A stretch of 64,000 nt of DNA from contig JAYWIR010000046.1 of assembly GCA_036172245.1 (NCBI GenBank), forward strand, positions 1,178,001 to 1,242,000. The letters run 5' to 3'. This document shows, piece after piece, positions 1 to 64,000 of this stretch. How positions within the stretch are numbered: position 1 is the stretch's first letter; the number at the start of each line of letters is the position of its first letter. Under the pieces are notes generated by a model. That model searched no databases, had not been told where the DNA came from, and saw only the letters and a list, made by a program, of their open reading frames with translations. Both the position numbers and the translations under genes were made by a program. This DNA is from Raillietiella orientalis (lineage: Eukaryota).

Positions 1-2800
1 CACTTCCAGCTGATTGCAATGATTAGCTGGAGTATCTAGCCAGAAAAGTTGAATCCTTAAATATGGCGAACCTCGTAGTGCTTCCTAAATGGAACAACGA
101 GAATGGCACTCACGTCGTAGCTGATACTCCAAAAGATGAACTGCTTGTGATGGATTCCAAGTAAAGGTAGCAGTTCTCGTTGAAGTAGTGCTTATGTATT
201 CGGATTCAAGTATTTTGATCCCTGCCGAAGCTTGGAAAGTGCTGATGCACTACATTTGCAAACAGGAAATCCACCTGATGTTTCTAACTTTAGTAAGCTT
301 CTGCTATTTTTTAAGCAATTTTTGAAGCTGATATCAGTTTGCATCATTGCTCCGTTAGCTTTACAAGAAGCCAGCTCAGGAATCAAAAGACAATGCTGAT
401 GTTCATGAGAAAGAGATGTTTACTATTTGGAGGGCAAAGGTTCGCTCTGATTTTTTTTGGCACGGCCATTCTTGGATCATGGCTAAACAAAGTCGATGAA
501 ATGGATAAACTATATGTTTTTATCTTGTATGATAGCTTGTCGCCTTCTCTCAGTCCAGCATGATGACTTTTCATAATGAAACAGCCATATAAAAGAGATT
601 TATGTACTAAAAAATCGTGGTAAATCACTGATTAACTTAACCAGTAAAATTTTGGAATCTCTTACAACTAATTGCATTCTGATGAGATTTCAAATGGGTA
701 ATTCTTTTCAGAAAATGGTTCTTCGTATAAAGAAGAAAGAGGAGCTTGGGTTTTAGCAGGAATAAGAAAAACGTTTACGACTTCCTGCATAATGAAAACT
801 CATGATTTAGTCTTACATCTACCAGAAAAAAGTAAATTTCTATAAATTTGCTAGAATGTACATCATTTGACTTCTACCTCAGCATGAACGACTGCCTTCA
901 TTGATCTCCGGTAGCTAAGTAGCTTAACTTCGAGTTCTCAATGATCAAGAAAGAGTCTCCTTTTCACTTCCAGATAAGAGTGAAGAGTAATAAGTCTTTT
1001 TGTTTCCAACTGCTCTTTGAATAGAAAATAAAACTACGAACACAAAAAGAAATGAACATCAATTAACTAGGAGGAAATATCAAATGAAATTTTGCAGATT
1101 TTAATAGGAAGATCAGATAATTTGCCTGGTTTCATGTGATGTTTCATTTCAGTCTTTTAGGAATGTTCGTTCAAATGTTCTTTCAACTATTTTCTCAGTG
1201 AACATGAATAACTGAAAATCCACTGAGATTCATGTTTTTGAACAAGCTTGAATTATTCCTACTTAGGCAAGAGCAGGCTGGCTTGTCTTTCTTTAAATGC
1301 TTTGATTTTCATTCGACTGTGAGTTAAAGATAACTTACAGTTAAAGATCGTTGCTTGTTGGGATGAAAAGAAATGGAATCTATGGAAAAAAAATTCAGGG
1401 AGCACATTTCTTTATATCTAATTAGGAAAAACACACTATCCGTAATTATAGAAGATACATGTATCGACATGAACAACATGGATGAATGAGGAAATTTGCA
1501 TTCATTGAAAGCTTCCGTTTGGGGAATTGTACCTCAATTAGCAATCGGAATCAGATGGATTGACTGAGAATGAGAGCATATTAACAAATAATGAACAAAC
1601 AATAGGAACTGTGACATCAGCGGAGAAGGGAACCTCCAAAGATAAAATGATTCGAAGAAACCGTATTCGAATAGAATCCATCAATGAAAAAGACTGCTTT
1701 TATTTGACTAATTTCCTCTAGAGATTGCAACTGTTATTGAGTATCAGCTGTCTCTTTGTGTGTCTAAGATCAGTGCTTCTGCCTTGTGCTTCAATTGCAT
1801 GGTCATTTATTAAAGAAAGGGAGTCTAAATGCTAGCATATCTTTGACATAAATTGCTTGTGTCCCTGAAAAGCTTTTACAAGCGTGTGAGTGTACTAAGA
1901 AACGTAATTTCTTGGTGGGACCATTTATAGATTTCTCTGATATGATCACCTCTTCAGTTGAGTTGTGTTCACATTCATGAGACCAACTGCTGACTGAGGA
2001 CTCCTTTTGTTCAATATCGAACTTAAGCGAATTGTAGCTGAATTCTGCCACCATGAATACAGCATCTATCTGATTAGGTGTCACCGAATTACGACACCAC
2101 TACTTGCAAATGTCAGAATCTGCAGACTGAAAATTTTCAATAACTGAAATCAAAATGCCCTTTCTATAGGCTCTGCTCTTTCGAAATATATTGAAATTCT
2201 TTCCCTCGTCATGTATTCTTTTACTTGCATTTCGCTTCGTCAAGGAAGCATCCAGCGCTTCTATCTATATCAACGATTCTTATGGTTGCTATCTTTTTAT
2301 AAGGCAGAATGGCATTTTAATCGAATATCTCAAGTTTGGTGCCTCAGAATTATGACAGATTTTTGACAAAGGAACATTGTATTTGTAGATGAAATCTTGT
2401 AGTTTGCGAAGCAAAAAGGTTCTTACGATTTAGCGTCTATTTAAGCACACTACTGGTAAATCATCCCAAGTGCTGTTGAGTGATGCCTGATTTATTTGTG
2501 CACATTCCTCCCTACAATTTCAGAACTCTTCAGAAATTTTGCTAAGGTGTTAATAAAGTAACGGCAACTTTGTTGTTGATTAGAATTTTTTAAGAAAACA
2601 CTGAGCTGATTATTTCGAGGATTCTTTTCTTTTTATACATACTTATTTCTTCAGCTTGTGAGCGTCTGTCCACACTTGAGTTCAATGAAATTACATGCTG
2701 CTAATTATTTTCGGCTCTCATGGCTTACCAAGACTATTTTATTAACCATTACCATTGGAAGCTGGGTGTAGCAATGAATGGACATAATCTAAAGAATTTC
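1..2800 (-). mobile_element. Degenerate Ty1/copia pol relic (integrase to RT), runs off the window start
   Basis: Minus-strand remnants in copia order: IDAKS (~2430, IDDxS-like), RIHDEGKNF (~2194-2219, RSDNGGEF-like), TPNQ..VAEFSYNSL..SW (ORF 1803-2084, TPQQNGVAER-like), MQEVVNVFL..LYEEP (~715-792, QMDVKNAFL..IYMEQP-like), HKSLLYG and HDPRM (ORF 383-628, KSLYG/DPCL-like). Multiple stops and frameshifts. Confidence 0.7.
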
Positions 2801-3779
2801 AGTAATTCTGGTGGCACTGTTCAAGAGTCACGAAACAACAGCAAGAATCTCAAAAATTCAATAGTGTGAAGACTGCAGGAGAATCAGTGGGAGACGAGCA
2901 GCATAGGCAACTTACCTAAACGCTGTCAAATGACAATAAAGATATCTGTTCCATCTGATTGGATGTTCTGAACTTACCTTGATCTATTATGAAACTAGGA
3001 AGAAGAGCATGGAAATGAGTCTTGACGAAGTCGTGATATTAAGTTTTTACAATGCATGGCAGATTGGAATGCGCAACCCGATGTCATTTGTATCCAACAA
3101 CTTTCCACTAGCTAGCCTAGATTTCTATGACATAACTGTGTTGGTAACTAGGCAGTAATCTACTGCCTAGTTAGCATGCAATAAGCACAATAAATTTAGC
3201 ACATTCATCCGCGTGTACTTTTTGCAACAGCCAATTTCTTTCCATTCTTCGCCAACGGACTGAAGGACTGTCTAATCTCTTATGCTAATAAAAATACATT
3301 TAGTTATTAGTCCAATTGTTAATAGTATTTATTAGTAGTCAATGGAGGCCTAAGCATTTCCCGTAGGACCTAGTATGCCATTATTAGTATGCTATTAATA
3401 GGCAATTCACATTGAAAAAGGGGGTAATTTTCCAATAAGGTTACCTATGACTGTAGGTGAATTGGAATTTTTGGTTTAGATCCCAGGTAAACTTTTGTTT
3501 GTCAAAATATAAGGGATTTTTCTCGAATCATCATCATTTGATCCAAAATCTTTGGACATTGGTTCTCTTTTCTGGAAAAATGTTCGTGCTAATCGAAAGT
3601 ATGGATTGAGGCGTGAGAACACATGCTTGTAGGAAACATTTTGTGAACCTTCTCGTTACGAACTCGTGCTTCCACCAGCAAGTATACTGAAGCAATTATT
3701 CTGCTTACCGTGAATTTAGATCTCATGATGCTTTACAATACAACAACAACAGGACAGGACTGAAGAGATGAAAGTCAAA

Positions 3780-6215
3780 CTAATATTCTAAGTCTGCCGA
3801 GAAGCAAGAAGTTTATTTCTAGTAGTGTTGAAATCGTGTGACTTCGCACAATATCTTTGATTTCACCAAACTGTGATCTGATCCTTGACTCAGTGTGGAT
3901 ATGTCCATTTATTGCTTTACCAGAATGTTCCTCGGATTTTTATGAAACACCAAGAATGAAAAATGCATTATTTTTTTAATGTTCTTGGCGACACAGGTGT
4001 TTCTATACTTTTAATTTTCAAGAGCACGAGCTCATTATTGAAGAAGTGGCTTTACGAATATAATCTCCAGTATCGGTTTTATATTTTGTTTTTCAACATG
4101 AATCCAAACCTCATGCCATGAAGTTGAAATCCTGTCAAAGAAGAAGTAACATTGTGTCCTTGAGAATCATCATACAATACACAAAAGACTTGTAGAATTA
4201 TGCCAACCATTTCAAGGCGTGGAATGATTCAGGATGTCACGAAACTTTTTTAGTATGTCCATTTTGGGTGTTTATGCGCAAATTGAAACTTTTTAAGTAC
4301 TTGTGTTTGAGAAGCTTTCAAAGTCCAGATACATTCCCTAACCAAACGTCATAAGTTCTTAAAATTGCTTTGATTTCCGTTTTCTATTTGTTTCTTTCAC
4401 TATTCTGATTTCTTTGTGTGTATAGATGTGCAAATTCTTGAACACCTTTGTGAAATTTCAGTTTCTGAGGAAGGGGGGTATTGTGAAGACAAAAAAGTAG
4501 AAGAAGGAAGAATCATCATGGCATAAATAAGAAACAGCGGTCTTACCAACTTCGTGGTATCAATACTGAAAACAATGGTTTGTGTTACTTTCGAGATTAT
4601 CAAGTATTGGAGGGTTTTTAGCAAGCACTCAACGTCGCAGGCATTGCAACGCTCTATGAAAGATAGGACTACAAGCGGAAAACTATTCTTCCACCGAAGA
4701 ACATCCACATTCCAAGAAAGTATAGGTTATATTGGAAGCGTCATTCTTCAAACTGGAGGCGACGGGAGAAAGTGGATAGAGGCAGAGGAAGAAACCGAAG
4801 CGGTTATTAAGCCTAGAACATGCTCTTTATCGATTATTCGGTTGAAAGAGACCACAGCTCTCGAGTCATGAAAGTTTTAATTTTTTGCTACATATGGAAT
4901 CGTTGCTAAGAACTTCAAGATGCGGCATTGTAATTCGAAAATTTTTCCTTTTCCTCACTGCTTCCTACTCATACACAGCTTTCATTCCAGCTGTTCGTTT
5001 CTCTTAAGACTATGGTTGTTGTGTTATAACTGAATGGCTGAAATCATTGGAGTATTGATCATCTCCATAATCTTCATTCGTCCCTTCTTCACCTTATGGC
5101 ATTTTTCTTTTCAAGTGTATGTGCGGAAATACAACAGATGACAATATCGATTCCTCGCAAGTAGCTTTTGTAAGTTTAGGAGCTTGGAAGTGTACTTTTT
5201 GCTCTTCCATGGAATCTTGAAAATATTTGGAAAGATTTCTCAAGTCAAAAGAACATGAAGATTCTCTCATGAAGAACCAACTCTTCAATGTTTCACCATT
5301 TGTTCACATTTCCTTGCCATTTTATTTCATTGAGCTAAAATTGGATTTAGATAAGTTCGCCAAAATTCATCTTACTAGGAAACTAAAAACTTTTGGAGCT
5401 GTGAAGGCCGATGCTAAGTGCAAAATAAAGACAAAAGAGCTTAGAAACGTCCTTCGATTTTGAAAATGAAAACGAATCTGGAAGTGAAACAGACAGTACT
5501 TAAAACTGGAATCTCAAATTGGGAGTCTGAATTGTTGCTCCAGAAATCTAAGATACAATCCAATGTATGTGGTGAACTCGATTTGTGGCGCGATGCAGAA
5601 CTACCCAGTTTCCTCGATGAGGCTACATGAAATCGCTCTCAGATGATCACTGAATGCTAATAATCTCTCTCGTTATTTATTACTCCTATTAATCCAGATT
5701 AAAAATAAGAACATTAGATTCCCTAGGGTGAGATATCGTTATTGCTGTGTGTTATCAAAAGTTAGCTTTCTTGGTTAACACTGCATGGATTGATGACTAC
5801 GAAAGAACGTACAGTACCAGGATTATCTCTTGAAAATCAGTCCTGAGAAGAACTTTTGCTTGATACATGACTGTTTCTTGTTTAGCTAACAGATACAATA
5901 GCAATGACGATGCTTTTCATGAGGGTTCATTATTTTCCAATTCACCTTAGACAAATTGAAATGGTTATAATGCTATTGAAAACAAATTACATTGTTATTT
6001 TACATTTCCAATGGATCTGCTGGAAATTCTGACAGAAATCTGAGATACGATTTAAACAAATCGATTTTCAAAGCGCTCCAAAGTGAGACCTTCGGTGACG
6101 TAAAAAGGCGAATTGGTGCATTACTGGGATTCGAACAGTTAGATGAGGACTTCAAGGAAACAAAACTCTTGTCTGTGTTTATTCATAAATTTAACAGGAT
6201 CTTGCGGAGGAATAG
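3780..6215 (+). mobile_element. Degenerate Ty1/copia pol relic (integrase-RT-RNase H) ending in a PPT-like tract
   Basis: STFQESI..GRKWIEAEEETEAVIKPRTCSL (ORF 4554-4871, P.T..EA..W..AM.EE..SL..N.TW-like), GIVAKNFKMR, AFIPAVRFS, NLSRYL (~5660-5680), IS*KS (5825-5839), YISNGSA..NLRYD..EQLDEDFKETKLL (ORF 5992-6234, DNQSA..QLADxxTK-like), purine tract ttgcggaggaatag at ~6202-6215. The integrase part is weaker. Confidence 0.7.
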
Positions 6216-6249
6216 GAATTGCATTTTCTTGTGACGCTTGTCGTTCATG

Positions 6250-6800
6250 AATGGAACTGAACTTTCCTTGGAGTCCTAATCATCGACAGACTCAACTCAG
6301 ACAGAGTATACCTCTGACAAACAAACCAACAGATCCTTGTACAGCTTTGTGCTTAGATAATCAATCCAATCTCTTGATATGCTCTTAAATCACTTTTTGA
6401 AATGACACCCTACATGCAAGACACTCCTCATGAAGCCTCACCATTTCTAATCTTCTTCTCATTTTTTGTACCGTGTGAGGAATTCAAGTTCACAGGAATG
6501 ACATGTTCCAGTTTTACACCAAATGATGCATAAAGGGAGAGCATTTCTGCGCATTTTGCATTCCTAAAGCATCTAATTCATGATGGATAGAAGCGTCTCA
6601 AGAAAGATTGTAGCAGGAATAACTACACTTTATGTACAAATCCATGAAATCTGTGGGCAATCCTAATGCAGCAATCACTAAAAGTTTCCAGAATTTTAGC
6701 AACGGTGAAAAGCCACTATAGGGAAGAAAATTCGGTCTTGTGTCTGAGGATGAGATAGGATCTTTTGCAAATGACGTCATGGCACTCGCGCGCTAAGAAA
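6250..6800 (-). mobile_element. Copia RT fragment
   Basis: FSPLLKFWKLLVIAALGLPTDFMDL (ORF 6598-6780) resembles TFSPV..T.RLLLAIAA..L..QMDV; followed by LNSSHGTKN (LNKSLYGLKQ-like). Confidence 0.6.
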
Positions 6801-6949
6801 GATCAAGCTGCGTTGAAGGTGCAGGATTCGATCCCCTAATTGAAAGGCGAAGACTCAACACGAAGTCGCATGCAGACAGTGCCTAAGAGGACCGAGTAAA
6901 AAGCGGACCTTGAACTAGGTGGTCTCCTCAGAGGCACTGGATCACTCAC

Positions 6950-8160
6950 AATATGATTCATGTAAATGTAAAAGTTTTTTGGTGGGCACACACAGAGCTC
7001 ATTAGGAAAACCAATATCTTCCCACATTGTCAAGAAAACCAAGATTCTACCAGCACATACAGGGGAAAGAGAGACCTTCGACGATCTCATTTTCCTTTCG
7101 ATTTTTGATGATGGGAAGAGGGAAAGAAACAAACCATTGCGGTTTTGTAGTAAAAGAGAAACGAACTTTAAAGAGAATAAGAAATCATTGGATCACAACA
7201 GCTTTTTCGTCCACTTCGAAGACTCAGTCTCTTTCCAAGAACACTATTTCCCCTGGTCTATTCCTGGACAAGCCTCTGCAGACAAATATCAAACTGGCAA
7301 AAGATTTTCAACAAAAAACGCTGGAACTTGTAAGTAGTTCTCACCTACACGGGCTCCTCACATACTGCAAGCTGCATTTTCATTGGAATACCACTGCTAC
7401 AAATGAATACTGTCGTCCTGGAGTGCTAAAAATAAGCACCAAAAAAGAAACAGAAAACAAAGAGCACCTGATCTTTCATGGAACAGAGCTGCTCCTTATT
7501 CCTAGCAACAAAAGAAGTGCGGCTCCAAGCGGCTCCGCAGAGAATCTTCTCCTGAAGATGGAGCCATTCTCCAGATCGGATGCTTTCCCGTTCCACACTG
7601 GCGCCCGCAACTGGGTGAGACGCCGCACGCCACTCTCGGACGTGACCGCTGCTCCGGAGCGTTCCTCCGTTCCTGCCGAATTCTTCAGACGCTTACGAAA
7701 CGGTCGCGGTCCAATCCAGCACGGTCGCCAAGGCCTTCCGTTTTCTAGCGGAGCCCAGCCCGCCTGGCGGAATTCTTGAATAAAACATGCGGGGAGTCCA
7801 GGGAGATTCGCGAGACGCGCGCGGATCGGCTAGCAGCATTCACTTCACATATCCTGGTCGCTCAGAGGAGTTCGGAAGCTGGTCCGTCACGCTCTGGAAA
7901 ATTCCTTCGTGATCCTTGCCTGGATCCTCTGGGACGCAAGCAAGCCAGCAATTTCCCTCCGTCACCCGAAACCCTCTTCGGAAAGCGACGCCCACGTTTC
8001 GGATGACAGGAGTCGCAACCTCGGTGCCGGGAATTCTCTCGTTCACCTCTCTCCCTGGAGCATTTTCCCACGTGGATCCGTCACTTAGAAGTCCGCGGAA
8101 CCCTCGCGACGTGGTGCTGCTCCTTCCAGGGCGCCGTACCGAGTCCGCTTTCCCCTTCAT
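6950..8160 (+). mobile_element. Copia gag-protease-integrase N-terminal relic (mirror copy of 12380-13480)
   Basis: SGSAENLLLKMEPFS (DSGASxHM-like), LSDVTAAPE (L.DVLYVP-like), FSHVDPS..RDVVLLLPGRRT (integrase start-like); nucleotide homology to the reverse complement of 12380-13480. Confidence 0.5.
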
Positions 8161-8831
8161 TGGAAAGGAAGGAATCGTTCGCTATCCTCGAGGGATGCAA
8201 ACTGGGAAGTCGCGCTCCGATTCGCATCGGGCGTCATTTTCGTCGTAGGCGAAAGTGGTCTCGACTGCAGTCGGCCCTGTTGACCAGAGGCCCACGCTCT
8301 CGTGTGCAGGTCCGCAAGCTCATTTTCGACAGGACACGGCGCAGAGAGTGCTTGCATCTTGACTTTTCCGTGCTCTGTCGGCGGATACCCACCCCTTCGA
8401 TCGCCAGGTGCTCTCTCTCTCTGTGTGTGTGTATGTCTCGGGTGCTGACGCCTTGGAATACCTGCAGAAGCCGCTCTCTCGCCGACCCTTGGTGGCTGCA
8501 CGGAGCCAAGAACCGTGGACACTTCCATTCGCTCCGATTACGAAGACGACAGGATCAAAAGCTACGCTTCGCAGGATGTCGCAGAGAGGGACCAACGGCC
8601 CTCTCTGCGACATCACGTGCTGCGGCCAGTTTCTCCTCACGTTACGACCTCAGAGGCACTCCGTCGGTGAGTTCTTCGAGGGGAACTGCAGCCGAACACG
8701 GCTCGCATCTTCGGAGATGTACCTTCCCGCTCCTCGCTTTGTTCTATTTTTTTTTTTTTTTCCCCACCGAGCCTGTCCGCGCGCCGGAGGCGACGCACCC
8801 GTGGGCGCGCGGTTTCCTCCTCCCCGTGCTC
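7519..8831. repeat. Left arm of a 1.3 kb near-perfect inverted repeat
   Basis: Reverse complement of 11700-13011. ORF translations are identical (7776-8006 = 12524-12754, 7840-8160 = 12370-12690, 7916-8248 = 12282-12614). Differences noticed only at ~7521, 7528, 7636, 8493, 8498, 8807, 8827 plus one extra T at ~8539; the T15/A15 run and the (CT)n(GT)n tract are conserved. Confidence 0.97.
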
Positions 8832-9070
8832 TGGTATACGTCCCTCACACTGCGGCGCAGAGAACCCTGTGCTTCGGGAACAAGATGTTTGCAGTACGAA
8901 ATGGAGCCGCGGGGCTTCGACTCGTTCGGACGGACGGAAAGGGTTACATCTCTCAAGCAGTATTCGATATCTCAGTGTATGAAACTGAAGGTCTCCAACT
9001 GGAAAGAGCTCCCTTAAAGCTTTTTTTTAAAAAAAAAAAGTTGCTGCCAATCTGCTTCTCTGAAAATTCA
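8160..9070 (-). mobile_element. Copia RT C-terminus/RNase H relic (mirror copy of 11370-12380)
   Basis: *DIEYC (~8958-8975, PDI motif), SPTECL, QHPRHTH, GKVKMQ..CPVENELADLHTRAW (CPTxxxLADxxTKAL-like; ORF 8157-8528). Confidence 0.65.
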
Positions 9071-9149
9071 CTTTTCGAAACCGTTTCGGAGGTAGTCCAA
9101 GAGGTCATCTCCTAACTATTAACTATTCGTTGATGCGTACACTCAAGAG

Positions 9150-10750
9150 TTAGGCTTTCGAGCCAGTTTCTAATGAAGACCATTAGATGGCATCAAGCTT
9201 AAAAAAAGCTGTTGACAAAAAAAAACACGAAATGCGGCACGTAAAGTGCATGAAGCAATTTTTGCAACCAGGACGTGAAGAAAAAGACATGGATCTCGAA
9301 ATGCACAGTTCCACGACGTAGCAAGTATTTTCAGCTGCTGCAGTTGAGGAATAATGGATGGTTGAAGAGTAGCAAGTAATGACTACAATCAAAAGTCGCG
9401 TCTTCAGTTGTTTGAAAGCTTGATTGAATCCTCATGAAGAACGCGCCTCTTTGAAACCATTATTTCAAAGATTTGGTTTAGACTTTATGGACTTCATTCT
9501 AGTAGAACAATGAAAATTTTCCAAAGATTTTGTTATTGCACACAACTTTCTCGGATTGGAGCATCAAAGAACAAGTCTTTAGTCAGAAAGAAACGCTTTT
9601 AACAAAGGAAAACCATGTTTCTATTTTTCCATTCCTTTTGGTTTGCCTGCATATTTTAAAATCTTACGTATTTGTGTTTATTTTCTTCGAATTCATTGAA
9701 TCAAGCTTTTAGAAGACAACAGAAAGGGAAAATTTATCTTTCAACGAACACTTGTGGCAAAAATTTTTGTTTCTGCAGTCTCCAACTGTCATTGGTATGA
9801 CAAAGTGGAAACGTTCTGCACACACTACTTTTTTGTCCATTACTAATAAGGTTAATTGTTGCTCTATGTATCCGTAATTTCCTGTTAATGTCATGAGCCT
9901 CCGAATCACAACCAAACACGAAGTAGCTCTTACTTTCATATAAGTAGAGCTTCATGATTAATACCATCACTTGATCTTACCAAAGGACAACGCATTGTGT
10001 TTTGTTTCTACTTGCTTCAACTGCATCGGGACTCTCTCAAATCCGTGATAGAATACAAAGCACTCAAAGCAGCATGCCTCATTTGTGATGCATACTCATT
10101 GGTGAATGCATTTGAGGCTTTTCTCTAAGGTCAAGTCTTCCTTCATTTTGCTCTACTTTAATTTTACGGAAAAACAGAGAAGCCTGAAATAAAGCGAACT
10201 GACTCGGTGAAAACGGTAACATTGAACTTCAAAGAATCGAAAGCAGCCTGCTTCGAAATTTTGCATAAAGACGATTTCTTGCAAATTTTTCAAAGATTGT
10301 GGACCACTAAACAGATTTGAAACACTCGGCTGTCTTTGTGGAATAAAAAAAAAAAAAAAATCAAAAATTTTATTCTGAACACTGCTTTGGGTAGATCATA
10401 TCAAAACTTCATCGACTGGCAGGCATTCTTACAATAAATTTGATGCAATCCGATTCAGCATCGGAAGATGGCAGAAACATTCTCTACAGAAAACGACTAA
10501 TCACATGGAGGGGTGTTACGTAAGAGACATGAGTTCTAGTAGGACGAAAAATATTTCTGCTTGTCGGTAAAGATGTCCACTAAGAAACTGTGGAGTCAAA
10601 ACCGATGCCAAACATGCATGATTGAAAAACTGAACAGTCGTGTCAGAATCAAACTGAAGAGATATTCCAAAATATTCTGGTGGAGCAGAAATGCGTAGAT
10701 AATTATGCAAACCAAAGACTTCATCACTGACTCATCAGGAGCGCATTAAC
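9150..10750 (-). mobile_element. Copia RT-RNase H relic, AT-rich
   Basis: PPEYFGISLQ (ORF 10516-10710, YFLGI-like), RHAALSALY..PDAVEA (~10020-10080), GCDSEAHDINRK + YGYI (ORFs 9734-9970 and 9709-9939, GYCDSDWAGD..RKSTTGY-like), AAAENTCY + RGTVHFEIHVFF..LYVP (~9235-9345). Confidence 0.6.
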
Positions 10751-10799
10751 ATATCAACTTCATTATTTCTCTGTGACACCATCCACTTAGAATTCACCC

Positions 10800-11362
10800 G
10801 CTCTGGACTGACGTCGTATTCACTAAGTTCTAGTTCTCTTAATTAAGTATAGAATTGATCACAACGAATACCTCTATACAAATTAATTCTTAACTGCATT
10901 ACTTTTCGTAATGTCTTTCACATTTTTCATGCATAATAATTATTTCAAGCACATACTTAACAAAGAGATCTTCTTCTCCTTTAACCGTCCACCGGTGTCT
11001 TAATTAACTGTTGCAACCCCTTACAAGTAGATCAGTATTTCCAGAAAAGAGATTGTTTGCCTTGATGACAGCTCTCTATTTCCAAGTATGTTTCTTCGGA
11101 TTTGAGTACCAACAGCCCAAATGCCTCTTTGCAGCCTACATATTGTTCTCACGAAGCAAAATCTGTTTGCAACACCGACGAGATAGAATTCTTCCGCATA
11201 AATCTAACTCTTAATGAGAGTTTTCATAAGCAATGTCGGTCGCTCACCGTCTGAAATGAAGATAAACAGATTTGGCTATTATCCCTGACAAGTCTTCATT
11301 CTGACAGCCCAAAATTAGTCGTATTTGTTCGAGAGAGGCAACCCTTTCCGCTAGGGGTGTCA
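10800..11362 (+). mobile_element. Copia RNase H relic (diverged mirror of 9150-9950) ending in PPT-like ctaggggtgt
   Basis: Colinear patches of nucleotide similarity to the reverse complement of 9150-9900 (gtcttcatt; aaaat..ttgc.ac; acg.atac..aattaa..ctta..gtaatg); aggggtgt at ~11353-11360. Confidence 0.45.
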
Positions 11363-11369
11363 AAAATAA

Positions 11370-12380
11370 ATTAAGCTACCAACGCATACAGGAGATCAGG
11401 CAGCGCGAATGCTTTCAAGGCTTTGGCTATACCAAACTCTCTATTTTCTGGCAGACTGAAAGCGGGAACCAATCCGGATATTGAATGGGTTCCACATCGA
11501 AGGAAAAGGAGGAAACTCAGTTCCTTCCGTCCGTGGTTGTACTCCCGACAACCAAAGGCAATGGAGAGTCTTCCTCTCTTGTTGAGCCTCAACAGAGACA
11601 CGGGCAGAATACATGTGCATCGGAACCACACGATCAGTAAGACGACTCTTCTGCAGAAATCTCCAGTGGCACCGATCGACGTTCAAAGAGAATGTGCTGG
11701 AGCGCGGGGAGGAGGAAACCGCGAGCCCACGGGTGCGTCGCCTCCGGCGCGCGGACAGGCTCGGTGGGGAAAAAAAAAAAAAAATAGAACAAAGCGAGGA
11801 GCGGGAAGGTACATCTCCGAAGATGCGAGCCGTGTTCGGCTGCAGTTCCCCTCGAAGAACTCACCGACGGAGTGCCTCTGAGGTCGTAACGTGAGGAGAA
11901 ACTGGCCGCAGCACGTGATGTCGCAGAGAGGGCCGTTGGTCCCTCTCTGCGACATCCTGCGAAGCGTAGCTTTTGATCCTGTCGTCTTCGTATCGGAGCG
12001 AATGGAAGTGTCCACGGTTCTTGGCTCCGTGAAGCCGCCAAGGGTCGGCGAGAGAGCGGCTTCTGCAGGTATTCCAAGGCGTCAGCACCCGAGACATACA
12101 CACACACAGAGAGAGAGAGCACCTGGCGATCGAAGGGGTGGGTATCCGCCGACAGAGCACGGAAAAGTCAAGATGCAAGCACTCTCTGCGCCGTGTCCTG
12201 TCGAAAATGAGCTTGCGGACCTGCACACGAGAGCGTGGGCCTCTGGTCAACAGGGCCGACTGCAGTCGAGACCACTTTCGCCTACGACGAAAATGACGCC
12301 CGATGCGAATCGGAGCGCGACTTCCCAGTTTGCATCCCTCGAGGATAGCGAACGATTCCTTCCTTTCCAATGAAGGGGAA
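11370..12380 (+). mobile_element. Copia RT C-terminus/RNase H relic with PPT-like tract
   Basis: AYRRSGS, GTNPDIEWV (TRPDIAYAV-like), ECAGARGGGNREPTG, SPTECL (ORF 11423-11881), CPVENELADLHTRAW (ORF 11891-12373), tgaaggggaaag at ~12371-12382. Confidence 0.7.
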
Positions 12381-13011
12381 AGCGGACTCGGTACGGCGCC
12401 CTGGAAGGAGCAGCACCACGTCGCGAGGGTTCCGCGGACTTCTAAGTGACGGATCCACGTGGGAAAATGCTCCAGGGAGAGAGGTGAACGAGAGAATTCC
12501 CGGCACCGAGGTTGCGACTCCTGTCATCCGAAACGTGGGCGTCGCTTTCCGAAGAGGGTTTCGGGTGACGGAGGGAAATTGCTGGCTTGCTTGCGTCCCA
12601 GAGGATCCAGGCAAGGATCACGAAGGAATTTTCCAGAGCGTGACGGACCAGCTTCCGAACTCCTCTGAGCGACCAGGATATGTGAAGTGAATGCTGCTAG
12701 CCGATCCGCGCGCGTCTCGCGAATCTCCCTGGACTCCCCGCATGTTTTATTCAAGAATTCCGCCAGGCGGGCTGGGCTCCGCTAGAAAACGGAAGGCCTT
12801 GGCGACCGTGCTGGATTGGACCGCGACCGTTTCGTAAGCGTCTGAAGAATTCGGCAGGAACGGAGGAACGCTCCGGAGCAGCGGTCACGTCCGGGAGTGG
12901 CGTGCGGCGTCTCACCCAGTTGCGGGCGCCAGTGTGGAACGGGAAAGCATCCGATCTGGAGAATGGCTCCATCTTCAGGAGAAGATTCTCTGCGGAGCCG
13001 CCTGGAGCTGC
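11700..13011. repeat. Right arm of the 1.3 kb near-perfect inverted repeat
   Basis: Reverse complement of 7519-8831 (paired coordinates sum to 20530-20531). Confidence 0.97.
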
Positions 13012-13480
13012 GGCGCAGCAGGTGCAGGTGCAAGCGAGCCCGGGACGCGGAGTGAGGCTCTCGCCATGGAAGGCCGGTTCACACAAGGTGGGCGACCACG
13101 TCCTCCGGCACCGCTCGTGGAACGCGGGTGCCATCAGCGGAATGATGTTTTTGCGGATGCGGGTGCGAAGGTGGCCGTGTCTGCAAAAAGACTCCGTGGC
13201 CTCCCGGCGAGTTTGGCCAGGAAGGGTTCCTCGAGCTCGCTTCCGGGATCGCCTTCCCGCACTCGCCTTGCAAAGCTGCAATTCCTTTGCGCGAGGCCAC
13301 CGCCATGGCTCGAAGGGCAAAGGTAGCGGTTTCCTGATTGCCCGCAGCCTTCGTCATTCGTAGAAAAGAGGAAGAAAGTGTTGCCGGAAGAATGAGGACT
13401 GCGGTCTTAGAGGAAAGTGTTTGGTAATCACTGAATAAATTTCTGCAAACATCGGCAAACATTTTAGTAATCTTTTTCTC
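12380..13480 (-). mobile_element. Copia gag-protease-integrase N-terminal relic
   Basis: LILPATLSSSF (gag-like), SFCRHGHLR (decayed CCHC knuckle), GGSAENLLLKMEPFS (protease-like), LPDVTAAPE (ORF 12751-13320), FSHVDPS (ORF 12282-12614). Confidence 0.5.
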
Positions 13481-13629
13481 AGTGTAAGGTTTTTTTTTAA
13501 TGGTTTATGGCTATTGTTTTTATGGTTTTTCGTGTTGTCTTTGGACCACTAGAAGGACACGCATTGCTACTTTCGAAATCTCTCTCAATGCATCCGTTGC
13601 ATTTCATCCAAAAACGTATTAAAACTTCT

Positions 13630-14060
13630 ATACAAGTTGTAACGCGTTTTTTCTGTCTTTTGAAGCGCAATTCTGGATAAGCATATCTGAATCAGGAAAG
13701 TTAAGGAAATAAATTGACCACGCACACACCACACAAACACGACAGACTTCAAAGATGAATCCTCGAATTCGATAGACTATTAGACTCCTAATCTCACATG
13801 ACCAATCACAAAGTTTAGGAGACTGCTCTTCCGCGTCATGGTCCGCGAAGTAATCTACATGAAGCCTCCCAAGAGGGGAAACAGCTACCACTAAGGAGTG
13901 TGGCAGCCAGCAAAGTTCCGAGAAGGAAATGCATGTCCACGCGCGACCACGGAAGCAGATCGTAGGCAGCACTTCTGGGATGCCATCGCGTTCTTTTCGG
14001 CGCATCCCTCTTTTCGACTCGCGGAAAAGAATGGCACAGAGCGAGAGCTTTTCCTCGGCC
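13630..14060 (+). mobile_element. Copia RT fragment
   Basis: IDHAHT, TIRLLISH (~13776-13800), ETALPRHG, EVIYMKPPKRG (~13846-13878, EEIYMxQPEG-like), VWQPAK..RQHFWDAIAFF (ORF 13898-14173). Confidence 0.65.
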
Positions 14061-14064
14061 ACCA

Positions 14065-17000
14065 GCCGGCTCCCAGCCTCCGCAGCGCCAGCCTCCGCGG
14101 CGGGACGGAGGTTTCCACGCTGGAGAGAACAGACCTTCAGCTTGATTTCAAGAGACTGACCCTGCCAGCCTAGTACTAGACCATCCACTCCACCGGGTGC
14201 GTCCCGACACGTCTGATCGCCCGGGCCGCGGCCGCCTGCGGAAAACCAGCAACCCAGCTTTCTAACGCAACCTCCTGAACGTCTACGGCTCCCTCTCCGG
14301 CAAGTGGCCACCCTGCAAAAAGCACATTCATGGATCTTCTGTTGCCCCGCAAAAACAAATGCCTGGAGCCAGGAGACCGTTCCAACGTGGGCCGGGAGGA
14401 CGAGTCCCGCAAGAGAAGCCACGAACTGCCGGTAACACATCCGGAATGTCGGAAGAACCGCGGAGGCGGTGGGCTGTGAAGTCCGTCAGCCACCAGAGAC
14501 GTAGACGCGCCCTCCGCCTTCGAGATTCACGGCACCTCCTACCGGCTAAGCGGGAGTTTCCCTGCGAGATATCGGGTAGCAGGAAACCCCCAAGTAGCCG
14601 GACTGCGAGTCGGCGACCTCACGCCGCAACAACCTTGACCCTTCCCAGAGGACTTCTTCTCTGGGATCAACGCTTCGGCACCCCATCGGCGACGTCGAGC
14701 AGCTCTCGCCTCTCCCTCCGATGGCAGCGGCCGGCGCTGCTGACGTCTTGAACTCGCGTGCAGCGCGGCCGGCCAACACCGGACGAGAGGGAGCACCGGT
14801 CCCGCCTGCTCCAGCTGCGGAGAGAAGGACGCTTTCCCCGACCTGCTAGTGGCACGTGCTCCCCTGCAGGCACAACGGGAACGTTCCCCTGAGTCGCCCC
14901 CTTCCCCAGCGAACGACCCGGAAAGCTGCGCGAGGAACCTCTTTGCGCGCGCGGAGTCCCCGCAAGTCCGCAGCTGCCGCCTTTGCGGCGCCGTGCTGTC
15001 TGCGCGCAGTCTGTCCAAAAACGGCTCCGAGAGTCGACGACACGATAGAGGAGCCATCCTCTTCTCCATCCGCTTTTCTGAGCGGCTACCGAGAGGAGCT
15101 CGCCGGCATACCGCAAAGGGTGCACAGGATCGCAGACAGCGGGATGCGACCTTTCTCCCCCCCTCCTCCCCCGGTTCAGTTTTTCCGAAAAATTTCCCTT
15201 TCATGTTTTCTTTTTTCTTCCAGTCCCTCGACCTCTGCGTGATGTCGTGGGACCTCATCGACGCCCCCCAGTGGATGTTCGGACTGGGTGGGACGCGCAC
15301 TTCCTCCCACCCATTTCCCAGTCTGCTTCCCTTTCGCGTGAATAAAAAGAAAAAACGTTCCGGCGCCACCGGGCGAGGACGCTGATTATCCAGGAGAAAG
15401 GTGGGCGCCCGGCACCCACCGACAGCAGCGGTCACGCACGGACCGCATGCACCTGGGGCCTCAGACTCGCGTCCGGGCCGCGGGCACTCCCGGCACGCTC
15501 GTCACAGGGATGACCCTGGGTCGCCGAGCAATCCAGCTCCCCAGGGAAAATCCGCAACGACGAGCCCGCAAACGCACTCTGCACCAGGTCGCGGTGGAAT
15601 CGGAGGTCAAGAGAAAGGTCGGAGGAGGAAGGTCAGCCCATTGCCATCAGCCTGCACCGCCTCGTCTCTTGGCCTCCACCCAAGCGCCGCGGTAGCCGAC
15701 AACGGGCGGCAACCGCGAAAAGCACTGCGGAACGGCATCGAAAACAAACCGTGCCAGAAAGGACGCCGGGACACTCCCTTCGACGCTGCAGCCCACTTTC
15801 ATCCAGAGAGCCGGCACCACCGGTCGGGCTGGGCGCAAGTCCGAGGGGGGCTCGATAAGGCGACGAGAATGGTGGCTCGGGAGGCTCCTGGTTCCTGGAC
15901 ACACGTCCATCTTTAGGATGAGCGGGGACGTGCGGTTGGTTCCCTCTTCCCAGCCGGAGCAGAGGACGGAGAGGGCCACCCGGTGGTGCCTCGTAGACGG
16001 GATGCGCTCACAGGGTCCTTCGCTTACCGGAGGCACCCGAGCAAAGCGATCCGGGTGACTACTTGCGTGGGTGGGCGCCGCGACCGCAGCGCGCGCGCGA
16101 CACCGGGCGCCGCGGGTGCCGGCTAAAGGATCGACGCGCTGCGGGTGCCCAGTTGGCCCACCAGATGACGCTGAGGGGCTTCGCACGGTCATCGGGGCCA
16201 CGCCTGCGAGACCGAAAACTGGGAAAGCCGGTTTCGGGCCGCGCGCCCCCTGCGCATCTCGCATGCTTGTCAAAGGGGGGACTTATTGGAAAGCCACAGC
16301 CCTATCGAGCCTCCCCCATGCCCTTGGAGTCCGGGACGGGGCGGGGCGGCTCTCGGGAAGCGGAGACGAATGGAGGCCGAAGAAAAGGAAGCGGCAGGAA
16401 GGGCGTGGCGGGCGGCCGAAGGTGTCGCGCGGTCCTACGGAGCCTCGATTCCTCCAGGGGGAGGTCGGATGCAGCTCTGCCTGCTCGCACGGGACTCGCC
16501 GTCCCCGGCGAGCGCTCCCTGGGCGTGAACGGCTCCGCCCCTCTGGGTGACTGATTGCAGGCTCCACTTTCAGCGCCACCTGCATCGATGTCGGCGCTCC
16601 CTAGAGAAACCCGATAGCGCCTTGCGGGGAATTCGAGAGGACAGGTCGACGTCGCTCCGGTCTCCCACTTTTTCGGACGTGCCTCCTTTCTTTCCGAGGA
16701 GCGGCCCCTGTCCAGATGAAAACAGTCGCCGCGGCGCGCTTCGGACCGCACTGGGACCCCCTCATACACTCATCGCTCTACGGTCCATTAGCACGTCGGA
16801 GTCTTCACCGGAGTTTCCCGGACCAGCCTGCGGTTCCAAGTCAGGAACGCGTGGCTGCACAAGAAGCGGGACCGAAACCCACGAGCACCATCGGCGTCAC
16901 GGCGGTGAGCGATGACACTTCTGGTGCGCCAGGAGCCCTCGCTGCGCCGCCAAGTCACCAGACATGAAAGAGCGCCAGATTTGCGTAGGGACGGGGAGGC

Positions 17001-18300
17001 GCGCTGGAGTTGCCGCGCACCAGGAGCGCCTGTCAGCGCCGCCGCGATCACAGCACCCCTCGCTTGCCTCTCTGCGTCAGCCTGGAGATCACGCACGCCA
17101 AGCGAACACGACTTTTTCCCGCCTCCGGGATGCTCGAGGGGCGCATCCGCAGCAGGAATTGGCGCGGGGGGAGAGGCGACCGCCGCGCGGGCGGGAGCTG
17201 CGTCGGCGAAGAGCGCCAGGATCGCAGGGAACGCAGCGAAAGGGGGAATGCGGCGAGCGAAACGCGATGAGCAAGCGGGTGCCCGCGAATTGGAATTCCC
17301 CGATGGGCGTCGCTCTCTCCGCCGGGAGCTGTCGAGCAGCAGCTCTGGGGGAGGGAGCGAAGCGCCGCGTCCGCCCAGGATGCGCTGCTGCTCCGGACGG
17401 GGAGCACCCGACCCATCATCGCGGGAAGTCCCTCCGAGGAGTGGACCTTGCGTGGCCGCTCGATTGGTTGTGGGTCCAACTGTCCCCCTTGCGTGGCTGG
17501 GTGTCTTCCCTGCTCGCGGGCGGTCGCGCGAAGGAACGCCCGGGAAGAACGGCTGGGCGATCAGGAGACCTCTCTGGAGGGCTCCTCTGAGGACAGCGCC
17601 GTGGGGATAAGAAGGATCCATGTTCCCCAAGGCTGCTCCCGTGGGGATTGGGACTTTTCCGAGACTTGCACCGCCGCAGGAAGGAGGAGAAATTTGGGGT
17701 GGCGCCGGACGTACAAGACGAAAACCGCAACCGCGGCAGCAGTCCCCCTCTGCGAAGGGAAGCGCCCGCGGCGGCGAGGGCGCTCCTTCGTTCCCGCTCC
17801 CGCAAGGGACGAGCAGGGGACCCGGAAGCACGTCGCGCCGGGAGGGCGCGCACGCATCCCCGCTCTCAGGCGAGTCGCAAGCGGCGGCGCCAGCGTGCGA
17901 ACCCCCGCTTCTTCTTCCCGCGGGTCGTTCCTGGGTCTCACTCGAGGCGCTGTCGCCTCGTCCGTGGGGCACTGTGTGCGGCGCTTCCGTCGACGGAGTC
18001 GCTCGCGTGCGGCGAGAGGCAGGGAGTGGTCGCAAGGCGCGGGAGACATGCGTTGCCGTCGCGACGCGCGGCTGCCCGCTTGGACGTGGCGATCTCTTCC
18101 GGAGGGTACGGAGACGAGGTGACCTTCCAGAAAGGACGAACCCACCGTCGGGGAACGACTCAGATGACGCGGGTCGCACGCGCGTCCGGGCAGAAGGACT
18201 GCCGCGCGCTGGAAGGGCGCGGCGTCTTCGCAGCGCGCCTCGCCGTTTCCCTAGTACCGCGCGGGTTTGCAGGCGGAGGTCGGAGCCTCCTCGTCCTTGC
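14065..18300 (-). mobile_element. Degenerate copia gag-pol relic, RNase H truncated
   Basis: VDGSAAH (~17975-17995, protease-like), LGNM, HLDRGR (integrase-like), KPAFPVFG, IEPPS..LWMK, VVGYRGAWVEAKR (ORF 15647-16273), RLRARRCGFS, EEVRVPP..KVASRCLR..RRAP (ORF 14539-15435), YRQFVASL..FSAGGRGPGD..AEAG (5' part of ORF 13628-14440). Confidence 0.7.
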
Positions 18301-18999
18301 GGCCATCCCTTCTCGCTGCTCGCCGTCGCTGTGAGCCTCGCTCCGCACGATCGCCGAGATGCACGCGAGAAGGGGCGCTGCGCCGGCGACGCGCCTGTTT
18401 TCCCTGGCGAATCGGTCCAGCGCCGAGATGCGAGCGCGCGCCGCCTTCCTCTCCCGCTCCTCCTCCGTGCGTTTGCGTCCCTGTCCGTTTGCCGGAGGTC
18501 GCCTCCTCCCCGCTCCCGGGCGAGGTGCGCTCCCCCTTCGCCAGCGGAAGCGCCTCGCGTGGCTCGCACTCAGGATGCTGCGCGCCGCTCCCGCTCGCCG
18601 GCGGCTGCTGAAATGCCAGGAACGCGTCGCGAAAGTGTCAGCTGCATCATGCGAGGAATGCGGGAGAAAGCGTACCCGGGGAGCTGCAAGGGAAGGGCGG
18701 GGAAGGGGGGAGGGCGAGGCGCTGCTTCTCAATTTGTCTCTCTTGTGGCAGGTGCAGGTGCAGTCCATCCCGACGGTCGGTATGCCAGCAACCGGGGTTG
18801 TGCCCTTTCCAAGGGACCCACTCCACTGCGGAAGGGGGACTCTACCCTGCTACGGGCGCGGTGGCTTCAGGACCGGCGGCGAGCGTGAACCCCTGAGCGG
18901 ACGGCGCGGGAGACGCATGAAAACACGGTCCAAAGCTGGAGCCCACTGCACGGGATCGCAGCCTGCCCGGATACCTCCGGGATTAACAGCGCCTCCCGG

Positions 19000-21900
19000 T
19001 CTGCTGATATGCAGCAAGAAAACCGGCGAAGTGGGTTGCGAAAAAGGGGGAAATGAATCGTGCAAATCCTCAAAGGGCGACTTTTTTTTCCTTCCGGGAA
19101 GTCAGGGATGCACTTTGTGCAATAAGGTAGCGATGCTGGGTGCTGCGAGGCGGGAATTCCGCCCCCGAAATCCTTTGTTTGCTCGCTTCCAACTGCAGCG
19201 GGTGAGGAGCGAAATTCAATCTCTGCTCCTTGATCTCCCATCCGCATCTGCCTCGCGCGGAGGGGCGCGGACATGCGCCGATCCTCGCTGCGCGGACGAC
19301 GAAACGGGCTCCACCCCCCACCCTCCACCCCCTCTCCACTTTTCTCGGTCTGCAGGAAGAAATTCTCTCGGAAGAGGGTGAGGGTGGGCGCTGGGAGAAG
19401 AACCAGAAGCTGATGAGGGGACGATGCTCCAGAAGGACAAGACCGAGTCGGCCCGGTGCGTCCGTGGCGCGCATCTCTGGGCTGCGGGGTGCGACGTGGA
19501 GCTGCTCCCTCACAGCGCCGGGACCCTCGCTTCGCGGAATCTTCCGAATCCTGGATGCGCTTGGCTGTGTCCCCATGCCCGGATGGGAGGAATGCCTGCA
19601 CGGCCGCAGCGAAAAACCTACGCCCAGTCCCCGCTGCCTTCTCAGGGTGCCTGGCGACGCGCTTGGAAAGCGTGGCACCTGCGAGCGAGCAAAGCGAAAG
19701 ACACGGAGATGGTGCTCGAGGAAGCGCGATTGGGACTCCCCTGGAGAAGAGGACGCGCACGCGGATCCCGCACAAGAATGGGAGGAAGACCGCAATGTGG
19801 ACTGACTGCGAGCTCGGGAATCCGGCGTGCGGCGCCAGATCGCTCTGCGGGCGCACGAGGGTGGTTGCTGGGGCTTCATGCGCAACGGCAACCTGGATGC
19901 GAAAGCTCCCACGGCACCCTCTTCCTCTTCCCGCCGCTGCCGCAAGAGGAACGTCGTTCGCGGCGTTCGGACTGCCGCCGCGGTCTGCATGAGGCTGCCG
20001 GCCGTCTCGTCCGCTGCCTTTCTTGACGCTGCCAACGTCTTCCCGCTTCCGCTTGCGCGGAAGACGTCCTCGTCCTGGTGCTGCGGCCATCTCTGCATGG
20101 AGAGAAGTTTGGGATGCAGGCGGAAGATCCAGTGATGCCGCCTCAGCCATCTCGGCACGCAAAGGCCAGAGGATTCCGGAAGAGGGATTGCAGGACGGAA
20201 GTGCCCGGAGCGTCTCCACGCCCGGTCAATGGGTACGCGCCTACGCGAGAGGCTGCTGCCGAGGCGGAGGAAGTCTGCGCGATGGCGGTTGAGGAGCGTG
20301 GACCACGGTGTGGCGTGCCTCCGCCTTTGAATAGGCGCACGCCATTCGTGGGTACGCTGGCGTCCGTGCGGTGCCGCGTGGCAGCGGAATGCAAGCAGCA
20401 GGTCGCGCGTTGCGGAGCGGGGTGAACAGGTCGGGTGTGCGCGAAGCAGGAGAGCCCTCGCGGCTGCAAAGAGTCGATGCGACTGCCTCCGCCTGGAGCA
20501 TTCCGCTCGGCTGCAGGCGATGGTGGTCCCGGTCGTGCAAGGATGTCGGCAGCCTGGGACCGCAAGCGCGCTGCGCGGAATCAAGGAAGGAGGGTTTCGA
20601 GGGACACGGGCGAACGTTGGTAGAGGACCGGTCCCTCCAGTCGGGGACTCTCCTCTGCTCCCGACTGCTCCTGAGCTTGCGTCGGACCATGCAGTGGGGT
20701 CCACGAAAAGTTCATCTCCCGGGAGCTGCTGAGTGCGATGGAGGGTCATCCTGCCACCTACGCACGGAGGAACCTTGTGCTTTGCGAGGCCTGTGCTCGC
20801 CTTGCACGTTGAGAGTCCGCCTCCCTAGGTGGGTTTCTGCGCAAAATCGTAGGCCGCATTGAAATCCTCCGCGGTTGCCTGGGAGGCAGCGTGTGGAGGA
20901 GGCCCTTACAGCGAGATGGGCTCGGGATGAGTGCGTGCCTACAGGTATGCAGCGAGCGTGGAAGCACGGGGGAATCCCTCCCGCAGACTCTTGCGCGTCC
21001 GTTTCGGTCCTGGCTCCTTGCAAGCCGCGCGCATGCGCTGCGCGCTCGCACGGTCGCGCCTGCCGATTATCGACGCATCGGCCGAGTCGCTCGGACCGCT
21101 GGAAAGAAGTGGCATGCAGAGTATCTTCCTCGCAACGCTCGTCGCCCTCGAGATATCCGGGAAACGGGCATTCCCTTCGCGGATACCTATTTTGCAGGAG
21201 AAACGGGCAGCTGGTACTCGAGGATGGGCTACCGGCTGCCCACTGTGCGCCCGTTGCTTTCTCGCTCTCGGCGAGGACAGGAAGCGCTCGTGCCCCGCCT
21301 CCGGGGATGCGTGCGACTCCCACCCGAGGCAGCGAACAAGAGTGCCCACGAGGAGACTGGCCGCCCCATCTCACCATCGCATCCGTCCCGATCCGTAGCG
21401 GAGGTTTCCACGCTGCGCGCAGCCCGTGACGCATCCAAGGAGAATGCACGGACATTCCGCGGGAGATTCGTATGGCCTCGCCTGCGCTGAAGCACGAGGC
21501 CAGCACGGCGGGCATCTGAGCTCTTTGTTTTCTTTGGCAGCGCCGTCTCACGTTGCGGATGCACACGCAGGCTTGCCCGCGCGCCGACCGTGGCCGCTTC
21601 TTCCTTCTACCTGCGAGAGCAACGGAACTTGCCGAACGGGCACCATCCGTCTGGCTGTGGCCTACGCGAGAGGCGCGCGATGCTGGGAGGAAACGTGCGA
21701 GGGGAGCGGGCAGAGGCGGCAGTGGAAAGCACGTCGCTTCCTCCTCCCTTGCCAACTATCCTTGGAAGAAGTGTCCCCTCTCGAAGAGAGTCGGAGGAGA
21801 ACGGTTGGTGCGGCGGGCGCTGCGGTTAACGCGAGCAGGTTGCCTTCCGGAGCGGGTGGAAGAGCGCTGGTTGCGCGAACAGAAGAGGCCGCACGCGGTG

Positions 21901-22650
21901 AGAACCGTTGCGTCCGCCCTCTTCCTCCGTGTGAGCGAAGCGCGCGAGTCCGTTCTGTGTCCGGACGGGTCTAGGGGAGCGCAGTCGCTGCAGAAGGAAG
22001 GATCTCGTGATCCTGCTCGTATGCCCTCCGTCCATCCCGCAAGCAGGCGAGACGGGCTGAGTGAACGTCCGGACGGATCAACGCCGGATACAAGGGACAC
22101 GCGTGTTCCGTTAGCAACGCATGCCGCTTCCTGATTTCCTCAAGGGTGGGGGGCCATCTGCTGTCGAAAGCAGCACTCGTGCGAGCGGCCCGCAGGGGGG
22201 AACGGCGCTCCGAGGTTACTCAACGAGATCGCATCGCCCCACATGCACGGTGGGGCGATGCGATCTCGTTGAGAACTGGAGGTGGTCCTTTTCGAAGAAG
22301 AGAGCGTCGATGGGTTGCTTCCGGTTCCCTGTTGCCCGTTTCGGGCGTGCACTGCGATCTTGCGAAACGCGCCGATCACCTTTCCCACATTAAGAAATGG
22401 CCGCCCGTTGCTTTGGAGATCTTGCAGAGAAACGGATGCAAAGGCTTCATTCGCATGCGGCAGCTCCTCGTCATTCCTCATCCCTCGCCGCTGGTCATTT
22501 GATTTCAGCCCAAATCTGTCTGGTTTATCGTAGGGACCTTTTTTTCTCTTTCAGGGAACGGAAAAGGTCAGCAGCAATTGGATCGGCTGTTTCGCGATTG
22601 TTGGCCAGCAGCGGCTTTTCTCGTTTTTCCACGTCGTGTTCATCCGCCTG
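19000..22650 (+). mobile_element. Degenerate copia pol relic (integrase-RT-RNase H)
   Basis: HARMGG, LRAHEGGCWGFM, HGEKF, VPGASPRPVNGYA (ORF 20078-20425), SLPQ..RSWLL, YRRIGRVA, GIPFADTY..TVRPLLS (ORF 20891-21490), SYGLACAEAR, LAVAYA (ORF 21426-21974), ERPD, ERRSEVT..GDAIS. The 5' boundary is uncertain. Confidence 0.7.
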
Positions 22651-22829
22651 TCCGAGACCCATTTGCCCGTTCCCTCGGGTTGCGACGCAGCATCCCCCAG
22701 CGCTCGCTTTCCCCGCTCCCTCGCGGCTTACACGAAGCTTTCCGCATGCCTTCAGCTTCCTTTCGGCAGCACGTCGACGGCCACGATGGTTCCGTGGTTT
22801 CCGAATTGTCGAGCAAAAAAAAAAATCCT

Positions 22830-25800
22830 TGAACGCCTACGCCGGACATTAGCTTCAGCAAGGGCGTCCTTTCGCAATTGTCGGAGAGGATGACGAAGCT
22901 CCGTCTCCAGGAGAATTGGCTCGCACCGCGTACAGGAAGCAGTGGACGCGTCCTGCGCCTTTGCGCACACTGCGTGCTCAAGGCGCAGGCTGAATTGCAG
23001 CTGCCCGTTTTCCGCTTGTCTTGGTCCGGATGCAGGTGCTTCTCGGCTCGGATCGGTCAGGACAATGGTGTGTTGCCGGATAGAGAGAAAGAAGGTGAAG
23101 CTCCGGCTGGTGGGTGCGAAGGGGAGGCGCCCTTGATGTTCGCAGGTGGGAGGGAAGTTCGCGATTTTGATTCCTACTTTCGGAAGTCCGTTTTCCGGAA
23201 CGGAGGCTCCGAGGATGCGTTTCGACCCCCGTCGGCAGCTTCGTTTCCGCCAACATGAGCGCACCCCGCCGCCCCTATCGGCGGATGCTTCTCCATCCGT
23301 CCATGACTCGCCGTGCGGAACGGGGACGCGTCCGCGAATGCTGGCAGGGCAAATCCCACCGCAACGAAGAAATGCGGGAGGCGCAAGCACAGGTTGGGAC
23401 TCTACGGGAACGAACGGGAAGAGCGCGGGCGGCGTACCCATCTTCGAAGAGGGACGCGATGCCTGTTGCTGCCCGCAACTTGGATGGCTGCGGATAGATG
23501 GGAGTTCTGTTCCGCCCGTCCGTTGGATCGGACTGAAGCGAATGGTGCCAGCGAGACGGAATGTTGATGCGTGCAGCCTGTTCCTCGGAAGGCGGTTCTT
23601 TCGTGAGAAGGGACTGTGTCGCCGCACTGAAGATCTTGCCTCCCATCCTTCCATTCATCTCTTTTGTTTTTGTTTGGAGTGCACTTGCCGGTTTCTCGCT
23701 CCCGTTCCCATGGCACCCTTCTCTAGCGCCTTGTCAACATGCAGCTCTCTCGGCCGCCTCCCCTTGCGACAACGCTCGCAGGAGGGCGTCCCACTCTATC
23801 GTTTCTTTCTCGCTTCGATCCCATCGCATTGCTTGCGGGAAAGGCGCGTGCCTGGGGAAACGGGCGGGCGGCGCGACCAAGCTGATCCGCTTGCGACCTC
23901 ACTCACGCTGGCTCCGAAAGATGCATCGCGGCATCGCCAATATCCTCGGAGGTGTGTGCGGTGCTCAATAGCTCTCGTGTGACCTCGAAAGATTCGCGCG
24001 GCGACTGCTCTTCTTTGCAAAAGGGGAAGTCCGAAGCTCCGTCCATCTGCTCTCGATTCGCGTGTGGTCGTTTGGTGCCCGACGGAGGAGACCCAAGCCG
24101 GAGCTGAAAAGACGGATGGATGAGTTGCCTTCGCTCCGCTGAAGCTCCAGGCGGCTCTGGACGCGGAACGTGGGGCAGAGACTGCCGCTAGGAACACACT
24201 TCCCACGGGAACGAGCGACGACTTTCCTGCGATCGTTGCTGATCGACGCATCCCGATCGACGCACATGACGAGGGTGCAAGCTGGAGACGGCGACATCTC
24301 CCATTTCTGTCGGTGGAACGCCGCTTCTCCCTGGAACTGCTTCCTTCTTCGGTGGGAAGGGTTGACCCGGTCTAGGCCGGATTTTCTTCCGCTTCGGAAG
24401 CGCCCACTTGCACCACGGAGGCGAGTCATCTTTGCGTCAGTGCACCTGCGTCCCCCGTCCGCTTCCAGAAGCTGTGACTCTTTGCGAGCACGCGAGAGGG
24501 ATGGCAATAAGGTGAGGAAGGGGTTGGGGTCCCTTCGGAGTTCAGAGCCCGTGGTCCGCGAGCGATGCGTCTTTGCATCTCTCGTGGAACATTCATAGGT
24601 GGTCTCGCCGAGCAGCTGCAGGGTGAAGGTGAAGGTGGTCACCGGGAAAGCAGCTTTTACGCAAGGCGCGTCGGCGGGGGAGTCACTTGCAAGAAAGCGT
24701 AAGCGGGACCACTCGCATCCCGTAGTGGCGGCCGCTCTTTCTGCCAGAGTCGCCCGTCGCTCCCAGAGCAGCGCGCGGTGCTTGCGTATCCATGACCGCG
24801 TTCTGCTCGGAGACGCCTTCGTCATCCGCACTGCTTCCGCTTCCACCGCGCGGATCCTTTTCCGTGCGAACGTCTTCGCTTGCGGCGAGCGCGCTCCCGC
24901 AATGGCACCTGGTGCGCCGCGTCTTCCGAGCACGGCTGAGTTCCTGTCTTTAGGCGCGCCCACGGAACTGTTTCTGAGTTCCGAGCAGCTGCTAAAGAGC
25001 ACGTGCGCGCCGGAGACGCGAGTCGGATGCACTTTCACCGAAATCTCCGCTCGGATGCTTGGTATCCGGCGGAGCCTGCGAGGACCCTCCGGTCGCTGTT
25101 GTTGCGCTCTGCTTCGAACTTTCCTGCCTAGCTGATCGCTTCCTCGTTGATGGTCCCTCTTAATCAAATGATTGCGGTAATGGCAAAGCATCCGGATCGC
25201 CATTTTCCGCTCCAGACCCGCTGATCCTCTCTCTGCACGATTGGCCTGCTGGCCTGCACGCGGAGGCCTTCCATCCGTGCCGAACGTCGCAGTCTGCTTG
25301 CGCAGGCGACGCCGGGAACCTTCATGCTCCTCTTGCAGAGTGCTGCCAGCGCTTCGGTAACAGGTGCTCCCTCACGCCCCTGCCGTCGTTCTGCGCTTGC
25401 CCGTTGCCCGAGTCGCTGATGGAGACTGCCGGTCGATCGCCACCGGGGCGCGACAACTGGTCAGTCTTCCGTAGCGGAGAGGAAAGTGCGTGAGAGGGAG
25501 GGGAGGCGCGCTGGATGCTCTCGTGTCGTCACAAGTTCTCGATTTGGGATGAGGTTTCGTGGAGGAAGTGCGTCACTCCGGCCAAAAGGAGCGATCCAGA
25601 AAAGGTCGAGCGCTTACGTGAACGTGGTCAAAGCCCGCAGAGGATTCGCGGTGATGCTGCAAAAGATGCAGACGTGTATCGCAAGTTGCGATGCGCATCC
25701 GAAGTCACGCTGCCGCGAAACGGGGTCTCTCCATGTGGATGGTTGTGGCGAGAAGCTGCTCCGATGTCTTTCCGTGCGTGAGATCCTTCGACGTTCCTCG

Positions 25801-26110
25801 ACACGTCGGTCTTCTGCAGTCATCAATCCGCCACTGGCGAATGCAGTCGCGAAACGTCCGCAGCATACGATTCAGTGCATCCCCGTACTGCTCAGCTCAG
25901 CAGGTTGCGTTCTCCCCCTGCCGATTCACCGTGCATGTGTTGTGTTCCTCTGGGAACGCGCTCGCGAAGGGGTTCGACTCGGAAGTCCACGGGCCGCGAC
26001 GACAATGCGCGCGCATGCGTGCCGCGATGCACGTTGCCGCCACCGTTCCTCAGGACAGCAGCATGCGAAGAGACGCGAGCAAGCTCAGGTGAGCGAAGCG
26101 AAGGGAGCAG
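22830..26110 (+). mobile_element. Degenerate copia pol relic (integrase-RT-RNase H)
   Basis: CAHCVLKAQ..PVF, GGKFAILI, RWNAA..LPLRKRPL..VIF..LRAR..VFASLV (ORF 24170-24598), TGKAAFTQG (ORF 24599-25135, DVKTAFLxG-like), KRSSAYV..QKMQTCIAS..FLWERAREG..TMRAH (ORF 25486-26337). Confidence 0.7.
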
Positions 26111-26299
26111 TGGCTCGGAAAGCGTGGTCTGGCGCGTGTGCGGAAAGCGCACGAGCGCTTCCTAACAGGTGCCACCGCTCGTGGCAACGGAAGGAAAACA
26201 ACGTGCTTCTTCGGGAGATCCTTGAGAGCATCCCTGCGACGTGGGCGCAGCTCTGCCTTCGCATTTGCACGCCGACGGATTCGTTGGGAAAGTCATGCG

Positions 26300-29200
26300 G
26301 CGCCTTTGCCCGCGGCTATGCGCCATGGGAACCCTGAAATGCCAAAGTGACCAGCGGGAAAAAGAAGCGTCGATCAGGCGATCTCGGTGCGTGCGACTCT
26401 CCTCTTCGTTGTCAGCTGATCCGGAAGAGTCCCGTCCACGGAGCCGACGTCCTCCAAAGCGTTCTGTTGTGGAGCTTGCAGCAAAGGCAACAACAGTGTT
26501 TGCAAGGCTTGTTGGATCGCTCAGGCGTCTCCCGAGTTTGGCGAGATGGGAGAAGCACAGAGACGACCATCTCTTGTTGGAGCAGATGCGCTGTTCGTCG
26601 CGTCGATGGTCGGGTTGCGGCGCCCCTACGTACGAGATGGTGGGTGAGTTCGCGACTGCTGCCGACAGGGAGGCACTGAAGCGAAATCGACAGGAGGCGC
26701 ATTGACTTTAGCATGGAGGGAAACCTGAGGGATTCCTGTCAGCCCTTTCTGGAGTCCCTTGAGGAAGAACTAAAAAAGAGATGCCTCTTCATCGCTGCGC
26801 GAGATGGCCTGCACCAAAGTTGACACGCATGACGAAGTGCCCGAAGAGCAGTTTTGCTTTCCCTATCCGATAGGGGTCATCCAGGAAACCGAGAATCGTT
26901 GGAGGTGCCACTCGTTGATGGGTGGGGGTGCGAAGAAGCTGCAGCACTGCGTGGAAACGCGAGTTCTCTTAGCGCCCAGCAGAGCTTCCAGATGTGACTC
27001 CGTACCCCCCCTTTTGCCCACACGTCGATGGACGCCGGATGCCCTTGAACGAAATCTTGGAAGGGGACGAAGGAACGCATCCTTGTCTCCCTCGTTCTGT
27101 TCCAATCGCGGAAAAAGGCTGCCATATTCGACGGTTGCGCCCAGGTACGGCTGCCGGCACCACCGCACCGCGCCCTCTCCACGCGTGCGCGAACCGCACC
27201 CGACATTGCTGCTCACGCCGCGGTTCGCTCCCGAAGACGATTCCTCGCTGGGGAGCACCACCAGCTCGTTCTGAGACTTTGCGATGGCCTCCGCGTAGGT
27301 TCCGCCCTACGGGCCTCTGTCTGTGGCATCCCGCTTCCTGTGCCCGTTTCAGGAGAGTCGAGAGAGTGAGAGGGAACGCATCTGTGGCCCTCTCAGATTT
27401 CCAGGGTGCACTCTGCGCAGGAGCACTGGGTCCGAATCCGTGATGCCTCATCGCTTCCTCCTTCTCAAACTTGCGGACAAGCAGCGCTTCGCCTTGCTTT
27501 CCTAGACGCTGGGAAGGCACCTCGCAACTGAATGAGCTTGTTGCCTGCTTCTGCCGGCGCATTCCTTCTTCCGCGTGCTTGCGGTAGTTTCGGAAAGTCC
27601 CGTGCGTCCGAAGGGAAGGGTGCGTTCTCCCGCCACTCAGGGGGGGAGACTGGTCGTCCGGGAGTTGCCAGATGCTGCGGTTCGATGGGAAGCGTGAGCG
27701 CAGAGAGGACTTGCCGTGGCCCCTCACGGGCTCTGTCCCAGATTTGCGCAGTCTTCAGACGAAGTCCCACGATGTTCTGCGTGCGAGGAGAGCTCATGCC
27801 ACCGTAGTCGAAAGGGTGCTGCAAGTGCGACGCACCCGGGAAGGCGATCGCGTTCGCAGCGCTCCGCACGGGCTCCTGAAACTGCACTCTGGCTAGGAAG
27901 TCGCTCGCGCTGGACGTGCTTCATCCATGACGTCGGTGCGGCGAAACGCGGACGAGTCCGCTCACGACATCGGCTATCGTACGGAGGGGCACTCTGCGTG
28001 TGGCTCTGACGCTTTACGATGGGATTCCGCGACAGCAAGCCGGCCGCAGTCTTCCCTCCCCTCCACCCGAGTGCTTCTCTGAGCCGGAGTTTAGCGCCAC
28101 CGCATCCGTCTCCGCTCTCGCCTGCATCCCCACTTCCTGTGCGTACAATGAGCATGTGGGAGTGGGTGTTCCCTGCTCACTGCGCGATTCACCCCTGACG
28201 GTTTCTTTCGTCCTGCAGTCATATGCAGCACGCGCCGTCTCAGCAGGTGCCGATGGCTGCAGGCAAAAGTCAGCAGGAAAGCAGCTGACCTCTCCCGCGT
28301 GCTCGGCGAGCTCTCACTCTGCGGGCGCGCCTCGCTTGCTCCGTCCCCGCAGGGCGCCTGAAGAGGTGCGTCACCCGAACGGGTGACGCGCTGCTTCTCT
28401 GGAGCGCGCAGCGCGCACGAAGGTCGTTTCTTTCACGGAGGTGGCGGCGACCGGCAGGCTGTTGCCGCGGACTCGCTGCCTCCCGCGTTTCGTTCGAAAA
28501 GGCCGGAGGGTTCGTGTGCTATTCGGCTGCTTGGTGCTTGCCCGGTTGTCGCAGCGGGGAGTAGACTTTTCCCATCTCCAGGGAAGACGGTCTTTCTGCA
28601 AGGGGCGTGCGTAGGGGCGTCGTTCGTTCCACGATCAGGCATCGTCCCTTCCGCTCTCCCGCTTCCCCGATGCGAGCGACAGGCTCGCAGTGACCCCGAC
28701 GACTGCCGATCTCTTGAGCATCTCGAGAGCGCGTCCGAACACAGTGCGCACCGCTTCCTCTCGTTTCTCGTCGACCGGAGGGCGTGCCGAGAGCGCTATC
28801 CCGGCGAGATGCGCCAGCGGCCCCATGTGATCCCTCGTGCCCACCAGCTTTCCCGAACGAATTTGGGACTTGGGCGGACTTCCCGTCGACTATCCGAGCT
28901 CATTCGTGACACGGGCACACTCGCGAAAGTCGGAACTTGGAGATCGGGCGCAGCCTTCTTCCTATGCTGTCTGGGAAACGAGGGCTGCAAAGAAGAACTC
29001 TGCGAAGGAGAGTTCCAAGTAGCGAGCGATGGATTCGCGCCGCAAGAATCCACAAAGATCTTTTCATCTCGCCTCCTTCCGTCACACCTGCAGGCTTGCG
29101 TGACGAACCTCGCGTGACCATCGGCAGCGGGGAATCCCTCAGTGTCGGTCCGCGGAGGGTTTCGCGCGATCGAAGCCCTCGGGGCCCGAGGGAGCGGATC

Positions 29201-30650
29201 GCTCGCTTTGGGCATCGTGGACAGACAAAGCGCTCTGTCTCAACGGCTGCGGTCAACACGTGACCGGGCGAGGTGTTCTGGGAGTCCGCATTTCTCTCGG
29301 ACGCCGTTCGATCGCAGAAGAACGTGTGTGCCGTGAGGACGCCTTCGCTGGCGATAAGAGGAAGGTCCGCGGTTCCAGCTGCGACCTCACCTAAATGCCT
29401 TCCGAACGGCCGCAGCGAGGCGGCTGGTCACTCTCCACTTCCGACGTTCGCCGGTCTTCCCCCTTCCAAGATGGTTCCTTGCAGTGCGCCTGCCACTCGC
29501 GCCGCACGTGGGGGACGACCACAGGTCGCCCCGTTTGGGGTGAGGGGGAGTGGTCGAACGGGGTGTCCCGAACAGTTCGTCGGTCCGCGATCGGCTCGCT
29601 GGGTGGCATCTGCTCCCACCTGTTCCGCAGCCCCCGCACGTGGCTGCTCTCCTGCTGACGCGGGACAGCGGACCGGCAGAGCTTCCCGGAGTGGGATGGC
29701 GACGCAACTGGAGTCCCTCACCCTTCCGATACAGCTCGGTCTCCCTGCATGGCCTTTCTTCGCTGGGCCCCGTTCGCTCTGGCGACCGGTCCGCTAGTCA
29801 CCACTGCAGCAGATGAAAAGTGGGCCACCAGGCGAGGGGTGTCCACCCTCCGTGGAGGTGAGGATAGCGGGGGGGGAAGGGGAACGGTGTCGGCGTCGTG
29901 ATGGGATTCCGGCGAAGGGCCGCGTTCTTCTGCGACGCTGATGGACAGCGTGGCGTGCGATCGGGACAGGGACGGCGACAGTTGTTGTCACAGCAAGAGC
30001 GTTGCGTGAGGAAGGAAGTAGCGCATCTTTTCGGGGCGTGCGAGCGAAGAGCCACCGGGAGAAAAAAGGGAGTAGATGAGTACGAGGGGCGCTCCCGAGG
30101 GGAAGATGCAGTTCGCTTTCATGGAAGGGATCAGCAGCTGCCCAGGTATCCCGGGGGACGTCCGCAGCGCGTCGGGTGTTGGCTGTAGAGCAACCAGGGC
30201 GCCAAGGATAGCTTGGGACGCGTCCCAGGCCAAACCGGGTGCATCGCCGTCGGCTCAGGGAGCAAACAGCGCTGCTCTCCGGGTGCTCATTGTGGGAAGC
30301 TGCCTGGTTGCGTCGGTCGCCGGCAGGGAGCAGCTCAGGCGCGGGTAGGACCCAGTCGTCGTGCAGCTCTGTCCCGATGGCAGCGTGGGCGCGTGAAGAC
30401 TCGAGAAACTGGCATGGCAAGGATGCGCTGCTCTCTGTGAGGAGGCGGTGCCACCGCTCCGGACTGCTCTCGCGGCATCCGGCGACGCAGACGAGCGAGG
30501 AAGAGGACGGGTCGTGCGGTCTCGTCGGAGAGGCCGGAGCGCACCTTGGACAGTGCGGCATATGCCCGAGTCGCTCGCAAAAGAGCCGGCATAGCGGATG
30601 GGATTCCAGAGAAGGTAATCTCTGGACCAGCAGAGGGATGCGGTGACTAT
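26300..30650 (+). mobile_element. Degenerate copia gag-pol relic
   Basis: IFDGCA (protease-like), LLKLHSG, RQQAGRSL..EPEF..SAGAPRLL (ORF 28000-28386), RSKRPE..LLG, TLAKVGTW (ORF 28383-29117), ESAFL..KCLPNGRSEA (ORF 29273-29797), EGISS..GDVRSASG..IAWDASQ (ORF 30076-30348), EDSR, ICPSRSQ. Confidence 0.65.
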
Positions 30651-30899
30651 GCTTATCCATGGAGACCCCGGCAACGGCAGTCGGCCCCGAATCTTCCGCT
30701 GGCGTGTTTCGAAGCGGAGTAAGGGCGACCGAGCGGAGAGCGCGGGCGGGTTCGGTCTGCCGACCTGCGAAGGGCGGGGACTCTGCCGATGCGGAACGGA
30801 ATCCCGGGTCGATGTCGGCAGGGGCAGGGGACGCGATTCCAGGAAGTGTGTTTTCCGGGCTGGAGAGCAGCACCGGAGCGTTTAGTTGTTGGAAGTGGG

Positions 30900-33800
30900 A
30901 GCGTGGGGCTCTCCTGCTGGACGCGATGGGGGTGGAGGGAGTTCCAGGAAGCGCTTCTCGACGTGGGAGTCGGAAGCCACAGCAAGCTCCCGGGAGATCG
31001 GCTCCCGCTTCGATGTTTCCAGAGAGATTCGATGCCTGCTTATCTGGAAAGCGGGTGCCGGAAGAGGCTGCTGCTCCCCTTCCTGGAACGAACCCTGAAA
31101 GGTGCCGTCAAAGAGGTGAGCAGCGCCGCGTCAGAAGAGTCCCGAGGCTGCGGCCGTCTTCCCCGTCCGTTGCGGAGCGCCACGGCAGGATCCGGGACGA
31201 TAGGCGGACTCGCGGAGTAGCACCGGCGGCGTGACGGTTATCGACCCTGACCCCTGCTCGGGGGCCGCCGCTCCTGATGGAGCGGTGCGGTCCGCTCGAT
31301 CTCCCCTGTCCGAACGACAGGAGGCAGAACTGCCGGAAGCTGGAGATGAGTACCTTCTTCCGCATCTCAGATGCGTGCGATGCCCCTGGACGACCAGGCT
31401 GAAAGCCTCCCGGATCAGGGGCTTCCGAGGAGAGAAGATGCGGCCGCCCCCTCCGTCTGACAGCGAGCAGACATCCTGCGCTGCTTTTCGCGACTGGAAC
31501 GGCATCTTTGCTGTCTCTCCGTTGCTCTGGGCAACACGTCGCACCCGCTCGGCTATGGATGCTGGCAATGCGCATCTTCCATCAGCTGGACCGCGCGCGC
31601 ATGCTCCTCCCGAGGTGGGGTTTCTGGGGAAGAGGGGTGGATGAATCCGTCGCGCACCAAGAAATTCGACTCAAGGAGAGTGTGGCTGCAGATCCCTGCG
31701 TTTCCTCTGACGGGTACGGCCGTTGTTCTGGAGATCGCAGTCGCCCTCTGACTCAGGGGAGGCGCCGACGAGGGGCTTCTCTTCTCAGCGCCGATCTCAG
31801 AGCGCGCGTCTCTCCGAGAGTAGAAGAACACGAAACGAACGCTCCGATGACTTCTCCCCGGATGCGGCGTCTCCCACTCGAGAGCGGACCTCTGCGGCTT
31901 CCTGACCAGGTGGAGCGGCCACCCCCGGGAAGACAAGGCCCCGAGGAGCGGGCTCGACGGTCAGCTTTGCATGGATCCGCGGGGGCGAGGCGAACGTCGC
32001 GGGTCGTCATCGCGCCAACGAGTTGTCGACTGCCCTCCGCTGGGTTACCCGGAAGGGGAACGAGGGAGACGAATCGGAATGTTCTTGCGCAGGAGCCGCT
32101 CTGTAACGAAAGGGGAATCGAATAAGGGATCCAGGTGTCGGGTGGCACCTTGTCAAAAGAGGGGGCGAACGTTGGCACTTGGTGAACACACGGGACGCAC
32201 TGCCCGTAGGCTGCGACGACGACCTGTGGAGGAGCCTTTCCCACAACTGCGCGGATCACGGTGCTAATTGCGAACAGGCGCGGGATGCATCTCTCTGACG
32301 CCGTTTGGGAAGAGGCAAGGGTTGCGGTGCGCGAGATGCTGCCCTCTTTGGGGGAAAATGCAAGACGGGGAGAAAAGTTCGGAAGGGAAAGGTAGATTTT
32401 TTCGAAGGGTGAAGGGGTGCTGCCGTCATGCAATCCGGGCTGGCACCCGTGGGACGACGACCCCACTTGTCTCCACGCAGCGAGAGAACGGATCCGCGCC
32501 TGGAATGCGGGCGGCGTTTGGTCGGGCGGCACAGGCAGCGGGAAAGCGTGCCTCAGGGACACTACGGCGCGCTGGGAGCCCGGATCAAACGATGTGCAGC
32601 GGCTCGATCGCCGCCTCCCGGTCCACAACTCTTTTTGCCGACCGTTCCTGACACGCACGCGCTGGAGAGCGAAGCTGCAGAATCGCTCCTGCGGCGAGTT
32701 TCCCTAAAAGTGAAGGGCACCTGCGATCCCTTCCTGGTGGGAAGTCGCACCTGGACGACCTTGGGGTTCCCGTAGGCAGAGGACCGGCTTCCTCAACTTT
32801 GAGATGTGCTTCGTTTGAGTTCCCTGGACCTGGAGATCGGAAATCTTCTCTCGGGGACGGCGACTCTGCTTGCCCGAGCTGCGCACTTTCGAGACGTCCC
32901 CGGACGCGGTCCCATGGCAGCAGGGAGGGCGTCACTGAAGTGCCGCAGGTGTCCCGATGGCAAAGACCGGGACAGCTGAGCCAACGTCGCCTAGCTAATG
33001 CGGGTCACCGCTCCGAGGTCTCCGACAAAGCAATCTCCCCCGTGTTTCCATGCACGCGCCCCTCCCTCTTTTGGTTTACATTCATTTTTGTTGCATTTCG
33101 CCTTTGCATCTCCATCCGACGTGAGGAAGCAGAAGAGGACCAAAATGTCGTGCCGAAGGAAGCGCCGTCGACCTCCCGTGCGAAGCAAAGCCGATGAAGC
33201 GCACCTCGAGCCCTCTCACTACCGCGCTCACCCCTTCAAAACCTCCCCCCTTCCTGGATAAGCACGTCTTGCCGTTCTCTGGAACTGCCTCCAGTCCGTT
33301 TTCCTACGTGTTCTGGATGGAGTGCCGGGTGTCTTGCCAACCGGAGCACGGTCGGAAGCCCGTCGCTGTACCTGTTGCTTGCTCCTCGCACCTGTGTCCA
33401 GGGACGCCCCGGACACGTGACGAAGACGCCCCCGGTGCGGTTTTGTGGTCCCCGTGATGAGCCGGGGCTTGTCCCTGTGAAAACGAGAGGCGGCGATGCA
33501 GAGGATGCTTCGTGCACCACCAATGCGAGTCTCCGCATCCGCCCGTGTCCAGCGTGCGGGGGCGATGCGTGAGTTTGCGTTTGCGGAGTCCACCGTCGGC
33601 TACCCTTTGCACCTCCGAGCGGATGATCTAGGGAAGAAATGCTTGAAAGCGCTGAACCATTTGGTGCAGAGCACGTGCGAATGACGACGCCGAATCCCAT
33701 TGCGGAGAGAATCTGTACGTCCGTCTCGTTGGCGACTGCGCCATCGGCACCAACTCTCTCGTTCATACAACTCGCTTCCGTAAGCGTTTTGCACTCTTTG

Positions 33801-35595
33801 GCTGCTGAACGCGGCCAGTGCACTTGCAGTCTCCGTCTGTCAGCAGGAACTCAGGAAGGGGTCCCGTGTCCCCGGGAACCTCCAGCGGTGGGTAGCGCTC
33901 TGCAACTTTGGGGGACTCGAGCGAGGAACCTTTGTCCGGGAGTCGATAACGGAAATGCATCTGGCAGAGGTCATCGCAGAAAATGGCCTCCGGTTGAGTT
34001 GGATTCTTTTATATGAAATGGGCTTTCCTGTGTTGGCTGCGAAGCATCTTGCCATTGAAGCATTTACGCATTCGAGTTGCCTGGAAATGGCATGCTGGAC
34101 GCCGCGTCGCAATGGTCGGTAAGCAGAGCACCCAGTCCGGGGGCTGCATCCGTCACGAGATAAAGTCCGTCTTTACTTTTTTCCGTGCGTCCGAGCGCCG
34201 GTCACCGTTTTTTTCATGAAACGAAATCTCCGAAGAAAGCGTGGTCTTGCTAACTGGTCATCATGGGCAACACATCCCATCAGCATCACCGCGGGCTGGT
34301 CGTAGAAGGTTTCAGGCTTGGCTTACGGCGAAGCTGCCATGCTTCGACCGTTTGGCGCAGATGTCAAAGAGAACCCTCCCTCTCGTGCGCGCTGGATGCG
34401 TCCCAAAGCTTCGTTGCCGACACTTGGAGGCATTCGCTTGTTTCGCTGCGCTTTTGCGGGCGCAAAGCAGTCGCATCGCAACTCGACAGCTCTCAGCTCC
34501 TCCTGCTTGGTTGCAACCTCTTCATGGTCGCTTGCTTCTCTGAGAAGCAAGCGACTGATGCCTCGTACTCGGCCACAAAGCTGGAAATGAGAACGGTGTG
34601 ATTACGACTCCAGCTCAGCCTTCGAACAGCTACGTTCACAGATGCTCCCTTCTCAAACTAATCCCGGTCATCCAGTCGATGTTCAATCGAAGAACATTGC
34701 CAGCCACCGGGATGTCGCGTGGACGCGCCACATCAGTGCCTTCTGGGAAATGGCATCAGAGAGTCACTGTCTTGACAGAAAATCGGATGCGGCATTCCCA
34801 AGGGGATCCGTCGGTAGAGGCTCACGCTTGAAGGACTACTTGGAAGATGAAATCCAGGGTGTTTCTTGTCCAGGCAACTCCCTAGAGCGTGCTGCAGAAC
34901 TGCGAAGCTCCATTTGTCGAACTGGCAACGGTCAACAGTCTCCCGGTCGCTTTCCATAAGGAGACGCGCTCATTCTTTGTTGCGCATCCTTATTATCAGA
35001 ACAGAACAGCGTCGTCTCGTGAAATTCCCAAAACGTTCTGAGCAGGCGGCTCTGTGAGCTCCGCATCGAAAGGCGGCGAAGGAGTCTCTCACGGTGGCGC
35101 AGAGGCGGAGATGATTCTGCGTTTGCCAGTCCATTTGCCCACCAACACTGGGTTTCTTTGGAGCGCTCGTTGCCGTCACTCGTGGCCACGGGAAGCTGAA
35201 AGGAATCCTAGGAGGTGTGCCTGAATCCTACGAGAAATCGGGCGATGTGCAGAAAACATCGTTGGCTTCCTTGCGTCAAGGGTGAGACCAGTCCGTTGTT
35301 TGGATAGGCAGAGGCGTTCTTGCGGAACGTCTTCCTATCGAGTTTGGCAAGCAGTGGGGCGGAGAGCTCAAGGTGCCATCCTCGAGGTCCCCATTGGCTT
35401 TTGATCCTGCAGAGACGGATCGCCGTGTTCGCGCCAGTCGCGTGGACTCCGCTGCCGCGCGATACGAGGTCAAACCATTCATTCTGAAGAAACTGACGTT
35501 TCAAACTGCGCTCTCTGCGCTTTGTGCCTTCCTTTCCCCATTCACGCAGAAGGGATCGCTCAGTTGGGAAGGGGATGTTTGTTTGCGGGGGTGTG
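30900..35595 (+). mobile_element. Degenerate copia gag-pol relic ending in a clear PPT+TGT
   Basis: AMDAGNAH (protease-like), GAMRE..LGKKCL, SAPTL..SVSVLHSLAAERG..RRKW..LDSF (ORF 33639-34016), TNPG, LKDYLED, SEQNSVV, AQGAIL; ttgcgggggtgt at 35583-35594. The 5' half is weakly supported. Confidence 0.6.
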
Positions 35596-35599
35596 CACT

Positions 35600-37100
35600 T
35601 TCATCGCACAGTGTGGCCCCGGGTAGGCGCTCCGCTCTGCCAAAGCTCCAAGGTAGATGCCAATGCAGCGCTCCTATTCGGGAGTGGCTGACGACCGCGA
35701 GGAAAAAGCGTGTGGGAACGAATGAGGCGCGCCGCGACGAGATGGCCTAGGCTGGTTTGCACGCTTGCACCGGGAGATGACCCTTCGCGAGTTCGAGAGC
35801 AAACGCACGGAACGCGCTCGCTTGGTTTTCTTCGACAGTTTCCGGTGCTCGGAAGCGGCGTAGGCGGCGTGCGTGGAGCGAATCGAGAGCGTTGGAAGCG
35901 AGCGTGGCAAAGGAATGGAACGGACGAGGGTTTCCGCTTCTTCCGCACGAATCGATTTCCGTGCCTCGTGCTGAAAAGATGTTCCTGTCGCCTCGATGGC
36001 CGGGATGGAGACGATTTTCGCGGAGTCTGCGTCCTCACCGCGTCATGGTGCGGCCCGAGTCTGGACGCGCTGGGCTCCGGAGGGGGTGAGAGAATCCAGC
36101 AGGAGAACGAAACGAAAGATAAGAAGCTGCTGACCTCGCTCGTAAAGTGCACTTCCAGGTCAAGGGCAGTCCGTGGGACGGTCCCGGAGTCTGAATGAAT
36201 GTGGCCCGAGTGGGAGAGATTGCGGCGCGTACGAACGGGATGATCCTGACAAGATTCCGTCATGCTTCGTGCCAGCAGTGCCGAAGGTCAGCGAAAAAGC
36301 GGAGTCAACCGCGCTGGACGTGGGCGCAAACCGAAAACCGTGCGACCTGGCCTCATGCAAGTTTGGCGTGCTTCTGGGAACCCCGAATGGAGAGCCCCAC
36401 TGCAAGTTTATCATCGTTCGCGCTCTAAGGGACGTCGCGATGACCTGACTGCACTTCAGGGCTCCTTCTCTCCAGGCAGTTGTCATCCATCTTCAAAGGG
36501 AGATCGAGCGAGCGAGCGAGTTCGCCCGGACTCTCCTCGCTAACAAAAAATAAAAAGCGCAATCCTTCACGCGGAGAAGGATGCATCCAGGCATTCGGAC
36601 TTCACTCGAGTTGTTCCTTTCTTCAAGGAATGACGGCCGTTTGCGTCCTCCACGGGAAGCAGGGATTCCCGAGGGGCTCCGCAGAACGCCCGGGTGAAGG
36701 ATCTTTTCGCGAAAGCTCGTGTTCCCTGATGCTCCGCTGCCCGGAACGGATCTTGGATTTCACTTGCTTGGACGTCGGTGGCCTGCCTCTCTTCGCGAGG
36801 GCACGCTCCTTGTGAAGTTCCCGAAACTTCCGCATTCCCGTCACCAGGAATGAAAGAAGCCGGACGCGAACGGGCAACGCGCGTCGCCCGCTCTGCGTGC
36901 GGAAGACGGAAGCATCCCGACCATCGTCGCTGCAGAACGTGGTTTCTGCAGCTTCTCGTACGGAGTTGGACTTTCGTAATGAATCTGCCGGAAGCACTCC
37001 GCCCAGCCACTACCTCCTTCCGAGGATCGCATCCCAGCATCCCAGGCGAGTAACGAGTCCGCCGGAACTGGGAGGCTCGACTGCCCATTCGTCGTGCGCG
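35600..37100 (-). mobile_element. Copia integrase fragment with possible upstream gag/protease
   Basis: HIHSDSG..ALDLEVHFTS..RHGNRF..APRTP (ORF 35601-36263) resembles VHSD.CGP..RYF..DNG.EF..P.TPQ. Confidence 0.55.
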
Positions 37101-37589
37101 GGTCGCTCTTGCAGCGAAAGTGATTGGGCTGTGGCTTCCCCCGGAACGTTCCGACATCCTTTAGGAATCATCTGCCTGCGGACGTACGTCTCTCTCATCC
37201 GTCCGAACGCGCGCGCAACGGCAGCGCCACGGGCCCCGGGTGCTGTCCGCGAGCGCCGCCATCGGAGATCGACAGCGCGGACGCGCCGCAATGGCAGCCT
37301 CGTCCACGCGGGTGCGGACTGGGCTGCCATTTCGGCGCGCGCCCTTCCCCTGGAGTGGACGGCGGCTCACCAGCTGCGATCCGCTTCATCTCGAGGGGGA
37401 CTCTCCGGCGTCGCCCTCCGCCACCGTCGCGGAGCGCCGCCGAATTGGACGCGGGAGTTTCAGCGTTCGATCACGTTCCTGTGCTGCTACGAGGAGGAGG
37501 CTGCGCAAACGGTCCTGGCCGCCGGCAGCGAGGGCGGGTCCTCGACCCGCCCTCGCTGAGGAAAGATCTGTCCCAAGAAAGATCTGTCC

Positions 37590-40500
37590 TAATCTTTCCC
37601 CATTTAGGGAAAGATCACCACGCCGTCGAACGTGTGTTGCCTCGAGCGCGCCGATATCCGCATGCGGAGGCTACTGCAAGGGGTCCACGGTCTACGTTCG
37701 GACCGAGCAGGCTGCGGGAGTCCCGTCGGGATGATAGCGAGTGGTGCCGGGAGCGACTGTTGTGACCAACGCGCAGAAAAGCTGCAAAGAAGGGGAGGCG
37801 GCGTCCATTCCCGGATTAGCGGAGGGTCCAACGACAGGAGAGCGCGACAGCGAGTGCTCACTGTCGAGAGATTCTCAGTGATTCCAGGGTTGCCGCCCTC
37901 CATCCCATACGTCTACTCGCGATGCAACGCCGATCGTCTTTCCCGTCTTCGAGATCGCCTTGGAGGTCGGGAAAGATGAGAGAGCGTTTGCAAATCCCTG
38001 ATTCCACTTGAAGAAGCTGTCGTCTGCGTTAGGTGGCAGGCGCGTCGCCTCAATCGCGCCTACCACCCGTAACCTTCACTTGCCCCGACAGGAGTGCCGT
38101 CCCAAGTCGTTCCCCTGCGATCCAGTGCCGGATGATCGCGAGCGCGCACCGGGAACGCGAATCGGTGAGGGAAGGAGGAGGAAGGAGGAAGAGGCGGCAG
38201 TGGCCAGCGATCTTCCCGGCTGGCGTGCCCTGCTCCGATTTCCCGGCCTTGAAGAGCGGTTTGATTGCATTAGAGGAACGCTGGTCCACGGCAGCTAACC
38301 CGGTTACGGTGTCCAGGGAACGCGCCTCCGGAATGCCCGGAACCCTTTTCTTGATTGGCGAAGAAATCGGATAACCCGATTGCAATTCACCGGCCTCCCG
38401 CTGCCCAGGGAGCCGGGAGCACCTTTCGGGAACGCGGGATCCCGGTAACGCGGAGGCGCGCGCCGAGATCGGCGTCTCGAATCGCCCGGGGCATGCAGCG
38501 AGGCGCGCCCGAACGGGCGCGTTGAGGTGGATTCCGGGAACCAGGAGCGGCCGCCGATGATGTCCGACACACCTCGGTCTTCCTGCTTCCGGAGAGGGCG
38601 CTCGCGGGGGAGGCGCCCGAATGCGCTCGGAAAGCAAGACGCAATGTTGGCCGAGCCTTCGTGCGGCTGGCGACTTGGTGCAGAGAGATGAGGGACAGCT
38701 CCCCGGGAGCGACGCGGCTTCCCGCTCTCCTAGCAGACGGAACAAGGATCGAGGATCCCTCCTTCGGGTGCGCCGCTCTCCGATGCGTGGCTGACTGGAG
38801 AACCTTGGCGCGCCGTCCGTGGGGTACCCGCTCGAGGCGCAGGAGGGTGCGCCGAGAGTCGTCCGGATCCCGATGACGACGGACACCCGGAAAGGGTAGA
38901 AGGTGTAGCCGCGTTCCCGATCGCTTTTGCTTGAGGGAGGTCAGGAGCGCTCATGTGGTAGGCGAGGGGAACAGTCGACAGGCTGGAAGGCGGGGCGCTT
39001 GCGCCAGCGGGGGCAAGAAGGCCTTCTGGCTTCCCCCGACGTCTGTATTCTGGATTCCCTCGAATGCAAGGAACGATCCTTCCGGGGCGGAAGCTGAAAA
39101 CCGCGTATCCTGCGTATGCGTTGAGGGTTCCGGGAGCGGCTGCTGCCGCAGCTTTTCTCTCGGTGCCAACAGTGGGAACGGAGCTCCGGCATCATCGATG
39201 AGGAGGGAGGAAGGCGGCTGACGCACCAGCGCGTCGTCCTTGGCGACAGCAGAGACGCTTCGGTTTCCAAGATGTGCCCGGATCAGACGTGCCTCTCATG
39301 GACGCATCCGCGGAACGGCGAAACCCGTGAACTTTCCCGTGGGGACGTCCCCGGTTCCTTCCTGAATAGGGGTCTTTGCCATATTTCTTCCCGGACCTCG
39401 CACAAGTGTAACGCTCCCGTCACTCCCTCCCGCTTTGCGATCCGCCACTCTCCGATTCGCAAGGTCGCCCGGGCGACCTGACCCGGAGGACGTGACGATT
39501 CCGCCGGATGGATTCGGGTCGGACGGTGGTTCACGACCACCGCGGTGGTCATCTCCACGGCAGCAATGCTTGAGATTGGGGAAAAGCGACCACCCGTCCA
39601 AGTTGAGGCTGCCACTGGCGGCAGTCCCCACGGAATGGTTGATGAGCGGCGGTGAGCCATCCGAGTTCCGATGAGACTGTGCCCGCGAGTTTGCTGTAGC
39701 TGAAGATGGCGGTTCCAGCCGTCGTTCCTTCAAGCAGGAGGAGCGCGCGTGAGCAGCAACCGAGGATCCGAAGGCAAAGAGAACGGGAGTTCGAAAGTCT
39801 TCCCGGTTTCCACAGCAACTGCCGTCCTCGTCTCAGGTCTGCAGGGAAGACTATCCCCTCCGGTTCCATCTCCATCCAAGCGAAATTCTTTCAAACCTTT
39901 CCAGGTGGTGCTTCCAGTTCCGCTGCTCGGCACACGTTTGGCGCAGCTGGAACGGCAAGGGAACGGCGCTTCGGGAGGCGCTCCCGACACCGCACCCAAA
40001 CAAGGTGCGGGGAAGGTTCGCGAAGGGAAGAACGACCTGACGCTCACGAGAGCTTATTCTTTTTCGTGAAGCGTTTGGCTCTGCGAGACACTCCGGTACA
40101 CGATCTGGAGTGTACGGGCGCGCGCGTGGCTTCCCCAAGGTAGCGTCGCGTTTGGGGACCTCTCTCGGGCACGTGCCGAGACGCGATTCTGAAAGACTAA
40201 GAGAAGACTTCTTCGGAAGAGAACGCTGAGGACCCAGTCTCCAGGTAGACAGTTCCCGTCCGAAAGAAGCCCTCAATCCTTCGAGCGCCCTCGGGAACAA
40301 TGCGGCTCCCATGCCTTGGGCAAAGCGCTCGTGCGAAGGCATCCATCCTGAGACTGAACGAAAACTGAGGAATCGAGTCCTCTGCGGTCTATACGCGTCA
40401 TCAGAGAGAACGACCAGCGAGAGGAGAGTTTCGTGGGATAGGAAGAGCGTCCACTTCCTCCCGTGTGCTTTTGTCAGCTGCCCGCATGTGTTCCTCGCCA

Positions 40501-41900
40501 TTCGGTCTGGGGCCCGTATCTTCGGCCGTTTCCTAAGAAGCCGCAATCTTCGGGCAGCAGTCCTTCGGGGGATTTCATGGGGGGGGGAGGGGGGTCAGAT
40601 TGTGGATTTGGGGAAGGATGGACCACGGTGAGATGCAGCCAGAATATGACCGACCGCGCGTTTCGAGAGGCTGGCTTTCCCTTTTGCCTCGACCTTCCAA
40701 GGAGCCAGCCGGACTCTACGCCCACAAAGAACCGCCTTCCAGGGACATGTGTCACGTCTCGACAGCCTTCTTCATCTCAGATTTCGGCCTCAATGCTGCT
40801 CATCCGTGTGGCTGTTCCTCCAGTTACATCTTCCTTTTGGGATGAAGTTGTCTAAAGTTTCCCCTTGGAGCAGCGTATTCGTTCCAAAGGAGCTAAGTTT
40901 CCATTGGAAGGCGTGAAATCGGTAGCCATTGGGTGCGGTCCGGGACGCTGATGGACACTTTCAATGCAGTTCCTTTGCTTCCTCGCCGTTTGTTCCTTTC
41001 GTCACTTTGCTCCCAGGGTGCTCCCTGCCGAAGAATGCTGTCGGAGCAGTGCAGGGGCCATCCGGATCCAACTGCGGCTTCTTCCGTGTTCTGCTGTGGA
41101 CCAGCGAAGATTTCGTTGGGATCAGGGACCTCAGCATCCTCGAGAGTGGTGGTAACGTGAGATCATGCCCCGAAAACCGAGAGTGCCGGAGTGCCTTGGC
41201 CAGTCCTCATCAGGAAACCAACAACTTATCATACCGTCACACTCATTCAGGACCCGTGCTCTTTTCTCCTGCTCCGGGTCCAGCCTACCCTGCATCCTGC
41301 AGCGAGTGAAAGGAAGCAGCCATCGGTTCCCCGCAGCGAGCGATCGGACGAGCCGTTTGCTAACAACCGCAAGGTGCCATCACGAGGGATTCGGATCTCT
41401 TCGGGATGTTTGAACACGAGACGGTCGTTGTTGGCAGGACGGAGTTTCCTTCCGGAGAGGAGCGCGCGCACGGACTTCTCGGATTCACCCGAGCAGCTCC
41501 CGGCTTCAAAGAGAAGGGAGGAAGGAATTTGACCGATCCTCAAATGGAAGACGAAAACTGGCAGCTCGAGGCGATGTTGGCGAGAAGGACTCTTCGATTG
41601 CATCTCTTCGAAAAAGCACCTTGGAAAGTACCACATTTGTTTTTTGTTTTTTTGCTGTGGTTGCTGCTGACGCCGCTTGGGGTTTTCTTTCCTGCATTAG
41701 CACTTTTGGCTGCACTCGAAGCGGAATCATACGCTGCAACGATGGACGAAGCACGTCCATCGTTGCATCGAAAGAACGGGCGTTTTCCCTCTTCGAGCAG
41801 GCAGCGCCAAGGTCGGTTCACGCAGTGCAAAGCCACGCAAGCAGAGGAGGAGGAAATCCGCTGGTAGATGACGTCAGCTTCACCGGAACAAAATGACAAT
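37590..41900 (-). mobile_element. Degenerate copia gag-pol relic
   Basis: KCGTFQGAFSKRC (knuckle-like), FWLHLTVVHPS (WHxRLGHPS-like), TCGQL..GRKWTLF..PYTPDRV..AEPN (ORF 39851-40546), RFSPISSIAAV (ORF 39283-39660), DQRSS, EGGNPG..ENL..TR..LIREW (ORF 37604-37903), minus-strand purine tract ggggaaaga at ~37593-37601. Confidence 0.7.
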
Positions 41901-42199
41901 TTTACGCATGAAAAAAGGCGTCGAAGGCGCCGAAACGGACTCACTCCGACGGAGACGAGGATGACATGGACCGCCTGATGACGAATGCGAAAACGCCTGT
42001 TTCTGTTCCACCTTTCATTTTTTCTGCGTGCACGAGCTGCCTCGGGCTCCGTGCACCGTGCACGCAGCAGTTTGAAACCAGGAAGAATCCACGAACTCAG
42101 GGGAAACTCAAGTGTCTGTCTCTGACGGATGCAGCTTCCCAGAAGAGTGCTAAGACATCAATAGTCCTCTCGGGTTACACGCCCGGCGGAGGCGAGGTC

Positions 42200-45100
42200 T
42201 TCGGAATTTCAGTCTCTTGAAAGCATATCTCTTGAAAACGGTCTTTTAAGCCCGGAGCAGCCGGCCAATAGCTGCTCGAATGTCTGCGAGGTTGCGGAAG
42301 CGTTCGTCGTCGAGCAAGGTTCCGCTGCAGCGTCGAAGCGGACTGGCGAGTGCCATCCGAATCGGAGCTCCTTGACGGGAGCAGATGCACGGAGTGGTGA
42401 CTGCAGTCTCTCATCGGCTCACTTGTCCAGTGCAGCTTTCCTGAAGCCCTTCTGCAGTCCACCTTTCCCGATGCAAAGGACTCGCGTGGTGGGCTGAACC
42501 CGGCGTTCGAACGAGGGCTGACCTGTGTGGGAAGAACCCCTCCTTCCTCTTGAACCACTGTAAACTGATGTTCCGCCGCCCGGTTCTCGCTGGTGCAGAT
42601 CGCGGTCCCTACCTCCGACTTTGTTCCTGGTGGATCTTCACGGGAAAGTTTCCTCATGTGCTCAGCGCGCGCGCGCTCGTGAGGATTGGATCGCTCTGTC
42701 GAGAGGATTCAACGAGTTCAGAGCATCAGCAGCAGCCGCCTTCGCTTCGAGTAGCGAGAAGAGTCTGTGCTGGGTCACCGCAGGCTTCCGGTTCGTAGAT
42801 CGCTTCTGCAGGTCGCGTACCAGCAGACTAAGGGCGGGATTCATCGGTTCTCTCCGCGCGTTCCTGGAAATGCTTCCAGCTCGAGAAAGGGGTTCCGCTC
42901 CCGATGGTTTCGGTGGTCCCGGTGCGATGCCTTCCATGAGGACAAAGCTCCTTTACACGCGTCCCAGAACCGTCTCCTGCTTTCCGTCCAGCTGGATCGG
43001 TGCATCTTTCGTGCAGGCATCAGCTCGTCACCTCGAGCACGTTGCCACGAGCAACGACCGCGTCAAGCTGCAAGGAATGCCTGTTTCTTGCTCCCCTGGT
43101 GCAGCAGAATCCAGTGTTGTGCGGCGAGACGCGTCTTTGGTGAGCGACCACCTCGGGACTGGTGCGCCGTGCACATCCCAGCCGCGAGCGGAACGCGCAA
43201 CCGAGGAGGATGGCTGAGCGTTCCCGGTGCACTTCAAAGCGGCGACCGCCTGACGTCCTTTCCAGGAGATCGGATTTCGATCTTCGAGTCCTGAGCACTC
43301 TCTGCGGACGCCGAAGAAGGACCCCAGGCTGGGCACAGAATGCATTGTGCCATCGAATCGCAGAAATCGCCATCTGTCCTCGGAGCAAGAAAGCCAAGGA
43401 GGCGGCGAGGACTGCCACTTCCAAGCTGCGAAAACGGGGATGGGAGGGGCGACTTTCCGTGATCGAGTGAAGCAAAGAGACTGCCGTTCGCCGTTTGACG
43501 CCGGCGAACCGGCGTCCAGGTTGCACTTTTCCGGAATTTTTCACAACCGCACCACCTGACCATCGAAATACCGGCAGGTCACTGCTTCGCCAGCGCACTT
43601 GTGGAAACCCAAACCGGGAGACGGAAAGGTCAGCGCCGTCAGAGCCGCAGCCGTGCTGGATGCCGTGCAGGCGTAGCCCCATTCAGGAGAAGTCACAATC
43701 CGCTCGTCTACAAGGCCATGCGAAGGGCGCACTGCTGGGGACGCTGCACCCGGCGTATCGCAACGCCGAAGAATGAGCTCGGAGAAGTAGAACTGCCTGC
43801 CTGCGTCTGGGCTGCCGCACTCGCTGCTCTCTGCGGAAGATTCTGGAGAGTTCCAGCATGAGCCAGTGGGCGGAGCTCAACCCTTGCTGCAAGGGAGGGC
43901 ACTCCCTGAGGAATGCAATTGGTGGTGGTCGGAAGTAGGGTGGAAAGGTGGAAAGTGGTGAAAAGTATCCTGCGAGATCTCAGGCAGAAGGACGGAGATA
44001 AAGTGGTTGGACCATGGAGCCGTTGGCAAATGCTACGATTCCTAATGCCCTTCCACGAGGACTTGAACGTTGGAACGAGCTGCTCGACGTTCCTAACGAA
44101 GAGCCGAAGTGCCTGCAGTGTTCATGGACGACAGCACCCTCCACCTGAAGTGGCGGAAGTCGGTGCTTCTGGTTTTCGCTGCCACGCTCGCGCCCATCAC
44201 CGGACACTGGGGAATTCCAACTAGCAGTAATCACGCCTCAGATGACTTCCCAGGCTTTGATGTTGCCCGTGAGCAAAGCTGGGGAGTGTGAACTTGGACC
44301 GCTGCAGGTACGGGGAACGAGAGACCCTTCCGCACCTGCTTGTAAGCGTTGTTGCCCTCCGTCCCCTGTGGCAACGTGTTGGAACGACCTTGCCGACTCC
44401 GGTTGGCAACCCCAGGGACTTCGTTCGACTCCCTTTTGTGCGGGATGTCTTACCGCCGGCCACAGCCTCTTTGCTGCATCCGCGAGATTGTGGCGGCCTG
44501 GAGCGGAGCCGGCAGAGGACCAGACGAAAAGAGGCTATGCAGCTGGCATTTCGCTTGCTAAGGATAGCAGCCAGATGTCTTCACCTGGGCACCATGCAGA
44601 TGGAACTTGCGGGCACCCTGGGGAGGATGCTGAAGACTCCCTGTAGCGGACGGTGATCTCTTCCCGGCCCTCCAGAGTGTTTTTATTTATTTATTTCTTC
44701 TTTTATGCCTTTTTTTTGTTGCTTCCCCTTCCCTGCGCTGCCGAGATGAGCCTCGTCGGTCTGCGTACCGGCAAACTGGCAGGGTTCCTGTTGACTGGAG
44801 CACGGTGGAACTTCCTGTCTCACCACAGGTTGCAAGTTCACTAACCGCCCAAAGGATGGACACTTAACGGTGTCCCCTTCGGATTCTCGTGGTGACCTGG
44901 TTCGCTCTCGTCCCTCATCGGAATGGACAAAATTACTGGGCCGCCCGAATCCTGGAACTCCTTTGGGCGACCTGGCGAAACGCTCTTGCGCCAGGCGTAC
45001 GCGGGGACGATGAAGACGTGCTCGGTTCGTTGGAATCTGGTCGGCGCAGGAGAAAAAGGGCACTCCATCGACCAACGGTGCTTCGAATCCCTGGAGACGC

Positions 45101-45610
45101 TGCAGAGTCGAAGCGCCCGCTCTAGCAAGCAGAGGCGTTGGCTAAGCGAGCAGCAAGCAGCTGGTGGCTGCTCGCTCACCATGGTGCAGAGCCCGCGCTC
45201 CAGGATTCCTCAACGTCGGGGAATCAGCGACCCGATTATCGGACATGGAAGGTTCCCTCGTGCACGGAGGGGTTGCGGAAGAGAAGCAGCGAGCAATTAG
45301 CATCATAACAGGAGATGTCGCCTGCCGTAATTGAAGCATTCAGTCAACGTGTCCCAGAAAGTTTTTTCATCAGCTGGAATTTGAATGGAGGAAGACGACA
45401 TCGAGGAGTCTGTCCCGGGAGGCAGGATCGATACTCTGGGAATCAATGATCCCATTGTCTCGTTGTCAAGCGCTCCTGCTGCGCTCCCCTGTTCCTCACG
45501 TGGAAATGTTTTTTTTTCTCCCCAGACGCAAGCGAAGGTCAGTGGATTCCTGCCTGGTGAGCACCGCACAAGGCAAAGTTGGGAGGGAAGACTTCCTCGC
45601 TGAAGGGAGA
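42200..45610 (+). mobile_element. Degenerate copia pol relic
   Basis: VDLHG..FVDRFCR..PDGFGG (ORF 42621-43217, integrase-like), MLRFLM..STFL..VHGRQHPP (ORF 43913-44224), QALML..KAGEC, EEDD; purine tract tgaagggagag at ~45601-45611. Confidence 0.55.
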
Positions 45611-48600
45611 GTCCGTCCAGCTGCGGCTCGTTTGCGGAAGGCTGCACGGATTGCGCAAGCATGTCGGCGGTCACCATCTCAGTGGACGAGGGAGCCCATT
45701 TCACCAGCTCGTTCCCGGCGTCCAGGTACTGCATTAGTGCTGCTGCAGGAATTCCGTCGGCCACGTAGGAAGCTCCAAACGCAGTTTCTCACTCTGAGCT
45801 CGGTGTTCCCTTGGAGATGCCACTGCGTGCAACGCAAATGCCAGTGGTTGCGGTGGCAACTGCATTTCTTCAAAACGAAGACGAGCAGGCTGTCTGAGCG
45901 ATGACCTTCTTGGCGGACATCGTCACCGTCTTCTCGGATCAGCTGAACGGTCCTGCCGAAATCCAAATCCAACTGCTCCCACGCGGAAGCGCGTGGAGCT
46001 TCGTCCCGGCTTCTTGCTTGACTGCGACCTGTGCGTCGCAGTGAAGGAAATCCACTGAGCGCCCACCGCTTCCCATTTGTCAGGGATGAGGCCCCTTCTC
46101 ATTCCGCTGGGTCGAGTCGAGGGAGCTCCGGAGCACGGCGCTCTCGAAGGAAGAAGGTTGGAGGAGGAATCACAGCATCGTCTCGATTGCATGCGGGCCG
46201 GAAGGTGAGCGGCACTTCTTACGCCTCCCCTGGGTCAGAGCGGAGCCCTTTCGTGCTGATGCCACCGATCGACGAGGGTGACCTGCTCTTGTCGGAAGGG
46301 GCGAAGGTGTCGGAAGCACGGCGCACGCTGCGACAGTGGAAGGCGTTCCCCTGGGATGAAGAAGGGCTATCTGCGCCGTCCTGCACTCACCTGGAAGGGG
46401 GAACCGAAGGCGAGGGAGTCTCTGTCTTGCCAAGGATCTCGGGTCCTTCAGCAGGAGAGACGGCATCCGGGAAGAGCTCAAAGGGAAGTCGCGACATCTG
46501 CGGCCGTAGCGCACACGCATCTTCGTGCGGATCCCCTTCATACGATTTCGGAGGCCGATCGGGAAGATGAAACAGGGAATTCTCCGGAAATGTGCGTGGG
46601 AAGGGGATGCCGACGGGAAGAAAGAGCGGTCGCTTCTCAAGGTCGCAAGCGCGAGGGCGCGCAAGCAGCCGTTGTGATGGAATCCGGGACGGGAACGTCG
46701 AATTGCCCGTCCGGCGATCCTGCTGTGCGGAAATGCTGCAGCGACGCGTGGCGGCGGGAAAGGGGCTCGAATCACCCGGAGAAGAGAGCCGGGCCGCAAA
46801 GCGTAGGAGCGAACGGGAAGGATGCGGGAAGACGAGACGGAAGGGACGCTTCGATCGGGGATGCGGCAGACCCAGATGGGGCACGGCGAGAGACTCCCCG
46901 AGCTGGTGACCCTTCCGCTCCGCGGGGAGGGCGGGAGCTCGGCGGGCTCGCATCCCGTGAGACGGGTTTCCGGAGGAAAACGAATGGTGCACGCGCCGGC
47001 CTTCCCGGTCGCGACCAGAAGCGGCTTCCGGTCGCTTAGCCGAGGCGCTACCGCGTGCTCTTGGAAGGAAGCCGCCCTTTGCTGGTTGCCTTGGGAGCGT
47101 TGACGACCGGCAGGATGCTGCGCACGACTCTGGCCCCCGTCTCGCACGCGGGAGCGGCTCTCTCAGGAACGAGGTTCCGGGGCGCGCTGCTGGACGGGTG
47201 GTCGTCTCTCGGCCACACCCACCCTCAGGCGAGAGATTCGCCACTACCGTTCCTTCCTCTTCTTGGAGAAAGGGAAGAAACGCTGGTGCGGCACCTTCCG
47301 CCTGTGCGCCAGGCAGCTGGCTGGAAGACAGGATCTCCCCGTCGCCGTTTCGTACGGCCCGCGTGGTCTTCGTGACTCGTGGCGCTGCGGCCGGCGTCGC
47401 TTCCTCCGCGATGGGTAACCTTCAGGTCGACTCTGGCGGATCCTCTGCAGCGCGCGCTGCTCATGGCGAACACCCCTTTCCCCTCCCTCCCCGAGCGCGC
47501 GGATGGTGCCGCATGCTGGAATCTCGCGCGCGCCGGATGCTGTGCAACGCCAGGCAGGGTGCTCTCCTGGCCCGGTTGTTTCCTGGTGCGAAGTAGCCGC
47601 GACATGTTGGGCCGCGCACGAGACGCAGCCTCCCACATTTTCTTGTCGCTCAGAGCTTCGGTGCGCCTGCCGACACGCTGCCGGTGTCGCCTGTCGGAGT
47701 GCCTCTCGCGTGGAGCGACGAATTTTGCAGCTCGTGTTCGGGAGTGGGGCCTCCGGGAAAAGTCCGGAACGGCCGTGCCGCGCCTGGCATAAAGCTGGAA
47801 GCTATCGCTGGGCGCGTGGTGGTCGGTTCCGTGGGGTGCGCTGGCGACACCGAGGTGCAAAAATTCTGGCTTGCCATTCGGGTAGGATGTCGCGCCGTTT
47901 GTGCAACCACCGTCTGGTGCTGCGGTTCGTAAAGGTGGGACCCCGGCGAACGTTCCCAGCCTCTGGATGTGGGCCGGTTACGAAAGAAAGAGTATCCGTG
48001 TTTTTGCTCGGAGGAAGCATTCGGTCCGGACGGTGCTCACCTCTACGACCGGTCCCTGTGGCAAGAACCATGAAGTTTTTTTCTGAAAAACAAAGAGTTC
48101 GATAGGAAGCTGGATGGCGATGCACGGCGCTGCTGCACCAACTCTTCAAGAGCATGCTCGGGATCCCGACGAAGGCGGCTGGGTAACAGCACCAAGTAGC
48201 GTGGACGGCACCCGAGTCGCCTCATGGAGGAAGCACGGAGAGAGACGTGGATGAGCTCCAAGACGCCGTCCACGCTTCCTCATTCCTGGGTTCGTCGCGG
48301 CTTGATCTACGGTCAGGTTGGGCGCGCCTTTGGCCTCGATCCGCAGTCAATTCGTCCGCCCTCACGGTCATCACTCCCAGCAGTCAATCGCAGGGACAAG
48401 TGGAAGCAGCACGCTTTGGCGTCCTTGTGATCCTGCTTCCTGAGTACAGGGAAGGTAGAAAATAGCAAAGGGGGGTACCACCCCATGTAGAATTTTTGGA
48501 TGGAGCTGACCATGCTGACGCTTCGGAGAATGTTGACGGGAGGGTATTGGGCGCACTCCGGAGAGAGACGGTGCGCGCGCGTGTCACTCCGGAGCAGCGA

Positions 48601-51400
48601 CCTCCCTCCGAGGTGATGGCAGTATCCCTTGAGGGAGCGAAGATCACCGAAGCACCGATCTCGCGCGCGGCGAGAAATCTGCGGGGAATCGGAAGTGGGA
48701 GCGAATGGGGGAGGCCCTCGACAGGCAGGTCGTAGAATACAACGTCGCAGATTTCACTGACTGAGACCTCCTTCCATCGGCGGAGCCGGCTTTCGTGTCC
48801 TGCAAGTCGAGGTGATGGTTACGATGGCAACAGGTGGCGAAGTGCGAAGAAGATGCTGTCTCCATGAGAGCGCTAAGTGGGCGGTTCTGTCTCGGGGTTG
48901 ATGAAACGATGGGTGAGCAACTGTGACGAGAATCGCGGAACGGTGGGAACTCGTGCGGGCGAGGGACGTGAAAAAGGTCGGGTCGTTTGTCCCTGCGCAG
49001 CAACTGCTGCTGCCGGCGCGGGGACATGAGCGGATGAACGAGAGTACCTATCAAATCTGCTCCACCCATTCTCGGATGCGTTTAGCTGGAATTCGTGTCA
49101 TTATCGATATACGTCAGTACACATACGCATGTATATGCATTTGCACATTCACTCATGCTGCGTATTTGTACGCGAGCTATATTTGCTTGTGTGTATGTGT
49201 GACGCGTGTGGACCATGCGCGTCCTCGTGTCAGCGACGGATTTAAATTGGGTTGTGATGCGCGAAGGAGACAGGAAACGAAGGACGGTTGCAAGGTGCGA
49301 TGATGGTCCGATGCTTTCTTGTCAACACCTGCAACACTTTATCTCAATCTGCGAGCTTTTCTGCCTGTGCTCTTTCGCCTATGTTGGGACGGTGGACCGG
49401 TGGCTTTGGTGTGCTTGCGTGCGTTGCTGGAAGGGCGCACTCGAATGTTGCCACCGCGGTAGGGTGCGTTTCCGTAGCACCGTCCCTGCTGCGGTCGAAC
49501 ACGGCGTGCACTGGCATGCGTTTGCGTTTTCCTGGACTCTTGTTCCAGGCCCTATGCGTTCCCGAATTGTGTGATGCCTTCACCCAGGGTGGGGGCCTCA
49601 TCTGGCGAATTTTGTGACTGAAGAAGCATTCAGACATCTCTGCCAAGTAAGATGCCTCGCGATTTTGTTACCAAAGCAGAGGGAATTTTGTTTAATTTAT
49701 TTGCATCCTCCTTCAAATTGAGCAGGAGGATGTGCCGGGAGCTCATCTCAGCGCATGCATATGAGAGTTTTCCGATTGCTGCAGGATTATTGCTGCTGTA
49801 ATACAACGTCCAGTTGAAATGAGAGCATGCTGCTGTATGGAGTCTAGCTGTATAAGTTTCGCTCCCAGCGTAGTTTCCTTCCGAAGATGGCTGGAAAACA
49901 GGATGCGGTAGTTGGAATAGTGACCCCGTCAAGTGTGCAATGAGTGCTGACTTCGTGCTTCTGGATTTCCATTCATGATTACTGCAATTGTGTTGCTGTT
50001 TTTCATCCAGGAAAATATAATATTAGGCGGAAGTGCTCTGAACGGTATGTTGGTTTTCTGTACTGGTTTTCTTGGGTATCTAATGTGAAATTCCATTTTC
50101 CACTTCCGTCAAGAGATCTTGAGTATAAAATGGGAATCTTCGTGAGTTGAATTTGTCATCATTTTCAGCTCATGTGGAAAATGTAGCATATTAGGAAAGA
50201 GTGTGCATGGCAGATTTATTTTTTTTGTGTGCAGATCGCAGGGTATGTACATAAAGAAATAAATCTTTCTTTGGTCGTTCATTTTATTGCTATATTTATT
50301 TAGATGTGAACTTTTATTTTTGTTCTAATGGAATGTTGTCGCAGTTTGTTTTCTGGTTCAATGATATGTATTGAGGGACCAGAACTACAGATGACTAGGG
50401 GTGTTTTCATTTTTCAGTGAATTGAGGAAAATGAGTTTGAAAACTGAATGCTTAGGATTTGTCGAAACGAAAATTAAATGGTGCCTTGGCATAAATGTAA
50501 TGAAAATAATTTATTTGAAATAAGAATACTGCTATGTTTATAATGGAAGAAATTCGTGCTGGGATTTTTTGCATTATATAGTATTTAACAATTTGCATTC
50601 AAGAAGTAGAATGGATTGCCGAATACAACGGAAAGACTTTTCCGTTTTCAAATCATTTTTTAATAAAATATCAATTTGTCTTCTGCGTGTGTTTTAGAAA
50701 TCTGTCTCAGTTTACTTAGAGAATTTTCAGTGTAAAGACTTTTGCTTGTGAACATTTCGTTCTGTTTAGAACTTATTTTAAGCCGTCGGTATGGAGAACA
50801 TTATATAACGGCTTGATAATTTTTCATTAACGTGGAAACTATTTACATTGAAATGATTCAATGATTTTCTATCATTTATGCAACGTTACTAATAAAATGT
50901 TTCTATAAAGGGTTTCGCTTTAATTGCAACGTGAAGAGTAATTTCACAAAAAACAAACTTAAAAAGCTTAAAAATGGAACCTAAAGTAGCTGCACTTTTT
51001 CATTATAATTGTCGGAAATTTACCATATGGTGCGGCTCTTCAACAACCTTTGCCTTATCTCTTCGAAGTCCTGCCTTTTTGATAGCATTGAAAGTTTTTA
51101 TTTTGGTGCATGAGGAATTTCCTTTTCATCGGCTTCTGAGGAAACAGACTCGAAAAGACTTTTAGAAAAATGTGATTGAGCCAGTCGAGGTATCTTGGGA
51201 GATCAGCGTGTTGGTGCTGAATTCCCGGATCCAAAGTGAAATAAATGAACGCTCGGAGGATCTGAAACTTAACAATAATTGCCACACACCAAAATGTTCA
51301 TTTGCATTAACGGTACTAAGAAAGCGGCGATCAAAATTCCGCTTCCAATTAACTAGTCAGATCATCTCTATAACAGTTCATTATATAAATATCTCCGTGA
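45610..51400 (-). mobile_element. Degenerate near-full-length copia gag-pol relic (duplicate of 57090-62800)
   Basis: VICSSGPSIHI (~50365-50397, protease-like), SVADTRTR, STPRQNR..LMETA (ORF 48644-49069), RKQDHKDAKACCF, HLGVASAPHG (ORF 47225-47860), SLLRFAA..PGDSS..SYEGD..DAVS (ORF 46387-47244), IREDG, VKWAPSSTEMVTADMLAQ (ORF 45303-45764). Confidence 0.75.
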
Positions 51401-51489
51401 AACTCGAAATTCCCTCAAAGGTTTTCAAGAGGTTTTGGATGTCTTGAAAAGCTAAACGAGAACAAGCATTTCAAATATGGGAGCGCTTG

Positions 51490-54400
51490 ACCCTTCCCCA
51501 CGCACGCACTCCCGTCAGAGGAAGCAAGCTCTCTCGATCCCTAATGCAAATGACAACGGCGCAAGAACTCATTTCTCTGGAGAAAGTTGTTTTTGCATTC
51601 CCGCTTTCTGAATGTCGGAAAATACACGACATGATGACCGCTGACACGAAAAGCATTTTGGAGGGACAACCAGGAAACAAAACATCCGCCATTGCATACG
51701 GGTGTTTTCAAACATCGGTATGCGATGGCGGACGTTTTGACGTACTTCTTTGAAGTATGTTGGTTTTGACATGCAAAACTGTATGGAAGTTCCGCGAGGC
51801 TTATACATCCCACAACGACGCCACCAGGAACACGATCGTCCTCACTATGCACAGCCCTGAAAACACGCCTGAAAACGCGTGAGCCTGCACGTTTCTTCAG
51901 GACGCCTTCGCATAGACTTATTTCTTCTTGTGCACCTGGACAGCTCACAGGCAAGCAACACATCGATAGTCTAGAAACGAGCCGTTACCATAACGAGGTT
52001 ATTCCTCCAGAGGAAAGGTCTCAAGATTTGGGGGAATTTCTTAAGATCATTTCCGGTTTCGCGGTCATCTGAATCGATTGGAGATGAACGGCGCTGCAGT
52101 TACTGGAAGCTCAGTGTGATGCAAGCCAAAAACCAAGCGGAAAAATATGCCGCCAGGGTGCAAGATCCACCCGTTGACCAAGTTGCCCTCAAAGCGCGCT
52201 GCGTAAGCTTCACGATTCGGAGCCGCTGTTCCGTTTCCCAGAGATCAGCAGGGATTCACCGATCGAGATTTTCGAATTCATCCAACAAACTCATATACCA
52301 CGAAAGATGTCACTGACTCACGGTCGACAAATGACGGACACTCACGTTCCGAAGCAAACGTCAGGTCTCCATCTATCTCCTCGAGTGCGTATTACGCAGC
52401 CCAGGCAAGCGTGTCCTCACTCGCTAATGAAACACAGTTGGATCGTGCATCGTCCGAGAACACTCCAACACTCCAAATAGAGAAAACCGCTTAGTGCGGT
52501 TTTTTTGTGGGTCTCGCCGTTACCCCCAATCTCTTGCAAAAGAAATTGGTGTAGGTATGCAGTGACCTCGTGGATGGAATATCCATTTTTTCAGAAGGAA
52601 AGGACTTCTTATTGCAATGCTCTCGTCAAAGAACAACGAGTAGCTTGGTGTTTGAGAAAGGATGCAAAGGTTCGGTTCTCTGTCTCCATTTTTTTGTGCT
52701 CTTCCGAACGCAGTGGCATTCCGAATTTCTGGTTAATGACCTGAAGGATTCGAGTTCACATTATTAATTCTCTCATCGTACATGTACTTGGATTTACGAA
52801 GAGTTTCCACGTCGTATTCTTGTCGAGGATTGCTATGTGTCAGGACACATAGCGATCCTCAATTCAGGAGGATGAACCAGGATCCGATCTTCCGTTATTC
52901 TGATTCACTGCCAAATGGCATCTCTGAACAGGGCTCAGTCAAGCAGAGATCGAATGAAAGTGAGGGATCCATGGAAAAGATTGGTGTAGCATCCAAGGAG
53001 CACGCGAAGCTTCTGTTAGACGAGCTCAAACGAGACGCAGGCGCCGAAGTCGCAAGATGGATGGACCAAGTGCAGTTATGGACGCCCTCTCGAATCCTAA
53101 AGCACTCTACAACCCAGCAGTTCGGAAAAGATTTGGTCCAGCGGATGGAAGGAAATAATCATTCAAGGAATGCTTCTTTCGAGTGAATGTCGGAACAGCT
53201 GTTTCCGAGGAAAGATCAACGGGAGAGAATCGAAGAGGTGTGCATGGAGGTAGCCATTTTTCAAGGCGGATCTGAGCATAAAGGGAAGAAGAAGAGCCGA
53301 GGAGGAAGACGAGAGACCTCATGGACGCACGTGGATGCAGTCCGCAATGGCCTTTTGGTTTTCCTTTTGATGCAAGGGCGCTCTCCACACGTTCGATCCG
53401 CCATCCCAAACGGCGGCGGTGGCCAACGACGATGCCGAAACAGCGCAGGTCTTGCAACTCCCTCCGAGCAGTTGCAAGACCTGAGCTGCCCTCTGCGGAC
53501 GTTCCTGCCTTGGAGGATTCTTCGGAAATTTCAAAGCGGATCGGGATTTCGACCTATGAAGTACCTGCCAAGTGCAACGATGGGGTACTTGGGTTAGGGC
53601 ATCCGTAGGAGCGACGTGTTGCACGCCACGAGTAGGTCCTTGCTCCTTGCTGTTCTGCATCTTCAGGGGTGCGGAGCGAGCTCGAGAAATGAGAGTCACC
53701 GGCGCGCACGAGAGGTTCGGAAACTCTTTCGGACAGCTCGGTTCGAAACGAAAGTCACGGGAGCTTCGTGGTAGCACTGGAAACAAGGATGCTGTCCTTC
53801 CCGCGAACTCCTTCGCCTGCACGCTACGATCGCATTCCCTGACACGCGGCTGATCGCTGGCACCCGAGAGCGGCACAGAGGGGAACGTCGATGGTGGCTA
53901 TGCAGAGGGACTCGCGCGGAGTACACGAAACTTACAGGGAGAGCTACAGGGAGGAAACTGACCATCCGATGATTCCCCCGCGGCCATCGGAGGCATACGA
54001 TTGCTGAAGACTAGGGAAAAAGTCACGATCCGCAGGAATTTTCGGTCTCCGCTGCTTTTTTGGATCCGACCGTAGCGTGGTAACCCTCAGACACTACGAA
54101 CCTGCCTGTCCAGTTGTCCCACTAGGTTTACCGCTTTGCGCTCTCGTTCTTCCCGGAAACCGGGGAAACGAGCAAATCCTCGAGAGCAGACAAGCTGGGA
54201 GCGGATGCAGGCGCAACCGCTGCAGAACACCGAATGGTGTACTGGCACGGGAAACGAAGGTGTTCGGTACTCAGTGTGCTCACCAGCGCGTGGTGGTGCA
54301 CTGCGACAAATGCAAACGGGAACCGAGAGTACCGACGACGAATGCGTTCGTGCAAGGATCCTCTTAAAAGAGCTCCTGCCTACGCTTTCGGGTGCATGGG

Positions 54401-56650
54401 AGTTCCTCACGCGCAAGTGGGGAGGGGAAGTGAAAGGAGGGGGTGCATGGAGGCATCTCGAATACCACTGCCGACCGACGCGGGTCGACGTCGCGTCATT
54501 CAGGGAGCAAAAGAGCCTGCAAAGTCTAGGCGGAAGCTGAGCACCCAGCGAAATCGAGAAATCACTTAGGAAACGTCAGTCCCTCTCACCGAGGGAAGCC
54601 CAGCAAGCCGCCAAAGAGAGTGCACAGCCCACGAAAGACGCAAGTCGGACGACACGTGGAAACCCGGATGCGGACGGAGTGGGACAGGAGGACTGGAATC
54701 TATGCCGGTTCTTGCGGAGGCGCCCGACGCGCTGCTCGAAGCCGGCGAGGAACCGGAAACGAAGCGAAGTCCGTTCGATGCGAAAGCGATCCGATCGGAA
54801 GCGCTTTCTTGGGGAGTCGGGCAAAACCCATTTACGGGGAAAAGGAGGAAGATTCGTCACCGCGGTGTGTCGAGCTCCTGGAAGCCACCAGGAGCGAGGA
54901 ATACGCGCCAGACGTCGCGTGATTGTTCGTCGCCCGCGCCTGCAGCTGGTGGAGGAGGCGAGCGCCAGGAGTCCAGGAAAGCGAAACGAACAGCTGGGCG
55001 CCGGAAAAGAACCCACGAGGGAAGCCGCACGCGGTCCGTGGCAGTAGGAGCGGTACTCTTCGTGAGATAAATGAATTCATACGAAAGAAATCGCCATAAT
55101 AATTGGCATGATGTCCATGGCGCAGAAGACGCTGCATCGAACAGAAAGACTCGGATCCCCGCGTCGAACGAGGAAATGAAGAAAAGTCGGAGATTAGCCT
55201 CCGATTCAGATGGATGGGACGGTTTTCTTCGGCGCGGAAGCGTTCTCCGAGGACGCGTACAGAATAGAGGAATTCGTCTCTAGGATGGGAGCCGGGGGAT
55301 CGTTCTTCTTGCTTTCGCTTCTTGCTTTTGCTCTACACTGGTCACAGTGATTCAGCGTGAGCTACACAAGACGAAAAACGACCGACAGCAAGAACGGAAA
55401 CTTCAGACCTTTCCGTCGACCCCAACCTTCTGCCATGCTACGCGGAAGGTACGCTCCGAGGCTGCCTTCCGCGTGCTAAGGCTGGGGTCGACTCGAAAAA
55501 CTCGCCTCAGAGAGCCTACAGCACGTTTCGGCAGCATAACTGGCGCGTCGCTTCCAAACACGGCACTGGTAAGGCGTAGGGCATGCATTAGATTGGAGGT
55601 CTACAGGACAGTCAAAACCACGGTGTACTATTGGTGGAAGCCATGCACTGATGTTTCGGATACTCATTTCAAGGTTCGTCTTGAATCCAGGATGTTCTTT
55701 CTCCGAATCCAAACTGCTGGCTTGTGTGATTCTTGGTATATCTGCATCCGCAGCACGCGTTTGCACGAATTTCAACGGTCATCGGGGGGTAGAGGCAAAC
55801 GGTGCTCGGGAGCCTCGGAGCTGCCTTCGAGACATGTCGAAACGATCCGAGAGGGAGAAAAGGTTAAGATGGAGCCGACAGGAGAATCGAAGAGTTTGAT
55901 AGGTGCCAAATGTAATCGTGACTCAAATGAAGTTCAGAAAGCAACTTCGGAAGTGGACCAGGCATCGTGAGCAATATGCAAGAGAAGCGACGAGTGAGCA
56001 ACAACTACTGATGAATCGAAGGACCTGCAAGCGCGTCCTGTGCCGACTGAAAGGCGTTTTCTCTTTGAAGGCGGCATCCATGAGTATGCATGTGACGGAA
56101 GGCGCAGCATGCATTGCTGGTACGCATCCGTGTAGCATTGATTCGAAGACCCTCGAAAGACTAGACGTTGAGCTGAAAACTGATGAATGCAAGATGGTAA
56201 ACACAAGTAAAGCTGGCTGTTCTAGGACTACCGCAGACGAGAAGAGAGCGAGCATTCCTGGACCGTTCCGTGACAGGTGTCATTGGATTGCTACAATTGA
56301 CAAAGGTTCTGTTTTCGCAATTCTTTGTTATGAGCTGGATGCAAAATAGGACAGTGGCTTGGAGAACTTGATTTCCATGGTATTTGCATCTTCGGAGGTA
56401 ATGATGGCGGTTAGTGTTCCATAGCGAAATGGCCATAATGTTCGACTTATCATAGTGAAATGTTTCATTTATTGGGAAGATTCTATTAAAACGTGATTTC
56501 ACTGTGTTCCTCTTTGCAGCAGACGAAGTCATCATAACTGTGTTGGCGAACGGAACGGCTTTCCTTCCCTGCAGGCGCTCCAGAGTAGAAATAATCGAAC
56601 ACGTCAAACTAATTTTGTGGTACAAAGGGGACACAGGACCACCCGTATAC
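51490..56650 (-). mobile_element. Degenerate near-full-length copia gag-pol relic
   Basis: GSFPAPS..KRFRSDR (ORF 54576-55016), EHLRFPC, EPSCPKE, GWRIERVESAL (ORF 53107-53457), IDSDD, NNLV, EDD..ISLAELP..HTSK..IAYRCLK..VCNG..VVYF + DIQKAGMQKQL (51560-51850), minus-strand ggggaaggg at ~51491-51499. Confidence 0.75.
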
Positions 56651-57089
56651 AGGTAAGATATGTTTCAGACTTTCCGAGATGTTTCTTGGGATGATTGTGT
56701 TTCATGGTGTGGATACCCAAGTCAGCAGGAAAGCTCGCGATTCCACTTCATTAATACCCACAAAAGAATTTCTTGCATTTAGATTGTTTCCCTTAAATGC
56801 TTGAGTGCCATGCGGTTGCTGGAATCACAATCTTGCTAGTCATGAGCGAAAGACGCATTTGCATCAGAGAACGTTTTCAAAGCGGAAGCTCTTAAAGTTG
56901 CGGACTGCAATAAGGGTTCGAAAATGGATATAAATCTCATAGCAAGATGCACGACGAGGAACAGATGCCTGTGAAAGAGGCAGCAATTGAGTAGAGAGGC
57001 AGGTTCTTAGTGATCCTAGGCGCACAGGAGAAACCAAGGAACGATGACTTTTAAGAAGACTCTACTGACATTCTCTGAAGGGGGTGTCA

Positions 57090-60000
57090 CCTCCAGCAGC
57101 TCGTTTGCGGAATTCTGCACAGCTTAAGTAACTATGCCGGCGATCATCATCTCAGTGAACGAAGGGACCCACTTTACCAGCTTGTTCCTGGCAGCCAAGT
57201 CCTGCATTTCGTCGACCACATCTGAAACTTTGTGGGCATGCAAATGCAGTTTCTTACTCTGAGCAGCATGACATGCTCGATATTACTTTGGAGATGCTAC
57301 TCCTGCAACCCAAATAACAGTGGCTGCACCAGCAACTGCATTCGTCCAAAACGAAGACGAGCAGACTGTCTGGGCGATGAGCTTGGCGGCAATTACCGTC
57401 TTCTCGGATCAGCTGCATTATCGGCCACTGCGTAAATCCAAGAGGCGGACAGTCTCTGCTACTTTAGATATGGATCGCGAAGTCTCGTCTTAACTGGGTG
57501 GACTCGCTCGTGCTTGCAGTGTGAAAAGGAGGTGCCAACCTCATTGCCGCACGCTGCAGGGAGCAAGTACTCCATTCCACCACATTCCTCACAAAAGAGA
57601 ATGGAAGCTCTGACTTCTCTAAAGAGATGATTTGATCGGTTTCAGAAAGCGGATGGAGGAATCCGAGTATTGAATTTTAGAAACTGGATGAAAGAATACA
57701 CCGCAGGTGCGTGTTCTGGAACATAATTCCCAATTTGTGGAAGAGTAGTCGATGTAGGAATTGGATACGTCATGATTCTTGCTCCCAGTCAACTGAACTG
57801 CTTCGCTTCCAGCTGCAATCGAAACGGGATTTGTCATCTGACGAGAGCCGCCCAAACCACTGCCTCCACGCAAACTATAATTACACTGTTTGCTCCGCGC
57901 GCATAATACGACTGGTAATAGTGGATAGGCACAGTCTCTTGAAGGTAATCAGCTCTGATCCTGGAATTCGATACGACTTGGTGTCGGTGTCCCCAGCTTT
58001 GCGTTCCTCATTTCCCATTCTTCTGATGAATGCATTCTGTTCATGTGCATCGAAGCACTCAGAACCTCTTTCTTGCGCAGGAAAGCCACGGATTTTCCAG
58101 TAACTCGTTCAGCGCAGCGCACTTTATGCAGAAGTTCCATAAAACTCTCGCCAGACTTGGTAGGTACGGCGTAACAGGCGCTTGTTTTCTTCGCTGCACA
58201 TCTACTTGAAACCACGAAATGGAATTCCCTTGCAAGCCACAGGTGTCGAAAGGATCCATCGCAAAATCTGTGCATAATCAGGGGCACGTTATTACGTCCT
58301 CATGTTTCTTCGTATTGGCATTCAATTGAGGAATACGAAAGGAAGCTCCCGAACTTTCTTCAGGACCGACTTTCAGAGTTTTCTCAACTAGACGATGCGT
58401 GTTGGAAGAGCATTTCAAGTGCTGAAAACTCGAGTTCATGCTGGACTGAATCCAGCATGAAGTCGAATTGAAAGGATTGAAAGGATGCGACGATGGAAAC
58501 CGGAAGCAAAGGGATTCCATGGAAACCCCGCGCAAGAATGAAGTGCTTTCGATCCCCTTTGAAAACACCAACGAAGTAATGAAACGTCTCGTCAGCTGAT
58601 GTAGCAGCAGTTGGGGCAGTGATTGTGGGCACTGTGCAAACAGGTGCAACCGACAGACAGTTTCTATAAAGTGAAAGTGTTTCCTGGAGGAAAACATTAA
58701 GAAACAAAGGAAAAAAAATCACCTCCAGTACCCGGGCCTCGTTTCGGATTCGACAGCTGTCTGAATCCAGCAGCACGCTTGAGAATCATCCATTCATCCA
58801 GCATCTGCATTTGTCCCACCTTGTGTGCACGTCCCTGTTTCCTTTTTCCGGTGCAAAGCTTCGCGCCGAAGACACTAACGCATACGTTCACTAGATAGCT
58901 CAAGTGGACCACCTTGCAACTACTGGGTGTCCTCTTGTGCATTTTTGTCAGGGATGTGATTCACAACCTGCAATTTGCAGCCGAACAATCTGGTCTCTCG
59001 CTGCTCCCCAGTAAACGGGGAGGCAATCTCTCTGAATCGATCCCCCTAGGGAAACCAGAGCAGAACGCGTTTTCGATATGCAGAGAATGTGCATGGGAAC
59101 AAGTGTGAAGCTGGCTGCGTTGGCAGCTTAGAGACAAGGGTGCCTGATTGCCTGATTTCGATCCGTCAACAAAATGCTCTGGGTGCCTCGGCTACAGTAT
59201 GAGCAGTCTTGTTGCATCTCCATCAGGGAATGTGAGACACCAACGAGGGACGCTCTTCATCTTTTCTGGTGACGCATGGAGTCTGGGAAGATCACTCAGA
59301 GCACCAAGAAAACTCGTCTTTCTGTTGCCTAATGACTCCACAGAAGTTTTGTTGCGCTCTCCCCCGATAAATGGAAATCGTTTTGTTGGACTCCTTTGGG
59401 ATTGGCTTGCGAAGGCGCCTGGACAAGGGGGCTCCCGAATTGATAGTACGGAAAACGGATTGTGGTGAATGGACCGATGCTCCCGTTTTAGATTCGTGCT
59501 GCACTCGATCTGTTAGAGATCTCGCTGTGTTGAAAGGTTTTGCGATCTTTACCCGCAGCGTTATGATAATCCCGGTTTGATTTTAGCATGGATTTGAGAA
59601 AGGGAAATCAATCGAGAATCCAGCATTGGTCGGATGACCGTCATTTTGGTTCTCGCGCTCATCACGAACTTCGGCCATCTTGCGGACTCCACGTCAATCG
59701 GGTGCACATCAGGGATGCGGGGAAATACAGATGCCGCATCGATTCCTGGAAGGAACCGTCCGTCATTTCTGTTGTCAACCTTCAAGTAACCGGTGAGTTC
59801 TGCGGACACCCGATCTCCATCGACGTAATTGGTGGATGCCACCGTTTATGTCAGGCGAGCGAAACCTTGCAGTCTGCATGACGGGCAATGAAAGGAAGCC
59901 GCAAGATATCAGCGAAACCAAGTAGAGTAAGAATGCGAATGAGCGGATGTTGATTTCGCAAACGGCAAAAATCTTCATCCACTGAAACTTGCGGGGATGA

Positions 60001-62800
60001 GGCCGAAAAAGTTCTTCGGAGCACGGCCAAACGCGGAGTTCGGTGCAGTTTTGAGCTACTCGGAAGGCTTTAGTCAGACGGAGAACTACACTCGTAGGTT
60101 CGAGAGCGTTTGGAGTAGGGCAAGCGGGCACCGCACCTTCCCAGGCAACGAAAGGTGTCCAAGAAGTCCGCGGAAGGACAAGGTTCCTTCATTTTTGCTC
60201 TGTTTGTCTCCCATCATTTGTAACCTTAGCGGATTGTTCCAGAAAAAAATGGGGCAAAGAACTGGGAAAAGCTGAGTCAAAGGGTCGCAAATGTTTGAGA
60301 AGCAGAGCCCCGAATGGCCGGTGGCCGTTGTCTGCAGATTCCGATACGCTGACCTACTGCTACCGGTGCCTCTCCCTGTTGGGAATCGAGCACTGAAGTG
60401 CTCACGAAGATAAAGGTGTCATTCCCCGGAGGATTTCCGATGATTTCAGCAACAATGGCAATGATACCATGCCATGCGTAGCAACCTCAGGTGGTTCCGA
60501 ATTTCAGTCGTGCTGCTTTGAGCAGTGCCAGCTGTCGTCTTCCTGGAGACTTCGTGCATTCGCTGGATCCTTTCAAGCCCGATCATCTGAAGCTGCCTGG
60601 TCTCAGATCCCAATCTCGGTTTTCGCATCCTTGACCACTTCTGCTGCGGAAATCATTTCCTTTTTTTTTTTCTTTTTTCTCTCAAATATCCTCCTAAAAT
60701 GCGCGTGATGCTCTCGGGATGCCCATTTTAGCACTCTGGTAATTTATGCACGTTACAAGGGCGATTATTAAAGGACGCGTCAGGTGCTTCGTTTTGAAAT
60801 GGATGAGATGCTTAGCAGTAATCTCTTGGCATCACTCTCCCGAACACTTTGGATCACTTCGTTTGGATTTCCGAACCACTCCTGCACATGGACTACAAGT
60901 CTGTTTATGGATTTTGTCCAAACAACAAATTTCTCTTATTCTCTTATCACACAAAAGGAACACCTATGCAAATTTTTTTGCTCCTCCACCGTTAGTAGGG
61001 ATGATTTATTCCCGGACAGGAAAAAAAAGCACCTTCCGTTGAGGACTCCTCATCGCTCAACGTCTCTTGGAGGTCAGAAGGCACAATCCAACAAACTGGA
61101 TACGCTCAGGTAGAGACCGATCAACCACGATACTGGACATTGAGTCATCCGTCCGAACTTGCTGCCTCGCCAGCTGAGTGCAGAGCGGACGATCGAATCC
61201 ACGTTTCGTACTGAAGAGGAAGGGAAAGTTCCCTTAAGACGAAAATGTCTTCTCATTAGTGTACACGCATAGAAAGAGGTATCCATTAGCGGTGTCCACC
61301 GAATGATTCCTGCAAGGTTTTCGCCCTTATGCTTCCCAGTTCACGAATCCGTGCGTATTCAGGGTCAGCGAGTCTCTTTCATCACTTGTTTACTTCTCGT
61401 CTTCCCTCCGCACGCATGATCCTCCAGGCAAGAGACGATGAATTTCTGCTGGGACTTTTTTGTTCTCTTCTTCATTTGGTAAATCACTTGCTGGGACCTC
61501 CAATGATGCTTCGGAAAGTGGGTCCAGGGCCATCCTTTGGCTAACTGCTGATCGTGCCGCTACATTTGTAGATATTTGAAAGATCCGTTGTTGGACGCAT
61601 AGCAGGTGCATCGGTGAGAGCCACAGCTAAGAGGCAAGAGGCGCTAGAGGCGGCTTTGAGGCAAGTTGTTCAAGTTGTCCGTACAGTGTCTTTATTGTTG
61701 CATAGGGATTGGCATTCCTTCTACGGGTAGGTTCTTGGTTGGACATTTGTCTTTAACGAGTGAACCCAATGAATTCTTCTTGCCCAGATTAGCATCTTCA
61801 TTCATGCTTTGCACAGAGCTTCTTTGTCCGGCTTTTTTTTTTACTCCTTTCCTCATTTCTCTTCCTTGAGGTGTGCACCTCACGCTAGTCGCTGTATGAA
61901 GCATTCAGTATCCTCAAAACTTTCGATGCCTTTCTGTTCCTCTAAATCCACTAAGAGTTCCCTTTCGATAGAGTTCCACTGGATCCATTCATCTCTGTTT
62001 CATTGCGTTCGCTCCTGATCTGTTTTCTGATAGTTCTTCAACTCTGTTGAAAGGTCACAGACTGAGCCGAATGTTCATGTAATGATAAAAGTCCTTCATG
62101 GTATCCAAGGATGCAAACAAGTCCTCAAAAGAATTCTCGGAATTAATCCGCGTAAACGAAAGCACAGAATGGAAACGTTCGTCGATTCGAAAGGTCTCTG
62201 CAATATTTCTCGAGTCATTTTCAGGGTCTTTGTCAAGTCCGGAAGCAAACTTTTGAATCAGGAATTCGTCAGCGTAGAGTCACATTTTCCGGCGAGCAGC
62301 TTGTCCGATGCCATGTGTCCCAATATGGAGTGAAATGTCTCTCAGAGGTCAACAGTCCTGCCTCTGCTGGAAATGGGACGGGATGTGTATTGACTTCTAA
62401 GATTCTTGCAAAAAATAGCGACGCATTGCACTTCTGCGAAATTCACGCAAGCAGCAGAATCCAACTTAATCAGGATGGCGATGCATCCTTGCGTTGTGGA
62501 CAGTCGGAAATAGGGGCTATGGGAAAGCGTGGATATCAGAAAATGAAACTTAGAGATGTGAAAGAGTTGAAAGAGTTTGGTGTTGCATTTTGTCAGGTTC
62601 AGCATGAGTTTCTGAAGGCCAAGAAGTTTTTGTCTGCTGCGAGAAGAGAAACGGCCGTTCCTGAGGATGGGTCATTCGTGAAAAAACCTGTGCATACTGT
62701 CCACCGTTGTGATACATGTTCTTCAATCATTCGGGCATCCTAATTTCTCGACGTTCTCTCGGTAAAAGAGTTACATCATTTTTAATTTTTCCGTATTCAA
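57090..62800 (-). mobile_element. Degenerate near-full-length copia gag-pol relic
   Basis: ELLVDLEEQK (gag-like), decayed knuckle ~61665-61705, LMDTS..HF..SVRNVD (ORF 61074-61286), PRLG, LRLQMMGD, KVDNR..FLPG, HSLHIENAF (~59064-59090), REDG..VKWVPSFTEMMIAGI; nucleotide similarity to 45610-46100. Confidence 0.7.
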
Positions 62801-63099
62801 TTTCTTGCCTCAAAATTCCCTCTTGAACACTAGGCCTTCCATTCATCTACGCAAAGTTCTTGCTTTTCGAAGCATAAAGGTTTTGTCTTAGTTTTCCTTA
62901 CAGCATCGAAAATCATCCCATTGACGAGAAACGAGCATTCGAACAGAAAGAGGCTTGCATTTTGAGCAGCTTCTGAAAGACACACTCTTGCGTACCCAGA
63001 GTTCCCGTCTTGCGATCCATGTTCAGGTGTGGCTATTTTTGTCAAGTTTGCTTGCATCCTCCTATGGGAGGTAGCGCGGAGCGGAAGACGTGTGCGGAG

Positions 63100-64000
63100 C
63101 GTATCGTGCAAAACCGATGAAACAGCGTCAGAGTGAGAAGTCTTCCTTCTTGCATTTGTTAAGTGAGGAAAATCATCCGTTGCGTTACTAAGAAATGAAT
63201 AGGCTGTCTCTAATGGTAAAATAGATGAGCGGCAGGTACAAGGAATGAAATGCGAGATGTTCGAGGTGGAATCCCAAGAGAGGTAGGAGGATAGAGTTCG
63301 TTGAATTCAAAGTGCCTTTCAAACGGTGCGTCTCAAAGAAAATCGCCAACTCGATCCCTTGCATACGCCATTCAGAAGACAAACTACTGTGATGTCTGTT
63401 GGCATACAAAACACTGTCTCATCTAAACATCTAAGCGCCGCCTACTCCTAAGGGGGACACGTTTTGTTCAAAATAGTCTTCTCCTTGCTACAGCGTTTCT
63501 GATCATTCAAATCAATTCTCTTCGGAATCTCCTCAGTCTGCATGCAAAGCTCATTGTGAACAAACTCTGGTTTCGTCACAAATAGACTCGCATCAGCAGA
63601 GTCTATTTGTGACGCAAAAGCAGATACCACGTTTCCCATGTGCACTTTGCTGCGAAGGGCCTAAAATGTTGGTGTGTCTTCGAAGAATGTTCTGCTAGTT
63701 CGTGGAGGCGGATGAGTCGTGGCTGGTGAAGACTCAGAGCAATCGGGAAAGATTAGAAAATGTGGCAGAGCTCAGTGAAAACAATGGACTAGAAAAAGGA
63801 AAGCAGTTCCTGTTCAAGAATCATGGCGAGCTGCGGAAATGGGAAGACATGCCTGCACAAAGAAGGGTGCCCACTTTTGGGGAAAGAGAGGACTTCGTGT
63901 TTCCCCAACAGTCAGCCCCAACAGTTTAGCAAACTGCGAGTATCAGCTGCATAGCTTACCACCCTCATATTCTGCTACAAGACATCCTCTGTCGATACTG
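63100..64000 (-). mobile_element. Copia RNase H relic, element continues beyond the window
   Basis: IDSADA (ORF 63448-63645), NSTNSILL..AFHS..IYFTIRDSL (ORF 63188-63409, DNQSAI..FH..YHFIRD-like), KKEDFS. Confidence 0.6.

Follow-up and report, generated by a model that had tools for sequence, protein, structure and literature searches.

Can the chromosomal position of neutral DNA set its base composition, and does the GC-rich block in this locus record such an effect? A reading made from the sequence alone had taken 13900-49600 of the 64-kb window (the whole stretch of DNA that was analysed, 64,000 nucleotides) for a graveyard of dead transposable elements (TEs), rich in GC and CpG and with homologous, AT-richer copies elsewhere. 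It proposed that this composition had been imposed by position, through GC-biased gene conversion (gBGC) that was locally intense or protection from methyl-cytosine deamination, or else through AT-driving mutation in the flanks.

Composition of the block and its flanks

The compositional segments on which the analysis draws are the following.

13818..49607, no strand: GC-type compositional block without coding signal (two-state HMM segmentation)
14047..22257, no strand: sub-domain where the block is richer, 65.4% GC (Jensen-Shannon segmentation, G>45)
22258..49033, no strand: 26.8-kb sub-domain of even composition within the block, 60.3% GC (Jensen-Shannon segmentation)
1..7516, no strand: AT-type segment, 37.0% GC, CpG o/e 0.62, TG+CA o/e 1.19 (HMM)
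8944..11522, no strand: AT-type spacer between the arms of an inverted repeat, 37.7% GC, CpG o/e 0.80 (composition profile and HMM)
13356..13817, no strand: AT-type island of 462 bp, 36.6% GC, with GC-type DNA on both sides and step-like borders (composition profile and HMM)
49608..52982, no strand: AT-type segment forming the right-hand limit of the block, 41.1% GC (composition profile and HMM)

The block is as rich in GC and CpG as had been described, with 61.4% GC and a CpG o/e of 1.06 over 13900-49600. Windows of 1 kb range from 54.0 to 69.2% GC, and the 60-mer at 17161 that had been singled out does contain 50 G+C. The flanks are AT-richer, again as described (42.5% GC in 1-13899 and 47.4% in 49601-64000); in the segment that limits the block on the right, 100-bp windows drop to 23-35% GC around 50.0-51.0 kb. 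HMM segmentation resolves the block into stretches of 30,862 and 4,887 bp, the sole break being a 41-bp A-rich blip at 44680-44720. These segments have GC of about 60-62%, TpA o/e of 0.30-0.36 and CpG o/e of 1.05-1.06. With CpG o/e of 1.05-1.13 and TG+CA o/e of 0.90-1.05 in the segmentation, the block carries no deamination footprint. Stringent Jensen-Shannon segmentation divides 35 kb into the two sub-domains only, next to neighbours of 33.6-50.3% GC, and detects no further significant change-point within 22258-49033. Trinucleotide o/e profiles of one half of the block and the other correlate at r = 0.92. The block is a genuine, homogeneous GC- and CpG-rich domain, gene-free and repeat-poor, in an apparent eukaryotic gene desert. 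It is an ordinary kind of feature.

An isochore-like domain is a long homogeneous stretch unlike its neighbours, and the Jensen-Shannon segmentation finds the block to be one. As a homogeneous GC-rich domain of tens of kilobases, it resembles the GC-rich isochores and gBGC domains of vertebrates, yeasts and other eukaryotes. Unlike isochores, it has borders that are steps within about 150-300 bp instead of gradual transitions, a CpG o/e of about 1 throughout, and no genes, whereas classical GC-rich isochores are gene-rich. Its composition also exceeds the thresholds used for CpG islands (GC > 50%, CpG o/e > 0.6). As with CpG islands and unmethylated domains, the high GC and CpG o/e come without a TG/CA excess, and part of the flanks is CpG-depleted with such an excess; however, the block extends over 36 kb with no detectable gene attached, and typical CpG islands are at least ten times shorter.

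The contrast could have arisen outside the block, if methylation-linked deamination or something akin to RIP had stripped the flanks of G/C and the block had kept the ancestral composition. The dinucleotide values of 1-7516 and of the segment 55858-58719 (CpG o/e 0.87, TG+CA o/e 1.21) point in this direction. Three of the four clear AT-type segments, however, show little or no CpG depletion (CpG o/e 0.80, 1.04 and 0.99), and a contrast between methylated and unmethylated DNA is therefore not the main axis of difference. To judge from CpG density, a fall from 61% to 37% GC would also lie beyond the reach of CpG decay alone. RIP is recognized by TpA/ApT > 0.89 and (CpA+TpG)/(ApC+GpT) < 1.03. These indices are negative everywhere in the window (0.31-0.71 and 1.07-1.47), with the AT-type segments at 0.70-0.71 and 1.30-1.47. 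In some filamentous fungi, AT-rich RIP isochores alternate with GC-equilibrated blocks, and the window has a similar alternation with sharp borders; unlike the fungal case, no segment carries positive RIP indices, the GC-type blocks are gene-free and the AT-type DNA lacks repeat-family similarity. Decay of this kind is quite improbable as the explanation, and the duplicate discussed below bears on it from both sides.

GC-type and AT-type DNA alternate six times within the window (HMM), and five of its eight compositional boundaries are steps of 0.18-0.28 in GC within +/-150 bp. Junctions of separate pieces therefore fit better than a regional gradient. The same steps would be expected of a mosaic of sources, in which GC-type DNA is either one old piece or what non-coding DNA in a GC-rich genome normally looks like, AT-type DNA consists of later AT-rich insertions, and GC tracks origin rather than position. 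In keeping with a mosaic, GC-state DNA makes up most of the window (43,814 of 64,000 bases), the left arm of the inverted repeat still has 59.5% GC amid DNA of 37-38% GC, and the dinucleotide signatures differ, with TpA o/e of 0.30 in GC-type and 0.57-0.62 in AT-type DNA. Against it, the AT-type segments have no similarity to one another (blastn), and a search for terminal inverted repeats and target-site duplications at the edges of the AT islands returned only short matches of the chance type, none convincing. Nor do these segments yield TE domains: six read-through frames of 1-7502 contain no Pfam family, and 150 flank ORFs of 56-144 aa gave four chance-level matches (E about 4e-3 to 5e-3), all under the cut-offs. 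No flank ORF exceeds the Markov-2 null, and 1-7516 has no coding signal, its ORFs falling within that null. A mosaic alone also leaves unexplained why the copies of the duplicate have drifted to local GC. We regard it as possible, though doubtful.

Coding and transposon content of the block

The long ORFs of the block are those that its trinucleotide make-up predicts: 107 reach at least 145 aa against 114 +/- 6 under the Markov-2 null, and 14 reach at least 300 aa against 12.2 +/- 2.7. Period-3 power is at the null level (mean 1.07 vs 1.01), and in none of the long ORFs do GC1, GC2 and GC3 stand apart. Measured against a Markov-1 null, long ORFs had seemed too numerous (107 vs 73 +/- 8). This excess vanished under the Markov-2 null; it arises because TGA/TCA (o/e 0.71) and TAA/TTA (o/e 0.73) are generally depleted. 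The dense ORFs, codon-position GC bias and known families of prokaryotic, phage or plasmid DNA were not found in the block.

Homology searches gave the same picture. Pfam recognized no family among the 134 ORFs of at least 145 aa in the whole 64-kb window (E<=1e-3), and none in the six frames of 13801-49802 read through with stops as X. This second search ran at E<=0.01 on 13801-45302 (six frames) and 46301-49800 (plus frames), at E<=0.05 on 45301-49802 (minus frames) and at E<=1 on 45202-46403 (plus frames). Pfam thus detected nothing in the block that would be left of the proteins of TEs (reverse transcriptase, integrase, RNase H, transposase, endonuclease). PHROGs returned no family for 47 long ORFs, of which the block contributes 43; the protein search with the longest block ORF (593 aa) gave 0 of 8,000 candidates scored; and blastn of 14000-21999 against 72,556 plasmids produced no match. 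A tRNA search was blank, as was Rfam at its gathering threshold.

Repetition is similarly scarce. Self-comparison of the 64 kb yields just two repeat pairs, an inverted repeat at 7.5-13 kb and a diverged duplicate at 45 and 57 kb. One member of the latter is the only direct or inverted repeat of at least 60 nt in the block, and no LTR- or TIR-like pair lies inside it. Sensitive blastn adds three short palindromes of about 50-58 nt to the repeats of the block, protein-level self-similarity was not found, and the tandem repeats are just two, both tiny. The term "dead TEs" is therefore unsupported by every test run, whether for domains, terminal repeats or self-similarity.

Below the gathering threshold, Rfam aligns one short relic within the block.

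44213..44280, minus strand: U4 snRNA-like 5' fragment, a truncated relic (Rfam RF00015)

The match scores 39.1 bits, under the gathering score of 46, with E = 2.4e-5 for the whole window. Only the 5' part is aligned (about 66 nt) and 71 model positions are missing, and the element is a fragment or relic and not a functional U4 gene. At conserved positions it differs from the Rfam consensus by five A/T-to-G/C changes and one in reverse. This is the direction that a G/C-favouring bias in the block would give, but the counts are far too few for significance and are read against a consensus that may differ from the ancestral U4 of the organism.

The two repeat pairs

7519..8831, plus strand: left arm of a young inverted repeat, GC-type (59.5% GC) between AT-type segments (repeat search and blastn)
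11700..13011, minus strand: right arm of the inverted repeat (repeat search and blastn)
45597..45966, plus strand: GC-richer copy of the duplicate, 57.8% GC, CpG o/e 0.95 (blastn, alignment, period-3 peak 4.4)
57072..57441, plus strand: AT-richer copy of the duplicate, 50.3% GC, CpG o/e 0.70 (blastn, alignment, period-3 peak 4.9)

The arms of the inverted repeat are 99.4% identical over 1313 nt (blastn), with seven substitutions, balanced in direction between G/C and A/T (4 vs 3), and one indel. Identity stops abruptly at both ends, and no further identity was found inwards or outwards. The mirror pair that the sequence-only reading had placed at 7030-7518 and 13012-13400 is not homologous: its alignment score of 11 compares with 10.5 +/- 1.3 for shuffles and was reached by 86 of 200. 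These stretches are unrelated DNA beyond the outer ends of the inverted repeat, and the difference in GC between them (40.1% and 62.0%) is therefore uninformative on the divergence of copies.

The other proposed homology, between 45.6 and 57.1 kb, is real, and the pair is the only old duplicate within the window. Blastn aligns 45597-45966 with 57072-57441, which lies outside the block in a segment of 46% GC, at 71% identity over 389 columns; the local alignment score of 143 compares with 10.2 +/- 1.5 for shuffles, none of 200 equalling it. The G/C excess claimed for 45640-45735 was recovered (17 sites with G/C at 45 kb and A/T at 57 kb, 6 the other way round). Counted across the homologous core in full, these sites number 48 and 18 (binomial p = 2.9e-4; unpolarised), comprising 38 transitions and 10 transversions with G/C at 45 kb, and 12 and 6 with G/C at 57 kb. 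In the second ungapped block of the duplicate (45828-45908) they are even, 5 vs 5. The GC of each copy follows its surroundings, with 55.7/63.7% in the neighbourhood of the 45-kb copy and 44.2/47.0% in that of the 57-kb copy.

Differences with C at 45 kb and T at 57 kb occur in all contexts, at 10 of 57 CA, 11 of 49 CC, 11 of 60 CG and 6 of 53 CT. As every C context shares in the excess, neither CpG deamination nor RIP fits; protection from deamination, one of the options of the sequence-only reading, is not favoured by these even counts. For AT-driving decay of the 57-kb copy, one can point to its lower CpG o/e, to CpG at 45 kb facing TG/CA at 57 kb nine times against once in reverse, and to the predominance of transitions (38 of the 48 differences); the C/T differences are nevertheless enriched at neither CpG nor CpA.

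Nowhere else in the window is residual codon periodicity as strong as in the two copies, which peak at 4.4 and 4.9 where the 99.9th percentile of the null is 3.0. Both have stops in every frame, and their mismatches are even over the codon phases (10/8/8 and 9/5/5). The ancestor of the duplicate was probably coding, and the copies are now dead. A profile built from the minus frame of both copies had no match at E<=1e-3 among 1.84 billion representative proteins. For the plus frame, which contains no shared stops, a word-indexed search of longer proteins returned 0 of 4,168 candidates at E<=0.01, which is weak evidence, and a metagenome scan with a 26-mer conserved in both copies gave no matches. 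The C-terminal end of a Ty1/copia polyprotein had been considered for the minus frame on the strength of a resemblance and was rejected, with protein profile search and read-through Pfam both blank.

Some evidence speaks for a TE graveyard that was made rich in GC and CpG only once the elements had inserted. The duplicate shows the predicted asymmetry (48:18 overall and 17:6 in 45640-45735), its ancestor was probably coding, and the block has a CpG o/e of about 1.06. Like graveyards of nested, degraded TEs, the block is long and gene-free; in it lie a dead duplicate that probably once coded and a truncated relic resembling an snRNA. Unlike them, it has neither TE protein domains, in its six frames or its long ORFs, nor terminal repeats, and its internal repetition is almost nil, a single 390-bp repeat touching it. 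The repeated piece and the longest ORF found no relatives in the protein searches, the mirror pair fell away, and the C/T differences are not focused on CpG. The TE-graveyard reading is improbable.

A G/C-favouring regime and what it would mean

The idea that position sets composition stands in part. One real duplicate has diverged as predicted, in both the direction of its differences and their agreement with local GC, but the mirror pair is not homologous, the TE premise is unsupported and the borders are step-like. With only one claimed pair real, the idea that position reshapes dead transposons therefore rests on one 390-base duplicate.

Our preferred reading, held tentatively and short of an even chance, is that the block is old neutral DNA under a domain-wide, G/C-favouring substitution regime, interrupted by separate AT-rich pieces. 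In its favour stand the block's homogeneity and its ties to the flanks, the asymmetry of the duplicate (in transitions and transversions alike, independent of context and in agreement with local GC), the counts in the U4-like relic, and the lack of both a deamination footprint and a coding signal. The source DNA would have decayed past recognition, "dead TEs" being an assumption. The regime, long-acting and context-independent across the domain, could be gBGC or a mutation bias of the region. Those AT-rich stretches whose borders are step-like would be pieces of their own, probably of later date and still short of equilibrium. A bias that depends on position and acted once the duplicate had formed is our inference from the asymmetry, and so is any statement as to which copy changed.

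Several observations sit less easily with the preferred reading. The informative duplicate is one (n=1) and unpolarised, and the same counts fit G/C-to-A/T decay of the 57-kb copy. Counts are balanced both in the second ungapped block of the duplicate and in the inverted-repeat arms. Stepped borders and the persisting 462-bp AT island would be more natural for a mosaic of differing native composition. Finally, GC-state DNA is the majority, and the block may be no more than what a GC-rich genome usually looks like.

That gBGC raises the GC of recombining DNA across eukaryotes is established (PMC5635611, PMC2292697). As in gBGC domains, the copies of a neutral duplicate have here diverged towards their own local GC and independently of context, in counts that are unpolarised. 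In a stronger form of this explanation, the block would be a GC island of tens of kilobases held by unusually intense, sharply bounded gBGC, a region free of genes that stays a hot domain of recombination and where every neutral relic (dead coding fragment, snRNA pseudogene) is driven from A/T to G/C whatever its context. We think this unlikely. If it were true, the locus would be a natural laboratory in which gBGC could be measured on DNA that is purely neutral, in a lineage for which this has not been described.

More generally, if the location of a copy really decides the GC to which it drifts, the locus would display a position-dependent substitution bias on unconstrained DNA. No cleaner setting would exist for telling gBGC apart from mutation bias and from the effects of methylation. 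Position-dependent drift of GC is already well known from isochore studies, and the evidence for it here is one 390-bp duplicate. The value of the analysis is chiefly corrective: annotation should treat the block as a compositional domain that is GC-rich and non-coding, and not as TE relics or long ORFs. The TE label lacks support.

There is also the question of whether the block belongs to this genome at all. Its strong GC contrast to the flanks, its sharp borders and the lack of relatives for the 593-aa ORF and for 14000-21999 would suit DNA from a bacterium, virus or plasmid, a horizontal transfer of recent date or a chimeric assembly. Such an origin is hardly credible, as the coding density and codon periodicity expected of prokaryotic or viral DNA are absent, and Pfam, PHROGs and plasmid searches were all blank. 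The six alternations run against it as well, and the two classes of DNA have a higher-order signature that is partly common (r = 0.57-0.74, with no outside-genome control). The block is, moreover, tied to its flanks: the diverged duplicate reaches into the right flank, and the inverted repeat joins GC-type DNA across AT-type DNA.

Compositional structure of the block and flanks

The sequence-only reading described 13900-49600 as GC- and CpG-rich, and the computed values agree: 61.4% GC and a CpG o/e of 1.06, with 1-kb windows ranging from 54.0 to 69.2% GC and a 60-mer at 17161 in which 50 of 60 bases are G or C. A two-state HMM assigns 13818-49607 to a single GC-state run, and five of the eight HMM boundaries show a GC step of 0.18-0.28 within ±150 bp. 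As a compositional feature the block is real, with sharp borders. Its interior is homogeneous, with only two domains under stringent Jensen-Shannon segmentation. The window is a mosaic of two compositional classes, with intermediate composition right of 53 kb; GC-state DNA accounts for 43,814 of the 64,000 bases.

Compositional classes of the window and Jensen-Shannon domains of the block
GC-type: GC 59-62%; CpG o/e 1.05-1.13; TG+CA o/e 0.90-1.05; TpA o/e about 0.30
AT-type: GC 37-41%; CpG o/e 0.62-1.04; TG+CA o/e 1.12-1.19; TpA o/e 0.56-0.62
14047-22257: richer domain of the block, 65.4% GC
22258-49033: second domain of the block, 60.3% GC

Block and flanks probably belong to the same genome. 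A diverged duplicate ties the block to the right flank, and GC-type DNA alternates with AT-type DNA six times within the window. In comparisons within the window, the correlation of trinucleotide o/e profiles is r = 0.92 for the two halves of the block and r = 0.57-0.74 for AT-type versus GC-type DNA. A blastn search of 14000-21999 against plasmids returned no match, and the lack of coding signal counts against a prokaryotic or viral insert.

Search for transposon and protein remnants

The block had also been taken for dead TEs, a label for which no supporting evidence emerged and which failed every test run (domains, coding signal and repeats); it is an assumption. At E ≤ 1e-3, Pfam finds no family in the 134 stop-to-stop ORFs of at least 145 aa from the whole window. 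The 150 flank ORFs of 56-144 aa yield only four matches, each with E about 4e-3 to 5e-3 and well short of the curated cut-offs. With stop codons translated as X, no family appears in the six read-through frames each of 13801-25802, 25701-37702 and 37601-45302, the plus frames of 46301-49800 and 45202-46403, the minus frames of 45301-49802, or the six frames of the AT-rich left flank (1-7502). PHROGs gives none for 47 long ORFs, and the longest block ORF has no relative among 8,000 candidates scored. DNA self-comparison of the window, even at word size 7 with +1/-1 scoring, recovers only two repeat pairs; comparing 1,149 ORF fragments with one another at the protein level reveals no more. No LTR-like or TIR-like pairs were found within the block, and no tRNAs in the 64-kb window.

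Codon positions 1, 2 and 3 are alike in GC in every long ORF, and Fourier period-3 power over the window lies at the null level (mean 1.07 vs 1.01). The block contains 107 ORFs of at least 145 aa and 14 of at least 300 aa, the longest being 593 aa. These numbers are above a Markov-1 null but match a Markov-2 null (114 ± 6 and 12.2 ± 2.7 ORFs, the longest 570 ± 123 aa) because TGA/TCA (o/e 0.71) and TAA/TTA (0.73) are, on both strands of 13818-49607, the most depleted of the 64 trinucleotides relative to dinucleotide expectation. Together with the TpA o/e of about 0.30, this depletion yields many long spurious ORFs. The most enriched trinucleotides of the same interval are GGA/TCC (1.35) and GTA/TAC (1.34). 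No flank ORF beats the Markov-2 null. We note that the whole 64-kb window, flanks included, is without detectable protein-coding signal.

Duplicate copies and their substitution asymmetry

Two sequence pairs had been proposed as homologous copies whose composition was set by chromosomal position after insertion. One of them holds:
45597-45966, duplicate inside the block (45-kb copy)
57072-57441, duplicate in the right flank (57-kb copy)

The copies are 71% identical over 389 columns, with an alignment score of 143 that none of 200 shuffles reaches (10.2 ± 1.5). Nowhere else in the window is period-3 power as strong as at their two peaks (4.4 and 4.9 vs a null 99.9th percentile of 3.0). Both have stops in every frame, the indels are not multiples of three, and mismatches are about equally common in the three codon phases (10/8/8 and 9/5/5); these features therefore point to relics of formerly coding sequence that probably diverged neutrally. 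A profile of one frame found no match among 1.84 billion representative proteins, nor did the other frame against longer proteins (a blank that the tool rates as weak evidence), and Pfam finds no family in the frames of this region.

The 45-kb copy has 57.8% GC in a 1-kb neighbourhood of 55.7/63.7%, and the 57-kb copy 50.3% in one of 44.2/47.0%. The core comprises 275 identical, 11 S/S or W/W and 61 gapped columns (S, G or C; W, A or T). Counted without polarisation, its differences have S in the 45-kb copy 48 times and the reverse 18 times (binomial p = 2.9e-4), the former as 38 transitions and 10 transversions and the latter as 12 and 6. The G/C excess originally noticed in a shorter interval is reproduced there (17 vs 6); a second ungapped block gives 5 vs 5. 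Sites pairing C of the 45-kb copy with T of the 57-kb copy are similarly frequent in all contexts (CA 10/57, CC 11/49, CG 11/60, CT 6/53). This evenness fits neither methyl-cytosine deamination nor RIP, whose expected footprints are centred on CpG and CpA, respectively, and every segment has negative RIP indices. A context-independent asymmetry of this kind, unpolarised as to which copy changed, would be expected from GC-biased gene conversion (gBGC) or a general regional mutation bias.

The positional claim thus stands in part: the asymmetry of this pair is significant, context-independent and in the predicted direction, and the second proposed pair, 7030-7518 and the mirror 13012-13400, fails. 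Its local alignment score of 11 is reached by 86 of 200 shuffles (10.5 ± 1.3), and the two stretches are unrelated DNA just beyond the arms of an inverted repeat.

Our preferred reading, held tentatively and with somewhat less than even confidence, is that a domain-wide regime favouring G/C may act on old neutral DNA of the block, and that the AT-rich stretches would be separate pieces interrupting GC-type DNA. The main rival, which we hold to be only somewhat less likely, is that GC differences track pieces of different origin, the block perhaps being the ordinary background of a GC-rich genome. Position-dependent drift of neutral copies is known from isochore and gBGC work (PMC5635611 and PMC2292697). 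If a G/C-favouring regime is indeed at work, the block would be a further instance of a known phenomenon.

An snRNA relic and other local features

44213-44280 (-), 5' part of U4 snRNA (RF00015), inside the block
44680-44720, 41-bp tract at 14.6% GC, rich in A on the minus strand
22219-22273, near-perfect palindrome, 56-nt self-complementary stretch (93%)
51678-51739, near-perfect palindrome, 30-nt arms (87% complementary), 2-nt loop
7519-8831 and 11700-13011, arms of the inverted repeat, 1313 nt

The U4-like fragment, a truncated snRNA relic, lacks 71 model positions and scores 39.1 bits, short of the gathering score of 46 (Rfam scan; E = 2.4e-5 for the whole window). Relative to capital-letter positions of the Rfam consensus, which may not be the organism's own U4, it carries five W->S, one S->W and one W<->W change, a small polarised hint with too few changes for significance. 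In its 5' stem, pairing is kept via changes on both sides (cmscan match line).

The A-rich tract, the only AT-state interruption of the block, resembles the decayed remains of a poly(A)-type tail. On the minus strand it follows the 45-kb copy by about 880 bp and precedes the U4-like fragment by about 400 bp; nothing equivalent is seen near the 57-kb copy.

The inverted-repeat arms flank an AT-rich spacer of 2.87 kb and are 99.4% identical (seven substitutions and one indel), with identity breaking off abruptly at all four ends. The substitutions are balanced (n = 7), with G/C in the right arm at four and in the left arm at three. The repeat could be a young inverted duplication, a pair of conversion-homogenised arms or an assembly problem.
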